Below are positions 1-44,231 of a DNA stretch of 44,231 bases, one piece after another. The notes beneath the pieces are model-generated. The model did not search any database. It saw only the letters and a program-made list of their open reading frames with translations, and had not been told where the DNA came from. The translations under genes were made by a program, and so were the position numbers. How positions within the stretch are numbered: the first letter of the stretch is position 1; every line of letters begins with the position of its first letter. The DNA lies in the NCBI GenBank assembly GCA_023135855.1, contig JAGLSH010000001.1:1-44231 (forward strand). The letters are read 5' to 3'. The stretch is from Candidatus Omnitrophota bacterium (GTDB taxonomy: Bacteria; Omnitrophota; Gorgyraeia; Duberdicusellales; 4484-171).

Positions 1-1167
1 AAATATCTCCTCTTGAAATATTGCAGAATCAGGACTGACCCCTTCAAATACTGTTGGCTCGAAAAAGAACCCCTTCTTTAAAGCTTCATCTTCAGGGATT
101 TTCCCTCCACAAAGTAATTTTGACCCTTCTCGTTTAGCTTTAGCAACATAAGAAATAACTCTGTCACATTGGAACCTAGAAGCAAGTGGCCCAATTTGAC
201 TTTGGAAATCTAAAGAGTCTCCTATCTTTATTTTTTTAGCTTTTTCAACGAATTGACTAACAAAAGCATCGTAAATGCTCTCCTCTATTAATATTCTCGA
301 AGTCGCAGTGCACATTTGCCCTTGATTTAAGAATATCGAACATAAAGATCCGTTCACTGCTGCCTCTAGATCAGCATCTTTTAAAATTATGCTAGCTGAT
401 TTACCCCCTAACTCCATGATTAGCTTCTTAACACTTTTAGCTGAGTATTCTAAAATCTTCTTACCAACTGCATTTGACCCAGTAAAAGAAATCATATCTA
501 CTAAATTACTAGAACAAAGAATCTCGCCTACTTCTTCCCCTGGTCCAGGGATAACATTTACTATTCCATCAGGCACTCCTGCCTCTTTAACTATCTTAGC
601 CAATTCTAAAGCAGTTAAAGGTGTCAGACTTGAAGGTTTTAAAATAACAGCATTGCCAGCAGCAAGGGCTTGAGCCATCTTCCAAGAAGCTATTAACAAT
701 GGGTAATTCCAAGGAACAATTAAAACAACTACACCTCTAGGCTCTCTTAAAAAAGTTGCCTTAACCTTAGCTATCCTTGATTGAATATCTTGAGCCTCGC
801 TAGATAAATATTTTTCAAGATTATTAGCAAAATATTCAAAAGTTGCTGCTGCCGAAGGTATATCCATAAAGGTCGTTTCTTTAATCGGCTTACCAGAATT
901 TAGACTTTCTAGCTCAGCCAATTCTTTAGCCTTTGATAAAATACCTTCAGATATTTTGAGAAGAATACTCTTCCTATCAGCTAAACTAATATCTTTCCAA
1001 GAACCTTGATCGAAAGCAGCTCTTGCAGATTCAATCGCATATTTTGCATCTTTAGCACTAGCCATGCAAACTGTAGCAATAGTTTCATCATTTGAAGGAT
1101 TGATTATATCTCTTTTATACTTTGAATCCTTAAATTCCCCATTAATAAATAAATCGTATTTTTTCAT
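1..1167 (-). CDS. NAD(P)+-dependent aldehyde dehydrogenase (partial; C-terminus runs off the window start)
   Basis: Not a closed ORF in the track. Minus-strand ATG at 1167-1165 overlaps the TGA of the upstream gene (ATGA). My translation reads MKKYDLFINGEF...VPWNYPLL...MELGGKSASII...NQGQMCTATSR...FFFEPTVFEG, which contains the ALDH catalytic Glu (ELGGKS) and Cys (GQMCTA) motifs. The frame is open for 389 codons to position 1. Confidence 0.9.
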   Translation of the reverse strand, partial: MKKYDLFINGEFKDSKYKRDIINPSNDETIATVCMASAKDAKYAIESARAAFDQGSWKDISLADRKSILLKISEGILSKAKELAELESLNSGKPIKETTFMDIPSAAATFEYFANNLEKYLSSEAQDIQSRIAKVKATFLREPRGVVVLIVPWNYPLLIASWKMAQALAAGNAVILKPSSLTPLTALELAKIVKEAGVPDGIVNVIPGPGEEVGEILCSSNLVDMISFTGSNAVGKKILEYSAKSVKKLIMELGGKSASIILKDADLEAAVNGSLCSIFLNQGQMCTATSRILIEESIYDAFVSQFVEKAKKIKIGDSLDFQSQIGPLASRFQCDRVISYVAKAKREGSKLLCGGKIPEDEALKKGFFFEPTVFEGVSPDSAIFQEEIF

Positions 1168-2162
1168 TTAAATTTTACCTGTTTAAATATTTCAAATAGC
1201 CTACTAAAAGGAACATACCAACGTGAAAGCTGCCCTAGTTGACCTTGTAAACTCATCTTTCCTTGAGTAACTGCTACAAAAGGATCCAAACTGCCTAAGA
1301 AAACCTGCTGCCAAATATCATCTGATGCTGAAATAATAAAAGGAGCATCTTTGTCATAATCTAGTTTTATGATTTTCCCTTTTTCAAAATTAAACTTATA
1401 AACTTTATCACTCCCCTCTAAAGCAATAGCCAGCTTAAGAGTTAAATCTAACTCTTCCCCCTTGCTACTCATAAACTCATCTTTATTTACTAAATCCACT
1501 ATAGCTTGAATATGTTCAGAGGAAAACATCAAATATGAAGCATCGCCATCTAACTTTTCCTTAAGAGGCTTATCCAAATCATCTAACACACTCTTATCAA
1601 AAAGTCTAGCCACGGCTACTGTGCACACTGCCTCTTCCAAAGCTTCAACTAAGCTTAGAGCTTCATCAAAATTATTAGCAATGACTACTACGCCATGATT
1701 TTTTAAAACAACTAAATTATTAGTTTTTAAAGCTTCAATAACCTGATCAGGATTAGTTACTGTTGGTGTCTCTTGTTTTATTATTGGAACTTCCCCTAAA
1801 TAAAACTTAGTCTCAAAAGTTAGCGCTTTTAAGGATGAACTAACAGCAAAATAACCATTAATTAAAGGTGGATGACAATGAACTACTACTTTTGAAGGAA
1901 AGTTTTTATAAACAAGACTATGCAAAGACAGCTCTGAACTTGGATTCCGATCACTTTCTGACTTATTGCTATTCAAATTAACCTTCACAATGTCTAAGGG
2001 ATCCAAACTTCCTAAGAAAGACTGGCTAGCGGTAATCAAAATATTTTCATCATCTATCCTGGCGCTTACATTGCCAGACCTTGCCACTGTTAAGCCTTGA
2101 GAATATAAACGTTTTCCTACTCTTATCATTTCATCTTTTAACTTATTTTCTTGATCAACCAT
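1164..2162 (-). CDS. Class II aldolase/adducin-family enzyme (MtnB / FucA / 5-deoxyribulose-1-P aldolase-like) fused to a C-terminal SCP2 sterol-carrier-like domain
   Basis: N-terminal 200 aa carry GNVSAR, ELSLHSLVY (catalytic Glu), VVHCHPP and KNHGVVV (Zn His triad), as in class II aldolases. C-terminal about 110 aa (LTLKLAIALEG...FVAVTQGKMSLQGQLGQLSRW) looks like SCP2. ATG start; overlaps both neighbours. Confidence 0.75.
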   Translation of the reverse strand: MVDQENKLKDEMIRVGKRLYSQGLTVARSGNVSARIDDENILITASQSFLGSLDPLDIVKVNLNSNKSESDRNPSSELSLHSLVYKNFPSKVVVHCHPPLINGYFAVSSSLKALTFETKFYLGEVPIIKQETPTVTNPDQVIEALKTNNLVVLKNHGVVVIANNFDEALSLVEALEEAVCTVAVARLFDKSVLDDLDKPLKEKLDGDASYLMFSSEHIQAIVDLVNKDEFMSSKGEELDLTLKLAIALEGSDKVYKFNFEKGKIIKLDYDKDAPFIISASDDIWQQVFLGSLDPFVAVTQGKMSLQGQLGQLSRWYVPFSRLFEIFKQVKFK

Positions 2163-3111
2163 TTTTCACCTCTAGATAAATATGTTTAGTAATCAAATTA
2201 TTAGGAGTTATATCAAAGGCCGGATAATAAGCTTTTGAACCTTTAGGCGCAAGATGCACTCCTTGATATATTGTCAGCTCTTTATCAGGTCTTATCTCAA
2301 TCTTTATATCCTTACCTGTTTTGGCGCCAGACGTTGGAGCACAAAGTACATAAAAAGGAATTTTAAAATATTTAGCAATTAATCCTATTTGGTAAGTTCC
2401 AATTTTATTAGCGATGTCTCCATTTTGCGCTAAATTATCTGAGCCAACTATAACTTTATTAATCTTACCTTCTTCCATTACCTGAGCAACCATATTGTCA
2501 GTTATTATTGTAACATCAAAACCCGCGCGCATAAGTTCCCAAGCAGTAAGTCTTGAGCCCTGTAAATAAGGCCGTGTTTCAGTAACGAAAAAACTCACGA
2601 CTCTTCCTTTACTTTTAGCAAATCCAGCTATCAAAGGCAAGAGACCACTAACATTACAGTGAGTAAGAATTACATCACCATCCTTGATTAAACTAGCTGC
2701 TTCTTTTGCTTGTTTAATTCGAGCATTCTTTAGCATGTCTAGGAAACCTAATATTGCCTTATCCAAAGGCACACCTGTTTTATCCCAATCCAAAACCATA
2801 TTAGTTAAATACTTAAATGAAAGTGTAGGCCGAGTTGAATTTATTGCTTTAGCAACCTTAACCAAAATAGGAGAAATGTTCTTTTTACCCTTATTGCTTT
2901 TAATAACCATAAGAAAGATATACATAACTAATAGAACCTGACCAACAGCCCGAGTCCTCATCTGACGTATTGCTAGACAAGCTTGTGAATAATTCTTAGC
3001 TTTGACGTACTTCTCTTTATGAGGTAAAAGAGTCTCATCAAGTATATAAATTACATCGCCTTTTAATTTAATCGGCCAAAAAAGTGGTGAAAATTTAAAA
3101 TTCTTATCCAT
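2155..3111 (-). CDS. MtnA / eIF-2B alpha-beta-delta family sugar-1-phosphate isomerase (methylthioribose-1-P or 5-deoxyribose-1-P isomerase-like)
   Basis: ILTHCNVSGL (catalytic Cys), ETRPYLQGSRLTAWEL and VGSDNLAQNGDIANKIGTY (catalytic Asp) are the hallmark MtnA motifs. ATG start at 3111. Confidence 0.85.
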   Translation of the reverse strand: MDKNFKFSPLFWPIKLKGDVIYILDETLLPHKEKYVKAKNYSQACLAIRQMRTRAVGQVLLVMYIFLMVIKSNKGKKNISPILVKVAKAINSTRPTLSFKYLTNMVLDWDKTGVPLDKAILGFLDMLKNARIKQAKEAASLIKDGDVILTHCNVSGLLPLIAGFAKSKGRVVSFFVTETRPYLQGSRLTAWELMRAGFDVTIITDNMVAQVMEEGKINKVIVGSDNLAQNGDIANKIGTYQIGLIAKYFKIPFYVLCAPTSGAKTGKDIKIEIRPDKELTIYQGVHLAPKGSKAYYPAFDITPNNLITKHIYLEVKNG

Positions 3112-3124
3112 AAAAATGATTTAA

Positions 3125-3931
3125 CTAATTAAGAAGTTTTCTATATTCCTCTAATATCTTTAGAGTAACTTCTCCCGGCATACCTTGACCTAATAATTTA
3201 TCATCACACTCAACTAAAGGCATTACCTCCATTAAAGAACTAGTTATAAACGCCTCCCGGCAATTAAATAAATCTTCCAGAGAAGCTTCTCCTTCCTTTA
3301 GATCAATATTTAATTTTTCCAAAATGTTTATAACTAATCCCCGAGTAATCCCGCAAAAAGCACCATCTTCTATTGAAGGAGTAATAACTTTATTATCTTT
3401 AATTAAAAATAAATTACTTCTTGAGCCTCCAGCCAATACTCCTTTAGGGTTCAAAATTAAAGCTTCACTCTTTTTCTTCTTCTGAGCCCCAAACCAAGCT
3501 AATCTATTAGGTAAATAACTTAAAGACTTAACCTGAGAACAAATATTCTTACTACATCTTCGATGAGAAGAAACGGTTGCATCAAACCCTTTTTTGTAAG
3601 TGTCTTCCTTATAATATTCAAACTTATCTACATACATAAGCATTCCCACTCCTTGTCTCTTCTTATAAGCAGTTATTCTTATATAAGCATCTTCTAAGCC
3701 ATTCTCAACTAACAGGTTATGAATTATACTCTGCCAATCTAAGTCAACTTCCCCTATTTCCAGAAGAGTTAAGCTCCTGTCTAAACGTTCAATATGAGAG
3801 TTAAGAAAAGGAATCTTCCCCTTGTAAGCTCTTAAGACTTCAAATATTCCCCAACCAAATAAAAATCCCGGCTCAAAAACATCAGCCAAAGACTCCTTAT
3901 TAATCACCTCTCCATTGTCGTAAACTTTCAT
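3125..3931 (-). CDS. Class IV (fold type IV) PLP aminotransferase / aminodeoxychorismate-lyase-like
   Basis: 268 aa. VKSLSYLPNRLAW (PLP Lys context), GGSRSNLF and GITRG motifs are typical of the BCAT / D-aminotransferase / PabC family. Confidence 0.8.
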   Translation of the reverse strand: MKVYDNGEVINKESLADVFEPGFLFGWGIFEVLRAYKGKIPFLNSHIERLDRSLTLLEIGEVDLDWQSIIHNLLVENGLEDAYIRITAYKKRQGVGMLMYVDKFEYYKEDTYKKGFDATVSSHRRCSKNICSQVKSLSYLPNRLAWFGAQKKKKSEALILNPKGVLAGGSRSNLFLIKDNKVITPSIEDGAFCGITRGLVINILEKLNIDLKEGEASLEDLFNCREAFITSSLMEVMPLVECDDKLLGQGMPGEVTLKILEEYRKLLN

Positions 3932-4815
3932 TCAAATAATCCTGCTAAATTCTTATAAGTAATTTTCTCTTTAACTTCTTCACCTAGTTCATCTAAAATC
4001 TTAAGATTACTTTCTAAATCAAGATTAACTGGATAGTCTGACCCCCAAAGAATATGATCTTGACCAAATAAATCTAAAGCCAATTTAATATTACCAAGAG
4101 ATGATCCTGATGTATCCACATAAACTTCTTTTAGAATCTGAGATGGTGCTCTTCCTAAATCTTTAACCATCTCTCTTTTGCGTAACATTGTATAGACTCG
4201 ATCAAATCTATCTTTTAAGAAAGGAACAACTCCTCCCAAAGATGCCAAAATGAACTTTACTTTAAATTTATCCAGCACCCCTTCCATCATAAGCAAACCT
4301 AGAAAAGTAGATAGGTCTAAACTATACTCTAGAACCGGCATAAGCAAAGGATCTTTCACCCGGCTATAACCAATAGGGTTAATGGTTTGGGAATGAACAA
4401 AAATTGGTAAATTATGTTCCTGGACTGCTTCAAATAAAGGAAAAAGCTGATCAACTATAAACTTACCATTATAACTTGAAGCTAGGTTTATTGCCTTGAA
4501 TCCTCTGTTCTTTAACTGAGCCAATTCAGAAGAAATATTGCTTAAATCTTCTACATCAACTAGACAAGCTGCAACTATCTTAGGGTTTTCCTTTAAAATC
4601 TTCTCTACTTCTCTATTGTAGATTTCACTAACCTTTTTAAAACCACCCAATTTAAGGTAAGCATCTGTAGAAGGATAAACTAAAAAAGCTCTATCAATAT
4701 TATTACTATCTAAGAATTGATAAAGTTTATCCTTATCAGCCCAGACACCTTTATAAAAGTTAGTATGGTCTGAAAGCTCTCCGGGAATAAAGTGGATATG
4801 ACTATCAGCTAACAT
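3928..4815 (-). CDS. Amidohydrolase_2 (TIM-barrel metal-dependent hydrolase/decarboxylase, ACMSD-like) family protein
   Basis: N-terminal DSHIH (HxH metal motif) and C-terminal WGSDYP (metal Asp). 295 aa. The start is preceded by repeat family 1 and has no SD. Confidence 0.75.
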   Translation of the reverse strand: MLADSHIHFIPGELSDHTNFYKGVWADKDKLYQFLDSNNIDRAFLVYPSTDAYLKLGGFKKVSEIYNREVEKILKENPKIVAACLVDVEDLSNISSELAQLKNRGFKAINLASSYNGKFIVDQLFPLFEAVQEHNLPIFVHSQTINPIGYSRVKDPLLMPVLEYSLDLSTFLGLLMMEGVLDKFKVKFILASLGGVVPFLKDRFDRVYTMLRKREMVKDLGRAPSQILKEVYVDTSGSSLGNIKLALDLFGQDHILWGSDYPVNLDLESNLKILDELGEEVKEKITYKNLAGLFE

Positions 4816-4825
4816 AATATATTTA

Positions 4826-4892
4826 CGGTTAATGGGTATATGAGCTGATGAGTACTACACATTCACCCATCAACCCATTCACTCATTTACTC
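4826..4892. repeat. Intergenic imperfect-palindrome repeat, family 1 (copy A; core AATGGGTATATGAG at 4831-4844)
   Basis: Plus-strand arms AATGGGT/ACCCATT and TGATGAGT/ACCCATCA. In mRNA sense the 5' arm GAGTAAATGAGTGAATGGGTTGATGGGT matches copy C at 26 of 28 positions. Fills the whole gap between the radical SAM stop and the amidohydrolase ATG. Confidence 0.7.
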
Positions 4893-6353
4893 TTAAACGT
4901 GTTTTTCTCCCTTAACTGCACCTTCTTCCCACTTAGTTACACCCTTCATTACATCTTGGAAGCATAACTTAGCTAGGATATCAAAGTTACTAGTCATAAT
5001 CCTCTGGATTCTACCTGGCTTTGAGAAAAATTCTCTCATGCACCAAGAACCTAGCCTTCCATAATCTTCCAATGATAGATGTTCTGTGGCCATTACTGGG
5101 TGTAAGAAATCCCACTGAAGAAAATCTATTTTGCTAGGGTCAATCTCACCAGTTTTGATTCTTTGTCTCCAAATTGGAGAATTTGGTGCTGGGGTAACAT
5201 AGCCTACCCATAAAATATCTGGATCAACTACATCAGTAAATTCAAATCTATCCTTTATGATAGCTTCAGTATCACCATCAAAACCCATCATAATGTCAGC
5301 AACAATAGCAATATTGTTCTTTCGTAGGATTTCAATAGTCTTCTTTATCTGTTCAATGGTGATTCCTTTAGCTATTCTTTTTAACTCTGAAGCAGTGGTA
5401 ACTTCTATGCCAAACACTCCAGTAAACAAACCAGCTTCTTTCATCAAAGGTAAAATTTCTTCACAATTAACCCAATCAATAGCTCTACCTAAAGAAACCC
5501 ATTTAATCGGATTTTCTTTTTCCAATTTCAGCCGGCAAAACTTCTCTACTCTCTCAGGATCAACATTAAAATTATCATCCTGAATTACCACTACCTTTAC
5601 TCCGTACTCCTTATGAAGCAATTCTAGTTCTTCAATTACTCTTTCCGGAGATTTTGCCCGCCATTTTAGAAAATCTTCTGGATGCCTAGGGTCATATTGA
5701 TCCCACTCATAACAAAAAGTACAAGCAGAAGGACATCCTCTGGAAGTAACCATCTCAACGAATGGTTTCCAATGAGTATGACCAACATACTTCTCCATAG
5801 GAAATAAATCATAGGCTGGAAGTGGTAACTTATCTAAATCTGTATTCAGAGCCCTGTGCGGCCCCATAACAGCCTTACCATCTACTCTTGAGCTCACTCC
5901 AGCGATATCTGTTATTTCTTCTGACTTCTCTATCGCCGAAACTAAATCACAAAAAGCCTCTTCTTCACCCATGACTACATAATCAATAGCTGGATTGCTT
6001 TCTAGAGTAAATACTGGCATTGAGGAATACCACAATCCTCCAACAATTATTTTTATATTAGGCAGCACTTCTTTTATTAGTTTTGCTGCCTGATTAAAAT
6101 AATGAAGAATAGCAAACCCTCCATAAGAGTGAAGCATATCTCCAAGAACAAGAACATCAGGATTTTTTTGCTTAACTTGCTCAACCATTTCATCTGTTTC
6201 TATCTCTAAGGCTTTACAGTCTAAAACCTCTAAATCTTTATGACCTTTTTCTCTAATATAAGAAGCCCATTGAGCATAAAGTTGATCAGGGCCGAGATGT
6301 TTACCATGAGTTGCCCAAGCGCCTGACTTCGGTGTTAAAAATAAAATTTGCAT
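4893..6353 (-). CDS. B12-binding-domain radical SAM protein
   Basis: N-terminal Rossmann-like B12-binding region (DVLVLGDMLHSYGG). Radical SAM cluster motif SRGCPSACTFCYE (CxxxCxxC). 486 aa. Strong SD (AAGGAGGAG) upstream of the ATG at 6353. Confidence 0.9.
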   Translation of the reverse strand: MQILFLTPKSGAWATHGKHLGPDQLYAQWASYIREKGHKDLEVLDCKALEIETDEMVEQVKQKNPDVLVLGDMLHSYGGFAILHYFNQAAKLIKEVLPNIKIIVGGLWYSSMPVFTLESNPAIDYVVMGEEEAFCDLVSAIEKSEEITDIAGVSSRVDGKAVMGPHRALNTDLDKLPLPAYDLFPMEKYVGHTHWKPFVEMVTSRGCPSACTFCYEWDQYDPRHPEDFLKWRAKSPERVIEELELLHKEYGVKVVVIQDDNFNVDPERVEKFCRLKLEKENPIKWVSLGRAIDWVNCEEILPLMKEAGLFTGVFGIEVTTASELKRIAKGITIEQIKKTIEILRKNNIAIVADIMMGFDGDTEAIIKDRFEFTDVVDPDILWVGYVTPAPNSPIWRQRIKTGEIDPSKIDFLQWDFLHPVMATEHLSLEDYGRLGSWCMREFFSKPGRIQRIMTSNFDILAKLCFQDVMKGVTKWEEGAVKGEKHV

Positions 6354-6386
6354 TCCCTCTCCTCCTTTGTTAGGTAAATTATTAGA

Positions 6387-7154
6387 TTATTTTTCTGGAT
6401 GATCCTGCTTAAAAGGTATCACTGGTTTCTTCCAAGGCGTTTGCTGATTAATTACCGCTAACTCTAAAGGGCAAGTATTTTCACTTTGAGTTAAAGCAAA
6501 TAAAACTGTGTCAGCTATTGCCTCTGGTTCCATTAATCTTCCCCCTTCCTCAGATATATCTTTTAACTTGCCAGTTAAAGGGGTTCTGGTTACTCCTGGA
6601 AATATTGAAGTAACTTTAATCCCAAAATCACGCATCTCCCAAAAAAGTCCCTTAGCAAAAGCCCTCAGGGCAACTTTCAAAGAAGTATAAACTATGAAAT
6701 TGCGTGGTGGGGGATCTACCATAACTGAACCACTAGTAATGTTCACAATATGCCCACCGCCAGCATCTTTCATATGATTAACAACTAAACGCGAAAGCAT
6801 GACATAACTATAGTAATTTGTATGCATGATTTTTTCAATATCCTCTACTGGCTGTTGCCAAAAAGGATACTGGCTTGAAACTCCTGCTCCGTTGACAACA
6901 ATATCTATCTTGCCAAATTTATCAATTGTCTTATTAACTAAATTCTCTAAATCACTTTGTTTAGTGACATCACACCTTATGCATAATACTTTTTCTTGGT
7001 TAGGAAGTGATTTTTTAATATCCTCTAAAACTTCCTCTCTCCTTGCGGCAAGAACAAGATTGGTACCTTGTGCGGCTAATTTCTCAACTACACTTTTACC
7101 AATCCCGCCACTGGCTCCAGTTATAATACAAACTTTATCGCCTAAATTACTCAT
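6387..7154 (-). CDS. Short-chain dehydrogenase/reductase (candidate ketoreductase)
   Basis: TGASGGIGK cofactor motif, VNGAGV, catalytic YTSLK (YxxxK). 255 aa. Confidence 0.9.
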   Translation of the reverse strand: MSNLGDKVCIITGASGGIGKSVVEKLAAQGTNLVLAARREEVLEDIKKSLPNQEKVLCIRCDVTKQSDLENLVNKTIDKFGKIDIVVNGAGVSSQYPFWQQPVEDIEKIMHTNYYSYVMLSRLVVNHMKDAGGGHIVNITSGSVMVDPPPRNFIVYTSLKVALRAFAKGLFWEMRDFGIKVTSIFPGVTRTPLTGKLKDISEEGGRLMEPEAIADTVLFALTQSENTCPLELAVINQQTPWKKPVIPFKQDHPEK

Positions 7155-7166
7155 ACCACTCCTTGT

Positions 7167-8291
7167 TTAATTTATTATTTTCTTTAAATTAAAACCTAGA
7201 AAAAATATACTTAAAAATATCACAATAAATAAAACCTTAAATCCGGCTATTGATACTAATAGCCCTCCTAAAAAAGCACCTAGTCCTCCAAAACTAAAAC
7301 GCAAAGAACTGTTTAGGCTTGAAGCATCACGTAATATTCTATCAGGAAATGAAGTAAGATGAGACGCTAGTCCAACATGAGTAAGAGCCATGCCTGCGCC
7401 CCAAAAAGTTATCATTAATAAAATTAACTTATAATTACCTATAAAAATAAGAGAAAAAGCAAAAACACTCATTAAAGTAAAACCAATGCTGCTTATTTTA
7501 ATATTTCCAAAACGAGCACTTAAAAATCCCCCTGAAAACTCAAATATTATTGCAGCTAAGGTAGCTACAGTAAAAACTGAACTTATAGCCATCTGCCCTA
7601 AGGAAAAACTCTCACTTAAATAAACACCTAAACGCTGCTGCAGACCATGGTACAGAAGACTTCCCAGGGTAACTACTAAAAAGAAATTAATTACTTTTTT
7701 ATCTTTTAAAGTATTAAGATAACTTATCTTAAACTTATCAACTCTAAAATCAAAATCTTCTAATTTAGTAAGTACTAAAACAAATACCAATAAACTTGCA
7801 ATTGATGGTATTAGATAAAGTCCTAAAGGAAATTTTTCAAAAAATCCACTTAAAAACACACTGATAAAGTTTGAAAAATAAGAAAAACCAAAAAATATTC
7901 CAATAGTTTTTGCTTTCTCTCCAGGAGGGACAACCTTACCAACAGCAATAAGAACTAAAGGTACAAAGCTACAGCCAAAACAACCCATTAAAAATCTAGC
8001 TATAAAAGCTTGCTCAATGCTCCTTGATAAACTAAAGAAAAAAGATGATAGGAAAAATCCTAAAGTTGCAATTAGAAGAATCTTTTTAACCTTAACTATT
8101 CTAGTAAAAGGCGCCCAAACAAGAGCAAAAACCCCATAAGGAAGCATGTAAAGCCAAGTAAGGGGTAAGGCTTGAGCTTTATCTATCCCAAAATAAACAG
8201 CTATTGATGGTATTAGAGCGGCCATAGCTGAAACACCGAATGATATTACAAAGAACATCAGACAAAAAATATATAAACTTTTCTTAGGCAT
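7167..8291 (-). CDS. MFS-type transporter
   Basis: 374 aa with about 11-12 hydrophobic helices throughout. Overlaps the upstream SRPBCC gene by 8 nt. Confidence 0.8.
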   Translation of the reverse strand: MPKKSLYIFCLMFFVISFGVSAMAALIPSIAVYFGIDKAQALPLTWLYMLPYGVFALVWAPFTRIVKVKKILLIATLGFFLSSFFFSLSRSIEQAFIARFLMGCFGCSFVPLVLIAVGKVVPPGEKAKTIGIFFGFSYFSNFISVFLSGFFEKFPLGLYLIPSIASLLVFVLVLTKLEDFDFRVDKFKISYLNTLKDKKVINFFLVVTLGSLLYHGLQQRLGVYLSESFSLGQMAISSVFTVATLAAIIFEFSGGFLSARFGNIKISSIGFTLMSVFAFSLIFIGNYKLILLMITFWGAGMALTHVGLASHLTSFPDRILRDASSLNSSLRFSFGGLGAFLGGLLVSIAGFKVLFIVIFLSIFFLGFNLKKIIN

Positions 8292-8721
8292 TAGCCTCTT
8301 TTTCTATTACTTCCTTAAATCTCTTTAAATTATCTTGAGAATGTTTATTTATCAACTCTTCAACCTGAGGATCAGTATACTTAGCCTTATCATCCATGGT
8401 AAAATCCTGAATCCAAGTCATCTCAACTCCACCCTCTACTTCTCTATAAAGCCAAACAATCTTCATATACTTAAAAGGAAACATTGGCTCTATTTTACAA
8501 GCATAAGCAAATTTATCCTCTTTAAAAAGTAAACGATAAGATTTCCAACTATTTCCATTCTTATGAGTAAGTTGAAAAATAATCTTATTACCCTCTACCT
8601 CTAGAACATCTGAGGCTGTATATTCCTCAAATAGTTCTTTCCATCGAGAAATATCATTACTAATATCAAATATCAACCCATAGGATGCATTGATTACAAT
8701 AGAATTTGCTGTATGTGCCAT
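8284..8721 (-). CDS. SRPBCC-superfamily protein (polyketide cyclase/dehydrase-like, Polyketide_cyc2-type)
   Basis: 145 aa. Beta-rich start MAHTANSIVINASYGLIFDISNDISRWKELF and a C-terminal long helix, the typical START/Bet v1 layout. SD GAGGAGG before the ATG. Assignment is from pattern memory only. Confidence 0.6.
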   Translation of the reverse strand: MAHTANSIVINASYGLIFDISNDISRWKELFEEYTASDVLEVEGNKIIFQLTHKNGNSWKSYRLLFKEDKFAYACKIEPMFPFKYMKIVWLYREVEGGVEMTWIQDFTMDDKAKYTDPQVEELINKHSQDNLKRFKEVIEKEANA

Positions 8722-8772
8722 GAATCCTCCTCAATGAGACTAGCTTTTTTTAAGAAAGCATTAGTCGAATTG

Positions 8773-8834
8773 ATCCCGACGAGCGTTGAAAAATTATGAA
8801 ACGTAATTTTTCAACATCTTCCGCGAATCGGGAT
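8773..8834. repeat. Intergenic palindromic element, family 2 (copy D)
   Basis: ATCCCGA (8773-8779) pairs with TCGGGAT (8828-8834). These enclose GTTGAAAAATTA (8785-8796) / TAATTTTTCAAC (8804-8815). Same architecture and termini as copy E. Confidence 0.65.
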
Positions 8835-8840
8835 ACATTA

Positions 8841-9647
8841 TTAATAATCATCCAGAACTGCGACTACCCTTGCCCAAGCAGCACCAGTCTTTATTATTCT
8901 TATTGGAAAACAAATAACTTTAAATCCGAAATTTGGTAATTTATCTAAATTAGCTAATCTTTCAATATGGATAAATTCTCTCTTCCGACCATGAAAATGG
9001 GCTGGCCAAAGATGCCTTGAATCTTTACTTTTCATAAAATCCTTGATCATAAACTTATAAGGCCTATCAATACCCATAGTATCTACCCCAAATATCTTTA
9101 TACCTTTATCCAGAAAATAATCTATAGCTGAGGCATCTACTCCCGGATAATCACTAAAATATTGAGGAGTCCCGTGCAAACGATCAGAACCAGTATAAAT
9201 AAAAACAATATCTAAAGGCTTTAAGCTATAGTTTATTTTTCCTAAGGCCTTTTCTAAGTCTTCCTTTTTAATAACCTCATCTCCCTTTTTATGGCTAAGA
9301 TCTAATCTCACCCCATCGCAATTGCACCACTCCAAAGGTATCTCGTCAGCTGTTTTTGAAGGCTTACCTTCAGATTTACTGCCATAATGAAAAGAATAAT
9401 CAAGATGAGTTCCGCTATGTACTGAAGAATGTACTATCTCTAAAGATAAAAACTCTCCATCAGGTAAGTCTTCCTTTTTAACTATCCGCTTGCCTAATAA
9501 ATGCTGAATCTTCCCCTTTAAAGTCCTGCCCATTAATACCTTATTAAGTTTCTCAACTCCTTGTTTATGAGATGTTCTCTCAATTTCAAGTTTATGAACT
9601 TCAAATGCCTTGTCGTCAATGGGTAAACTTAAATCTACTATTTTCAT
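8841..9647 (-). CDS. Metal-dependent cyclase-family protein (PF04199-type; kynurenine formamidase / DpsY-OxyN-type polyketide cyclase family)
   Basis: HSSVHSGTHLDYSFH matches the HxGTHxDxPxH signature of the putative-cyclase family. 268 aa. Confidence 0.75.
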   Translation of the reverse strand: MKIVDLSLPIDDKAFEVHKLEIERTSHKQGVEKLNKVLMGRTLKGKIQHLLGKRIVKKEDLPDGEFLSLEIVHSSVHSGTHLDYSFHYGSKSEGKPSKTADEIPLEWCNCDGVRLDLSHKKGDEVIKKEDLEKALGKINYSLKPLDIVFIYTGSDRLHGTPQYFSDYPGVDASAIDYFLDKGIKIFGVDTMGIDRPYKFMIKDFMKSKDSRHLWPAHFHGRKREFIHIERLANLDKLPNFGFKVICFPIRIIKTGAAWARVVAVLDDY

Positions 9648-9648
9648 C

Positions 9649-9885
9649 TTAGAATTGTTTTTTCCTTTCGATTAAATCAACTATTTCATTAACAGTAGAA
9701 AATTTGGTAATCTCATTGGTTTCAATCTTTACACCAAAGTGCTTATTAAAAGTAACCACCAGCTCTACCATCTCTGTTGAATCAACACCAATGGAATCAT
9801 ATAATTTCTGATCGGCTTTTACCTCATCTTCATTTATGTCCAATGTCTTACTTATAAGCTCTATAACTTCTTTCTTTAATTCCAT
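9649..9885 (-). CDS. Acyl carrier protein
   Basis: 78 aa. Phosphopantetheine attachment motif GVDSTEMVELV. SD AGGAGG before the ATG. Confidence 0.85.
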   Translation of the reverse strand: MELKKEVIELISKTLDINEDEVKADQKLYDSIGVDSTEMVELVVTFNKHFGVKIETNEITKFSTVNEIVDLIERKKQF

Positions 9886-9894
9886 AGATACCTC

Positions 9895-11130
9895 CTATTT
9901 CTTCTCAACAGCTAAGACAACATTTATTCCACCCCGCCCTCTAGCAATAATTAAAGCCTTGTTGATAGTTTTCTCTTTAAGCTTATTAGGGGTGTAATCT
10001 AAATCACAATAAGGATCATTCATTAATTGATTAATTGTTGGTATCACTACTGAGTTCTTCATTGAAAATAATGTAATAATCAAATCTAGGGCACTTTGAG
10101 CGCCTAATAAATTACCGTAAATACTCTTAGGAGCACTAAGAGCAATATTTTTTATATTCTCTCCAAATACATTCTTTAGCGCTTGGGTTTCAAGATAATC
10201 TCCAATTACAGTTGCTTCACCATCTAAGCAAATATAATCAACATCTTCCTTATTCCACTTAGCATCTTTTAAGCACTCCTTAATTGCATATTCTAAATCA
10301 TCTGATTCAGGGGCATATCGCAAATAGTGATAGCCATCAGAAGAAAAACCTATTCCTTTAATAAATCCATAAATAGGAGCTCCTCGTTTCTTAGCTTTTG
10401 ATTCTTTCTCTAGGATTACTATTCCTGAACCTTCACCTAAAACAAATCCATCTCTATCTAAGTCATAAGGTTTATATGCTGTTTTAGGATTAAGATTATT
10501 TTTTGATAACTGACCGCAAGTATTTGCGCTCAATAAAGCATAAGGAGTAATCGGAGCTTCCATTCCTCCGGCTAATACAAAATCATTCTTATCCTGAGCT
10601 ACCACCTTGGAGCCATACCACAAACTCAAAGCTGATGATGCCTTGTCAGCAACTATAGTCTTACTATATCCTTTGAAGCCATAATATATAGTAACTTGGC
10701 CCTGAGGCGCTGCTGGGAACCAAGCTGAAGCCATATAGGGAGAAATACCTTCTCTTCCCTCTATATACATATCTCTTAACTCAGTCTCGGCAAAAAGCCA
10801 ACCACCAATAGCATTGCCCATAAATACGCCAACTCTATTCTTATCAATTTTTTCTAAATCCATTCCAGAATCTTTTATAGCTTGTTCTGAAGCAACTAAA
10901 GCCATATGAGAAAACACATCTATCTTCTTAACTAATCTTCCTGAAACATGCGAATAGTGATCCAACTCATGAACTTGGCCAGCAATCCGAGAAGGATAAA
11001 GACTAGCATCAAATCTCTTAACTTCATCAATAAAAGATTCGCATTTTTTCAGATTAGCCCAAAAAGTTTCTTTTTTTAATCCGCATGGTGAAACTACGCC
11101 TACGCCAGTTATTGCAACTCTATCACTCAT
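9895..11130 (-). CDS. Ketosynthase-beta / chain-length-factor-like protein (KS fold, catalytic triad absent)
   Basis: Aligns along its full length to the upstream KS. The active-site positions read ADKASS (Cys to Lys), CLDGEAT (His to Asp) and YGNLLG (His to Asn). The track start at 11142 is GTG. I prefer the ATG at 11130, which has GGAGG 5 nt upstream and lies 2 nt after the KS-alpha TAA. Confidence 0.85.
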   Translation of the reverse strand: MSDRVAITGVGVVSPCGLKKETFWANLKKCESFIDEVKRFDASLYPSRIAGQVHELDHYSHVSGRLVKKIDVFSHMALVASEQAIKDSGMDLEKIDKNRVGVFMGNAIGGWLFAETELRDMYIEGREGISPYMASAWFPAAPQGQVTIYYGFKGYSKTIVADKASSALSLWYGSKVVAQDKNDFVLAGGMEAPITPYALLSANTCGQLSKNNLNPKTAYKPYDLDRDGFVLGEGSGIVILEKESKAKKRGAPIYGFIKGIGFSSDGYHYLRYAPESDDLEYAIKECLKDAKWNKEDVDYICLDGEATVIGDYLETQALKNVFGENIKNIALSAPKSIYGNLLGAQSALDLIITLFSMKNSVVIPTINQLMNDPYCDLDYTPNKLKEKTINKALIIARGRGGINVVLAVEKK

Positions 11131-11132
11131 GA

Positions 11133-12380
11133 TTACCTCCACCTCTTAAACACAATAGAAGAATGTATTCCGGAAAATCCACTGCTAGTTTTAAGTATAT
11201 ACTCTGGCATAATCTCCCGCTTTTTATTAGGAATATAATCTAGATCACATTTAGGATCAGGTTCTTCCTGATTAATAGTTGGTGGAAGATACCCTTTCTC
11301 AAAAATCATACAACACAATACACTCTCTACAGCATTAGCTGCTGCTAAAGGATGACCGATCATCGACTTAATCGAGCTTATCGGCACCTTATAAGCAAAA
11401 TCTCCGAAAACCTTTTTGTAAGCATCGGTTTCAAAAGCATCATTCTGACGAGTAGATGATCCATGAGCACTTATATAGCCAATGTCCTCATTCTTTATTC
11501 CTGAATTCTTTATAGCTTCCCGCATTGAACGAGCCATAGGTTCACCATCTGCAGGTAAATCAGTCATATGATATGCATTGCAACTTGTTCCAAACCCGAG
11601 AATTTCAGCATAAATGTGAGCCCCTCTTTTTTTAGCATGTTCTAATTCTTCTAAAATTAAAATTCCAGCTGCTTCACTAATAACAAAGCCATTCCTCTTA
11701 TTATCAAAAGGACGGCTAGCCTTATGAGGTTCTTCATTATTCTTAGCCAAAACATTTACTACATCAAAAGCTCCAAAAGTAATCGGTGTGATTGGTGCCT
11801 CAGTTGCCCCAGCAATAACTATATCTTGTCTTCCTTCTTGAATAAGTTCAAAAGCAAAACCTAAAGAATCAGTTCCAGCAGTGCACCCAGTTGAAACCGT
11901 ACAATTCATTCCCTTTGTCCCATGAATACCACTTACCTCAGCACTAGGAGTATTAAACATAGCAGCATCATAAAGAAAGGGTCTACCTTTTCGAGGATCA
12001 ATCGGATTCTTGCCCCAATCAGTAACTAGCAAGAATTCTTCCTCCATAAGACGGGTTCCACAAATAGCATTTGCTAGGATTACACCACATCTACGCCTAT
12101 CTAATTTATTAAAATCTAAATTAGCATCTTCTATTGCACCCTTAGCCGCAGCAATTCCGAACTGAACATATCTATCCATACGCCTATGCTCAGCTATATT
12201 AAATTTTAAAGGGTCAAAATTTAAATCTTGAGAAGCAATCTTTGAAACAAATAAACTTACATCAAAATTTTCAACCTTTTCAATGTAAGATTTACCTTCA
12301 ATTAAATTATTATAAAATTCATTCTTCTCTTCTCCAGCTCCACAAATAACTCCAATTCCAGTAATTACTACTCTCTTCAC
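11133..12380 (-). CDS. Beta-ketoacyl synthase (KS-alpha; FabF/type II PKS KS family)
   Basis: Intact Cys-His-His triad: STGCTAGTDS, SAHGSSTRQND, MIGHPLAAA. GTG start with AGGAGG 8 nt upstream. Confidence 0.9.
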   Translation of the reverse strand: MKRVVITGIGVICGAGEEKNEFYNNLIEGKSYIEKVENFDVSLFVSKIASQDLNFDPLKFNIAEHRRMDRYVQFGIAAAKGAIEDANLDFNKLDRRRCGVILANAICGTRLMEEEFLLVTDWGKNPIDPRKGRPFLYDAAMFNTPSAEVSGIHGTKGMNCTVSTGCTAGTDSLGFAFELIQEGRQDIVIAGATEAPITPITFGAFDVVNVLAKNNEEPHKASRPFDNKRNGFVISEAAGILILEELEHAKKRGAHIYAEILGFGTSCNAYHMTDLPADGEPMARSMREAIKNSGIKNEDIGYISAHGSSTRQNDAFETDAYKKVFGDFAYKVPISSIKSMIGHPLAAANAVESVLCCMIFEKGYLPPTINQEEPDPKCDLDYIPNKKREIMPEYILKTSSGFSGIHSSIVFKRWR

Positions 12381-12407
12381 TTATCTTTCCTCCTTAAAAT
12401 ATAAAAA

Positions 12408-13016
12408 TTATTTTTCTTTTCTGCTAACTTTAAAAATAATGTTTCCCCCATCAGGACAAGTAACTGTATCTATAGAATTCTGATCCTTCATAAAGGGAAA
12501 TTTTGCTCCAAAATTTAAAGCAAAAAAAGCTGGAAAAGCTGTATGCCAAGCTGCTCCGCAAAATCCAGGAATACACTTTAGCCCCTCAGTTTCCCATTTA
12601 TCGCCAACCTTATACTTATAAAAACATTTAGGCGAAGCCATCCCTTTAGGGGTTCCTTTAGCCTCAACAACTTCAATGACCATCTTCTTGAGATTCGGTC
12701 CTTTGAAATCAGGATCTTTATTCACTATATCGATTTGACCTTCTTTGTTAAAAATTTCAGCTTTGAATTCTAATTTTCCACCATCGGGACAAGTAACCAA
12801 TAAAGATCTTTGATTTTCCATGAAGGGAAATTTTGCTCCAAAGCTTAAACCATAAATTACCGGAAATAATGCATGAGCTAGACCTAGGCAAAAATGTTTT
12901 GGCGGATGAGTAAAATCCTCTAAAATAATTTCATCACCAATTTTATAACCATGGTAACAATCCCCATAAACATTAATCACTGTCAATTTTAATTTTAAAA
13001 AAGGTGTTTTAATCAT
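12408..13016 (-). CDS. Tandem-duplicated TIGR04076-like small Cys-rich domain protein
   Basis: Two about 95-aa halves share the same pattern: C.H.YK.GD....FC...H..FP....L.FGAKFPFM.....L/TVTCPDGG..(E/I)FK. Family name is recalled from memory, not searched. Confidence 0.55.
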   Translation of the reverse strand: MIKTPFLKLKLTVINVYGDCYHGYKIGDEIILEDFTHPPKHFCLGLAHALFPVIYGLSFGAKFPFMENQRSLLVTCPDGGKLEFKAEIFNKEGQIDIVNKDPDFKGPNLKKMVIEVVEAKGTPKGMASPKCFYKYKVGDKWETEGLKCIPGFCGAAWHTAFPAFFALNFGAKFPFMKDQNSIDTVTCPDGGNIIFKVSRKEK

Positions 13017-13017
13017 A

Positions 13018-14013
13018 TTAAATCCTCAGTTCTTTTAATAACTCTTCTTTTGTATAAAACCTTTTTGCCTTCTCTACTCTGTGAACTAATTTAACTATTC
13101 TTATATTTATTGGTGCTCTTAGATTATTCTTAGTAGCCAAATCAACAATTGCACCATTGATATAATCAATCTCTGAAGGTTTATTGTGTTTTATGCTTTG
13201 CAATATTGAACCATAAAAAGGTTCTTTACTTAAAGAAGTCATTACTTTTGAAAAAATACCTGCAGCCTCCTCTGTATTTATTGAAACTAATCCTTCTAGT
13301 CTAGCCTTAGGATAAGTAGGCAAATCAGCTAATTCTATACCGCTATTTTTAACAACATCATAGGCTTCTTTATTTAGTTTTATTGCTATTTTTGCTAAAT
13401 CTAAATCACTAAATGTTTCCTGCATAGATAAACCTAGAATTGCCGGAAGACAATTGTTAAGATTAATAAATAATTTAAGATATTTAGCCCCTTTTATTTT
13501 ATTCGAGATTGATACATCAAAACCAAATTTTAAAAAATCTACTACCTCTTTGATCTTGGCTACTTCTTTGCCAAAAATATTACCCACTGTCAAATTACCT
13601 TTAAAATGATGGATTACTCTATTCGGTCGATAAAATGTTGCTCCAAACATAACAATACCGCTTATAATCTTCTCTTCTGGAAAATACTTATTCAATATAT
13701 AATCAGCACTTACCCCATTTTGGGTACTAATTACAGTAGCATCTTTTAAATATTCTAAATTTGCCTTTATTAAAGTCTCTAAATCACCTATTTTGCTTGA
13801 GAAGATAGCTAAATCTACCTTTTCTTTAAGCTGATTATCAACTTTTACCTTATAAATACTTTTAACTCTAGCAGATTCAACAATTAAACCCTCTCCTAAC
13901 AAAGACTCTAGCTGATAATCTTTAACTACCCCAACAACATCAGGACTCTCTTCTGTGAGATAACCCAAGAATAATCCGCCAATCGCTCCACAACCTAAAA
14001 CCGCTACTTTCAT
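13018..14013 (-). CDS. 2-dehydropantoate 2-reductase (ApbA/PanE) family oxidoreductase
   Basis: N-terminal MKVAVLGCGAIGG Rossmann motif. 331 aa with the typical two-domain KPR length. SD AAAGGAG. Confidence 0.75.
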   Translation of the reverse strand: MKVAVLGCGAIGGLFLGYLTEESPDVVGVVKDYQLESLLGEGLIVESARVKSIYKVKVDNQLKEKVDLAIFSSKIGDLETLIKANLEYLKDATVISTQNGVSADYILNKYFPEEKIISGIVMFGATFYRPNRVIHHFKGNLTVGNIFGKEVAKIKEVVDFLKFGFDVSISNKIKGAKYLKLFINLNNCLPAILGLSMQETFSDLDLAKIAIKLNKEAYDVVKNSGIELADLPTYPKARLEGLVSINTEEAAGIFSKVMTSLSKEPFYGSILQSIKHNKPSEIDYINGAIVDLATKNNLRAPINIRIVKLVHRVEKAKRFYTKEELLKELRI

Positions 14014-14027
14014 TTTTTCTACTCCTT

Positions 14028-14285
14028 TTAACTGATATATTGTGAGTAATCAATATCCAATTTACTAAGTAATCTTTCAAGCATGCTTTTGAAGGCTGGG
14101 GGAACTTCCTGAAAAAAAGCAATAATCAAATCTTTGTCTTCAACTTCTTTTGAGTCTCTCCCCTGGGCCAATTCTTCAGACTTTTGTTTAATAAGTTGCT
14201 CAGCAATTGTTCTGTGAAATTGCGGTAAATTGTCAGTTACTTTGTTAAACTTATTTTTTGTTTCTTGATTCCAAATAATTCCCAT
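14028..14285 (-). CDS. Small hypothetical protein (possibly PCP_red-like helical domain)
   Basis: 85 aa. Good SD (GGGGAGAGGG) and ATG, in an operon context. WNQETKNKFNKVTDNLPQFHRTIAEQL weakly resembles the protochlorophyllide-reductase C-terminal-like domain (memory only). Confidence 0.4.
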   Translation of the reverse strand: MGIIWNQETKNKFNKVTDNLPQFHRTIAEQLIKQKSEELAQGRDSKEVEDKDLIIAFFQEVPPAFKSMLERLLSKLDIDYSQYIS

Positions 14286-14303
14286 ACTATCCCTCTCCCC
14301 TTC

Positions 14304-15038
14304 TTATAATTCCTCAACAACTTTGAATCCTAAGTCTATCATTTTCATTTCAGCTTCAAAAAATCTATAATCAGCAAATCCTAATGTTCCGGTAATAAGA
14401 TTATCAGAAACTGCTAAGATAGCTGCAACCTTTCTTTTGTAGAGATTGGCTACGGTCACAAATGGTGAAGTTACCATGTCAACAGCAATTGCCCCTTTCT
14501 CTATATAGGGGTTAACTATTTCTTTAGTCTCCTTAAACAAAGCATCAGTTGTCCACACTCCTCCACGATGTAAAGTGCCCTCAGTTTTAAAAACCTCTTC
14601 TATTTTTGATGTTAGTTCATCGTCTACTTTAGATATATAATTATCATCTACATAATACTTAGTGGCTCCATCTCCTCGAATAATATCAGCAGCTAAAACA
14701 TAATCTCCAACATTCATATCCTCTTTTAAAGCTCCGCAAGACCCCAGTCTAATCAAAGTATTGATTCCGCCAACACATAAAAACTCAGTAACAAAGGCTG
14801 AATCAGGAGCATAGAAACCACCATTCCCAACAGTTACTTTCTTACCCTTATAGAACCCAGTCCAAAAAGTATAACCAAGAAAGGTAAAATTCTTTACACA
14901 ATCCTCTAATTTCTCTAAACACATTTTTGCCCTGTGCTGTTGTCCGCTAATTAAAGCAATTTCGCCAAAATCACCATCTTTAAACTGTAAAGAGCTCAAA
15001 AGATCTTTTGGGCTTAAATGAATATCTCTTTGCATCAT
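14304..15038 (-). CDS. Nucleoside phosphorylase, PNP_UDP_1 family (purine / uridine / MTA phosphorylase-like)
   Basis: RLGSCGAL motif, GDGATKYY, AVDMV. 244 aa. SD AGGAG before the ATGATG. Confidence 0.75.
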   Translation of the reverse strand: MMQRDIHLSPKDLLSSLQFKDGDFGEIALISGQQHRAKMCLEKLEDCVKNFTFLGYTFWTGFYKGKKVTVGNGGFYAPDSAFVTEFLCVGGINTLIRLGSCGALKEDMNVGDYVLAADIIRGDGATKYYVDDNYISKVDDELTSKIEEVFKTEGTLHRGGVWTTDALFKETKEIVNPYIEKGAIAVDMVTSPFVTVANLYKRKVAAILAVSDNLITGTLGFADYRFFEAEMKMIDLGFKVVEEL

Positions 15039-15078
15039 AACTAATCTCCTATTGTGCGCATCATGATATGCGCGTATT

Positions 15079-15137
15079 ATCCCGAAACATTTAAATACTT
15101 AAAAATTTCATAGAAATTTTTAAGTATGTTTCGGAAT
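15079..15137. repeat. Intergenic palindromic element, family 2 (copy E)
   Basis: ATCCCGAAAC (15079-15088) pairs with GTTTCGGAAT (15128-15137). These enclose ATACTTAAAAATTT (15095-15108) / AAATTTTTAAGTAT (15114-15127). No U-tract follows on either strand. Confidence 0.65.
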
Positions 15138-15175
15138 AAGTGATTCTAAGTTTTTTTTGCGATCCCTATGGGAGC

Positions 15176-16684
15176 TTAGAAAAGCCTAGATTCACTAAGT
15201 TTTTGCTTATCAATTTTTCCAGTTCTATTTTTAGGTAAATCTCCTACAAATTCAAAGTAATGAGGAATCTTAAAATGAGCTAAGTGTTCTTTTAAAAAAT
15301 CTTTTAACTCTTGTTCACTAAAGCTATCCTCATCTTTGGAAACTATAAATGCTTTAGGCACTTCTCCACGTAAATCATCAGCTACACCAATAACAGCAAC
15401 TTCAGCTACTTTGGAATATCTATGTATTTTTTCTTCAACCTCAGCTGAAAAAACTATTTCTCCGGCCACTTTAATCATATCTTTTTTTCTTCCGACTATA
15501 TAATAAAGCTGGTTAGAGTCAACTCTAACAATATCTCCAGTCTTAAGCCACCCGTCTTCTGTTAAAACTTCTTTAGTTAAGCCAGGTTCTTTATAATACT
15601 CTCTCATAATTGCTTCACCCTTAACCCAAAGTTCTCCTTGAGAAGGACTATCTAACTTATTGCCATTATCATCAACAATCTTTGCTTCAATATTAAAATC
15701 AAGATAACCAATACTTGAAATTTTGCTTTCATCAGGAGGAGAAAAAGAATTAGGAGCAGATGTTTCAGTCATCCCCCAACCGTTTAGAACTGCCGCCTGA
15801 GGGCATAATTTATGAAATCTCTTTAAAAGTATTGGTGATGATGGTGCACCAAAAACAACTGCATATCTTAAAGAGGAAAGGTCAAATTTACCATAGCCTT
15901 TTAAAGAAAGAATAGCTATATACATTGCCGGAACAATACAAAATATAGTAACTTTATGACGCTCTATATTCTTTAGAAATTCTAAAGGTTGAAATCTTTC
16001 CATGAGAACAAGGGTTGAAGAAAGCTGAACTGTCATCAGTATATAACCTAGTCCTCCAACATGAGAAAAAGGAACTCCTCCACATAAAGTTATATCTTCC
16101 TCAGATAATTCCAAAAAGTGATTAATAACCTGAGAAGGATTATTTAAGTGTCTATACTCTAGGCATACCCCTTTAGGGTGGCCAGTAGACCCGGAAGTAT
16201 AAAATATAGCTGCTAAGTTATTTTCCTTATACTCAACTAAAGGTTGACTGGGGCTGCTCTTCTCTAAAACTGTGCCCCAAGAAGAAAATCCTTCTGCTCC
16301 TTCTTCAGATACAATCACCTCTTCCAAACTCTTACACTTATCCTTAACATTAGCTAAATCTATTTTAGGAGCGGCAATTAAAACCTTTGCCTGACTATGA
16401 TTTATAAAATTAATTATCTCATTTTCAGTTAACATGAAGTCCAAAGGAACTACTACTGACCCCATACTAAATACACCTAAAAAAGTAAATATAGTTTGCG
16501 GAGTATTGGGAAGAAATATCGCAACTTTATCATTGCAACCCAAGCCTGCCTTAAGAAGGTAATTAGCAAGCTTAAATGAAGAGTCTCTAACTTGTGAAAA
16601 AGTAATTGCCTTTTCTTTAAACAGAATGGCTGATCTTTGAGGATACCTTTTAGCCTGTTTTGTGAGTAATTCTCTTATATTCAT
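15176..16684 (-). CDS. AMP-dependent acyl-CoA synthetase/ligase (adenylate-forming; candidate starter-unit activation)
   Basis: YTSGSTGHPKGV, GWLKTGD and C-terminal PKNRTGKIDK motifs. 502 aa. First gene after the predicted promoter. No SD upstream of the ATG. Confidence 0.9.
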   Translation of the reverse strand: MNIRELLTKQAKRYPQRSAILFKEKAITFSQVRDSSFKLANYLLKAGLGCNDKVAIFLPNTPQTIFTFLGVFSMGSVVVPLDFMLTENEIINFINHSQAKVLIAAPKIDLANVKDKCKSLEEVIVSEEGAEGFSSWGTVLEKSSPSQPLVEYKENNLAAIFYTSGSTGHPKGVCLEYRHLNNPSQVINHFLELSEEDITLCGGVPFSHVGGLGYILMTVQLSSTLVLMERFQPLEFLKNIERHKVTIFCIVPAMYIAILSLKGYGKFDLSSLRYAVVFGAPSSPILLKRFHKLCPQAAVLNGWGMTETSAPNSFSPPDESKISSIGYLDFNIEAKIVDDNGNKLDSPSQGELWVKGEAIMREYYKEPGLTKEVLTEDGWLKTGDIVRVDSNQLYYIVGRKKDMIKVAGEIVFSAEVEEKIHRYSKVAEVAVIGVADDLRGEVPKAFIVSKDEDSFSEQELKDFLKEHLAHFKIPHYFEFVGDLPKNRTGKIDKQKLSESRLF

Positions 16685-16695
16685 TGTTTAAATGG

Positions 16696-16725
16696 TAGTA
16701 AAATCTGAATAGTAAAATTTTACTA
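16696..16725 (-). promoter_or_regulatory. Candidate operator: 16-bp perfect palindrome TAGTAAAATTTTACTA (16710-16725) plus a third TAGTAAAAT half-site (16696-16704)
   Basis: Read directly. The palindrome overlaps the predicted -10 box, and the extra half-site lies 14 bp away between the -10 box and the ATG. Confidence 0.45.
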
Positions 16726-16744
16726 TTTATGGCTACTTAGTCAA
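16717..16744 (-). promoter_or_regulatory. Sigma70-like promoter of the biosynthetic operon
   Basis: On the minus strand: TTGACT (16744-16739), a 16-nt spacer, then TAAAAT (16722-16717). Lies about 35 nt upstream of the acyl-CoA ligase ATG and downstream of the terminator at 16806-16838. Confidence 0.5.
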
Positions 16745-16805
16745 GGTTTTTATAGATAAATTGCTAATTTGGTGAATTGTAACTCATATTGCGACAACAT
16801 TCAAT

Positions 16806-16838
16806 TCAAAAAATGGTTGAGATCTGATCTCAACCATT
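16806..16838 (-). terminator. Rho-independent terminator (bidirectional in form)
   Basis: 12-bp stem AATGGTTGAGAT / ATCTCAACCATT (16812-16823 / 16827-16838) with a 3-nt loop. On the minus strand a run of 6 T begins inside the 3' end of the stem (its last 2 nt) and continues 4 nt beyond it. On the plus strand the stem is followed by TCTTGCTTTATTTT. Confidence 0.8.
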
Positions 16839-17047
16839 TCTTGCTTTATTTTGGTAATCTCTTTGAGCTGTATTGGCTCTATATACACTATACTCCTCTA
16901 ATTCGTTCTCTATCTTTAATATTGTACCTCGTTTTATCTCCCGGCATACTATTGTTTCATACTTATTAAGTCTTTTTCTATCTCGTTAGCGCTTAATTTT
17001 AGCGCCAAATATCCTTCCAGCCTATATCTATCTTTTTCGATAAATTG

Positions 17048-18196
17048 CTAGTTTTTCCGCCTCAGAAAACTTAAGGCTTCAAGATGTGGGGTATGAGGAA
17101 AAAAATCAAAAGGCTCAATAAAGGCAAGGTCATATTGGTTTAAAAATCCCTCTAAATCCCTAAAAAGAGCGTCAGGATTGCAAGATGAATAAATGATATT
17201 CTTAGGCTCTAGCCTCAAAATAGCTCTTATTATCTTAGCTGAAAGCCCACAGCGCGGAGGGTTTATAACTAAAAGATCGGTACTCTTGTAAAATGCACCT
17301 TGAGTATTAAGAAACTTTCTGGAATCAGCAGCAAAAAAAGAAATATTATCTATTTTGTTAATTTTGGCATTTTGCCAAGCTATATCAACTATTGCCTGTT
17401 CCCTTTCTACACCCCAAACAAATTTTGCATCCCGAGCAAGAAACATTCCTATAGAACCTACTCCACAAAAAAGATCCAATACTTGATCGTCAGAAGAAAG
17501 ACTAGCATAATCTCTAATCTTCTTATAAAAATCTACTATAGCATAAGGGTTAACCTGAAAAAATGTATCAATGCCAATCCTAAAAGTTAAATCGTCTAAT
17601 CTTTCTTCAATAAAAGCCTCACCATATAAAAGTTCTTTTTTATCAAAAACCACTGCATCAGAAAGCGAATCATTAATTATCTGGTAGATAGATTTAATCG
17701 TAGCTTTTAATTTTAATCCAGTTAAAGCTTTTACAAATTCCTTAATATCTAAAGTTTCGCTACTACTTGTAACTAAACCAATCATAATCTCTTTAGTAAA
17801 TTTTGTCTCCCGAACAATTAAATACCGCAAGAATCCTTGGTGAGAATATTTATCATACACAGAATGCTCTTTAGTTTTAAGAAAATCTTTAATTACTTTT
17901 AAAATTTCTTTTAAGTCTGGAGAGAAAATTAAACACTCATCTACATCTACCACCTTTCGTCTTTCTACTTTACTATAAAGACCACATACAAGACCATTCT
18001 GATCAGCAAAACTAAATTCCATTTTATTGCGGTAATATTCAGGAGAGGAAGGGTTGATTGCTTTTAATTCAGTATCAATCTTATAAAGATTAGCTAAATC
18101 CTTAATTTTAGTTTCTTTAATAACCAGTTGCTCTTTATAAGGAATGTCTTGATACCTACATCCTCCACATTCTGAAAAATGTTTACAACACTTCAT
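17048..18196 (-). CDS. RumA/TrmA-family SAM-dependent RNA (uracil-C5)-methyltransferase with N-terminal 4Fe-4S Cys cluster (no TRAM domain)
   Basis: CKHFSECGGCRYQ cluster, SAM motif VLDLFCGVGSIG, catalytic YSSCNP. ATGA overlap with the nitroreductase stop. Confidence 0.85.
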   Translation of the reverse strand: MKCCKHFSECGGCRYQDIPYKEQLVIKETKIKDLANLYKIDTELKAINPSSPEYYRNKMEFSFADQNGLVCGLYSKVERRKVVDVDECLIFSPDLKEILKVIKDFLKTKEHSVYDKYSHQGFLRYLIVRETKFTKEIMIGLVTSSSETLDIKEFVKALTGLKLKATIKSIYQIINDSLSDAVVFDKKELLYGEAFIEERLDDLTFRIGIDTFFQVNPYAIVDFYKKIRDYASLSSDDQVLDLFCGVGSIGMFLARDAKFVWGVEREQAIVDIAWQNAKINKIDNISFFAADSRKFLNTQGAFYKSTDLLVINPPRCGLSAKIIRAILRLEPKNIIYSSCNPDALFRDLEGFLNQYDLAFIEPFDFFPHTPHLEALSFLRRKN

Positions 18197-18687
18197 TTTA
18201 TAATTAAATCCTTTAATTTCTTTCGCTTTGATCCACTAGAAGAATCATGAGGATATCCTAAAGCTAAAACTGCAGCTAGCTCTAAATTTTGAGAAGTTTT
18301 TAAAAATTTATGAATCTGATCTTTTTGATTTAAAATCTCACCCAACCAACAAGCCCCTAACCCTTTAGAGTGAATAGAGATAAGTATATTTTGTATACAA
18401 GCACCTATTGCCATTAAATCCTTGTCGCGGTTATAGGAGTCCTCATTGTTGAGAAAAACCATTATTATTTTGTTTGCGCCTTTTATTATATCAAAATATT
18501 TTGTATATTCAGCTAATGAATTTTTATCCTCTCCTTTTAAAACCATAAACTTCCAAGGTTGGTTATTAAGCCCTGAAGGAGCCCAGCGACCAGCCTCTAA
18601 GATCTCATCAACAATTTCTTCGTCAATGTCTTTACTCTTAAATTCCCTTATTGATCTTCTTGCCTTTATTAGTTCTAAAATGTCCAT
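18193..18687 (-). CDS. Nitroreductase-family protein
   Basis: From Met45 of the track ORF: MDILELIKARRSIREF...RWAPSGLNNQPW, a typical nitroreductase N-terminus and length (164 aa). The longer 208-aa ORF (to 18819) starts inside the IS terminal repeat, so I treat that extension as doubtful. Met13 (18783) is an alternative start. Confidence 0.7.
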   Translation of the reverse strand: MDILELIKARRSIREFKSKDIDEEIVDEILEAGRWAPSGLNNQPWKFMVLKGEDKNSLAEYTKYFDIIKGANKIIMVFLNNEDSYNRDKDLMAIGACIQNILISIHSKGLGACWLGEILNQKDQIHKFLKTSQNLELAAVLALGYPHDSSSGSKRKKLKDLIIK

Positions 18688-18782
18688 CTCATTCTCTCTA
18701 TTAAAACCTAGCCTAAACAAATTCTTAGGTTTGTTGCCATTGTAGTACAATTCCCACTTCCAATCAAGTGATTCTTCCCCCA

Positions 18783-20220
18783 TGTCAACCACATTTAAAA
18801 ATGTCCCTTTTTTACACATTTAGAAATATCCCTTTCATGTTGTAATTAGTTCCTTCTCAGACGCTCCCGCCTTTTGACCTTCCAATACACTTTTCATTGC
18901 CATTAACCTCTTGTATGTTTCTGGTCTGTTCCAAGAATAATTTTTTGCCGGCTTATAGGCTATTTTGTTGCGTTTCTTTGTTAAATCCTTATTAGCAACT
19001 ACTGGATTGCGCTGGACTATTTTTTTATATTGTAAAGTTCTACCATTGTGAACTATCCTCAACCGTTCCTTTGTGTCAATTTCAATAACTACTTTCTTCG
19101 CATTTGTTTTATCCAGTATTTGATATAAGTTGTTATTGTAACGGACGGTAAAATCATTGTATACGGTTCGTTTAATCTTAATACATAATGTCCTGTTTAA
19201 GTTTACTCCTTGAAGAAGTTTTTAATAAAAGCTATCTTCTTTTATCGGTTGTATGCAAAACTGTTTATTGAATTTGGTTAAATATTCATTGTCTAAAAAA
19301 TCGTTCGCATCAGTTATTGTTGAAATATTGCGTAATCGCAATTCTTTTACCAACCTATCTTGAACGGTTTCAAATAAACGCTCAACTCTACCTTTTGCTT
19401 GGGCTGAATGAGCAAAAATAAGGTTAACTCCCAACTCCTCTAAAGTTCTCTGAAATTGGCTTTTTGACTCTTTACCTTTAAGCTGTTCTTCAACTGTAGG
19501 TTCTTTGGGACTCTTATATGTTGTGTGTTTATCGCAATATACTGCCACTGGGAGACCGTTCTTGCGGATAAACCGCCTGAAAGCTATCCATTGCTGGAAA
19601 AGTTCCTTCATATTCATAAAAATGCATATAGACTTTATTATTTGCATCGTCTATATATCCCATCAAACAACATTTATCTCGACGACCTTCAAACCAGTCA
19701 TGATGAGACCCATCCATTTGCATTAATTCACCCGGATGATGCATCCTCTCTCTCCAACTTCTATGCTTACGTCCTTTTTTTCGTTTACGCGGAATGCTTT
19801 CAGCGTCCAGCCAATTGCTAAGGGTTTGATCGCTTATTTTTATTCCATGAAATTCTTTCAGTTTTTCGCATGCGTGTATAAGGTTAAAATCATAATATCT
19901 ATCCTGATAAATACCTGTTACGCTATTCCGAAGTTTATCAGGATATTTATTGTTTGGTTCTCGTCCTCTTGACCCATGGATAACGCCTGCATCTCCCTGG
20001 GTTCGCACACGTGAAGCTATTCTTTTGATTTGACGATAACTTAAGACCAATGTCTCGATACCTTTCTTTAAAGACATTATCTTATCAAGAATCTTATGCA
20101 CCACATTTAATCTTTTCAGCTCTTTTTGCGTCATCTAGATCGTCTCCTTTCTTGCCATATACCCTCCTGGCTTAGAAAGCATTATAGCAAGCTAGGGGAC
20201 ATTATCACTTTGGGATGACA
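18783..20220 (-). mobile_element. Decayed insertion sequence (about 1.44 kb) with imperfect 26-bp terminal inverted repeats
   Basis: Left end TGTCAACCACATTTAAAAATGTCCCT (18783-18808) matches the reverse complement of the right end, TGTCATCCCAAAGTGATAATGTCCCC (20195-20220), at 18 of 26 positions, including the terminal TGTCA and the inner AATGTCCC. I saw no clear target-site duplication. Confidence 0.45.
18835..20134 (-). pseudogene. DDE (rve/integrase-core) transposase pseudogene, ISNCY/IS481-like
   Basis: Three track ORFs (19529-20134, 19222-19647, 18835-19062) join into one about 433-aa protein: HTH N-terminus, then ...GELMQMDGSHHDWFEGRRDKCCLMGYIDDANN..., then ...VYCDKHTTYKS...AHSAQAKGRVERLF. 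One frameshift falls within 19529-19647 and one in-frame TAA at 19222-19224. The 1300-nt length (3n+1) fits a single 1-nt indel. Family name is from memory. Confidence 0.8.
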
Positions 20221-20230
20221 GACTTTTTCA

Positions 20231-20258
20231 TTGACTTACACACTAATAATGTTACTAT
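20231..20258 (+). promoter_or_regulatory. Candidate outward (Pc-like) promoter feeding the cassette array
   Basis: TTGACT (20231-20236), a 16-nt spacer ending in TG (extended -10), then TACTAT (20253-20258). Lies between the IS end and the first GTTATGA (20302-20308). Confidence 0.35.
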
Positions 20259-20330
20259 TCCAATAGCAGTAAAAGATAAAATGAATAGGCGTATATTAAT
20301 TGTTATGATTAAAAAATAAAAGGATAAAAA

Positions 20331-20711
20331 ATGAATATTATCATACCAATACTAAGTGCTCTATTCGGATTAATCTTTGGTCATTGGTTAAATCGTAGGC
20401 GAAATTTTGAAAACAAAAAAAGGGAAATTCGCATCAATTATCTTATAGAAGCCTACCGGAAACTCGAAAGGGGAGCTATCCCAAACGCTAAAAATTTTGA
20501 TAAAGGGGATTTCGAAAGTGCGATTGCAGACATACAAATGCTTGGCAACCTTGAGCAAGTTAACATCGCTTATGAGTTTGCTATTAAGGCGACTCAAGGC
20601 GATGGCTCGAAATTGCAAGAATTACTGGAAAATCTCCGAATGGAATTAAGAAACGAATTATCAATCAAAAATAATAAATTACCAAAGATAAGCCCGTTTA
20701 GGATAAACTAA
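20331..20711 (+). CDS. Cassette ORF 1: hypothetical protein with one N-terminal TM helix
   Basis: 126 aa. MNIIIPILSALFGLIFGHWL is hydrophobic and is followed by a helical soluble part. No family recognised. Confidence 0.6.
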   Translation: MNIIIPILSALFGLIFGHWLNRRRNFENKKREIRINYLIEAYRKLERGAIPNAKNFDKGDFESAIADIQMLGNLEQVNIAYEFAIKATQGDGSKLQELLENLRMELRNELSIKNNKLPKISPFRIN

Positions 20712-20720
20712 TAGATAAAA

Positions 20721-20785
20721 TCATAACAACTCAATCCACCTGACCAAAAAGCTGCTCTTTTCGGCAGGTGATTTTTGTGTTATAT
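20721..20785 (+). repeat. attC-like site 1
   Basis: ATAACA (20723-20728) pairs with TGTTAT (20778-20783). CCACCTG pairs with CAGGTGA. Ends in GTTATAT (20779-20785). Confidence 0.6.
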
Positions 20786-20825
20786 GAAAAATAAATTTAA
20801 TAAAAATAAAAAGGAGGTGATGTAA

Positions 20826-21014
20826 ATGGTTAAATATTTACGACACACGTTATTATCTGAAAGCCAAACAGAAATAACTGCTAGAGTTGAAGCCTTGATT
20901 AAAATTCTTGAAAAGAAAGGAATTTTAACAGAAACTATGGTGAATAAAAAAGAAAAAGAAATAAAACAAACCATGATTAATGCTGGTAAAAAGAAAACTA
21001 ATAAAACCATATAA
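20826..21014 (+). CDS. Cassette ORF 2: small Lys-rich helical hypothetical protein
   Basis: 62 aa. Strong SD AAGGAGGTGA 5 nt upstream. The stop TAA (21012-21014) is embedded in the ATAAC of attC 2. Confidence 0.55.
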   Translation: MVKYLRHTLLSESQTEITARVEALIKILEKKGILTETMVNKKEKEIKQTMINAGKKKTNKTI

Positions 21015-21074
21015 CAAGTCAATGCACCCAACCTTTTCCGCCGCTTCAAAGGTGGGTGATTTCGGGCGTTATAG
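21009..21074 (+). repeat. attC-like site 2
   Basis: ATAAC (21011-21015) ... GTTATAG (21068-21074). CACCCAACCTTT pairs with AAAGGTGGGTG with one unpaired base. Shares a 28-nt identical left arm (21020-21047) with attC 3. Confidence 0.65.
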
Positions 21075-21086
21075 GAGAAAATAATA

Positions 21087-21479
21087 ATGAAAAAATATCT
21101 ATTTATTCTATCAATATTAATTCTCTCAGGTTGTATATCGACAAATAAAACATTTGTAAATATTGATTATGCTAATGGCATTGATAAATATGAAGCCACT
21201 ACTATGGCAAAAAGGGAAGTAACAAAAAAAGCCATTGAAAGTTATAATCCAAATCAACCTAGAATTATGAGGAATTTAGATACCAAAGTAGAAAAAGACT
21301 ATTGGTTGATTTCTTTTCCAGGAAGAAGAAAAGCAAAAAATCTTTTTATGACCAATTTTTGTTATTTAATCGCGGTAGATAAAAAAACTGGAGCAATAGC
21401 TCTATCTGAAGAAGTAATTATTAAAACGAATATTAAAGACTCTTGTAAACATAGAATTAAAAAATTAAAAAACCTATAA
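21087..21479 (+). CDS. Cassette ORF 3: lipoprotein, function unknown
   Basis: 130 aa. Signal peptide plus lipobox MKKYLFILSILILSGC. SD AGGAG. The stop lies inside the TATAAC of attC 3. Confidence 0.7.
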   Translation: MKKYLFILSILILSGCISTNKTFVNIDYANGIDKYEATTMAKREVTKKAIESYNPNQPRIMRNLDTKVEKDYWLISFPGRRKAKNLFMTNFCYLIAVDKKTGAIALSEEVIIKTNIKDSCKHRIKKLKNL

Positions 21480-21547
21480 CGACCCAATGCACCCAACCTT
21501 TTCCGCCGCTTCGCGGTTCCAAAGGCGGGTGATTTCGAATGTTGTGA
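21475..21547 (+). repeat. attC-like site 3
   Basis: TATAAC (21475-21480) ... GTTGTGA (21541-21547). The left arm at 21485-21512 is identical to attC 2. The right arm is AAAGGCGGGTGATTTCG. Confidence 0.65.
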
Positions 21548-21572
21548 TAAAAAATTAAAAGGAGAAAATATC

Positions 21573-22127
21573 ATGAGAATAAATTCTAAAAAATATCTTT
21601 TTGTATTCATATTAGCTATTTTTATAATGAATGGATGTGCAGCCGTTGGCGTAATTCATACTTCTAATCCCTGGCAGAAAATGCGAGATGCTTATCAAAT
21701 GATGAATTACGGACGATTCTTACGTGCAGAACAGTTTCTAAGAGAAGCAGAAAAAATATTTGAAGAAAAAGAAAATGACCATGGAATTGCAGAAGCTTAT
21801 TTTTCTCTTGGCAATATGTATAAAAATAACCACGAACATAACACATTGCAAGATACAAAAAAATCCAGAGAATGCTTTGAACACGCTCATAACCTATTTA
21901 GAAAGAATGAAAATTTTATAGGAGTTGCTAAATCATTGTTTGGGCTTGCTAATGCCTATGGTATAGAAAATAATTCATTAGAAAGCTGTAGCCATTATGA
22001 TGAAAGTCTTAATGCCTATTATAAGGCAAAGAAGCTAAATCCTTCTGCAATTATGCCTATTATGATAAAAAAATATAAAGATTTCCCTGATATGGTTGAA
22101 GATTATAAAAACCACTTTTGTAAATAA
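21573..22127 (+). CDS. Cassette ORF 4: lipoprotein with TPR-like helical repeats
   Basis: 184 aa. Lipobox FIMNGC. Repeated A..Y..LGN.Y / A....GLANAY helices. SD AAGGAG. Confidence 0.7.
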   Translation: MRINSKKYLFVFILAIFIMNGCAAVGVIHTSNPWQKMRDAYQMMNYGRFLRAEQFLREAEKIFEEKENDHGIAEAYFSLGNMYKNNHEHNTLQDTKKSRECFEHAHNLFRKNENFIGVAKSLFGLANAYGIENNSLESCSHYDESLNAYYKAKKLNPSAIMPIMIKKYKDFPDMVEDYKNHFCK

Positions 22128-22160
22128 ATTTCATTATACAGTACAAATAACCAATAAAAT

Positions 22161-22234
22161 CATAACAAAGCAATACAGCCAACCTAACTCCGCGCCTTCG
22201 TCGCTCCAAAAGCCGCTGATTTCGTATTTAGTAT
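22161..22234 (+). repeat. attC-like site 4 (degenerate distal end)
   Basis: The left arm ATAACAAAGCAATACAGCCAACCT follows the family consensus. The right arm ...GCCGCTGATTTCGTAT is followed by TTAGTAT where the others have GTTrt. Confidence 0.5.
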
Positions 22235-22235
22235 T

Positions 22236-23001
22236 TAGGGGACGGTTCTCCTTGCCCTAGCCCTTACCAACCCAACAAGTTACAAACACACCTTTATAAA
22301 TTTTTAATTTAATTGAAAGAAAAAGCTCTTTTTCTACGTCTATTAAAACGAGAGGTAAAAAAGGAGGTTTTATGCCGCGTCAAGCCAGAGAAATTCCGTT
22401 AACAGGGTATCTGCATATAATAAGCCGGGGGAATAATAAAAGGAAGATTTTTCGTTACGAAAGGGATAAAAAGCAATATTATCTCAATCTTAAAAAGTTG
22501 AACCAGCAAGATAAGGTTAATATTTGCCATTATTGCCTTATGAGTAATCACATACATCTTCTTGTAGAAATAAGGCAAGGAAGTAACCTCTCCAGGTTTA
22601 TGAAACGAATTAATCTTAAATATGTCTATTATTACCAGCGAAAATATACGTATTGTGGTCATCTATGGCAGGGTAGATTCCAATCAAAGATAATCAATGA
22701 CGAACTCTATCTGATACAATGTGGTAAATACATAGAACTAAATCCTGTGCGGGCCGGCAGTGTTGCCTCTCCGGAGGACTACCCTTTCTCAAGCTATCGC
22801 TACTATGGATTTGGTCGAAAAGACTCGCTTATCACCCCAAATCCTTTATATAGAGATTTGAGTGCTCGGCAAGACAAAAGACAGCGTCTATATAGAAATC
22901 TAGTACTTGAAGAGGAAAATGAGTGATAAAAGAAAAAAAATAATGGTATGTTTATAACTAACTGGTGCATAATTGGTTACGGGCGAGAGAACCGTCCCCT
23001 A
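22236..23001 (+). mobile_element. RayT/IS200-like unit bounded by perfect 15-bp inverted repeats
   Basis: TAGGGGACGGTTCTC (22236-22250) and its exact reverse complement GAGAACCGTCCCCTA (22987-23001). The arms continue with imperfect similarity (GCCC...TAACCAA). Confidence 0.65.
22372..22926 (+). CDS. HUH/Y1 transposase, IS200-like, REP-associated tyrosine transposase (RayT)-like
   Basis: YLHIISRGNNK..., HUH motif MSNHIHLLV, GHLWQGRFQSK, catalytic-Tyr region YIELNPVRAG, PEDYPFSSY. SD AAGGAGG. Confidence 0.85.
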   Translation: MPRQAREIPLTGYLHIISRGNNKRKIFRYERDKKQYYLNLKKLNQQDKVNICHYCLMSNHIHLLVEIRQGSNLSRFMKRINLKYVYYYQRKYTYCGHLWQGRFQSKIINDELYLIQCGKYIELNPVRAGSVASPEDYPFSSYRYYGFGRKDSLITPNPLYRDLSARQDKRQRLYRNLVLEEENE

Positions 23002-23005
23002 GAAT

Positions 23006-23914
23006 TTAAGCCCACCAGTACCCTAATTCTTTTAATATTCTTGGTTTATCTTGCCAGTTTTCCAAAACCTTAACCCAAATATCTAAAAAAACTTTTTTAT
23101 TGTAAATTTTTTCAATCTCTGGCCGAGCCTGGCTTCCTACTTCCTTAAGCACTTCTCCAGCTTTACCAATAACAATTCTTTTTTGAGAATTTCTCTTAAC
23201 ATAAATATTAGCTCTTATCGAAACTATCTTTTTTTTGTTGTTGATTTCTTCGATCTCAACTGCTATAGAGTGCGGCACTTCTCGTTTAAGTTGCAAAAAT
23301 AACTTTTCTCTTATAATATCAGCAACTCTGAATTTAAGCGGGAAATCGGTTAAAGCATTAGCCTCATAATAAGGATGGGATTCCGGCAAATTATCTAAAA
23401 GAGCACTTCTTAATTTATCAACATCTTTTCCAGTCTTAGCCGATAAAGGTATATAATAAACTAGAGGGTTTCTCTTCCCTTCCACTCTCTGAGCCCACGA
23501 ATCAATATAAGCATTAAAATATTTAAGCCCTAAATCAATTTTATTTAAAACCATAATTGTTTTAATCTTTTGCCCGGAAATAATCCGCATCAACTCTTCT
23601 TCTTCTTTTCCCGGGCGCCGAGACATATCAACAACATAGATAATTAAATCACAGCCTTCTATGGCTCTTTTGGCAACTGTATTCAAATGCATGGCTAACT
23701 TATCTTCAAAAGAGTGAATCCCAGGAGTATCAACAAAAACAATCTGAGCATTCTCTAAATTCAGAATTCCTTTTATTTGATGACGAGTAGTCTGTGGTAT
23801 CGGGGATATAATGCTTACTTTATTATCTATTAAAGCATTAAGAAGAGTAGACTTGCCAGCATTCGGCCTACCGAGGATAGTAACAAATCCTGACTTAAAC
23901 TTATTCTTTAACAT
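23006..23914 (-). CDS. era: GTPase Era
   Basis: G1 GRPNAGKST, G3 DTPG, G4 NKID, and a C-terminal KH domain (VIGKAG). 302 aa. Confidence 0.95.
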   Translation of the reverse strand: MLKNKFKSGFVTILGRPNAGKSTLLNALIDNKVSIISPIPQTTRHQIKGILNLENAQIVFVDTPGIHSFEDKLAMHLNTVAKRAIEGCDLIIYVVDMSRRPGKEEEELMRIISGQKIKTIMVLNKIDLGLKYFNAYIDSWAQRVEGKRNPLVYYIPLSAKTGKDVDKLRSALLDNLPESHPYYEANALTDFPLKFRVADIIREKLFLQLKREVPHSIAVEIEEINNKKKIVSIRANIYVKRNSQKRIVIGKAGEVLKEVGSQARPEIEKIYNKKVFLDIWVKVLENWQDKPRILKELGYWWA

Positions 23915-24000
23915 ATCGCTTATTGTACCTTAATTCTATAAAATGTGAACAATTCTATTTGCAAAAGTTATAAAAGGTTTTTAAGAAATTTTTACTCTTC

Positions 24001-25989
24001 CTAGAGATTTCCTTTCAGAGATAAATCTAAGAACTCTCCCTTTAATGGATTATATCCATGATAAGTAAGCAAAAAATAGGCTGTTGAAGCAAGAGACCCA
24101 GTTCTATTCCCCTTAGGAGTCCTCCAGCCATGTCCAGTATCAACAAAGGCATTAGAAGCATAAGGAAGACAAGGATCTTCTCTACCAACACGGGAAGGAG
24201 AAGTTATAAGCATTTTCTGCAATTCATTAAAATAAAAAAAGGCCTTTTCTAAATATTCTTTGGATTTTTTTGGATCTTTATCTTTAAAATAATCAGCCAT
24301 AATTTCAAAAGCTAAAATCATTTGTGATGTCCATTCTCCAGACACTACTCCCCCTCGAGGAGCATTATTAATTTTAGAAAAATCAAAACCTCTTACCTTA
24401 ACCTCCCCTTCTTCCCGCTTAAATTTTACTCCCACTTCACAGTGCGTAACAGCAAATTCTAAAATTGATTCCGGGTTCATTTTTAAAGATAAAAGTTCCT
24501 TAGGCCCAAAAGCAGTGATTGACCAAGCATAAGTATCAGTAGCAATAGTAGAATCACCCTTGCCTCTTTTGATTGGAGGACTGCCATAGTCAGTATACGA
24601 ATAGCGCGAAATCCATTTCTTTACACTCTCAGCAGCATTTATATATTTTTTTTCTCCAGTAATTTCATAAAATAATTTAAAAAAAGCAAAAACATCTAAA
24701 TTGTGTTCGGTGGAATACCAAGATGCATCCGGTCCTCCCTTCACTCCACCCTCGCCATCCATCATCGCTAAAAGAAAATTAGCCGCCTTTTTAGCAACAG
24801 GTAAGTATTTTTTTTCACCAGTTTCTTTGGTGTAGCAAAGAGCAGCTAAGCCTAACCAAGCATTTGGCCCGCTATGCAGTACATACTCAAAAACATCTCC
24901 CTGAGTAAAATAAGCATTATAAATATCCTGACCCTTATTTATCTTATTTAAATAAAAATCCAAGACCTTCCCTGCTCTTGGTGAATCCCCAGAAACAAGA
25001 AATACAAAGGTAGCTAAAGCCTGATCATAAGTAAAACATACTCTTTCCAGGCTATCATCTCCCTCATAACTCAATACTAACCCTCTCTTTAAATCTTGAC
25101 GGTTTTTTATCCAATCATACATTCCTTTAATCACTTTCTGAGAAGACTTTCTCCCCTCTTTCTGCAAGGTTTTGATTACTTCTTGAATTTTTAAAACCGC
25201 AGTTTTACTATTTTTTCCTTTAGTCTTTAAAATATCATTTTGCTTGTTTAGCCTTGCTAACTCTAGCTCAAGAAGAACTACTTTTTTCTTAAAATTTAAA
25301 GCTTCTTCCGACGAATCTTTACTACTGTCATCAGCAACAACCAAAGCATCATACTTGTCTTGCCAAAAAACAACTTCGTCATTGAGTGATTTGATTGCTA
25401 GTTCTAAGTTTAATCTCTTTTCTTCAAAAGATTCTTTCTGGGCAACCCCTTTTTCTAATACTTCTTCTAGAGATAAGCGCTTATCCAAAATATTTACATA
25501 ATCATTTACTAATTTTCTATTTTTTCTTACCAAAACTCCCGTATACCAAAATAAAGAAAAAGAAAAAATCAAAAGCCCAGCCACAATTGCGCTTACAGCA
25601 ATTGGTGTAGATTTTTTAACTACAGCATATTTAAATAAATTGTTCACTTTCTTATCCTGGGTTTCTACAAACTCTAACCCTAATATATATTGATTAAAAT
25701 CATTTAATTTTTGTTCTTTAATCCAACTTACCTTAGCCTTCAAACACATTGGCTTAGGATTAAAAGGAAAATTTATCCTCAAAGACAATTGGATATCCTT
25801 TTGCTTCAAACGATCAGAAAGCCCCCACCAGAGGTCATTCATCAAAAGACAGATCCCCCCCCTTCCAATATCATGGGTAAAACCCTGAAGCCAAGGAGTT
25901 AGCTTCTTGCCTTGAGCATCAAGAATAAAAAATTCAATTGGTAAAACAGTGGAAATTCTTATATACTTTCGTTTATTATTTTTACTCAT
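24001..25989 (-). CDS. PilZ-domain / TM / coiled-coil protein with large C-terminal (alpha/alpha)-toroid-like domain
   Basis: N-terminus carries RKYIR (RxxxR) and DIGRGG (DxSxxG-like). TM helix IAVSAIVAGLLIFSFSLFWY, then a coiled-coil of about 120 aa. The C-terminal 360 aa have repeated aromatic/Gly helical-hairpin motifs (NAWLGLAAL, GGVKGGPDASWYSTEHNLD). The fold assignment for the C-terminal domain is inference. Confidence 0.65.
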   Translation of the reverse strand: MSKNNKRKYIRISTVLPIEFFILDAQGKKLTPWLQGFTHDIGRGGICLLMNDLWWGLSDRLKQKDIQLSLRINFPFNPKPMCLKAKVSWIKEQKLNDFNQYILGLEFVETQDKKVNNLFKYAVVKKSTPIAVSAIVAGLLIFSFSLFWYTGVLVRKNRKLVNDYVNILDKRLSLEEVLEKGVAQKESFEEKRLNLELAIKSLNDEVVFWQDKYDALVVADDSSKDSSEEALNFKKKVVLLELELARLNKQNDILKTKGKNSKTAVLKIQEVIKTLQKEGRKSSQKVIKGMYDWIKNRQDLKRGLVLSYEGDDSLERVCFTYDQALATFVFLVSGDSPRAGKVLDFYLNKINKGQDIYNAYFTQGDVFEYVLHSGPNAWLGLAALCYTKETGEKKYLPVAKKAANFLLAMMDGEGGVKGGPDASWYSTEHNLDVFAFFKLFYEITGEKKYINAAESVKKWISRYSYTDYGSPPIKRGKGDSTIATDTYAWSITAFGPKELLSLKMNPESILEFAVTHCEVGVKFKREEGEVKVRGFDFSKINNAPRGGVVSGEWTSQMILAFEIMADYFKDKDPKKSKEYLEKAFFYFNELQKMLITSPSRVGREDPCLPYASNAFVDTGHGWRTPKGNRTGSLASTAYFLLTYHGYNPLKGEFLDLSLKGNL

Positions 25990-26404
25990 GCTTCTTATTC
26001 CTCAATCTCTTTAATTTAGAGAAAAAAATCTTATATTCCGATAACTTTCTCACATTTTCTAAGTCTGAATCTTGAGACATAAAAGAAAATTCATCATAAC
26101 CCAACAAAACTGCTTTTTTTAACTTTATTAAAGCCTGTTCCAATTGACTTGTTAGAGACAGGCTACAGGCAAGATTATAATAAACAATTGGATCATTAGG
26201 TAATAGCTGAGTTAGCTTTTCATCTACAGCTAAACCCTCTTTATAAAAACCTTTACGAGTGTAAACGTCTCCCAAGGGAATAAGCACATCAATGAAATTC
26301 GGATGATATTCAAGTAGTCCTTCATAAAATTTGATTTCAAAGTTCTTTCGTTTATTTATTTTTAGAGATTTATCGCTTTTTAATAATATTTTCCTACTCA
26401 TCAC
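25982..26404 (-). CDS. TPR-repeat protein
   Basis: 140 aa. TPR-like LGDVYTRKGFYKEGLAVDEK, YYNLACSLS. Overlaps both neighbours (8 and 4 nt). Confidence 0.7.
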   Translation of the reverse strand: MMSRKILLKSDKSLKINKRKNFEIKFYEGLLEYHPNFIDVLIPLGDVYTRKGFYKEGLAVDEKLTQLLPNDPIVYYNLACSLSLTSQLEQALIKLKKAVLLGYDEFSFMSQDSDLENVRKLSEYKIFFSKLKRLRNKKHE

Positions 26405-28761
26405 TTTTTTTCTAAAATAATTTCTTCACGCAAAAGGTAAAGAGCTTCTTTAAGATATCCCTTGAACTCTTCATAATCTCCCTTTTCTACAAATCTCTTC
26501 TTAACTTTGAATGTTTGATTGAAATTAACTCCGTTAGGATTTTCCTGATAAAGAACTTTAAGTGTAAACCAAAAATTATCTACAGCAATCGAACGAGGCA
26601 AGTATTTAACCTCTAAATTATCCGGTAAAGTTATTTTTATATTTGCAGTAATGCTATGCATCGCTTCAAAGTCAATTGGATAATCTCTCTGGTCTTTGCT
26701 AATCAAGCCATGATCAAGTGAAACTTGATCTAGGACTGGTACAATTCTTAAGTCTCTAGCCGGATTAAGAAATTCCTCTGTTTCAAACCTATAGATAAGA
26801 CTAGGCACAGTATCAAAATTATCAACATCGCTTATCTGATAATCAATTAACTTAGAAAAAGATGATATCTTCATCATCTTTTGTTGAATTTCTTCCTTAA
26901 TTATAGCTGGATGGGTGTGTTTTAAATACCATCGATAAGAAGAAGAATAAAATCCTTTAGTCGATACTTGACGGGTAATCGCTGCGCTTTCGTCCTGATC
27001 AATCACTATATCCATATCATAGACAAGTCCATTGTCCTCTATGTCTTTAATCTTAGCTATACGCCATTTATCGTTTGTGAATACTAATGTTAACCTACCC
27101 TGATCACCAAGAGGAACATATCCAAAGGCTGTAGTCTCAGCTGTAGAATCGGTAAAAATTAACTCCTCATCTATCTCAACCGCACAAATAGCATGATTAA
27201 AAATAGCAGATGGAAAATCTTCATGCATAGAATAAGCGCTACGAGTAGGTATGAGTACTGGGTAACCTTTTAAACCGATATATCTTAACATAGCCACTAA
27301 AAGAATTGCCTGATCTTTACAATCTCCATACTTATTCATAAATACTTCAGTAGCATAATGCGGCTCATGGCCACTATCTCCATACTCTATAGCAACATAA
27401 CGAATATTTTTAGCTACAAATTCAGAAAGAATTTTTGCTTTTTCATAATCAGTAGTCGCATCTTTGACAAGCTCATCTACAAAATCTTTTACCTCTTTAT
27501 TCAATTTAAGTTTATCCTTATAAAGAGATTTCCACCAATTGTAAACTTCATCCCAAGAAGAAAAACTAGAAATTAAAATTGCTGGATTTATATAAGAACC
27601 ACTAGGCATGCTATATTCAGGAATGATAGATTCTATTTCGTCAAACTCCCAAGAATATACTTTTTTATTATCTTTTTTTATTAGTTTAGGTTCAAGATTA
27701 ATTCCTTTTGCATGTTCTTTGTTTAGAAATTTAAAATTAATATCACGATTATTGGGAATAGTTAAATCAAATTTAGATTTAAAGACTGGGTACCCTTCAC
27801 GAAGTCGATAAACAAAATTAAAATCATCCTGATTAATCAATTTCGAAGAATAAATTTTTACTTTATATTCAATAAAAGACCCTACTTCTACCGAAGGCAT
27901 AGAAATAATAAATGCTCGGGAATTACTGTAAAGAGGAAAATTTAAATACCTACTTACATCCCGAATACTTTCTCCGCCAGCATAAATTACTTTACCCTCT
28001 TTAGTTATCGTTCGAGCATATTCTAACTCCATCCTTTCATAGGTAGAATCATAGCCCATTTCAACTTCAGCTATCCTTTTCCCTCGCTCTTGCAAAACTT
28101 TCTTTATAATGTGTACTGTAGATACAGAAGTGTTATCAGGCTTAATCTCAATATCCTCATCAACTAACAAATATATTGCCGCATCATCTTCTACGCTTTT
28201 AAGAAAATCTTCAGCTTCTCTGGATACAGCCTTTACCTCTTCGGGAATATTTCCTTCTACTCTGATTTTAATTGCTTTTATTCTTTTCTGGGCTTTCCCC
28301 TTAAAAGACCCCCCTACTTCCTCATACACCTTAAGAGCCTTGGGAAACAAGTTTTTCTCCTCTAGAACCTGGCCATAAAGATAAAGATATTCATTATCTT
28401 TAATAATAACTTTTGATTGTTCAAAAATTTCAATAGCATAGTCATAATCTTTTGCTTTAACTAAAGATTTTGCTAAAACTATTTTTGCTTCTTGACTGTC
28501 TACACTCTCCAGAATATCTTTTGCTTGCGAATAATCTTTAAAATCATAGTAAAATTCAGCCAACCTGATTCTTAACTCTAAATTATCAGGATCAAGCTCT
28601 AAAAGTTGTTTCTGTCCTCTGGTCAACTCCTGATACTGTTCTTTAAAATCTTCTAGGCTAAGAATAATCTCCTTGGAAGATTCTTGAGAAACTTGAGCAC
28701 AACCAAACAAACTAAAAATAAAAATTATTACTAATAATCTAGGTAATACCTTTAAAAACAT
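26401..28761 (-). CDS. Lipoprotein with N-terminal TPR, DUF3857-like and transglutaminase-like cysteine-protease core domains
   Basis: Lipobox FSLFGC after the signal peptide. Transglutaminase core YGDCKDQAILLVAMLR followed by FNHAI. The track start at 28770 is TTG, and I prefer the ATG at 28761 (MFLKVLPRLL). Confidence 0.75.
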   Translation of the reverse strand: MFLKVLPRLLVIIFIFSLFGCAQVSQESSKEIILSLEDFKEQYQELTRGQKQLLELDPDNLELRIRLAEFYYDFKDYSQAKDILESVDSQEAKIVLAKSLVKAKDYDYAIEIFEQSKVIIKDNEYLYLYGQVLEEKNLFPKALKVYEEVGGSFKGKAQKRIKAIKIRVEGNIPEEVKAVSREAEDFLKSVEDDAAIYLLVDEDIEIKPDNTSVSTVHIIKKVLQERGKRIAEVEMGYDSTYERMELEYARTITKEGKVIYAGGESIRDVSRYLNFPLYSNSRAFIISMPSVEVGSFIEYKVKIYSSKLINQDDFNFVYRLREGYPVFKSKFDLTIPNNRDINFKFLNKEHAKGINLEPKLIKKDNKKVYSWEFDEIESIIPEYSMPSGSYINPAILISSFSSWDEVYNWWKSLYKDKLKLNKEVKDFVDELVKDATTDYEKAKILSEFVAKNIRYVAIEYGDSGHEPHYATEVFMNKYGDCKDQAILLVAMLRYIGLKGYPVLIPTRSAYSMHEDFPSAIFNHAICAVEIDEELIFTDSTAETTAFGYVPLGDQGRLTLVFTNDKWRIAKIKDIEDNGLVYDMDIVIDQDESAAITRQVSTKGFYSSSYRWYLKHTHPAIIKEEIQQKMMKISSFSKLIDYQISDVDNFDTVPSLIYRFETEEFLNPARDLRIVPVLDQVSLDHGLISKDQRDYPIDFEAMHSITANIKITLPDNLEVKYLPRSIAVDNFWFTLKVLYQENPNGVNFNQTFKVKKRFVEKGDYEEFKGYLKEALYLLREEIILEKK

Positions 28762-28837
28762 TTTTACCAACCGGTTAAGTTCTATTTTTATGATAATTTA
28801 AAAAATAAAGTTAAATACCAAAAATCAAGGCTAGACT

Positions 28838-29986
28838 CTATAGCTTACTTAGAAATCTCTCTATTCTTGCTGCAGCCTCTCTTAAATTTTCTAAAGAATT
28901 AGCGTAAGAAATCCTTATATAAGAATTAAACTCTTCTCCAAATGCTGTCCCGGGAACTACAGCAACTTTTTCTTGGAGCAATAGCTTTTTAGCAAAATCT
29001 AGAGCACTTATTTTATACTTCTTTACTGAAGAAAAACAATAAAATGCTCCTTGAGGTTTAACCGTAGAAAGACCTAGGCGATTAAACTCCTTAACTATAA
29101 AATTTCTTCTATCCTTGTATTCTTTTTGCATCTGGCCTATTTCTTTTCTTGCTCTTAAAGCTTCAACTGCAGCAATCTGAGATATAATTGGACCACAAAG
29201 CATTGAATATGAGTGTATTTTGGTCATTGCAGAAATTATCTCCTTATCTCCACAAGCAAAGCCCACTCTAAACCCAGTCATAGCATAGCCTTTTGAAAAT
29301 CCATTAAGCAAAATTGTTTTCTTTTTTGCTTTTCTATTTAAGGAAGAAAACGGAACATGAGCTTTATCATAATTTAATTCATCATAAGTCTCATCACTAA
29401 TAACAACTATATCTTTTTTAGACAAGATATTCCAAATTTGATTCAACTCTTTGCGATTATAAGTTATACCCGTAGGATTACAAGGATAGTTCAGTATTAT
29501 TGCTTTAGGATTTTGAGAAAGCAAACTTTTAAGTTTTCCGAGATTAATTTTGAAACCATCTCCTTCTTTGGTCGGCAAATAAATCACCTTGCCACAGCAT
29601 ATCTCAACTAAAGCTGGATAAGCTACATAATAAGGTGTAACTACAATAACCTTGTCTCCTGGCTCTATGATAGCTCTTATAGCTAAATCCATACCTTCAC
29701 TAACTCCCACAGTAATAAGGGTTTCGTCTTCAGGATTATATTTTAAAGAATATTTCTTCTCTAAAAGATTGGTAATACCTTTACGCAAAGATAAAAGACC
29801 TTGGTTGGAAGTATAAGAAGTTAACCCCTCTTCGAGAGCAGTAATGGCCTTCTCTCTAATCCTCCAAGGAGTAATAAAATCAGGCTCACCAACACCTAGA
29901 GAAATAACCTCAGGCATCCCTAAAACTAAATCAAAAAATTCCCGTATTCCTGAAGGCGGCACTTTCTTTATTCTTTTTGATATCAT
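28838..29986 (-). CDS. Class I/II PLP aminotransferase (aspartate/aromatic aminotransferase-like)
   Basis: NGFSKGYAMTGFRVG (PLP Lys), NPTG, ISDETYDEL. 382 aa. Preceded by repeat family 1, with no SD. Confidence 0.85.
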   Translation of the reverse strand: MISKRIKKVPPSGIREFFDLVLGMPEVISLGVGEPDFITPWRIREKAITALEEGLTSYTSNQGLLSLRKGITNLLEKKYSLKYNPEDETLITVGVSEGMDLAIRAIIEPGDKVIVVTPYYVAYPALVEICCGKVIYLPTKEGDGFKINLGKLKSLLSQNPKAIILNYPCNPTGITYNRKELNQIWNILSKKDIVVISDETYDELNYDKAHVPFSSLNRKAKKKTILLNGFSKGYAMTGFRVGFACGDKEIISAMTKIHSYSMLCGPIISQIAAVEALRARKEIGQMQKEYKDRRNFIVKEFNRLGLSTVKPQGAFYCFSSVKKYKISALDFAKKLLLQEKVAVVPGTAFGEEFNSYIRISYANSLENLREAAARIERFLSKL

Positions 29987-30007
29987 AATTTTGGTTTTTT
30001 AGTTATC

Positions 30008-30100
30008 AGTTAATGGGTTGATGGGTATATGAGATAATGGGTTAATATGCTTTACCTTCCCCATCCACTCATTCACCCGTCACCTCATCAACTATAAAAA
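30008..30100. repeat. Intergenic imperfect-palindrome repeat, family 1 (copy B; core GATGGGTATATGAG at 30020-30033)
   Basis: GTTGATG ... CATCAAC outer arms, with multiple ATGGGT/ACCCAT and TGAGT/ACTCA units. CATAATTTTGGTT adjoins the start codon, as in copy C. Confidence 0.65.
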
Positions 30101-30129
30101 CTATATCAACTATATAAATTATACTACAA

Positions 30130-30609
30130 TCAATAAGCTATTGGTAATCGCTGGTTCTTTTCTTCCTTTACTAAAATTACCCCATCTTCTTTATATTTCT
30201 TAAGCATAAAGTGGGTAGCTGTACCTCTCACTGAACTCAAAGGCGCTAACTTCTCAGAAACAAAACTAGCTACTGTGTTTATATCTTCCCCACAAACTTC
30301 CAAAAGCAAATCGTAAGTCCCAGAAAGAAGATAACAACTCTTTACTTCTGGAAATCTATAAATTCTCTGCGCAACTAAATCGAAGCCAACATCTTTTTGA
30401 GGAACTATTTTAACCTCAATCAAAGCTACTACTCCCTTGTTGTCGGTTTTCTGCTTATTTATAATTGTTTTATACTTTACAATTACTCCTTTTTTCTCAT
30501 AATTCTTCATTATTCGTTCAATATCTTTCTTACTTTTACCAGTTAATTTCTGTAAATCCTCTAAAGAAATTCGAGCATTATTTTCTAAAATTTCTAATAC
30601 TTCATCCAT
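30130..30609 (-). CDS. Lrp/AsnC-family transcriptional regulator
   Basis: 159 aa. N-terminal wHTH (ILENNARISLEDLQKLTGKSKKDIERIMKNYEKKGVI) and a C-terminal RAM/ACT-like domain. Confidence 0.85.
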   Translation of the reverse strand: MDEVLEILENNARISLEDLQKLTGKSKKDIERIMKNYEKKGVIVKYKTIINKQKTDNKGVVALIEVKIVPQKDVGFDLVAQRIYRFPEVKSCYLLSGTYDLLLEVCGEDINTVASFVSEKLAPLSSVRGTATHFMLKKYKEDGVILVKEEKNQRLPIAY

Positions 30610-30690
30610 AATTACCTCCTTTAATAATTAGTGACACTAACACTTCTCAATCACTAACGCTTATTTATTTTATCAAAATAACCTTTAAAT

Positions 30691-31512
30691 TCATAGCAAA
30701 TTAATTATTTTTAAAATACGGCTTACTCTTATACTGAAAGAATCTTTATCTTTGTCCTGACATAAAAGATAAAAATGTTTGCCTTCAAGAACAACACGAA
30801 GAGGTAATACCTCTTTTTCCTCAATAACATTATTAGAAGAAAAATGCTTTATTTTAAAAACCGTTCTCTCTTTTATGGCTAAATTAAAAATATCTATTTT
30901 TTTCTCTTCCTTCTCTTTAAAAATCTCATTATTCAAACCATAAAGAGAAACAAATTCACCTAGATTTCTTATCCCTTTTTCATTAAGTATACAAAAAAGT
31001 TTCATAAGAACCTGACAAGCAATTGAAGCATCATACAAAGCTCGATGTAATCCTTGACTACAATCAATATCAAAAGATCTAGCCACTGAATCTAGATTAT
31101 ATCTAGGCAATTCAAGCACATTCCTAGCCATAGAAAGAATATCTACTGCTGGTAATTCCAAAGACGGTTGGTTGAGCTTTCCTAAATGATTATTAATAAA
31201 GCTCATATCAAACTTAATGTTATAAGCAAAAATTACAGATTGATCTAAAAATGAAACAAACTTATCAGCCACATCTTCAAAACAAGGAGCGTTCTTTACC
31301 TCTTCTTCAGATATCTTGTGAATGTTATAGGCCTGCATAGGAATACTTCTCTTAGGATTAATTAAACTATGGAACTTATCAATGATTTTTCTATTTCTAA
31401 CCTTAAAAGCCCCTATCTCACATATGGAATCCCCAGTAACAGCATCTAAACCAGTAGTCTCTAAATCAAAAACTACCAGATCAAAGCATTCAATATCTTT
31501 TGTTAAATCCAT
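30691..31512 (-). CDS. DnaQ/DEDDh-type 3'-5' exonuclease with C-terminal WYL-like domain
   Basis: Exo I FDLETTGLD and Exo III HRALYDA motifs. The C-terminal about 90 aa read EVLPLRVVLEGKHFYLLCQDKDKDSFSIRVSRILKI, which resembles the WYL pattern (P..l....g.WYL.a......R.FrldRI). Confidence 0.75.
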   Translation of the reverse strand: MDLTKDIECFDLVVFDLETTGLDAVTGDSICEIGAFKVRNRKIIDKFHSLINPKRSIPMQAYNIHKISEEEVKNAPCFEDVADKFVSFLDQSVIFAYNIKFDMSFINNHLGKLNQPSLELPAVDILSMARNVLELPRYNLDSVARSFDIDCSQGLHRALYDASIACQVLMKLFCILNEKGIRNLGEFVSLYGLNNEIFKEKEEKKIDIFNLAIKERTVFKIKHFSSNNVIEEKEVLPLRVVLEGKHFYLLCQDKDKDSFSIRVSRILKIINLL

Positions 31513-31513
31513 A

Positions 31514-31924
31514 TTAAGTAATTATTTTCGCAACAATCTTCCTATCTCTGACCTTAGTGTCGAAATCAATTAAAACTACTTGCTGCCAAGCTCCTAAATC
31601 AAGTTTACCATCAGTCACTGAAATAAAAAAATTAGTCTTGATAAAAGCACTCCTTAAGTGAGAATGACCATTGTCATCAGACCAAGTAGAATTATGAGCG
31701 TAATCATCCCTATAAGGCAATAAAGCTTCAAAAGTATCTTTTAAATCTTTTACTAATCCCCCTTCATATTCCATAGTAGTAAGAGCAGCAGTTGAACCAA
31801 TAACTGATAAAAAAATAATACCATCGTCTATCTTTTCATCCTCTAAGATTTTTCCCAATTGTGGGGTAATATCTATAATATCGCTATTACCCTTTGTTTT
31901 AACTCTTATATACTTTGTTAGCAT
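31514..31924 (-). CDS. YjbQ/UPF0047-family protein (secondary thiamine-phosphate synthase-like)
   Basis: 136 aa. GSTAALTTMEYE, AHNSTWSDDNGHSHLRSAF, LDLGAWQQVVLIDFD, as in the YjbQ family. Confidence 0.8.
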   Translation of the reverse strand: MLTKYIRVKTKGNSDIIDITPQLGKILEDEKIDDGIIFLSVIGSTAALTTMEYEGGLVKDLKDTFEALLPYRDDYAHNSTWSDDNGHSHLRSAFIKTNFFISVTDGKLDLGAWQQVVLIDFDTKVRDRKIVAKIIT

Positions 31925-31941
31925 AAGCTTGATTATAAAAT

Positions 31942-32262
31942 TTATTTTATAATATTTCCAGCATCCATTTCCTTATCTAAAACTACTAAACTAACGTCAT
32001 CTTTACCTTGAGCAGCCAGAATCATGCCTTCCGACAAAGCTCCTCTAATATTCTTTGACTCTAAATTAGCTAACACAACTATAAGTTTGTTTTCCAATTG
32101 TTCTGGAGTATAAAAAGGTTTAATCCCAGCCACTATTTGGATTACCTTCCCCCCTATATCAACCTTTAATAAGTATAACTTCTCAGCATCAGGATGAGGA
32201 CTAACTTCCAAAATTTTACCGGTTTTAAACTCCAATTTAGAAAAATCATCAAAATTTACCAT
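31942..32262 (-). CDS. tRNA-binding (EMAP/CsaA-type OB-fold) domain protein
   Basis: 106 aa. FSKLEFKTGKILEVSPHPDAEKLYLLKVDIGG...LANLESKNIRGALSEGMILAA. Confidence 0.85.
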   Translation of the reverse strand: MVNFDDFSKLEFKTGKILEVSPHPDAEKLYLLKVDIGGKVIQIVAGIKPFYTPEQLENKLIVVLANLESKNIRGALSEGMILAAQGKDDVSLVVLDKEMDAGNIIK

Positions 32263-32411
32263 TTTTCATCTCCTTTTTCTTCTTTTTAAATATCTACATT
32301 ACATTAATGGTCTTTAATTTTAAAGGAATATTCTATCAATTCTAATCATTAAAGCAAATATTTTATTTATTGTATTATTGGAATTTTAAGTAGATAAAAA
32401 GGGGGTAGGTA

Positions 32412-32729
32412 CTAAGCACTCGCGACCAAATCTCTCACTATTATCCAAACTAAAACAATGACAATTATCAATGAGATCAAATAAAAATCATTAAAATATA
32501 TGAATTCTCTTATTCTCTCTAGGGAACGATCCTTACTTTCGGGGACATTATATTTTTTCTTTATTGCTGGCTTAATTCTTAAAATATCTTCTTTTCTAAA
32601 CCTTAAAAATTCTCCTGCAACTTTAAAGTGAGGGATAATGTTTTTATTGGCTAATTCAATAACATCCTTTTCATGAATACCTAAAGCATGGGAAGCTTCT
32701 CTTGTAGTACAAAGTTTCTCTTTTATCAT
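32412..32729 (-). CDS. Excisionase-type (HTH_17/MerR-like) DNA-binding domain protein with C-terminal TM anchor
   Basis: 105 aa. LCTTREASHALGIHEKDVIELANKNIIPHFKVAGEFLRFRKEDI, then a TM helix FYLISLIIVIVLVWIIV. Confidence 0.65.
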   Translation of the reverse strand: MIKEKLCTTREASHALGIHEKDVIELANKNIIPHFKVAGEFLRFRKEDILRIKPAIKKKYNVPESKDRSLERIREFIYFNDFYLISLIIVIVLVWIIVRDLVASA

Positions 32730-32787
32730 TTACTTATAATATTTTATACGTCAACTTTCCTTGATACTGAAGTCTATGCTAACCTTT

Positions 32788-33279
32788 TTAAGGCTTATGG
32801 GCAACCCAAGTTTCTACTTCTCGACGATCAAATAATAATTTGCTACCTTCTTTCTCTACAGGAATCTTTCCTCCTTCAACCCATTCTACGATTTTCTTCT
32901 CTTCAACAGCGAGATAATCAGAAAGCTCCTCTAAAGAAATCCTTGCTTCAGATGTTCTACATTTACCATTAAAAATTGCTCCCGCTTCAATAGAAACTTT
33001 AGGAGCTTCTATATTACCTATAATCTGAGCAGTAGAAAGAAGTCTAATGATGTTTGTTGCTTTAACATTACCTTTTATAATCCCACTAACAGTTATATCC
33101 TCACCAATAATATCAGCTTTTATCGTTGCAGCCTTGCCAATAGTAAGGTTTCCTTTGGTATCAAGATTTCCTTCAAATTTCCCATTTATCCGTAAATTCA
33201 CAGGATCGGAAAAAACTAAACTTCCCTGCATCGCAGCATTTACATCAAGAATTTTATCATCTTCTTTTCGTCTAGCCAT
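32788..33279 (-). CDS. Bactofilin-domain protein fused to a C-terminal excisionase-type HTH
   Basis: Beta-helical repeat region INGKFEGNLDTKGNLTIGKAATIKADIIGEDITVSGIIKGNVKA...IEAGAIFNGKC. C-terminal ISLEELSDYLAVEEKKIVEWVEGGKIPVEKEGSKLLFDRREVETWV. Confidence 0.75.
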   Translation of the reverse strand: MARRKEDDKILDVNAAMQGSLVFSDPVNLRINGKFEGNLDTKGNLTIGKAATIKADIIGEDITVSGIIKGNVKATNIIRLLSTAQIIGNIEAPKVSIEAGAIFNGKCRTSEARISLEELSDYLAVEEKKIVEWVEGGKIPVEKEGSKLLFDRREVETWVAHKP

Positions 33280-33353
33280 TTTTTCACCCCCTATAATTAA
33301 CTATAATATCCAAATCAACAAAATACTACTTTGGAATAAAAACATTTAATAAC

Positions 33354-33782
33354 TTAGTTAACTTCTTTTTCCAACTTCTTTAGAATTGAAAGAGCTAAAT
33401 AAGAAGCACCAGTAACGATTATGGCAGCACTAAAATACCCACAACCAACAGCTAACCCAATTGCTGCACTAATCCAAATGCTCGCTGCTGTAGTTAAACC
33501 CCTAATCCCTTCTTTACTTCTTATAATCGTACCTGCACCTAAAAAGCCTACTCCAGTAACTACACCAGCAGCAATCCTTCCCGGATCAATAGCACATCCT
33601 TCTTCTTTAAACATGCCATAAATATAAAGAGAAGTTAGCATTATTAAAGCCGCACCAACAGTAACCAAGATATGAGTCCTTAATCCAGCGCTAACACCCT
33701 TTTTTTCACGTTCTAGACCAATCACTCCTCCCAGAATGAAGGCTAAAGCTAGGCGTATTATTGTAGAAAATAAATTTATCAT
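33354..33782 (-). CDS. MgtC/SapB-family membrane protein
   Basis: 142 aa. GLEREKKGVSAGLRTHILVTVGAAL and four hydrophobic helices. Confidence 0.85.
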   Translation of the reverse strand: MINLFSTIIRLALAFILGGVIGLEREKKGVSAGLRTHILVTVGAALIMLTSLYIYGMFKEEGCAIDPGRIAAGVVTGVGFLGAGTIIRSKEGIRGLTTAASIWISAAIGLAVGCGYFSAAIIVTGASYLALSILKKLEKEVN

Positions 33783-33783
33783 C

Positions 33784-34779
33784 TTAATTAGCTTGAGCTT
33801 CTAATTTTATAGTACTTTTCTTTCCTTTTATATTATACAGGTAAAAACCTAATCCTGCAACTATTGCTGCATTATCGCCTGAATACTCAAAAGGCGCAAG
33901 AAAAACCTTTATTCCCTTCTTTTCTTCACTCTCAAGGCGCCTCCGTAAATATTTGTTAGCAATAACACCTCCTCCGCAAACAATTCTCTTCATCTTAAAT
34001 TTGCTCTTTGCTTCTAGAATTGTCCTTATAATTGTCTCTAAAGCTACATACTGGAAAGAAGAAACAAGTCTTCTCTTGATATCGGCATTAAAAAGGTTTT
34101 TTTTCTCAATCTCTTTCTTCTTATAAATAAGGGCAGTTTTAATTCCGCTAAAACTTAAATCAAGCCCTATTTTTCCACATTTAAATTTAAAATCATTCTT
34201 ATATTCTTCCTTGAAAAGCTTATCAATGATTGGCCCACCAGGATACCCTAGATTATAAGCTTTAGCTATTTTATCAAAAGTCTCTCCACAAGCATCATCG
34301 CGAGTTTGTCCTAAAATTTTTATTCTATCAAAATCATCTACTCGATACATCTCAGTATGGCCCCCAGATATGACCACTCCCAAGAAAGGAAACTTCAATC
34401 TTTTTGGATAATTTAAAAAAGGAGCAAAAAGATGCGCATGAAGATGATTTACCCCAATAAATGGTTTTTTCAAAGCTAAAGAAAGAGCTTTGGCAAAATT
34501 AAGTCCGACGACTAAAGCTCCACCTAGGCCAGGTTTATGAGTTACAGCTATTAAATCTAATTTCTTTAAAGATATCCCAGCTTCTTTGCTAGCTGCTACC
34601 AAAACCTTATCAATATTATTAAGATGAGCCCGAGTAGCTATTTCTGGTATTATCCCCCCATATTTTTTATGTTCTTTTAAGGAAGATAAAGTTACGTTGG
34701 AAAGGACTTGATAATCTTTTAAAATCGCACACGAAGTTTCGTCACAAGACGTTTCAATACCTAAGGTATACATATTCAT
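33784..34779 (-). CDS. tsaD: tRNA N6-adenosine threonylcarbamoyltransferase TsaD
   Basis: GIETSCDET, GVNHLHAHL, VISGGHTE, GGGVIANK. The track start at 34785 is TTG. The ATGs at 34779 or 34773 are more likely. Confidence 0.9.
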   Translation of the reverse strand: MNMYTLGIETSCDETSCAILKDYQVLSNVTLSSLKEHKKYGGIIPEIATRAHLNNIDKVLVAASKEAGISLKKLDLIAVTHKPGLGGALVVGLNFAKALSLALKKPFIGVNHLHAHLFAPFLNYPKRLKFPFLGVVISGGHTEMYRVDDFDRIKILGQTRDDACGETFDKIAKAYNLGYPGGPIIDKLFKEEYKNDFKFKCGKIGLDLSFSGIKTALIYKKKEIEKKNLFNADIKRRLVSSFQYVALETIIRTILEAKSKFKMKRIVCGGGVIANKYLRRRLESEEKKGIKVFLAPFEYSGDNAAIVAGLGFYLYNIKGKKSTIKLEAQAN

Positions 34780-34839
34780 TAACAAAAAATTAAACTGTAC
34801 TTAATTAACTTTTATACTTTAATTTTACTTTTTACACTT

Positions 34840-36057
34840 TTAATTCCCAAACTGTAATATAAGTATACCTTTAATCAAATCTAGGGCTCTTACTATCTGA
34901 TTATCTTTCTTATAATCAAATTCTTTTTTCTTATCCATATCCTCAAAAACATCCTCTTCTGTTTTCTCAATAGTTTCTTTAGATATTTTAATATCTGGCT
35001 CAACCCCCTTCTCATGAATACTTATATCATTCGGAGTATAGTATTTAGAAGTTGTAAGACGCATGGCTGATCCATCAGACAAAGGAAGTATTGTTTGCAC
35101 CGACCCTTTTCCAAAGGTTGTTTCCCCAAGCAAAATTGCCCGGTTGTTTTCTCTTAAAGCTGCAGCAAGAATCTCACTTGCTGAAGCACTACCCTTATTT
35201 ATCAATACTACTATAGGGATATCTAAATACTTTTTACCAAAAGAATCTGCTCTATATATCCTTTTTTCTTCATTTCTTGAATCAGTAGATACAATTACCT
35301 TTCCACTGCTCAAAAATTTACTTGATATATCAATAGATGAATTAAGCAGTCCTCCAGGATTATTCCGTACATCAAGAATTAAAGCTTTTAAACCTTCTTT
35401 ATCTAATACTCCTAAGGCCTTACTCAAATCCTTAGAAGTAGATTCTCTGAACTCTCCTATCTTTACATATCCAACACCATCTTCTAAAATCATTGGTCTT
35501 TTTATATCTTTTATTTTTATTATTCCCCTTACAATGGTTATATCTTCAACTTTTCTACTCTCATCCCTCACAATAGTTAAAATAACTTTAGTATCAGGAT
35601 CTCCACGTAATTGCTTAACTGCACCATTCAAAGTGATATCTTTGGTCAATTCACCATCTATTTTAATAATAATATCTCCGGCTTCAATTCCAGCCTCCCA
35701 AGCCGGTGTATCTTCTATTGGAGAAATAATGGTAAGAAGACCATTTCTCATGGTAATTTCAATTCCAAGACCGCCAAATTTCCCTTCAGTTTCTACAAGA
35801 AGGTTCTTATAATCATCAGGAGTTAAAAATTGGCTGTAAGGATCTAAGGAAAGGGCTATTCCTTTCATTGCCCCGTAAACTAAATCTTCAGCAGTCTTTT
35901 CCTCTACATATTTCTCTTCAATAATCACCAACCCTTCAGAAAATATTTCTAGCTCTCGATATAGATCATCTTTATCTTTACCAAAAGATACTCCCGCTTG
36001 ATATGAAAAAATAATCGTTACTAAAATTATTATAAAAACAATAGATCTTCTCTTCAT
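34840..36057 (-). CDS. C-terminal processing peptidase (S41 family) with PDZ domain
   Basis: PDZ GDIIIKIDG, catalytic Ser GSASASEI and Lys TFGKGSVQ. N-terminal signal/TM. Confidence 0.9.
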   Translation of the reverse strand: MKRRSIVFIIILVTIIFSYQAGVSFGKDKDDLYRELEIFSEGLVIIEEKYVEEKTAEDLVYGAMKGIALSLDPYSQFLTPDDYKNLLVETEGKFGGLGIEITMRNGLLTIISPIEDTPAWEAGIEAGDIIIKIDGELTKDITLNGAVKQLRGDPDTKVILTIVRDESRKVEDITIVRGIIKIKDIKRPMILEDGVGYVKIGEFRESTSKDLSKALGVLDKEGLKALILDVRNNPGGLLNSSIDISSKFLSSGKVIVSTDSRNEEKRIYRADSFGKKYLDIPIVVLINKGSASASEILAAALRENNRAILLGETTFGKGSVQTILPLSDGSAMRLTTSKYYTPNDISIHEKGVEPDIKISKETIEKTEEDVFEDMDKKKEFDYKKDNQIVRALDLIKGILILQFGN

Positions 36058-37472
36058 TCTTCAATCCTCCTTTTTAACATATCTTTTGCTACTTGAGGGT
36101 TAGCATTGCCTCTGCTTTTTTTCATTACTTGCCCAACAAGAAACATTATTGCCTGCTCCTTACCTTCCAAATACTCTTTAACCGGCTTAGGATTATCCTT
36201 AATAGCCTCTTCAATAAATAAACTTAGTTGATCTTCTCCTGAAACTTGAGTGAGACCTTCTCCTTCGATGATACCATCAATATCCTGGTCAGTAGCAATA
36301 CTTAAGGAAAGGACTTTCTTGGCTGCTAAATTATTCAATTTCTTTTCGCTAAAATATCTTACTATCTGAGCAAACTTTTGTGTAGATATTTTGACTGAAT
36401 CAAACCCCTTCTCCAAAGCATTTACTTGTTCCAGAAAAGGTCCCAAAAGCCAGTTAGACAACTCTTGAGACTTTGGATAAGCTTTATTAGCTTCTTCAAA
36501 GAAATTGGCCAACCAAGGACTCGCAAGAATTATATCTACTTCTTTTTGATTAATCTTATATTCTTTTAAAAATCTCTCTTTTCTCTCTATTGGTAATTCT
36601 CCAACCAAAGCTTTTTCTCCCTCGATAAGCTCGTTAGAAACAGAAAAATCGAGAAGATCCGGCTCAGGAAAATATCGATAGTCGTGAGCTTGCTCTTTTG
36701 TACGCATAACCACTGTCTTTAAATTATCTACATCCCACAACCTAGTCTCTTGGATTATCTTCTCTCCTGACTCTATAGCCTTAGCTTGACGCTTAGCTTC
36801 AAACTCTAAAGCCGCTCTAACTCCTCTAAAACTATTCATATTCTTTAGCTCAACTCTTGTACCTAGTTTAGTATCCCCATGTCTGCGCAAAGAAATATTA
36901 GCATCACAACGCAGAGAACCTTTTTCCATATCGCAATCAGAAGAACCAATATATTGGATAACTAGCTTTAAATAAGTTAAATAATCATAAGCTTCTTGAG
37001 GACTTCTTATGTCCGGCTCAGAAACAATTTCCAACAATGGTGTGCCAGTGCGATTAAAATCTACTAAAGAACAATCTTCTTTATGAATGAGCTTCCCCGC
37101 ATCTTCTTCCATATGCACTCTATTTATATTTACTTTCTTCCCCGAAGGAAGCTCTAAGATTCCTCTCTCTCCCAAAGGCATCTTATATTGAGAAATTTGA
37201 TAATCTTTAGGCAAATCAGGATAAAAATAATTCTTGCGTTCAAAATATATAGACTTATTAGTTTCACACTTTAGAGCTAAGGAGACTCTTACCGCCAATT
37301 CTAAAACCTTCTTATTAAAAACTGGTAAAACTCCCGGATAACCACAACAAACTGGACAAATATTGGTATTAGGCGGACTTTTGAATTCTGTAGAGCAAGA
37401 ACAAAATATCTTTGACTTTGTCTTCAGTTGTGTGTGGACTTCAAGCCCAATTACAATTTCAAAATTACTCAT
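36054..37472 (-). CDS. gatB: Asp/Glu-tRNA amidotransferase subunit B
   Basis: [21 protein letters not shown], and a C-terminal YqeY-like tail. Overlaps gatA by 8 nt. Confidence 0.95.
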
Positions 37473-38898
37473 AATTAATTTTTGGTATCTCCTTATGAAA
37501 ATCAGTACAACTTTGAAAAGCCGAACCTAATTTTACAAGCGTAAATTCATCAAACTCTTTTCCTATCAATTGCACTCCTATCGGTAATTTTTCAGAAGAA
37601 AATCCACAAGGAAAAGATACAGCTGGTAAGCCAGCTAAATTTGTAGAAATAGTATAGATATCTGATAAATACATACTTAAGGGATCGCTAGCCTTCTCAC
37701 CAATTTTAAAAGCAGTTGTTGGAGAAGTTGGGGTAAGAATAACATCAACTTTTTTAAAAGCCTGATCAAAATCTTTCCTGATTAAAGTTCTAGCTTTAAG
37801 AGCTTTAAGATAATAAGCATCATAATATCCACTAGAGAGACTATAGGTTCCTAAGAAAATTCTCCGTTTAGCTTCATCTCCAAAGCCTTGTCCTCTAGAA
37901 TTAGTATAAAGGTCTTCTAAACTCTCCCCCTTTGCTCTCACCCCATATCTAACTCCATCAAATCTTTGTAAATTTGAACTAGCTTCGGAAGAAGCAATAA
38001 TATAATAAGTAGCTACCGCATATTCAGTATGAGGTAGACTAATTTCAATGATTTCTGCTCCTTTTTCTTCAAAAATTTTCTTAGCTTCCTCAACTGCATT
38101 CTTGACTTCCTGATTTAATCCCTGGCTAAAATATTCTTTAGGTATACCTATTCTTAACCCCTTAACGTTACCATTTAAAGCTTTAGTAAAATCAGGTACA
38201 TCTATAAAAGCTGAAGTTGAATCTTTATCATCATGCCCGCAAATTATATTAAGAAGATTAGCGCAATCAACAAAATCTGTAGTTATCGGACCAATCTGAT
38301 CTAAGCTTGAACCAAATGCAACTAAACCAAAACGTGAAACTCGCCCATAGGTAGGTTTAAACCCTACTACTCCGCAAAGACAAGCCGGTTGGCGAATTGA
38401 ACCTCCAGTATCTGAACCTAAAGCAAAAGGAACTAACCGTGCAGCTACTGCTGCTGCAGAACCACCACTTGAACCACCAACAACCCTTGTTATATCCCAA
38501 GGATTTTTTGTCGGACCATAACAAGAATTTTCAGTTGATGAACCAAAAGCAAATTCATCCATATTCGTAGTTCCAATAATATTTAATCCGGCATTCTTTA
38601 ATCTTTTTATTACCTCTGCATTATAGACTGCTATATGGTTAACTAAAATTTTAGAAGAACAAGTAACCTTCTTCTCCTTTATACAAATATTATCCTTTAT
38701 AGCAATCGGTAGTCCCGAAAGAGAAGATTCCCCCTCTCCTTTGACTGGTTGATCATAGCTTTCGACAAAGCTTTTTAAGACAGGGTCAAATTTCTTTATT
38801 CTACTTTTGAAAAAAGAAAAAACTTCTTCTTTCTTTATTTTATTAGTTCTAATTTCTTCTGCTAATTGACTAGCATTAGTATTAATTAAATCTTTCAT
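37465..38898 (-). CDS. gatA: Glu-tRNA(Gln) amidotransferase subunit A
   Basis: Amidase signature [12 protein letters not shown] ... [12 protein letters not shown]. 477 aa. Confidence 0.95.
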
Positions 38899-39029
38899 CT
38901 TTTTGTTACAATAGTTTTCTATACTATATTACTTTTTCCCTTTTTTAAAATTTTGTTGCCGATCAATAACAATGCTGGATACAATAAGGCTCTTCGAGCC
39001 ACTCCGCCATTGGCGGAGATTGTATACAT

Positions 39030-39314
39030 TTATTCAACAACCTTAGGGATTTTGAAATAATCACCTTCTCTAGATGGAGAATTTTTTAATATTTCTTCTC
39101 GACAATCAGAAGGCACAACCTTATCCTCGCGAAAAACATCTCTAGTAATATGAGCCCCTCTTGAAGGCTCAACCCCTTCTACATTCAATTCTTTTAACTT
39201 ATCTATATAGCCAATAATTTTAGAAAACTGCTCCTCTAAGAAAGCTTCTTGCCCAGAGGCTATCTTTATCTTAGCCAAATTAGCTACATATTTTACATCT
39301 TTTTTATCAATCAC
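39030..39314 (-). CDS. gatC: Asp/Glu-tRNA amidotransferase subunit C
   Basis: 94 aa. VKYVANLAKIKI...IIGYIDKLKELNVEGVEP. Confidence 0.9.
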   Translation of the reverse strand: MIDKKDVKYVANLAKIKIASGQEAFLEEQFSKIIGYIDKLKELNVEGVEPSRGAHITRDVFREDKVVPSDCREEILKNSPSREGDYFKIPKVVE

Positions 39315-39400
39315 AGGTCTCCTTTTATTTTAAAATTATACCACCCGCTATTTAAAAATCTATTATTTTCCCTAAAGCCTTCTCACTTTATTGCTTTTGC

Positions 39401-40945
39401 CTACGAAGATCGTAATTTACCTCTAAAAAGAGTCAACTCTAAAAATGTCTGAAGTCGACGCGAACGGCTAGGGCGTCTTAATTTTTTTAATGCTTTGGCT
39501 TCAATTTGTCGTATGCGTTCACGAGTAACTTTAAAAATGGTTCCTACTTCCTCTAAAGTTTTAGGACTACCATCTTCAAGGCCAAACCTTAAAGCAAGAA
39601 TGTTTCTCTCACGATCAGTTAAGCTGTCCATAGCCTGTCCTAGTTCCTCTTTAAGCATAGAAAACACAGTAGCATTAGCTGGCGATACTGCTTTTTTATC
39701 CTCAATAAAATCACCAAAAGAAGTGTCTCCGTCATCACCGATAGGTGTATGTATAGATATTGGCTGTTGGGATACTTTAATAATATCTTTTATTTTATTA
39801 ACTGGAAGCTTTAGCTCTTTAGATAGCTCTTCTGGGGTAGGCTCTTTTCCTTTTTCTTGAATGAAAAGCCGTGAAATCCTAATTATCTTATTAATAGTTT
39901 CAGTCATATGAACAGGAATTCTAATCGTTCGAGCCTGATCAGCAATAGCCCGAGTTATCGCTTGCCTTATCCACCAAGTCGCATAGGTAGAAAATTTATA
40001 TCCTCGTTTATATTCAAATTTCTCTACTGCCTTGATAAGGCCAATATTACCTTCTTGAATCAAATCAAGAAAAGAAAGCCCTCTATTTACATATTTTTTA
40101 GCTATACTTACTACTAGTCGTAAATTTGCCTCAACAAGCGTACTTTTAGCTTGATTGTAAAGATAAGCTTTATGAAGGATAGCCCTCATTTTATCTCTTG
40201 CTGTTTCCTTGCCAAACCCTAACTCTCTTATTAGTTTATTTCTCTCTCTTACTAAAGACCTTTTCTCAGTAACTTTCTTCTTTGCTTTGCCTTTTATCTT
40301 TTCAATTCTTCTCCTTAATTTTTCAGACTCTCTAACAACCTCTCTTGTCTTAGCAATAATTTTCTCAATAATACCAATAGTAAAATTAAATTCCTTTAAA
40401 ACATTTGTTTGGCTTCCAATTTTTTTAATCCTTGATAGTTTGCCATAAAGCTTCTTGATTCTTTCAATCTCTTTTTCCTTATTCTTAATCTCACCCTTTA
40501 CAAAATCATCGGGATTAAGTAGATCCTTGATTATCTGTTTAGATATATGTATAAAAGTATCTCGAGCTATGCCAGTAGAAAATACTTCTTCACGTAAAGT
40601 TTCTTCGGTATCTTCAATCTTTTTTGCTAACCTGATCTCTTCATCGCGGGTAAGCAAAGGAATTTGACCCATTTGCTTTAAATACATCTTAACCGGGTCA
40701 TCTATTGGCTGCGATGTAGCTGTAGTTTGTTTTTTATTTTCCTTCTCCCACTCTGAAACCTCCTGGGTCTCTAGAACGCTTATGTCCTTACTATCTAGTT
40801 GTTCAAAAATAGTATCTAGAGCTTTAACGTTTATCACATCTTCAGAAAGAAAATGATTTATTTCATCATAAGTGAGGTAGCCTTTTTTCTTTCCTAAATC
40901 AACTAATTGTTTAATACTTCTTTCTAAAAGTTTTTTCTTAATCAT
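39401..40945 (-). CDS. rpoD: RNA polymerase primary sigma factor (sigma-70)
   Basis: Region 1.2 [11 protein letters not shown], region 2 [12 protein letters not shown]...[15 protein letters not shown], region 4.2 [20 protein letters not shown]. Confidence 0.95.
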
Positions 40946-42710
40946 TCCTTACCTCACTATTAATTCGACTATATTCTTTCATTAATTCCTTTACCTTTGT
41001 TTTGTCCCCTTTTGCTTCAAATTCTTTTATTTGAATCTTTAACTTTTTCTTAATTCCTACTGCAGCTTGTTTATGAAGCTTGATCAAACTCTTTTTAAAA
41101 AGATTCTTATCTAAGAGAATATCATCATCCATTAAAACTCTAGAAATAAAACTACTAATTTCCTTATCTGTGGTTCTACTTAATAACTGCTGCATAGAAC
41201 CATTTTCTTCTGCGGAATAACTATTAAAAAGAAATGAAACGGTTTTTTGTGCCAAATGTGAATGAAAGTACTCCCACTTTAAATTCTTTCTTGCAATAGA
41301 AAAAGCCTTAAAATTAGTAAACATGAATTTAAGTAATACTTTCTCAGTAATTGATAATGGTTCCTTATCTAAATTTATATTTTTATCCTTATAACTCTCA
41401 GCCAAAGATTTCTTCTTATCAAAACCATTAGTTTTAGAAAAATTATTACGGAATTCTGCAATTACGATTTCTTCTTTAAGACCTAAATCATCAGCGAGTT
41501 TCCTGATATATTCATACTTCTGAATCTCGCTATTTAATTTATTCAAAGTAATCAACATCTCTTTAACGATATTTGTTTTTCCTTCTATAGAATCAGCAGC
41601 ATGAAAGACTTTCAGGCTCTCTAATTTATAATCAAAAAAATCGAGCTTCTCCTCTAGTGATTTTAAAAAGACTTCCTTCCCGTCTTTGTGGACTAAAGAA
41701 TCTGGGTCATAACCTTTTGGCAAACGCACAATTTTAACTTTCAAATTGTTCTCAAGAATCAAATCTATCGATCGTGTTGTAGCCGCTTCCCCAGCCTTAT
41801 CAGAATCATAAACTAAAATTATACAGGAAGTATACCTTTTTACCAAACGAATCTGCTCAGAAGTAAGCGCTGTACCTAAAGAGGCTGCTATGTTTTTTAC
41901 CCCCCTCATAAAAGGCGTGATCATATCTAAGTATCCTTCAACTACAATTATACTATCCTCTTTAACAATCTCTTCTTTCGCAAAATTAAGACCATATAAG
42001 TGATCCCGCTTGCTATAAATAATATTCTCTAAAGAATTGATATACTTAGGAGAATTCAGTAAATCTTCCCAAGTCCTTGCTCCAAAGCCAACAACCCGAT
42101 TGCGAATATCAAAAATTGGAAAAATAATTCTATTTATAAATAAATCTCGAAAACTTCCTCGAGCTGAAGTGACCAAAGATGCTCTTTCTAACATTTCTAA
42201 GGTGAAATTTGATTTACGCATATGCTGAATAAGAGAGTTATGACCAGGGGCAAACCCGATATTAAATTTTTTAATTGTTTCCGGGCCAATCCCCCTCTTT
42301 GCTAAGTAAGTACGAACTGCCTGAAATTCTTTACTTTCTCTCAAAATATTATGAAAAAAAGAAGCTGCTTCTCCATTAACTTCGTAAAGAAAATTCTTAG
42401 TCTTAGCATTCTTGCTCTTCTGATAAGGTACAACCATGCCTAACTTATTCCCTAACATTTCTACAGCTTCAGGAAAGGTTACTTTCTCAATAAGAGTCAG
42501 AAACTGAAAAATACCTCCACCTTCGCCGCAACCAAAACAATGAAAAATTTGTTTTTGTGGGCTCACAACAAAGGAAGGGGTCTTCTCCCCATGAAAGGGG
42601 CATACAGCTTTAAAATTTCTGCCAGCTTTCTTTAAAGATATATAGCTCGAAACGAGCTCTACGATATCTGTTCGAGACCGAACTTCTTCTATGAATTGTT
42701 GTGGGATCAT
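40938..42710 (-). CDS. dnaG: DNA primase
   Basis: Zn finger [26 protein letters not shown], Toprim VVEGYLD ... YDSDKAG. Preceded by repeat family 1, with no SD. Confidence 0.95.
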
Positions 42711-42718
42711 AATTTTGG

Positions 42719-42777
42719 TTAGTAAATGGGTATATGGGTAGAAGGGTAACTCATCTACCCATTCACTCTTTTACTCA
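42719..42777. repeat. Intergenic imperfect-palindrome repeat, family 1 (copy C; core AATGGGTATATGGG at 42725-42738)
   Basis: ATGGGTAGA pairs with TCTACCCAT, and AGTAAA pairs with TTTACT. Fills the gap between the NIF3 stop and the dnaG ATG. Confidence 0.7.
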
Positions 42778-43740
42778 TCAACTCTTTTTTCGTTTGAATC
42801 TTCTAAAACCTGAAAACTCGTAAATCTTGAGCTTTTCCTTGCTCTCAAGATAATCAAGCATAATATTAATACCTAAACTATCAGAAGCAATATGTGAAGC
42901 AAAAATTACATTTATGTTAGCTTCTTTACACTTTTTAAAGTGTTCTTCAGATTGATGCATGGCAACTATAGTATCAACTCCTCTAGCAGCAAGCTCTTTA
43001 TAAATATCTTTTGGTCCTTCAGTGCCTCCAGTAAATTCAAGATGAATATTCCTGCACCGAGAATTCTTGCTTCCTACTACTATTTGAGGAGGATTATTAT
43101 TCTTAGCAGCATCAACATACTCAGGAATAGTCTGCAAAATATCACTTATCGCGCCTAAAGACGACGGCTTGATTTTATCTATTGCTTTTCTTAAATATTG
43201 ATAAGCAAGATTATCGCAAGGTGTATGAGCACAAATGAAATCTATATTAAGCAAACAAGCTATATCAACACTTCTAGCATGGTTGGCTGAACTTACTCGT
43301 CTAGCAACCTGTGATTTTCTCTCTTGGAGAAGTTTCTCACAAACCCCCAAGGATATCCCTTCCTTAGCAAAAACATCAACTTGTAAATCCATTACATCAT
43401 AGAAATTAGCATAAGCTCGGCCTTGAGGATGATGGGCCACCACTAGATCTATTTTTTCTCCCTTTTCTCTTAGCCTATCAACAAGGACTAGCTCTCCACC
43501 ATCAACATCTATACCAACAATCATAGACTTTATGTTTTTTGTTGGGTCACCGATAAGAATACGAGTATCGGCAAAAGGATTAAATAATGCATCCTGATCA
43601 AACAATTCTTTGCCTTTTTTATCTAATTGATCGAAATTTTTCTTGTTTTTCTTAAGAAGACTCTCGATTTCTTTAGGACTGCGAACATCAGCATCAATAC
43701 CTTTTTTTACTATTTCTTGATAAAGATTTTTCAGCTTCAT
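42778..43740 (-). CDS. NIF3-family (YbgI/YqfO-like) dinuclear-metal-centre protein
   Basis: DLVVAHHPQG, CAHTPCDN, ASHIASD motifs. 320 aa. Lies next to dnaG-rpoD, as in many bacteria. Confidence 0.8.
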   Translation of the reverse strand: MKLKNLYQEIVKKGIDADVRSPKEIESLLKKNKKNFDQLDKKGKELFDQDALFNPFADTRILIGDPTKNIKSMIVGIDVDGGELVLVDRLREKGEKIDLVVAHHPQGRAYANFYDVMDLQVDVFAKEGISLGVCEKLLQERKSQVARRVSSANHARSVDIACLLNIDFICAHTPCDNLAYQYLRKAIDKIKPSSLGAISDILQTIPEYVDAAKNNNPPQIVVGSKNSRCRNIHLEFTGGTEGPKDIYKELAARGVDTIVAMHQSEEHFKKCKEANINVIFASHIASDSLGINIMLDYLESKEKLKIYEFSGFRRFKRKKS

Positions 43741-44231
43741 AATATTTGACTACCTCCTTATTTACTACTGCTTTAGAATTAACTTTATTATAACCTTTAA
43801 AGGCCATCAAATAAATCTTAGGCCCAATATTTCCAAATATACCATAAGATATACTATGAGAAAAACGTTTTGAGCCAAGAGGGGATAAGTGCAACAAAAA
43901 TAAAAGTATACTCCCTATAAGAGAGGCTCTCAAAACCCCTAGAAAGAACAACGTTGCCCTTTCCTTAAAATATGACTCCTTTTTCTTGAAAAAAAAAGTT
44001 ACTATCAGTCTAGACAAAGTAAAAATTAAGCGTATTCCTAAAAAAATTAAAAGAAATGAAAAAAGTAAGAAATATTCTTTACTTAAAATATGTATTTTGC
44101 CACTTATTCCCTCTCCTAGTGCAAAATAATAATGAAAAGCAAAAAAAGCTCCAAAGAGAAGCCCTAATATTTTAAAGCTTTCGCATACAATTCCTCGTGT
44201 AATAGAGGTGTAAACAACTCTTAGACAAAGA
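43694..44231 (-). CDS. CvpA-like membrane protein (partial; N-terminus beyond window end)
   Basis: The frame of track ORF 43694-44017 stays open up to the window edge. My translation is ...ITRGIVCESFKILGLLFGAFFAFHYYFALGEGIS...LLFSFLLIFLGIRLIF..., which has CvpA-like spacing of TM helices. Confidence 0.5.
   Translation of the reverse strand, partial: LCLRVVYTSITRGIVCESFKILGLLFGAFFAFHYYFALGEGISGKIHILSKEYFLLFSFLLIFLGIRLIFTLSRLIVTFFFKKKESYFKERATLFFLGVLRASLIGSILLFLLHLSPLGSKRFSHSISYGIFGNIGPKIYLMAFKGYNKVNSKAVVNKEVVKYYEAEKSLSRNSKKRY

Follow-up and report, generated by a model that had tools for sequence, protein, structure and literature searches.

A candidate aromatic type II polyketide synthase operon with predicted 5'-deoxynucleoside processing in Omnitrophota

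Canonical CLFs of type II polyketide synthases (PKSs) use a Gln residue for decarboxylative priming. For the clusters ant, den, and pcy, the arrangement KS-CLF-ACP-TcmN-OxyN has been described as ancestral (PMC7693217), and the activity of AntDEF requires the ligase AntG (PMC6638757). A pathway precedent exists for a shunt arm with a DrdA-type aldolase (PMC6079011). We analyze an operon at positions 1-16744 of a 44,231-nt stretch of DNA from an Omnitrophota MAG (hereafter, the window). We give roughly even weight to the reading that it specifies an aromatic type II PKS of the anaerobe type ("ancestral architecture"), with tailoring by a B12-binding radical SAM enzyme (B12-rSAM) and with 5'-deoxynucleoside processing built in.

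The nearest ketosynthases (KSs) outside Omnitrophota all lie in aromatic type II PKS clusters. These combine KS and CLF with a KR and a Lactamase_B cyclase (L081), with a cupin, a PF04199 cyclase, and an O-methyltransferase (L082), or, as a KS-CLF fusion, with SnoaL and UbiA (L083). The Clostridium botulinum cluster (L080) contains B12-rSAM, KS, CLF, SRPBCC, ACP, MFS, and DUF2621. The CLFs of these clusters also lack the Gln, with R, M, or T at the site, where KS-B of our operon has K/R.

Extent and layout of the operon

The region holds 17 complete genes and one cut aldehyde dehydrogenase gene, all on the minus strand (Table 1). In accordance with the earlier note, the ORF listing and the translation of the left edge give 18 co-directional genes, running from 16684 to base 1, with tight junctions (six overlaps of 4-10 nt and eight gaps of 1-33 nt); three wider intergenic gaps measure 77, 119, and 137 nt. 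In the source contig, the operon ends about 330 nt past the left edge of the window, and downstream of the full-length aldehyde dehydrogenase gene lie rlmN, rsmF, and hup, all housekeeping genes. GC content is uniform over the cluster and its flanks (0.32-0.37).

At the 5' end, the hairpin likely terminates transcription of the preceding tRNA methyltransferase gene and marks the boundary of the operon. The promoter motif proposed earlier is present, but promoter-like sites in the same region are not in excess (3 observed vs 2.4 ± 1.3 in shuffles), so that its role as the operon promoter is plausible, not proven.

Every domain call of the earlier note passes the Pfam gathering scores, including those for the radical SAM enzyme, the ACMSD-type amidohydrolase, the aminotransferase, and the MFS, adh_short, ApbA, and AMP-binding proteins (95, 165, 89 + 66, and 281 bits for the last four). 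Malonyl transacylase, PPTase, and FabZ are missing from the operon, as already noted, and domain searches find none of them anywhere in the 44-kb window.

Table 1 Features of the operon and its 5' boundary, in order of transcription.
Feature	Position	Strand	Size	Evidence or remark
Hairpin, then T-run	16811..16839	(-)	13 bp	Between operon and upstream tRNA-methyltransferase gene
Sigma-70-like promoter motif	16717..16744	(-)		TTGACT-16-TAAAAT; 10/12 match; first ATG 33 nt downstream
AMP-forming acyl ligase	15176..16684	(-)	502 aa	PF00501 281 bits + PF13193
DeoD/MTAP-type nucleoside phosphorylase	14304..15038	(-)	244 aa	PF01048 (PNP_UDP_1) 119 bits
DUF2621-like protein	14028..14285	(-)	85 aa	PF11084 33.6 bits vs cut-off 27.7
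Ketopantoate-reductase-family NAD(P)H oxidoreductase (KPR)	13018..14013	(-)	331 aa	PF02558 + PF08546
Tandem TIGR04076 repeat protein	12408..13016	(-)	202 aa	92 bits vs cut-off 33, two stretches
KS-A, catalytic ketosynthase, KS-alpha type	11133..12380	(-)	415 aa	Pfam, PDB ranking, tree
KS-B, dead CLF-like partner	9895..11142	(-)	415 aa	From GTG start
Acyl carrier protein (ACP)	9649..9885	(-)	78 aa	PF00550 (PP-binding) 51 bits; GVDS Ser
Metal-dependent cyclase, OxyN/DpsY type	8841..9647	(-)	268 aa	PF04199 99 bits
Monomeric SRPBCC (TcmN-type) cyclase/aromatase candidate	8284..8721	(-)	145 aa	
MFS transporter	7167..8291	(-)	374 aa	PF07690 95 bits
Classical SDR, ketoreductase candidate	6387..7154	(-)	255 aa	PF00106 165 bits
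B12-rSAM, BchE/HpnJ-like	4893..6353	(-)	486 aa	PF02310 44 + PF04055 90 bits
Amidohydro_2 (ACMSD/LigW/IDCase-type) enzyme	3928..4815	(-)	295 aa	PF04909 72 bits
Class IV aminotransferase	3125..3931	(-)	268 aa	PF01063 160 bits
MtnA-like (5-substituted) ribose-1-phosphate isomerase	2155..3111	(-)	318 aa	PF01008 (IF-2B) 191 bits
Class II aldolase (DrdA/Ald2-like) + C-terminal SCP2 domain	1164..2162	(-)	332 aa	
NAD(P)-dependent aldehyde dehydrogenase, last gene	1..1167	(-)	389/497 aa	Part within window

The ketosynthase pair and its partner enzymes

The predicted KS-A is translationally coupled to KS-B, and a discrete ACP and the predicted OxyN-type and TcmN-type cyclases follow. The two KS proteins score 143/87 and 149/113 bits in Pfam. 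The active site of KS-A (Cys166, His306, His343, and Lys338) is invariant in 61 of 61 copies. In KS-B, the catalytic Cys is replaced by Lys and the two His by Asp and Asn, with the pattern K/R-D-N-K over 61 loci; the ACP Ser is invariant in 59 loci. The minimal aromatic set described earlier, i.e., an intact KS-alpha, a dead KS-beta, and an ACP, is confirmed. The public gene call for KS-B begins at ATG 11130, which gives 411 aa.

KS-A scores 453 bits against the fabF equivalog, below the cut-off of 493.75. Among solved relatives in the PDB ranking, AntD from the Photorhabdus anthraquinone PKS comes first (371 bits), compared with 350 bits each for B. subtilis FabF and the actinorhodin KS and only 212 bits for the reducing-type KS Iga11 (6kxd). 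A 5-residue insertion and the motif AYHMTDLPADG are common to KS-A, AntD, and actinorhodin KS-alpha, but not found in FabF. In a neighbor-joining tree, whose deep nodes are weak (30-40% bootstrap), KS-A joins the group of AntD, C. botulinum, and "minimal PKS KS-alpha" (71% bootstrap), and Bacillus and Thermus FabF are placed elsewhere. At the sequence level, KS-A groups with these non-actinomycete KS-alpha proteins, and score, insertion, and tree position speak against a housekeeping FabF; it also lies outside the aryl-polyene/reducing clades. For KS-B, FabF gives a higher score (297 bits) than actinorhodin CLF (203 bits), but KS-B is nearer to the CLFs than to the KSs of L081 and L080.

The ligase best matches the long-chain-fatty-acid CoA ligase PRK06187 in NCBIfam (430 bits vs cut-off 476). 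Of 59 related loci, 45 contain it, at a median identity of 61%, and the absences stem partly from truncated loci. By analogy, we propose that it loads a starter acid onto CoA or ACP as the counterpart of AntG.

The SRPBCC protein passes PF10604 (Polyketide_cyc2; 30.1 vs 27.4, a margin of just ~3 bits) and PF03364 (24.1 vs 23.4), and shares 39% identity with the L080 polyketide cyclase. The PF04199 cyclase, whose motif HxGTHxDYS[FY]H is invariant among related loci, is 44% identical to the cyclase adjoining KS/CLF in L082. Both assignments of the earlier note thus hold. The SDR is generic, neither ActIII- nor FabG-specific (best PDB matches, 7-alpha-HSDH at 95 bits and FabG at ~85), and the MFS protein is a probable exporter.

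The B12-rSAM carries a CxxxCxxC motif and scores 206 bits against BchE, 142 against HpnJ, and 86 against the ladderane rSAM. Because these scores are far under every NCBIfam cut-off, its proposed chemistry, oxygen-independent C-methylation or C-C/oxidative tailoring with release of 5'-deoxyadenosine, is a guess. The Amidohydro_2 enzyme, with ACMSD, IDCase, LigW, and gamma-resorcylate decarboxylase as best PDB matches, is proposed to be a non-oxidative decarboxylase for an aromatic acid. KPR belongs to the TIGR00745 subfamily (158.6 bits vs cut-off 141). It is fused to the TIGR04076 protein in L003 and L024, and an AOR-KPR-TIGR04076 fusion occurs in L053. The TIGR04076 protein, possibly a redox partner, has invariant Cys/His among its homologues (845 clusters, the best 120 of which are 74-100% identical), and its AF2 model (pLDDT 76) gives no fold match in the PDB. 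A second DUF2621 copy lies directly 3' of the B12-rSAM in L053, L050, and L045, and in L080, DUF2621-related stretches form fusions with a HemN-like rSAM and a U32 protein; a role as accessory for anaerobic redox or radical SAM enzymes is possible.

A predicted nucleoside-processing arm and a proposed pathway

The "sugar-phosphate salvage-like module" of the earlier note can be refined to a DHAP-shunt or fluoroacetate-like arm with an aldehyde dehydrogenase as its final member: the phosphorylase, isomerase, aldolase, and dehydrogenase correspond to the latter half of the fluoroacetate pathway. The phosphorylase is closest among solved structures to S. solfataricus 5'-methylthioadenosine phosphorylase (1jds, 89 bits), and its RLGSCG and SDN motifs are presumably the phosphate loop and Asp motif, by their roles in DeoD-type PNPs. 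The isomerase passes TIGR00524 (200.5 vs cut-off 185.85) and has the THCN and GSD motifs. The aldolase (PF00596, 124 bits) best matches 6vop, 6btd (B. thuringiensis DrdA), and 6voq. Its C-terminal domain (PF02036, 23.0 vs cut-off 21.3) is predicted to be a true SCP2 lipid-binding fold: the AF2 model (pLDDT 89) has Thermus SCP2 as top Foldseek match (TM 0.79) and also matches UbiJ-SCP2. The fusion is kept in every sufficiently long locus. The dehydrogenase gene begins in an ATGA overlap at 1167, and the partial protein scores 416 bits against BADH.

In the proposed pathway, the ligase would prime ACP or CoA with a starter acid, a step needed because KS-B has Lys/Arg where canonical CLFs have Gln. 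Housekeeping FabD and AcpS would supply malonyl-ACP and the phosphopantetheine arm, and KS-A/KS-B would build a poly-beta-keto chain. The SDR would reduce one keto group, both cyclases would fold and aromatize the chain, and the Amidohydro_2 enzyme would remove the terminal carboxylate. The B12-rSAM step and further reduction by the KPR-TIGR04076 pair may follow, before export of the hydrophobic product via the MFS protein. The second arm would act in the order phosphorylase, isomerase, aldolase-SCP2, and aldehyde dehydrogenase, converting a SAM-derived 5'-deoxynucleoside, most simply 5'-deoxyadenosine from the radical SAM enzyme, to adenine, DHAP, and an aldehyde; oxidation of the aldehyde would yield an acid. 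This would free the radical SAM step from product inhibition, and the two-carbon acid may return to the ligase.

The aryl-polyene-like or unusual lipid pathway offered earlier as an alternative is weakened, but given a genuine SCP2 fold, a hydrophobic ligand is still likely. UbiJ and UbiT hold hydrophobic intermediates in quinone synthesis; likewise, the SCP2 domain probably keeps the hydrophobic polyketide beside the second-arm enzymes. Pure by-product disposal by this arm would account neither for the lipid-binding domain on the aldolase nor for the split of the shunt genes between both operon ends. It also leaves unexplained why an aldehyde dehydrogenase always comes after, and why a tungsten-type aldehyde:ferredoxin oxidoreductase is added in one subclade. 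Functional coupling of all operon parts is suggested by the shared order in related loci, the gene overlaps, and the gene fusions. The aromatic type II PKS reading of the earlier note is supported: none of three tests (KS-A placement, cyclase thresholds, and a search for a near-identical cluster) went against it.

Conservation across Omnitrophota

Omnitrophota is an uncultured nanobacterial phylum. The gene order recurs in 57 species-level genome loci of the phylum, including chromosomes of 1.3-1.8 Mb, with median identities of 81% for KS-A and 79% for KS-B, which marks the operon as a trait of the phylum conserved by vertical descent and not as a sporadically occurring cluster. In this respect, it resembles a core trait more than an accessory BGC. 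The earlier statement that it matches no nameable cluster stands: neither a characterization of the operon nor a characterized near-identical cluster turned up in the papers searched. For a KS of "secondary" metabolism, conservation of 70-94% in genomes this small is more in line with a primary-like role than with a classical antibiotic. Among the tail genes, order is maintained even at only 35-40% identity. The aminotransferase is an optional member, found in only 18 related loci and not in L006-L009, which are the closest relatives, and the MFS transporter is the least conserved core gene (median identity 54%).

Operon architecture and the ketosynthase core

The 18 genes of the operon, recovered by ORF listing and translation of the left edge, all lie on the minus strand within region 1-16744 (Table). 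The domain calls of the earlier note all score above the Pfam gathering thresholds, and the TIGR04076 repeat and the aldehyde dehydrogenase (ALDH) are identified through NCBIfam. Neighboring genes overlap at six junctions and are separated by 1-33 nt at eight and by 77-137 nt at three. KS-B, the CLF-like ketosynthase, overlaps the catalytic ketosynthase KS-A by 10 nt, or begins 2 nt after it if an ATG start is used. The base composition is uniform across the operon and its flanks. The promoter hexamers proposed at 16744-16717 are present and match at 10 of 12 positions, but they are not enriched relative to shuffled sequences in that region. A hairpin followed by a T-run directly upstream of the operon resembles a terminator of the tRNA-methyltransferase gene that precedes the operon. 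Neither the 363-nt leader nor the entire window contains an Rfam element at gathering scores, and the matches at E ≤ 1 are at chance level.

KS-A is residue-for-residue identical to a product of contig DAOWHS010000094.1 (assembly GCA_030641305.1). In this longer copy, the operon ends with a 497-aa ALDH, followed by the housekeeping genes rlmN, rsmF, and hup. Including the part past the window edge, the operon measures ~17 kb. The malonyl transferase, phosphopantetheinyl transferase (PPTase), and dehydratase previously noted as missing are indeed absent from every ORF in the 44-kb window, and Pfam detects no fabH, fabD, fabG, fabZ, or fabI among these ORFs.

Genes of the operon, their coordinates in the window, and the basis of each assignment
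Gene product	Coordinates	Strand	Basis
AMP-ligase (gene 1)	16684-15176	-	Pfam above gathering score
DeoD/MTAP-type phosphorylase (gene 2)	15038-14304	-	PF01048
DUF2621-like protein, 85 aa	14285-14028	-	Pfam above gathering score
Ketopantoate-reductase-family oxidoreductase (KPR)	14013-13018	-	Pfam above gathering score
Tandem TIGR04076 protein	13016-12408	-	NCBIfam
KS-A	12380-11133	-	Pfam above gathering score
KS-B	11142-9895	-	Pfam above gathering score
ACP	9885-9649	-	PF00550, 51 bits
PF04199 cyclase (OxyN-type)	9647-8841	-	99 bits
SRPBCC protein (TcmN-type)	8721-8284	-	30.1 bits vs cut-off 27.4
MFS transporter	8291-7167	-	Pfam above gathering score
SDR	7154-6387	-	Pfam above gathering score
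B12-binding radical SAM enzyme	6353-4893	-	Pfam above gathering score
Amidohydro_2 enzyme	4815-3928	-	Pfam above gathering score
Class IV aminotransferase	3931-3125	-	Pfam above gathering score
MtnA-like isomerase	3111-2155	-	Pfam above gathering score
Class II aldolase with C-terminal SCP2 domain	2162-1164	-	Pfam above gathering score
Aldehyde dehydrogenase, cut by window edge	1167-1	-	NCBIfam

KS-A carries the catalytic residues C166, H306, and H343 together with K338, and the Cys-His-His-Lys set is kept in 61 of 61 copies. In KS-B, the Cys site is occupied by Lys in 46 loci and by Arg in 16, and the first and second His are replaced by Asp and Asn, respectively. Therefore, KS-B is an inactive partner. 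In canonical actinomycete chain-length factors (CLFs), a conserved Gln at the Cys position serves decarboxylative priming. KS-B lacks this Gln, as do the nearest CLFs from outside Omnitrophota, which have R, R, M, and T at the site. The phosphopantetheine Ser of the ACP is invariant among related loci.

Both ketosynthases score below the cut-off of the TIGR03150 fabF equivalog (493.75 bits), KS-A with 453 bits and KS-B with 372 bits, and KS-A passes the broad PRK07314 'KAS II' subfamily model (440 versus 387). Among solved structures, the best relative of KS-A is AntD (371 bits, 48% identity), followed by Bacillus FabF and the actinorhodin KS-alpha (350 bits each) and by Iga11 (6kxd_A, 212 bits); KS-B, for its part, resembles FabF most. 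In residue-level alignments, a 5-residue insertion and the motif AYHMTDLPADG are common to KS-A, AntD, and the actinorhodin KS and are missing in FabF. A search of 1.8 billion 50%-identity representatives, in which the cluster of the Omnitrophota proteins themselves was not returned at the top, finds relatives of KS-A outside the phylum at up to 53% identity. Names are available for a Clostridium botulinum KS and for proteins annotated in IMG as 'minimal PKS ketosynthase (KS/KS alpha)'. In a bootstrapped neighbor-joining tree of 38 sequences, the Omnitrophota KS-A clade (100%) joins the group of AntD, the C. botulinum KS, and P0122 at 71% bootstrap, with weak deeper nodes; the group containing KS-A adjoins the actinorhodin group, and the Bacillus and Thermus FabF proteins are placed elsewhere. 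Judged from these sequence comparisons, KS-A probably groups with the aromatic KS-alpha proteins and not with FabF, a placement that we hold with moderate confidence.

The neighborhoods of the nearest KSs from outside the phylum (L080-L083) are classical aromatic type II PKS clusters. L081 combines a KR, a Lactamase_B cyclase, a KS, and a CLF; L082 has a cupin, a PF04199 cyclase (44% identical to that of the operon), an O-methyltransferase, a KS, and a CLF; and L083 has a fused KS-CLF, SnoaL, Lactamase_B, UbiA, and methyltransferases. In comparisons with L081 and L080, KS-B is closer to the CLF of each cluster than to its KS.

The order KS-CLF-ACP followed by the OxyN-type and TcmN-type cyclases resembles the architecture called 'ancestral' that has been reported for the non-actinomycete ant, den, and pcy clusters (PMC7693217). 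These clusters, for AQ-256 anthraquinone (Photorhabdus), dendrubins (Dendrosporobacter), and pyxidicyclines, respectively, share with the operon the KS-alpha/CLF/ACP core, cyclases of both the TcmN and the OxyN type, a KR, and a gene resembling CoA ligases. The one in ant, AntG, is required for activity and is proposed to load the ACP (PMC6638757), and thus provides a precedent for the ligase that opens the operon. In contrast to the three clusters, the TcmN-type cyclase of the operon is monomeric and placed after the OxyN-type cyclase, and the CLF has Lys or Arg at the Cys site. The operon lacks the PPTase (AntB) and the AntI-type hydrolase of ant, and adds a B12-binding radical SAM (B12-rSAM) enzyme, Amidohydro_2, KPR-TIGR04076, DUF2621, and the arm of phosphorylase, isomerase, aldolase-SCP2, and ALDH. 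Moreover, it is conserved phylum-wide and not sporadic.

The clostridial type II PKSs (clostrubin clr, wexrubicin wex, and the uncharacterised L080 of C. botulinum) come from strict anaerobes, as here. Like the operon, L080 has a B12-rSAM gene immediately ahead of KS-CLF, together with an SRPBCC cyclase (39% identity), an ACP, an MFS transporter, and DUF2621-like segments. Unlike the operon, it encodes three HemN-like rSAMs, a U32 (UbiU/V-like) protein bearing a DUF2621 segment, an Asn synthase, and a malonyl transferase of its own, and lacks the shunt arm; its KS is only 44% identical to KS-A. The L080 locus (SGKU01000039.1, 8608-29879) contains at least three radical SAM genes besides the B12-rSAM, two with weak HemN_C matches and one cut by the locus end, as well as an FMN reductase, a DAHP synthase, and a SAM synthetase. 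Judged by these families, this apparently uncharacterised cluster may hold a fully oxygen-independent tailoring set.

Conservation across Omnitrophota

The best 120 database relatives of KS-A are 74-88% identical to it, and the named ones are labelled Candidatus Omnitrophota/Omnitrophica. A scan with KS-B over one genome per GTDB species yields 57 loci at 68-96% identity, all from Omnitrophota-type MAGs, although the automatic label of some reads 'uncultured Planctomycetia' and one sits in a Methanosarcinales bin. The nearest locus is that of 'Candidatus Susulua stagnicola', and chromosomes of 1.28, 1.52, and 1.82 Mb are included. The other matches of the scan are 25-38% identical and are mostly Bacteroidales or other FabF-like proteins.

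By tblastn of all 18 proteins, the gene order is the same in every locus that is long enough. The flanking genes vary between loci, indicating that the block itself is what is conserved. The median identities are 81% for KS-A, 79% for KS-B, 78% for the rSAM, 74% for the SDR, 73% for both cyclases, 72% for the phosphorylase, and 71% for the TIGR04076 protein; the MFS transporter is the least conserved core gene (54%). The aminotransferase was recovered in only 18 loci, and the closest relatives lack it. Identity drops to 35-40% for the isomerase, aldolase, and dehydrogenase of a deeper subclade, with the order unchanged. The fusions KPR-TIGR04076 (in loci L003 and L024), AOR-KPR-TIGR04076, and aldolase-SCP2, the last in every locus reaching the gene, tie the components of the operon together.

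Some individual loci deserve a comment. The contig binned as 'Methanosarcinales archaeon' (L010, JAIWAR010000044.1) carries an Omnitrophota operon at 88% identity, and its archaeal label is probably a mis-binning; an Omnitrophota member reportedly attacks Methanosaeta. Two further homologues, from the search with the tandem TIGR04076 protein, are labelled Deltaproteobacteria and Patescibacteria. The L075 protein, 35% identical to KS-B, was considered as a housekeeping FabF; tblastn identifies it as the KS-A of a further, partial operon copy that spans the 5' half. L075 and L052 come from one MAG (QZM4_1.bins.127.Tibet), and each contig carries an operon 5' half ~70% identical to the window; the bin either mixes two strains or reflects a genuine duplication.

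The second arm and the proposed tailoring proteins

The best solved relative of the phosphorylase is the 5'-methylthioadenosine (MTA) phosphorylase of S. solfataricus (1jds). The isomerase passes TIGR00524 (200.5 versus 185.85) and falls below the mtnA equivalog (228.5 versus 279). The best solved relatives of the aldolase are 6vop, 6btd, and 6voq (62-64 bits), and in NCBIfam the aldolase models outrank the MtnB models, all below cut-off. 6btd is DrdA, the 5-deoxyribulose-1-phosphate aldolase of B. thuringiensis, and a phosphorylase-initiated variant of the DHAP shunt has been described (PMC6079011). By similarity, the three enzymes would form such a shunt, converting 5'-deoxyadenosine or MTA to adenine, DHAP, and an aldehyde. 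The three predicted enzyme types (MtnP or DrdK, MtnA/DrdI, and putatively Ald2/DrdA) would be those of 5-deoxyribose disposal. In the operon, however, the genes do not form a compact cluster of their own but are split across the PKS genes, with the phosphorylase as gene 2 and the isomerase and aldolase as genes 16-17; the aldolase is fused to SCP2, the ALDH and the ligase complete the line, and the shunt-gene scores lie below the NCBIfam equivalog cut-offs.

The C-terminal 133 residues of the aldolase are modeled with a pLDDT of 89. The model matches Thermus SCP2 (TM 0.79, E 7e-9), then UbiJ-SCP2 (E ~6e-6) and SCP2 domains of alkylsulfatases, and a precomputed SCP2 match is present in about half of the best 120 of 1157 aldolase homologue clusters. 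We take the predicted SCP2 lipid-binding domain to be real and conserved because the model is confident, the fold matches, and SCP2 recurs in these clusters. By analogy with the SCP2 accessory proteins UbiJ and UbiT of ubiquinone synthesis, it plausibly holds a hydrophobic aromatic intermediate for the tailoring enzymes. In contrast to UbiJ and UbiT, the domain is here part of an aldolase fusion, Ubi enzymes are lacking, and the identity is ~10-14%.

The steps proposed for the arm also occur in the fluoroacetate/4-fluorothreonine pathway of Streptomyces cattleya, in which a 5'-substituted 5'-deoxyadenosine is processed by a phosphorylase, an isomerase, and a fuculose-aldolase-like enzyme to a substituted acetaldehyde. 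In the last step of fluoroacetate formation, an aldehyde dehydrogenase produces the substituted acetate. Judged by enzyme type, the arm together with the ALDH would equal the post-fluorinase part of this pathway. However, Pfam finds no fluorinase/DUF62 (PF01887) match in any ORF of the window, and the acid would here enter the PKS through the ligase; to our knowledge, fluoroacetate does not feed a PKS in this way in nature. The phosphorylase, isomerase, and aldolase steps to fluoroacetaldehyde are recounted in PMC6079011.

Among the tailoring proteins, the AMP-ligase is nearest to a long-chain-fatty-acid CoA ligase model (430 versus a cut-off of 476 bits), and the nearest relatives of the Amidohydro_2 enzyme are ACMSD, IDCase, LigW, and gamma-resorcylate decarboxylase. 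The B12-rSAM is BchE/HpnJ-like and scores below every NCBIfam cut-off. Several assignments were rejected: the ladderane lipid-biosynthesis model TIGR04072 for the B12-rSAM (86 bits versus 360), a cispentacin-type AmcF/AmcG system (AmcF 167 versus 325, AmcB 45.5 versus 80), and the BchE, HpnJ, MtnB, and FucA equivalogs, all far below cut-off. A role of the SDR as ActIII-type C9 ketoreductase was likewise rejected, since the PDB ranking is generic and the top matches listed include no PKS ketoreductase.

The AF2 model of the tandem TIGR04076 protein has a pLDDT of 76 and finds no PDB match at E ≤ 0.001 with Foldseek. In one Omnitrophota subclade only, a tungsten-type aldehyde:ferredoxin oxidoreductase (AOR; AFOR_N and AFOR_C) is added to the operon. 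The AOR is free-standing in L050:5011-6894 and L045:16508-18397, and in L053:5235-8732 it is fused to KPR and tandem TIGR04076 in one 1165-aa protein; this fusion hints that TIGR04076 may be a redox partner. DUF2621-like segments co-occur with anaerobic redox enzymes (window 14028-14285; L080:3585-3824 and 3859-5292; L053:16136-16378). In L080, one such segment forms the C-terminal end of a HemN-like radical SAM protein and Pfam finds another in the Peptidase_U32 protein, and three Omnitrophota loci have a second free copy directly after the B12-rSAM. An extra ORF of ~148 aa with no Pfam match follows the DUF2621 gene in L053:4796-5245, L050:4509-4952, and L035:6550-6996; the window has no counterpart. 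Its length, similar to that of the SRPBCC protein, suggests that this ORF may encode a second cyclase.

Candidate pathways and products

In our preferred reading, the operon encodes an oxygen-independent aromatic type II polyketide pathway, for which we infer all substrates, the step order, and the product from the enzyme families, active-site states, phylogenetic placement, synteny, and fusions observed. The ligase would prime the ACP, and KS-A/KS-B would elongate with malonyl-ACP that the housekeeping FabD provides. The SDR would shape the ring system together with the two cyclases, the Amidohydro_2 enzyme would strip a terminal carboxylate, and the BchE/HpnJ-like B12-rSAM would methylate or cross-link. 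KPR-TIGR04076 would reduce, the MFS protein would export, and the shunt arm would clear rSAM-made 5'-deoxyadenosine and oxidise the resulting aldehyde.

Simple disposal does not account for the split of the arm to both operon ends, the SCP2 domain on the aldolase, the constant dehydrogenase, or the extra aldehyde oxidoreductase in one subclade, and these features keep alive a SAM-derived supply of a two-carbon starter or side chain. A primary-like product, for instance a phenolic lipid or a carrier resembling quinones, likewise stays in play given that the operon is conserved throughout the phylum in such small genomes. A tentative proposal, on balance unlikely, joins the two: the line running from the phosphorylase to the ALDH and on to the ligase would be biosynthetic and not just disposal, turning the C4'-C5' end of a SAM-derived 5'-deoxynucleoside (which could be 5'-deoxyadenosine, MTA, or an adenosylated hydrophobic intermediate) into an acyl starter or side chain of a type II polyketide. 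Omnitrophota would then share, almost universally, a hydrophobic aromatic metabolite of primary-like character, e.g., a phenolic lipid or a quinone-like electron carrier formed independently of oxygen. If true, this would open a new way for SAM carbon to enter polyketides, and the type II PKS would be the first that counts as 'core' to an entire phylum.

The starter-supply half of this proposal, taken by itself, is possible but rather doubtful: the line of phosphorylase, isomerase, aldolase-SCP2, ALDH, and ligase would release the C4'-C5' end of a SAM-derived 5'-X-5'-deoxyadenosine as X-CH2-COOH, to serve as a starter or side chain. Candidates for X are H, methylthio, and a hydrophobic group introduced by radical chemistry. 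Fluoroacetate arises from 5'-fluoro-5'-deoxyadenosine by the same route. Candidates for all four post-fluorinase enzyme types of that route, which has been described to run through fluoroacetaldehyde (PMC6079011), are present, with the ligase as the first gene; the shunt genes lie at both ends of the operon and share its conservation; a dedicated starter would be needed because KS-B lacks the priming Gln; the genuine SCP2 fold suggests a hydrophobic substrate or product; and the AOR fused to KPR-TIGR04076 in one subclade stresses aldehyde/acid chemistry. However, no 5'-X-adenosine maker of the DUF62 fluorinase/chlorinase type or the adenosylating MqnE/HpnH rSAM type is visible, the sole rSAM of the operon being B12-type and BchE-like. 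In addition, X = H gives plain acetate, already available to cells, the ligase looks medium- or long-chain, and our literature search found nothing linking a type II PKS with an MTA phosphorylase. If the ligase instead loads a fatty acid, KS-A/KS-B could add a few malonyl units, the cyclases form an alkyl-resorcylic ring, the Amidohydro_2 enzyme decarboxylate it, and the B12-rSAM methylate it, and the outcome would be a phenolic membrane lipid, or an electron carrier resembling quinones, required by most Omnitrophota. We consider this unlikely. The nearest model of the ligase, the phylum-wide conservation in streamlined 1.3-1.8 Mb genomes, the match of the SCP2 fold to UbiJ-SCP2 of ubiquinone synthesis, the membership of gamma-resorcylate decarboxylase in the Amidohydro_2 family, and the UbiA prenyltransferase of the related fused KS-CLF cluster L083 speak for it, but the operon lacks a prenyltransferase or hydroxylase, and the MFS exporter and two ring cyclases suit a polycyclic secreted product at least equally. 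Furthermore, the alkylresorcinol and polyketide-quinone routes known so far use type III PKSs. In favor of the proposal, canonical quinone pathways are reported to be incomplete or patchy in Omnitrophota, but against it, many members are predicted to be fermentative acetogens (PMC10066038).

It is very unlikely that the two KSs belong to a FAS-like lipid pathway (ladderane, aryl-polyene, or another reduced chain), elongating acyl-ACP via the housekeeping FabG/Z/I with the rSAM modifying the chain. KS-A does pass the 'KAS II' model, KS-B is closest to FabF, an SCP2 domain and an MFS protein are present, and antiSMASH 'ladderane' calls have been reported for Omnitrophota MAGs (PMC9902471). Nevertheless, KS-A lies under the fabF equivalog cut-off and groups with aromatic KS-alpha; its score against Iga11, the reducing type II KS compared here, is low (212 bits versus 371 for AntD); neither a dehydratase nor an enoyl reductase is found in the operon or the window; the ladderane rSAM model falls far short; and the two polyketide cyclases have relatives in aromatic clusters. 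Reversal of the shunt, with the aldolase joining a polyketide-derived aldehyde to DHAP, isomerisation to a ribose-1-phosphate analogue, and addition of a base by the phosphorylase to give a 5'-C-substituted nucleoside conjugate, is highly improbable, and we know of no precedent for it. Nucleoside phosphorylase thermodynamics favour nucleoside synthesis, the SCP2 domain would hold a hydrophobic aldehyde, and the AOR of some lineages could turn an acid into an aldehyde. Aldol condensation is also thermodynamically favoured in this aldolase class (PMC6079011), but the universal enzyme is an NAD(P)-type ALDH, normally acid-forming, and the AOR is confined to one subclade. There is also very little chance that a PKS operon and an unrelated 5'-deoxynucleoside salvage operon lie side by side fortuitously. 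DHAP-shunt gene trios do form independent clusters in many bacteria (PMC6079011). Here, however, the shunt genes occupy both ends of one overlapping transcription unit (gene 2 and genes 16-17), and their order is kept in 57 loci despite varied flanks and outlasts replacement by, or divergence to, 35-40% identity.

Under the preferred reading of an oxygen-independent aromatic polyketide pathway, the compact operon of ~17 kb offers a testable route to the first Omnitrophota natural product. Type II PKSs are usually viewed as accessory, mostly actinomycete antibiotic machinery. In Omnitrophota, uncultured and ultra-small anaerobes whose genomes measure 1-2 Mb, such a system is fixed, gene by gene, throughout the phylum, which implies a product on which these cells depend; candidate roles are a pigment or redox shuttle, a membrane phenolic, and a predation or host-interaction factor. 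The only mentions that we found in the literature that may concern this operon are a KS-CLF catalogue listing 'Candidatus Omnitrophica' among 14 phyla (PMC10132072) and the 'ladderane' calls for Omnitrophota MAGs (PMC9902471), and polyketides and ketosynthases go unmentioned in the two main genome papers on Omnitrophota. The KS/CLF core is of an already known kind; the accessory set and the fixation across the phylum are new. The components not described together before are the 'ancestral' KS/CLF core, oxygen-independent tailoring by a B12-rSAM, tandem TIGR04076 with DUF2621, and a complete line from 5'-deoxynucleoside to acid. The operon also raises the question of whether SAM by-products are recyclable into polyketide building blocks.

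Elsewhere in the window, the GC skew is -0.16 to -0.32 over almost all of 1-44231 and nearly all genes are on the minus strand. Because the skew is strongly negative and the strand near-uniform, the pattern is consistent with strong gene co-orientation with replication on one replichore. The skew is positive only at 20331-22926, the only plus-strand block, which contains three small ORFs with no Pfam match, a TPR protein, and an IS200-type Y1 transposase (22372-22926). The minus-strand segment 24001-28770 encodes a 789-aa protein with TPR, DUF3857, and transglutaminase-core domains, a 140-aa TPR protein, and a 662-aa PilZ-domain protein. At 32788-33279, a bactofilin domain is fused to an HTH_17 DNA-binding domain in a 163-aa protein, adjoining a small HTH_17 protein (32412-32729).

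Follow-up and report, generated by a model that had tools for sequence, protein, structure and literature searches.

A conserved isomerase, SCP2-fused aldolase and aldehyde dehydrogenase module in a lipid/polyketide-like gene cluster of Omnitrophota: a candidate nucleoside-trimming branch

Gene organization of the locus

The window analyzed in this study, a stretch of 44,231 nucleotides, is an entire contig of an Omnitrophota metagenome-assembled genome (MAG) that is 75% complete. All ORFs of the module were found at the coordinates given below, every one on the minus strand. The preliminary description had placed here an aldehyde dehydrogenase (ALDH), a class II aldolase, an MtnA-like isomerase, a radical SAM enzyme, and a nucleoside phosphorylase, and ORF, Pfam, and alignment checks confirmed the positions of these five genes and the integrity of their catalytic residues.

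1-1167, minus: ALDH, N-terminal 389 of 497 residues (PF00171, E 3.5e-133)
1164-2162, minus: Aldolase_II + SCP2 fusion protein (PF00596 + PF02036)
1626-2132, minus: class II aldolase domain, residues 11-179 of the fusion (PF00596, E 7e-36)
1167-1532, minus: SCP2-like C-terminal domain, residues about 211-332 of the fusion (PF02036)
2155-3111, minus: IF-2B/MtnA-like sugar-1-phosphate isomerase, cluster-specific (PF01008, E 3e-56)
3125-3931, minus: class IV aminotransferase-like protein (PF01063, E 9.5e-47)
3928-4815, minus: Amidohydrolase_2 family protein (PF04909, E 8.7e-20)
4893-6353, minus: radical SAM enzyme with B12-binding domain (PF02310 + PF04055)
6387-7154, minus: SDR ketoreductase-like protein (Pfam match, synteny kept)
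7167-8291, minus: MFS transporter (Pfam match, synteny kept)
8284-8721, minus: SRPBCC/polyketide_cyc2 protein (Pfam match, synteny kept)
8841-9647, minus: PF04199 cyclase (Pfam match, synteny kept)
9649-9885, minus: ACP (GVDS motif; PF00550 in the longer contig L001)
9895-11142, minus: KS-beta-like protein (PF00109 + PF02801)
11133-12380, minus: KS-alpha (PF00109 + PF02801)
12408-13016, minus: duplicated TIGR04076 protein (kept in deep-branching relatives)
13018-14013, minus: ApbA/PanE-like reductase (kept in deep-branching relatives)
14028-14285, minus: DUF2621-like protein, 85 aa (kept in deep-branching relatives)
14304-15038, minus: hexameric-type nucleoside phosphorylase, cluster-specific (PF01048, E 3.7e-34)
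15176-16684, minus: acyl-AMP/CoA ligase, first gene of the operon (PF00501, E 1.4e-83)

A motif search located the active-site Cys motif in KS-alpha only of the two KS proteins. The ALDH gene is cut by the contig end; its last 108 residues were located on C85, another contig of the same MAG that shares a 150-nt overlap with the window, and the full 497-aa protein was obtained from L001, a longer contig with the same encoded proteins.

Domain architecture of the aldolase-SCP2 fusion protein

In an alignment of 23 homologues with identities down to 35%, Glu77, His95, His97, and His156 of the aldolase domain were invariant, as was the phosphate motif G30-N31-x-S33, and Glu77 corresponded to Glu76 of DrdA. 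The protein thus carries the three metal-binding His residues and the acid/base Glu of class II aldolases such as Ald2/DrdA. Its best PDB sequence matches were YgbL (6VOP), DrdA (6BTD), and FucA. Since the top match, YgbL, is a decarboxylase-type family member, aldol cleavage by this domain is taken from the gene context. Every curated NCBIfam model scored the aldolase under its cut-off; the model of OtnC (3-oxo-tetronate 4-phosphate decarboxylase) was the second-best family match (98.9 bits), and that of the haloarchaeal ribulose-1-phosphate aldolase matched weakly (62 bits).

Identity as an L-fuculose-phosphate aldolase was rejected (41–76 bits against cut-offs of 250–400 for TIGR01086 and related models). 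So was identity as MtnB, which the preliminary description had singled out as the assignment that would undermine a shunt-type role: TIGR03328 scored 60 bits (cut-off 137), and no class II aldolase other than the fusion, hence no MtnB, was found in eight cluster-bearing genomes.

The C-terminal SCP2 domain, also put forward in the preliminary description as a point to be checked, was borne out. PF02036 matched the protein of the window at 23.0 bits (cut-off 21.3) and all 23 diverse homologues (best E 2.6e-8), and when a profile built from the C-terminal 128 residues was searched against the PDB, SCP2 proteins made up 13 of the 16 matches, including 1WFR and 2CX7 (each E 5e-5). The AlphaFold model of the fusion (pLDDT 87.7 overall, 80–95 in the SCP2-like domain) displayed a distinct alpha/beta C-terminal domain after a disordered linker (residues 199–205), and its predicted topology is compatible with the SCP2 fold; in a Foldseek search, however, the domain had no independent structural match. 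At the sequence level the SCP2 assignment is accordingly robust. The predicted domain could instead serve docking or oligomerization rather than ligand binding.

Paralogous isomerase and phosphorylase

Cys152 and Asp225 of the cluster isomerase aligned with the catalytic Cys160 and Asp240 of Bacillus subtilis MtnA, and the residues binding the 1-phosphate are retained, as in MtnA/DrdI-type enzymes. The MtnA equivalog model TIGR00512 nevertheless scored it at 228.5 bits, under the cut-off of 279, while a canonical MtnA scoring 422 bits was present on contig C27 of the same genome. Compared with the latter, the cluster isomerase has 5-aa and 7-aa deletions and RGAP replaced by RAVG, the altered segments being located at RGAP and immediately beyond the catalytic Cys. 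In the related ribose-1,5-bisphosphate isomerase, the equivalents of these two segments hold the 5-group of the sugar (PMC5789824). Judged from its sequence, the cluster enzyme is an extra, remodelled paralogue of the housekeeping MtnA. At least two IF-2B genes were found in 74 of the 79 fusion-bearing genomes versus 6 of the 222 other Omnitrophota species genomes.

A similar relationship emerged for the phosphorylase, a PNP_UDP_1 protein in which the Arg residues for phosphate binding and Asp212, the catalytic residue of the SDN motif, are conserved. In the PDB its best match was the S. solfataricus MTA phosphorylase, a hexamer (1JDS, E 2e-24). DeoD models gave 98 bits (cut-off 230), the HpnG model matched weakly (43 bits, cut-off 187), and the MtnP model TIGR01694 gave no match, so that the enzyme is not MtnP-type; canonical MtnP in relatives scored 317–324 bits with this model, above the cut-off of 275. 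Cluster-bearing genomes carry two PNP_UDP_1 genes, and by these model scores the cluster enzyme is a paralogue additional to the housekeeping MtnP that relatives encode.

Dehydrogenase, ligase, and radical SAM enzyme

The PF00171 match bore out the ALDH assigned to 1-1167. The full-length protein has the ELGGK (Glu252) and GQMC (Cys286) motifs, that is, the general-base Glu and catalytic Cys of hydrolytic NAD(P)+-dependent ALDHs, and the irreversible nature of this type implies that the pathway would run toward the acid. For the ligase, the nearest model was the long-chain fatty-acid-CoA ligase PRK06187 (430 bits, cut-off 476), far above the acetate-CoA ligase model (232 bits).

The radical SAM enzyme has a C207xxxC211xxC214 motif; BchE was its best NCBIfam match (206 bits, cut-off 481), and the HpnJ model matched weakly. 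To our knowledge, the known members of the B12-binding radical SAM class methylate or rearrange their substrates.

Conservation of the module in Omnitrophota

Of 301 Omnitrophota species genomes, 79 contained the full-length fusion, with identities down to 36%. The preliminary description had called the fusion unusual. This holds with respect to the literature searched, in which no paper describing an aldolase-SCP2 combination was found, but not within Omnitrophota, where about one quarter of the species carry it.

Synteny was counted over 34 loci with full flanks. The isomerase and ALDH genes lay beside the fusion at all 34, the Amidohydrolase_2 gene was likewise always present, and the radical SAM gene adjoined the module at 32, as well as in variants devoid of the KS pair. 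The class IV aminotransferase-like gene (5 of 34) is a variable cluster member. The fusion was almost always near the acyl ligase and lipid-type genes, either the KS pair with ACP or MMPL, LolA-like, and DUF1302 exporters, which in deep-branching variants lie downstream of the aldolase. In many relatives the genes are contiguous, in the order phosphorylase-isomerase-aldolase-ALDH-ligase or ligase-phosphorylase-isomerase-aldolase-ALDH, the ligase directly adjoining either the phosphorylase or the ALDH. Three lineages (G214, G217, and G244) retained the ligase, radical SAM enzyme, phosphorylase, isomerase, aldolase-SCP2 fusion, and exporters; KS-alpha/KS-beta orthologues were absent from them, with only FabF-like genes at 36–39% identity. 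None of the loci examined carried the module as a free-standing operon, and of six Omnitrophota genomes without the cluster that were examined, four had no class II aldolase.

Proposed role of the module

Drawing on the genes present, their catalytic residues, the SCP2 domain, the paralogy to housekeeping enzymes, and the synteny, we propose, at a probability of about 0.5, that the phosphorylase, isomerase, SCP2-fused aldolase, ALDH, and ligase constitute a dedicated nucleoside-trimming branch of the lipid/polyketide-like cluster. The phosphorylase would remove the purine of an adenosine that derives from SAM and bears a 5' modification setting it apart from both simple MTA and simple 5'-deoxyadenosine, and the resulting 5-substituted ribose-1-phosphate would be converted to the 5-substituted ribulose-1-phosphate by the remodelled MtnA paralogue. 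The class II aldolase would then release DHAP, the SCP2 domain would retain the hydrophobic aldehyde X-CH2-CHO, the hydrolytic ALDH would convert it to X-CH2-COOH, and the ligase would adenylate this acid so that it could be loaded onto the ACP/KS machinery or joined to a lipid destined for export. Which way the pathway runs, what X is like, and the transfer of the acid to the ligase are the inferred parts of this scheme. A hydrophobic X is suggested by the SCP2 domain in all 23 homologues, the MMPL, LolA-like, and DUF1302 exporters of deep-branching variants, and the likeness of the ligase to long-chain acyl-CoA ligase models.

Several observations count against this branch: no known maker of 5'-modified adenosines is encoded among the cluster genes, no fluorinase or chlorinase domain was found in the 75% complete genome, the radical SAM enzyme falls in a class known for methylations and rearrangements, the SCP2 domain could act in docking or oligomerization, the closest PDB sequence to the aldolase domain is of decarboxylase type, and some lineages (L041 and L043) have an aldolase that lacks SCP2 or is not accompanied by the isomerase. 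As to the origin of X, one doubtful but conceivable version is that the radical SAM enzyme attaches the 5'-deoxyadenosyl group of SAM to a hydrophobic acceptor, in the manner of HpnH with diploptene; the module would then trim the ribose so that -CH2-COOH stays on the acceptor, and the ligase would activate the acid.

The preliminary description had offered two uses for the module, disposal of the radical SAM by-product and supply of a building block. Its enzyme logic of phosphorylase, MtnA-type isomerase, class II aldolase, and ALDH fits the sequences, whereas the disposal it envisaged is disfavoured. In the form of a clean-up within the cluster, 5'-deoxyadenosine released by the B12 radical SAM enzyme (plus SAH, if it methylates) would be turned into DHAP and acetaldehyde, and the latter via acetate into acetyl-CoA by the ligase, removing a product inhibitor and saving carbon in a very small cell. 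The enzyme order is indeed that of the characterized 5-deoxyribose/DHAP shunt (PMC6079011, PMC10986504), the radical SAM gene adjoins the module at nearly all loci, and the phosphorylase is closest in the PDB to an MTA phosphorylase. However, the first two steps are already covered by the housekeeping MtnP and MtnA, and since diverged versions of these two enzymes are nonetheless retained in the cluster, disposal is the weaker alternative. The isomerase falls under the MtnA equivalog cut-off, a conserved SCP2 domain would be purposeless with acetaldehyde, the ligase is nearer the long-chain than the acetate-CoA models, and the class II aldolase is missing from most of the cluster-lacking genomes examined. 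Clean-up is thus rather unlikely; the extra paralogues, the remodelled 5-group segments, the SCP2 fusion, and the embedding in the cluster all argue against a role in 5'-deoxyadenosine/MTA salvage.

Another reading retains biosynthesis and makes the product small: MTA or 5'-deoxyadenosine would yield (methylthio)acetaldehyde or acetaldehyde and, from the corresponding acid, a short KS/ACP starter such as methylthioacetyl. Type II PKS clusters often include a ligase for a non-acetate starter, and here the contiguous ligase, phosphorylase, isomerase, aldolase, and ALDH genes adjoin those of KS-alpha, KS-beta, and ACP. The argument from duplicated paralogues holds equally against this starter, which moreover offers no explanation for SCP2, and the three lineages above keep the module without KS-alpha/KS-beta orthologues; we consider it quite unlikely. 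It is improbable that the aldolase-family domain catalyses the decarboxylation, epimerization, or dehydration of another phosphorylated intermediate, with a merely coincidental likeness to the shunt: the YgbL and OtnC matches and the sub-threshold scores of all curated aldolase models are in its favour, but the tight co-inheritance with the isomerase, phosphorylase, and ALDH is as predicted for aldol cleavage of a ketose-1-phosphate, and the acid/base Glu and phosphate-binding motif common to FucA and DrdA are invariant. Least probable is ordinary catabolism (adenosine via ribose-1-phosphate and ribulose-1-phosphate to DHAP and glycolaldehyde) or reverse operation assembling a C5-extended sugar/nucleoside head group on a lipid aldehyde, for although aldolases and phosphorylases are reversible and the haloarchaeal ribulose-1-phosphate aldolase model matches weakly, the ALDH, being hydrolytic, works irreversibly and so speaks against the reverse route, SCP2 would have no role for glycolaldehyde, and plain ribose-1-phosphate, while still compatible, needs no remodelled 5-group segments.

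The nucleoside-trimming branch is therefore favoured, as is the building-block alternative of the preliminary description: extra remodelled copies in a conserved lipid/polyketide cluster, together with a lipid-binding fusion, probably indicate a building block rather than disposal, and the module remains tied to the acyl ligase and lipid-export/PKS-like genes across deep divergence.

If this is true, a large uncultured phylum has duplicated the DHAP shunt, known as a waste disposal route, and put it to new use, SAM-derived carbon feeds a membrane or outer-membrane lipid, and the few pathways that use the SAM ribose as a building block (fluoroacetate, hopanoid side chains) gain another member. 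The version with a hydrophobic acceptor would, if true, amount to a SAM-driven two-carbon "carboxymethyl" lipid extension, a new C-C bond route in lipid/polyketide biosynthesis. The four soluble enzymes offer an entry point to a conserved orphan cluster that roughly one Omnitrophota species in four carries, and the aldolase-SCP2 architecture may serve as a biocatalyst for hydrophobic aldehydes.

Comparison with known systems

The DHAP shunt for 5-deoxyribose salvage employs MtnP, or MtnN with MtnK/DrdK, followed by MtnA/DrdI and Ald2/DrdA (PMC6079011, PMC10986504). The cluster has the same three enzyme families in identical order, with the catalytic Cys and Asp in the isomerase, the His triad and Glu in the aldolase, and a radical SAM gene nearby. 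It differs in having a diverged phosphorylase and isomerase in addition to the housekeeping paralogues MtnP and MtnA, an SCP2 domain on the aldolase, the ALDH and acyl ligase as fixed members, and a location within a lipid/PKS-like cluster.

In the fluoroacetate/4-fluorothreonine pathway of Streptomyces cattleya, the logic of phosphorylase, isomerase, aldolase, and ALDH is used to build a metabolite by the fluorinase FlA, the phosphorylase FlB, a 5-FDRP isomerase, an aldolase, and a fluoroacetaldehyde dehydrogenase (PMC3999930). Its isomerase is MtnA-type and its aldolase fuculose-type, the same families as in the cluster, where a 5'-modified SAM-derived adenosine would likewise be trimmed to X-CH2-COOH for biosynthesis. 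Unlike in S. cattleya, no fluorinase/chlorinase (SAM_HAT) domain was found in the 75% complete genome, X is probably hydrophobic, and a ligase with KS/ACP or lipid exporters comes after.

For the hopanoid side chain, the radical SAM enzyme HpnH adenosylates diploptene and the phosphorylase HpnG follows (PMC13459092). The proposed branch would similarly use a radical SAM enzyme and a PNP_UDP_1 phosphorylase to bring SAM ribose carbons into a lipid. An HpnH-type enzyme is absent here, however, the cluster radical SAM enzyme having a B12-binding domain, and the ribose would be cut to two carbons instead of being kept.

SCP2 domains accompany enzymes that act on hydrophobic substrates, either as fusions or as separate partners, as in SCPx thiolase, MFE-2, alkyl sulfatases, and UbiJ/UbiT. 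Here too an SCP2 fold appears to be joined to a catalytic domain, and the invariant aromatic residues of the fusion would fit a hydrophobic cavity; in contrast to those systems, the SCP2 domain here is joined to a class II aldolase of the sugar-phosphate type. New are the fusion to SCP2 and the setting among lipid genes, on neither of which the literature searched yielded anything. The enzyme logic itself is already known from the DHAP shunt and the fluoroacetate pathway.

Organization of the operon

The MAG holding the window comprises 790 kb in 114 contigs, with an estimated completeness of 75%; the window is the entire contig C1, and the named homologues of its proteins carry the label Candidatus Omnitrophota/Omnitrophica. 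From 16684 all the way to the contig end, the genes form one minus-strand operon, and all the elements named in the preliminary description were found where it had placed them.

Genes of the operon, in order
1, minus strand, acyl ligase
2, minus strand, PNP_UDP_1 phosphorylase
3, minus strand, DUF2621-like protein (85 aa)
4, minus strand, ApbA-like reductase
5, 12408-13016, minus strand, duplicated TIGR04076 protein
6, minus strand, KS-alpha
7, 9895-11142, minus strand, KS-beta-like protein
8, minus strand, ACP
9, minus strand, PF04199 cyclase
10, minus strand, SRPBCC protein
11, minus strand, MFS transporter
12, minus strand, SDR
13, minus strand, B12-binding radical SAM enzyme
14, minus strand, Amidohydro_2 protein
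15, minus strand, class IV aminotransferase
16, minus strand, IF-2B/MtnA-like isomerase
17, 1164-2162, minus strand, Aldolase_II-SCP2 fusion
18, minus strand, ALDH

The C-terminus of the ALDH is absent from the window and was found on C85, another contig of the same MAG, window positions 1-150 and C85:1-150 forming an exact 150-nt overlap inside the ALDH gene; the cut at the contig end is an assembly break and no biological truncation. Since RlmN and other housekeeping genes come next on L001, a longer contig encoding the same proteins, the ALDH is the final gene of the cluster.

The TIGR04076 protein (202 aa) consists of two tandem domains that both show the conserved pattern C...HG...PxxFC...CPDGG, and its gene, located directly upstream of KS-alpha, is kept in deep-branching relatives. 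KS-alpha carries TGCTAG at 164, and a motif search of its KS-beta-like partner did not find the active-site Cys motif. At 20221-22926 lie short plus-strand ORFs with no Pfam match, followed by an IS200-like Y1 transposase (22372-22926).

Catalytic residues and family placement of the module enzymes

The Cys and Asp motifs earlier ascribed to the isomerase are indeed intact: in the alignment Cys152 and Asp225 correspond to B. subtilis MtnA residues Cys160 and Asp240 (2YRF chain numbering + 21), and the top PDB match was Thermotoga MtnA (1T9K, E 4e-51). The Glu and His triad of the aldolase likewise held: 23 homologues, the most distant at 35% identity, all keep Glu77, His95, His97, and His156 and also the phosphate motif G30-N31-x-S33. 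The counterpart of Glu77 in DrdA is the catalytic Glu76. The phosphorylase, whose nearest structure is the Sulfolobus hexameric MTA phosphorylase (1JDS, E 2e-24), retains the Arg residues that bind phosphate and the catalytic Asp of SDN. The ALDH carries the Glu and Cys typical of hydrolytic ALDHs, and the CxxxCxxC motif is present in the radical SAM enzyme.

None of the three module proteins scored (isomerase, aldolase, and phosphorylase) reached a curated NCBIfam cut-off.

Scores of the module proteins against curated models (bits; cut-off in brackets)
Isomerase, TIGR00512 (MtnA): 228 (279)
Aldolase, PRK08660 (archaeal-type aldolase, best match): 107 (203)
Aldolase, OtnC decarboxylase: 99 (250)
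Aldolase, TIGR03328 (MtnB): 60 (137)
Phosphorylase, DeoD-type: 98 (230)

The aldolase was placed by these ranked HMM scores together with its PDB matches, no MtnB-named chain occurring among the 28 PDB sequence matches. The domain is about equally similar to YgbL, FucA, and DrdA in both sequence and fold, and on sequence comparison it is assigned to a separate clade, not to MtnB. Identification of the isomerase as a ribose-1,5-bisphosphate isomerase/eIF2B subunit was rejected, as TIGR00511 gave 117 bits (cut-off 314) and the MtnA models scored higher; the radical SAM enzyme was likewise rejected as a ladderane-type TIGR04072 member (86 bits, cut-off 360).

The C-terminal SCP2 domain

The proposed fusion of the aldolase to SCP2 was confirmed by detection of PF02036 in all 23 diverse homologues (best E 2.6e-8), the match of the window protein alone being marginal (23.0 bits vs the cut-off of 21.3; E 1e-4). 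With a profile built from the last 128 residues, SCP2 proteins made up 13 of the 16 PDB matches. An AlphaFold model of the fusion (pLDDT 87.7) placed an independent alpha/beta domain past a disordered linker. A single-sequence model of the isolated domain yielded no usable structure (pLDDT 38.7), and the top 50 Foldseek hits of the full fusion model were aldolase-family matches with no SCP2 match among them; for this reason the assignment is based on sequence and profile evidence and predicted topology, by which it is solid.

Distribution and synteny

The full-length fusion was found in 79 of 301 species-representative Omnitrophota genomes, spanning many families and reaching down to 36% identity. 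The species-genome collection contained 370 relatives, the best 80 of which were all Omnitrophota or MAGs automatically labelled "uncultured Planctomycetales/Planctomycetia", and when a member with 36% identity served as the query, every name retrieved was again from Omnitrophota. A few lineages (loci L041-L044) have the aldolase without SCP2.

Among the 34 loci flanked by 10 kb on either side, the isomerase, ALDH, Amidohydro_2, and SDR genes were each present in 34/34, and the radical SAM, ACP, and cyclase genes each in 32/34. The counts for the phosphorylase (28/34) and ligase (25/34) are constrained by how far the flanks reach, since both genes of the window sit further upstream than that. 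Many relatives share the order Amidohydro_2-PNP-ISO-aldolase-ALDH-ligase (PNP, phosphorylase; ISO, isomerase), and deep-branching ones show ligase-PNP-ISO-aldolase-ALDH-rSAM-...-KS-KS-ACP-cyclase. A third order, seen in the relatives' loci L036, L037, and L120, runs ligase, PNP, ISO, radical SAM, a 160-aa half-IF-2B protein, aldolase-SCP2, MMPL, LolA-like, and DUF1302. In the genomes that carry L036 and L037, and in that of a congener, the KS pair has no orthologue, FabF-like genes with 36-39% identity being all that they have. Comparison of these gene orders, including the third arrangement and the KS-less genomes, separates an invariant core of ligase, radical SAM enzyme, phosphorylase, isomerase, and aldolase-SCP2 (plus ALDH) with a lipid theme from the PKS-like KS pair, which is an add-on within part of the phylum.

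The gene for the ~160-aa protein, absent from the window and found in deep-branching cluster versions, lies between those for the isomerase and aldolase-SCP2 (L036:9118-9594, L037:10535-11017, L120:9543-10019, L121:9528-10004). It matches the middle of the IF-2B fold only (PF01008 positions 125-214, E 5e-8) and might represent a truncated subunit that partners the isomerase. In several lineages MMPL, LolA-like (TP_0789-like), and DUF1302 genes follow the aldolase (L036:10612-15378, L120:14912-19667), whereas the window encodes an MFS transporter in place of these. Export trios of this kind are known from clusters for outer-membrane lipids, aryl polyenes included. The L120 version of the cluster adjoins LPS heptosyltransferases.

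Housekeeping paralogues and the remodelled isomerase

The window's own genome encodes a canonical MtnA on another contig (C27:5180-6217, TIGR00512 422 bits), adjoining MetRS and a TatD-like hydrolase, and relatives possess a canonical MtnP (TIGR01694 above cut-off), with proC and a ribokinase-family kinase as its neighbours. IF-2B genes are present in 265 of 301 Omnitrophota genomes; at least two copies occurred in 74/79 fusion-bearing vs 6/222 fusion-lacking genomes, a raw count with no phylogenetic correction, the latter having nearly always one copy. Genomes with the cluster hold two PNP_UDP_1 genes and the fusion as their sole class II aldolase, and no class II aldolase/MtnB was found in four of six cluster-lacking Omnitrophota genomes examined.

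These paralogues bear on two alternatives, namely that the module disposes of 5'-deoxyadenosine within the cluster or that it furnishes a small MTA-derived starter. Were MTA or 5'-deoxyadenosine the substrate, the housekeeping MtnP and MtnA would already supply the ketose-1-phosphate. Simple salvage is disfavoured because the cluster has retained its own phosphorylase and isomerase across deep divergence despite the housekeeping pair.

Compared with the housekeeping MtnA, the cluster isomerase retains the catalytic residues and the 1-phosphate-binding Arg, Arg, Gln, and Lys, whereas RGAP is changed to RAVG, five residues are deleted after RPT, and seven are deleted directly after the catalytic Cys. 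In the related ribose-1,5-bisphosphate isomerase, the 5-group is held by residues after the corresponding Arg and Cys (PMC5789824). By this motif correspondence, the cluster isomerase appears to have been re-specified at the 5-substituent.

Proposed pathway and its relation to known systems

We propose that the module is a dedicated biosynthetic branch, in which a 5'-modified adenosine would undergo phosphorolysis and then isomerization. The aldolase would cleave the product to DHAP and X-CH2-CHO, the hydrophobic part being held by SCP2; the hydrolytic ALDH would irreversibly oxidize X-CH2-CHO to X-CH2-COOH, which the long-chain-type ligase would adenylate, readying it for the ACP/KS machinery or for linkage to an exported lipid. 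Four rival readings were considered: in-cluster disposal of 5'-deoxyadenosine, a small starter derived from MTA, domain chemistry other than that of an aldolase, and ordinary nucleoside catabolism or reverse operation. Each loses weight through one or other of these features: the additional paralogues, conservation of SCP2, the type of ligase, the variants lacking the KS pair, and the irreversible ALDH.

For the origin of the modified adenosine in this dedicated branch, the adjacent radical SAM enzyme is the obvious candidate by analogy with HpnH/HpnG of hopanoids (PMC13459092); it is, however, a B12-binding-domain enzyme for which a family scan found no similarity to HpnH or MqnE, so this origin is considered unlikely. 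Fluorinase/chlorinase (SAM_HAT, PF01887), as a source of 5'-halo-adenosine, was not found in the 75%-complete genome.

Searches of the literature on Omnitrophota polyketides, the DHAP shunt with polyketides, and class II aldolase with SCP2 found no published account of the cluster or the aldolase-SCP2 architecture; one catalogue covering type II PKS clusters names Candidatus Omnitrophica as one of the phyla that have KS-CLF pairs (PMC10132072). The HpnH/HpnG system parallels the pairing of a radical SAM enzyme with a phosphorylase, but the radical SAM enzyme of the cluster has a B12-binding domain. The proposed route would share its chemistry with the DHAP shunt (PMC6079011; PMC10986504), its salvage counterpart, and with the fluoroacetate pathway, where that chemistry is in biosynthetic use (PMC3999930). 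The kind of pathway is already known; the variant found here is new.

Follow-up and report, generated by a model that had tools for sequence, protein, structure and literature searches.

The window analysed here is a stretch of 44,231 nt from a Candidatus Omnitrophota genome (contig JAGLSH010000001.1). Near its centre, four small plus-strand ORFs are each followed by an imperfect palindrome, and the group is bordered by a decayed insertion sequence and by a RAYT gene. The features of the locus are given below (an arrow marks the crossover position).

19222-20134, minus strand: ISNCY-family transposase pseudogene, with overlapping, frameshifted ORFs at 19529-20134 and 19222-19647
20193-20200, plus strand: isolated copy of the REP-like octamer TAGGGGAC, with the core seen in the RAYT-flanking repeats; significance uncertain
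20231-20258, plus strand: candidate cassette promoter directed towards the array, TTGACT-16 nt-TACTAT plus a TG extension
20276-22233, plus strand: probable integron cassette array, consisting of a start site and four cassettes
20276-20308, plus strand: array-start (attI-like) site, with left arm ATAAAATGAATA, spacer ggcg and right arm TATATTAATTG↓TTATGA
20303-20779, plus strand: cassette 1, with ORF1 (20331-20711, 126 aa) and then attC1
20721-20785, plus strand: predicted attC1, ATAAC at 20723
20780-21068, plus strand: cassette 2, with ORF2 (20826-21014, 62 aa; stop codon inside R'') and then attC2
21009-21074, plus strand: predicted attC2, ATAAC at 21011
21069-21541, plus strand: cassette 3, with ORF3 (21087-21479, 130 aa) and then attC3
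21474-21547, plus strand: predicted attC3, ATAAC at 21476
21542-22227, plus strand: cassette 4, with ORF4 (21573-22127, 184 aa) and then a degenerate attC4
22160-22233, plus strand: predicted attC4 (degenerate), ATAAC at 22162
22236-23003, plus strand: RAYT module, independent of the integron (gene at 22372-22926), abutting attC4 and the 3' end of era

The four ORFs were present with the lengths and strand given in the initial annotation, and each was preceded by its own Shine-Dalgarno sequence (AGGA or GGAG), as had been proposed. They had also been described as interrupting a minus-strand region; the other genes do lie on the minus strand, with the exception of a fifth plus-strand ORF at 22372-22926. 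The genes around the array are core genes (era, dnaG-rpoD and gatCAB), and the G+C content of the array is that of the host.

ORF1 is a membrane-anchored helical protein of a large, uncharacterised family (806 representative clusters). Its AlphaFold model (pLDDT 96) has four helices, and a search of the PDB with this confident model gave no match at E<=0.001. ORF3 and ORF4 are the two lipoproteins anticipated earlier (lipoboxes LSGC and MNGC, respectively). ORF3 is an orphan, with no homologue beyond itself among 5.8 billion proteins. The earlier statement that none of the ORFs has a recognisable function was corrected for ORF4, in which a TPR_12 domain was detected (34 bits, cut-off 30); for ORF1-3, Pfam, NCBIfam, PADLOC and PHROGs returned no function. 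Three of the four small proteins are predicted to be targeted to the membrane or the envelope. Cargo lacking a recognisable function is typical of environmental cassettes.

The core sites of attC elements read RYYYAAC (R'') and GTTRRRY (R'), with AAC and GTT invariant; it is the bottom strand that recombines, as signalled by a pair of extrahelical bases placed some 6 bp from each other on the '' arm. In the four elements of the window (65-74 nt, each 3' of a small plus-strand ORF), the R'' and R' boxes are accompanied by a spacer that does not pair, by an L stem whose '' arm has two bulged bases, and by a variable loop. The pattern ATAACNNNNCAATNCANCNNACC was matched four times in the window against 0.12 expected. 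The single unpaired bases first noticed in the palindromes were recovered when the bottom strands were folded, which gave hairpins with single-base bulges; in the model alignment, one bulge follows CAAT and the other the 6-bp stem in 4/4 sites. The extrahelical bases of the bottom strand are G and T in attC1, C and T in attC2 and attC3, and T and T in attC4, the canonical bases being G and T. By free energy alone, attC2-4 fold no better than shuffles (z = -1.6 to -0.9). Elements 1-3 run from ATAAC to GTTAT or GTTGT as described initially, but attC4 does not: its R' reads TTTAGTA, with the crossover G changed to T, and four of its pairs are non-standard. Both the 28-nt arm shared by attC2 and attC3 (the exact sequence was found twice) and the stop codons of ORF2 and ORF3 within ATAAC were confirmed. 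Rfam and tRNA scans of the window gave no matches; the IntegronFinder attC model is absent from Rfam.

Relatives of the elements were searched for in 185,579 species genomes. The pattern gave 106 matches, 95 of which (90%) have GTT 3-7 nt past the pattern, although GTT was not part of the search pattern. Ninety-five sites from other genomes, and no sequence of the window, went into a covariance model (R1). Applied to the 44 kb, R1 gave exactly four significant matches, each on the plus strand and behind one of the four ORFs (attC1, 64.9 bits, E=7e-14; attC2, 61.1 bits, E=6.5e-13; attC3, 54.6 bits; attC4, 38.0 bits), scores that are partly circular because the training sites were picked by a window-derived pattern, R1 serving as a surrogate for the IntegronFinder model. 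Among the 95 family members, the L stem showed 80 double-sided changes against 27 in shuffles, with three stem pairs compensatory, and 95.9% of its cells were paired, against 17-49% when the partners were slid.

The family is spread across many phyla, and R1 found about 80 further sites in the relatives' loci, forming same-strand arrays. Integron integrases (TIGR02249, cut-off 265 bits) adjoin family members at three loci (L021, from Omnitrophota, 419 bits; L014, 463 bits; L040, 483 bits). In a metagenome scan the attC2/attC3 subtype had a single match (L102), where a similar attC follows another gene, with no integrase; the window array itself recurs, identical, in a second sample.

When R1 was run on clinical class 1 integrons (39 kb), four of the five top matches were the true attC sites of aadA5, arr-3, aac(6')-IIc and aac(6')-Ib4. 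The layout of the window sites is that of class 1 attC (aadA5, arr-3, aac(6')), namely R'' (..TAAC), a 4-5 nt spacer, 3 bp, a bulge, 6 bp, a bulge (top-strand A), stem, loop, return arm, spacer and R' (GTTRRRY). Bulge positions agree, those of the aadA5 and aac(6')-IIc sites falling where they do in the window. The sequences are, however, distantly alike, with weak R1 matches on the textbook sites (13-18 bits, E 0.05-0.85), and the first bulged base of attC2 and attC3 is a top-strand G, whereas class 1 sites have C. The identification of the four palindromes as integron attC sites is supported, their recombination being predicted from sequence.

The first bases of a cassette, TTRRRY, complete the attC of that same cassette. 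In the window, the bases past each G↓TT complement the R'' of the next attC at 5/5, 5/5, 5/5 and 4/5 positions. At the cassette 2 junction (attC1 to attC2), GTTATATG complements CATATAAC (5/5), and at the cassette 3 junction GTTATAGG complements CCTATAAC (5/5). In other arrays, the R' of site i and the R'' of site i+1 were complementary at a mean of 3.88/5 positions; the control values were 2.36/5 for a site's own R'' and 2.13/5 for random pairs, 1.2% of which were perfect. This complementarity reads as the footprint of integrase-made cassettes.

The GTTATGA that had been noticed ahead of cassette 1 is located at 20302-20308 and forms part of the array-start site, in which the left arm is degenerate and the right arm conserved; the crossover would fall between G20302 and T20303. 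In 99 attC loci, the start motif (<=1 mismatch) occurred 14 times, against 1.6 in shuffles, and at 12 loci it preceded the first attC in the same orientation. In 6/14 sites, that of the window among them, the bases past G↓TT are complementary to the R'' of the following attC. The junction TATATTAATTG↓TTAT opens the arrays of about 12 other loci in uncultured genomes, usually beside housekeeping genes and with no intI. A constant left half joined to a cassette-specific right half is attI-like behaviour, and in none of the examined loci does the site lie beside an intact intI. The window array appears to keep an attI-like start site. An attC-like hairpin was considered for the start site and rejected, as the window copy, taken as single-stranded DNA, does not fold; the L078 copy, by contrast, is a perfect palindrome.

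Upstream of the start site, a good outward promoter had been proposed at 20231-20258. A consensus match is indeed present, in an AT-rich stretch in which the density of such matches is no higher than in shuffles (10 versus 12.1), and it is retained as a putative cassette promoter. Homologous leaders carry TTGTTT-16-TATAAT (L031) and TTGACA-17-GATAAT (L047) at a similar distance.

That the window has no intI gene, as first annotated, was borne out by tblastn searches of the 44 kb with IntI1 and an Omnitrophota IntI (best E=4), which cover more than 20 kb on either side of the array. The ISNCY ORFs match NCBIfam NF033594 (transpos_ISNCY_2) with 189 and 151 bits (full-length cut-off 250) over profile positions 2-185 and 165-290 of 368. 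The initial annotation had placed a decayed IS where intI and attI would be expected. A frameshifted ISNCY transposase does occupy exactly the position that a divergent intI would take in a classical integron. The IS may have replaced intI; homologous array starts in other genomes abut housekeeping genes without any intI.

One origin for the array, tentative but to be reckoned with, is a once-complete integron in which an ISNCY insertion and an adjacent deletion destroyed the divergent intI and most of the leader, leaving the cassettes as an unmobilised fossil. Besides the placement of the transposase, this origin is favoured by the leader of the window, from which the upstream block GTATTTTCCGATATTAT, conserved in the homologous leaders of L031, L047, L078, L099 and L050, is missing, and by L050, where a tyrosine-recombinase relic AIKRAGIVKETTVHTVRHSFVTYLL is found directly upstream of the same start motif; attC4, moreover, has decayed already. 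Set against it are the absence of any detectable intI relic in the window, the five other loci in which the same start motif abuts housekeeping genes with neither intI nor IS, and the R1 scores of attC1-3, which are as high as those of sites from integrase-bearing arrays. The array leader was also considered as an intI relic in its own right and rejected, since only L050 has one.

The REP-associated tyrosine transposase (RAYT)-like gene downstream of attC4 (Pfam Y1_Tnp, 60.8 bits; NCBIfam REP_Tyr_transpos, 77 bits, cut-off 80) is enclosed by perfect 15-nt inverted repeats TAGGGGACGGTTCTC at 22236-22250 and 22987-23001, and its homologues are flanked by the same inverted repeat. A RAYT of 80% identity, which has serpin and HlyIII genes as neighbours and lacks attC in its surroundings, shares 86% identity with it in the leader. 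Three copies of the octamer TAGGGGAC occur in the window against 0.74 expected, and 3/100 shuffles reach three.

It is very improbable that the four palindromes are REP-type elements of this gene, even though it lies directly 3' of the fourth of them and RAYT homologues are found near attC in L013, L062 and L087. The TAGGGGACGGTTCTC repeats are unrelated to the four elements, and the closest homologues (80% and 70% identity) have the same repeats and housekeeping surroundings with no attC nearby. The elements are in one orientation, behind ORFs, and measure 65-74 nt as opposed to 20-40, and the junction complementarity is explained only by integrase crossover. The initial annotation had named palindromes scattered genome-wide behind ordinary genes as one finding that would speak against attC sites; none was found elsewhere in the 44 kb, and as the elements are confined to the array and unlike the RAYT repeats, that objection falls. 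Targeting of attC hairpins by RAYT as a rule was likewise rejected: the two closest homologues are without attC, and the module has its own conserved inverted repeats. That four small, unrelated genes are simply followed by intrinsic terminators of the usual kind, or by hairpins formed by chance, has a negligible probability, since, although 4/4 elements are just 3' of ORFs and a terminator scan matches one of them (20752-20767 and a T run), a T run is present in that one only, terminator-like sites number 2 against 2.1 expected, AAC/GTT boxes, conserved bulge positions and a multi-phylum family are not terminator properties, and the family alignment and integrase linkage refute this explanation.

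[quoted passage not shown] The window holds four sites on one strand (start-to-start distances of 288, 465 and 686 bp) and, over its 44 kb, neither an intI gene nor an intI pseudogene; the adjoining intI of a complete integron is missing. Region 20276-22233 is considered, with a probability of about 90%, to be a CALIN on the chromosome of an Omnitrophota bacterium, an integron cassette array with no integrase beside it. The attC architecture, family membership, the context of the relatives and the junction footprints all support the CALIN-like array first proposed, and the locus fits the definition above. CALINs are a known kind of element, of which the locus is a further member and not a new class.

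Like other CALINs, the array is small, its cassettes are of unknown function and include no resistance genes, and an IS adjoins it; unlike them, it has a recognisable attI-like first junction, conserved in other genomes, and its host belongs to an uncultured Omnitrophota lineage. With sedentary chromosomal integrons (such as the Vibrio cholerae superintegron) it has in common a chromosomal position among core genes, a host-like G+C content and homogeneous attC sites (the identical arm of attC2 and attC3), but it has only four cassettes and no intI. Insertion at attG sites is another route to integrase-less arrays beside housekeeping genes, with a crossover at G↓TT. Such secondary sites have only a GWT consensus in common (Loot et al., bioRxiv 2022.09.11.507474), whereas no fewer than 11 nt on the left side of the window crossover are conserved in genomes that are unrelated, a sign of a specific docking site rather than a random secondary one.

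The CALIN would have been assembled by an integron integrase that inserted four promoterless cassettes (an ORF and an attC each) successively, cutting the folded bottom strand of attC within AAC (top-strand G↓TT). Cassette 1 would have been joined to the conserved attI-like half-site (TATATTAATTG↓TT), and the cassettes may be read from a promoter in the leader of about 100 nt. Cassettes 1-3 are putatively mobile: they could still be excised or reshuffled if an integrase acted on them in trans, whether encoded elsewhere in the genome or brought in by an incoming element. Cassette 4 is probably locked in place, because attC4 is without the crossover G and part of the stem.

Integrase-less cassette clusters are common and poorly understood, and opinion on their origin is divided between broken integrons and cassette insertion in trans. 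In this debate the locus is a clean example of a CALIN with a crossover footprint at every junction. No description of integrons in Omnitrophota was found in the literature searched, and the locus adds a CALIN from this phylum. The start site is common to arrays in several uncultured phyla and as such is a testable recombination partner. A more speculative proposal, which we consider rather unlikely, is that TATATTAATTG↓TT marks a lineage of platforms (Omnitrophota, Planctomycetota and Patescibacteria), that is, attI-type docking sites with no integrase in cis, an integrase encoded elsewhere loading several chromosomal sites near housekeeping genes. If this were true, CALINs of uncultured phyla would in many cases be functional platforms rather than debris.

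A loose pattern (R'' + L'' + TGATTT) derived from the four copies in the window was run against 185,579 species, with a single genome for each, and gave 106 matches at 99 loci, for a back-of-envelope expectation of fewer than 10. The matches were chiefly in Omnitrophota, Planctomycetota, Brocadiaceae, Rhodocyclales and Nanoarchaeota. GTT was found 3-7 nt beyond the pattern in 95 of the 106, though it is absent from the pattern itself. When aligned, these 95 sites read RYATAAC, a spacer, CAAT, a bulge, a 6-bp stem, a bulged A, CC and a variable loop, followed by a return arm ending GTTAG or GTTAT; the 6-bp stem covaries (UA/CG/GC and GC/CG), and the alignment reads as a textbook attC. A covariance model (R1) was built from the 95 sites with the window sequence excluded. 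In the window it returned exactly four hits, the next one (E=4.3) falling on a different element:

20721-20785, plus strand: attC1, R1 score 64.9 bits
21009-21074, plus strand: attC2, R1 score 61.1 bits
21474-21547, plus strand: attC3, R1 score 54.6 bits
22160-22233, plus strand: attC4, R1 score 38.0 bits

The core common to the four elements occurs 4 times versus 0.12 expected, and folding free energy by itself is significant for the first element only. The bottom strands of all four were folded, as had been proposed, into hairpins whose 3' arm carries single-base bulges, and re-reading of the sequence agreed with the initial annotation on the four ORFs and their ribosome-binding sites, the two lipoboxes, the stop codons within ATAAC, the identical 28-nt arm and the GTTATGA at 20302.

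In the remaining loci from other genomes and metagenomes (designated L below), R1 found about 80 extra sites, in single-strand rows at cassette-like spacing; in three loci, including one from an Omnitrophota genome, such sites adjoin integron integrases scoring above the TIGR02249 cut-off. Three clinical class 1 integrons, to whose records the IntI1 query was 100% identical, were used as an outside control: the attC sites of aadA5, arr-3, aac(6')-IIc and aac(6')-Ib4 were within the top five R1 hits, weakly (E 0.05-0.85), and their bulges lie at the same positions in the R1 alignments. Other Omnitrophota MAGs and a metagenome have sites ~88-90% identical to attC2/attC3 behind genes that are unrelated (L078 7074-7139, L093 787-861 and L102 805-878), which suggests a common pool of cassettes.

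Integron integrase cuts R' between G and TT, so that each cassette begins with the TTRRRY of its own attC. The junctions in the window were as follows:

Junction at 20302: GTTATGAT complements ATCATAAC of attC1
Next junction: GTTATATG of attC1 complements CATATAAC of attC2
Next junction: GTTATAGG of attC2 complements CCTATAAC of attC3
Next junction: GTTGTGAT of attC3 complements ATCATAAC of attC4, with one mismatch

In other arrays next-site complementarity averaged 3.88/5; comparison with the site's own R'' gave 2.36 and random pairs gave 2.13, just 1.2% of the random pairs being perfectly complementary. Terminators, REPs and chance as the origin of the elements are ruled out by this complementarity to the next site. 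The footprints show that the cassettes were inserted in the past by an integrase at G|TT.

Neither an intI gene nor an intI relic was detectable anywhere in the window, in keeping with the initial annotation, and the decayed IS that it had placed upstream of the array is a frameshifted ISNCY transposase. Its reading of the array as CALIN-like (CALIN: a cluster of attC sites without a nearby integrase) is borne out by the R1 matches, the crossover footprints and the lack of intI in the window; the array is a real CALIN, a known kind of element. In attC4 the crossover G is gone (TTTAGTA), together with four stem pairs, so that cassette 4 has probably become fixed in place. A minus-strand ORF of 75 aa (18835-19062), flanked by the nitroreductase gene and the ISNCY fragments, has no family match and is possibly the C-terminal end of the IS in decayed form. 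In two other loci (L021 371-5065 and L058 5700-7822) intI lies downstream of co-oriented attC sites, an order that matches neither a classical integron nor an inverted one; the intI region of L021 is immediately preceded by a truncated attC 5' half (3559-3580).

Plus-strand genes in the window are confined to the block 20331-22926, all others being on the minus strand, and G+C is flat (0.31-0.36) throughout the block. The neighbours are core chromosomal genes: tRNA methyltransferase and nitroreductase on one side, and era and a PilZ protein, with gatCAB, rpoD and dnaG farther away, on the other. A separate assembly of the same array (L002, a contig of SRR13892603) is 100% identical to 20722-23095; it starts precisely at attC1, which suggests an assembly break at the repeat.

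ORF1 (20331-20711) is a member of a large family without annotation, which has 806 representative clusters (50% identity) and the conserved motifs EAYRKLERG and ESAIADIQL.G. Its predicted model, which is confident (pLDDT 96), has a long N-terminal helix, predicted to be a membrane helix, and three further helices; a structure search of the PDB gave no match. ORF2 is a 62-aa peptide, ORF3 an orphan lipoprotein and ORF4 a TPR lipoprotein. None of the four had a convincing match among defence-system and phage families.

Directly after attC4 lies a module of 768 bp carrying a gene like the REP-associated tyrosine transposases (RAYT), with perfect 15-nt inverted repeats at both ends. Flanked by conserved inverted repeats, (T)AGGGGACGGTTC, such a gene forms a module that is widespread in Omnitrophota (881 homologues):

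22236-23003: RAYT module in the window; modules with the same repeats in L103, L108 and L013

Homologues have the same repeats without attC, and the module's leader shares 86% identity with the leader of a homologue located between genes for a serpin and HlyIII; the module is therefore a separate element merely abutting the array. In L013, L062 and L087, RAYT homologues are found close to attC sites; in L021, intI has a REP-like TTAGGGACGGTT on its downstream side. A third copy of TAGGGGAC in the window, at 20193-20200 upstream of the array, means that the plus-strand block of array and RAYT is bracketed by inverted REP-core copies (chance level ~3%).

The 15-18 nt preceding cassette 1 read (CG)TATATTAATTG|TTAT, with 14 copies in attC loci versus 1.6 in shuffles; extra copies with G|TTAG were picked up by a motif one base shorter. 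With these included, the junction was found in 12 loci, always on the upstream side of the first attC and in the same orientation, in MAGs of Omnitrophota, Planctomycetia and Patescibacteria (~12 loci):

20290-20307: TATATTAATTG|TTA(T/G) in the window; also in L031, L035, L047, L050, L054, L078, L080, L087, L091, L097 and L099

The left half does not vary between loci; what follows G|TT differs from cassette to cassette and matches R'' of the next attC perfectly at 6 of the 14 start sites. A constant left half with a cassette-specific right half would be attI-like behaviour. As a rule the junction borders housekeeping genes and no intI is present; this is the upstream setting in L031, L035, L078, L097 and L099, and a recombinase relic is seen there in L050 only. 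The L050 relic (1442-1663) is a fragment of a tyrosine recombinase/IntI (YVFP..PRSGK..AIKRAGIVKETTVHTVRHSFVTYLL), interrupted by stop codons and lacking ~280 N-terminal codons; it lies directly upstream of the start motif and reads away from the array. In L078 (6337-6374) a perfect palindrome inside the array has the start motif as one of its arms (37 nt as 15+7+15, ATAACAATTAATATG-tattcca-CATATTAATTGTTAT; folding energy -12.7 kcal/mol, z = -8.9) and may represent either a minimal attC or an attI complete with both boxes. In the window the left arm of the start site is degenerate, and the site gives no fold. An extra upstream block common to some leaders is missing from that of the window, which suggests truncation by the IS. 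In L087 the start motif has a 40-nt segment containing TTGACA and GTCCCCTA in front of it at two places (~1377 and ~1953, array orientation), and one of these segments directly follows a truncated attC 5' half.

Judging by gene orientation and GC skew, the lagging-strand template probably contains the bottom strands of the attC sites, an arrangement that favours folding and accompanies small arrays (PMC5371416). Transcription of the cassettes would be from the leader promoter. For the cassettes to move at present, an integrase would have to act in trans, and CALIN cassettes are considered capable of using one (PMC4889954, PMC9668308). No description of integrons in the Omnitrophota was found in the literature searched. 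The conserved, integrase-less start site is the sole lead that may go beyond the routine.
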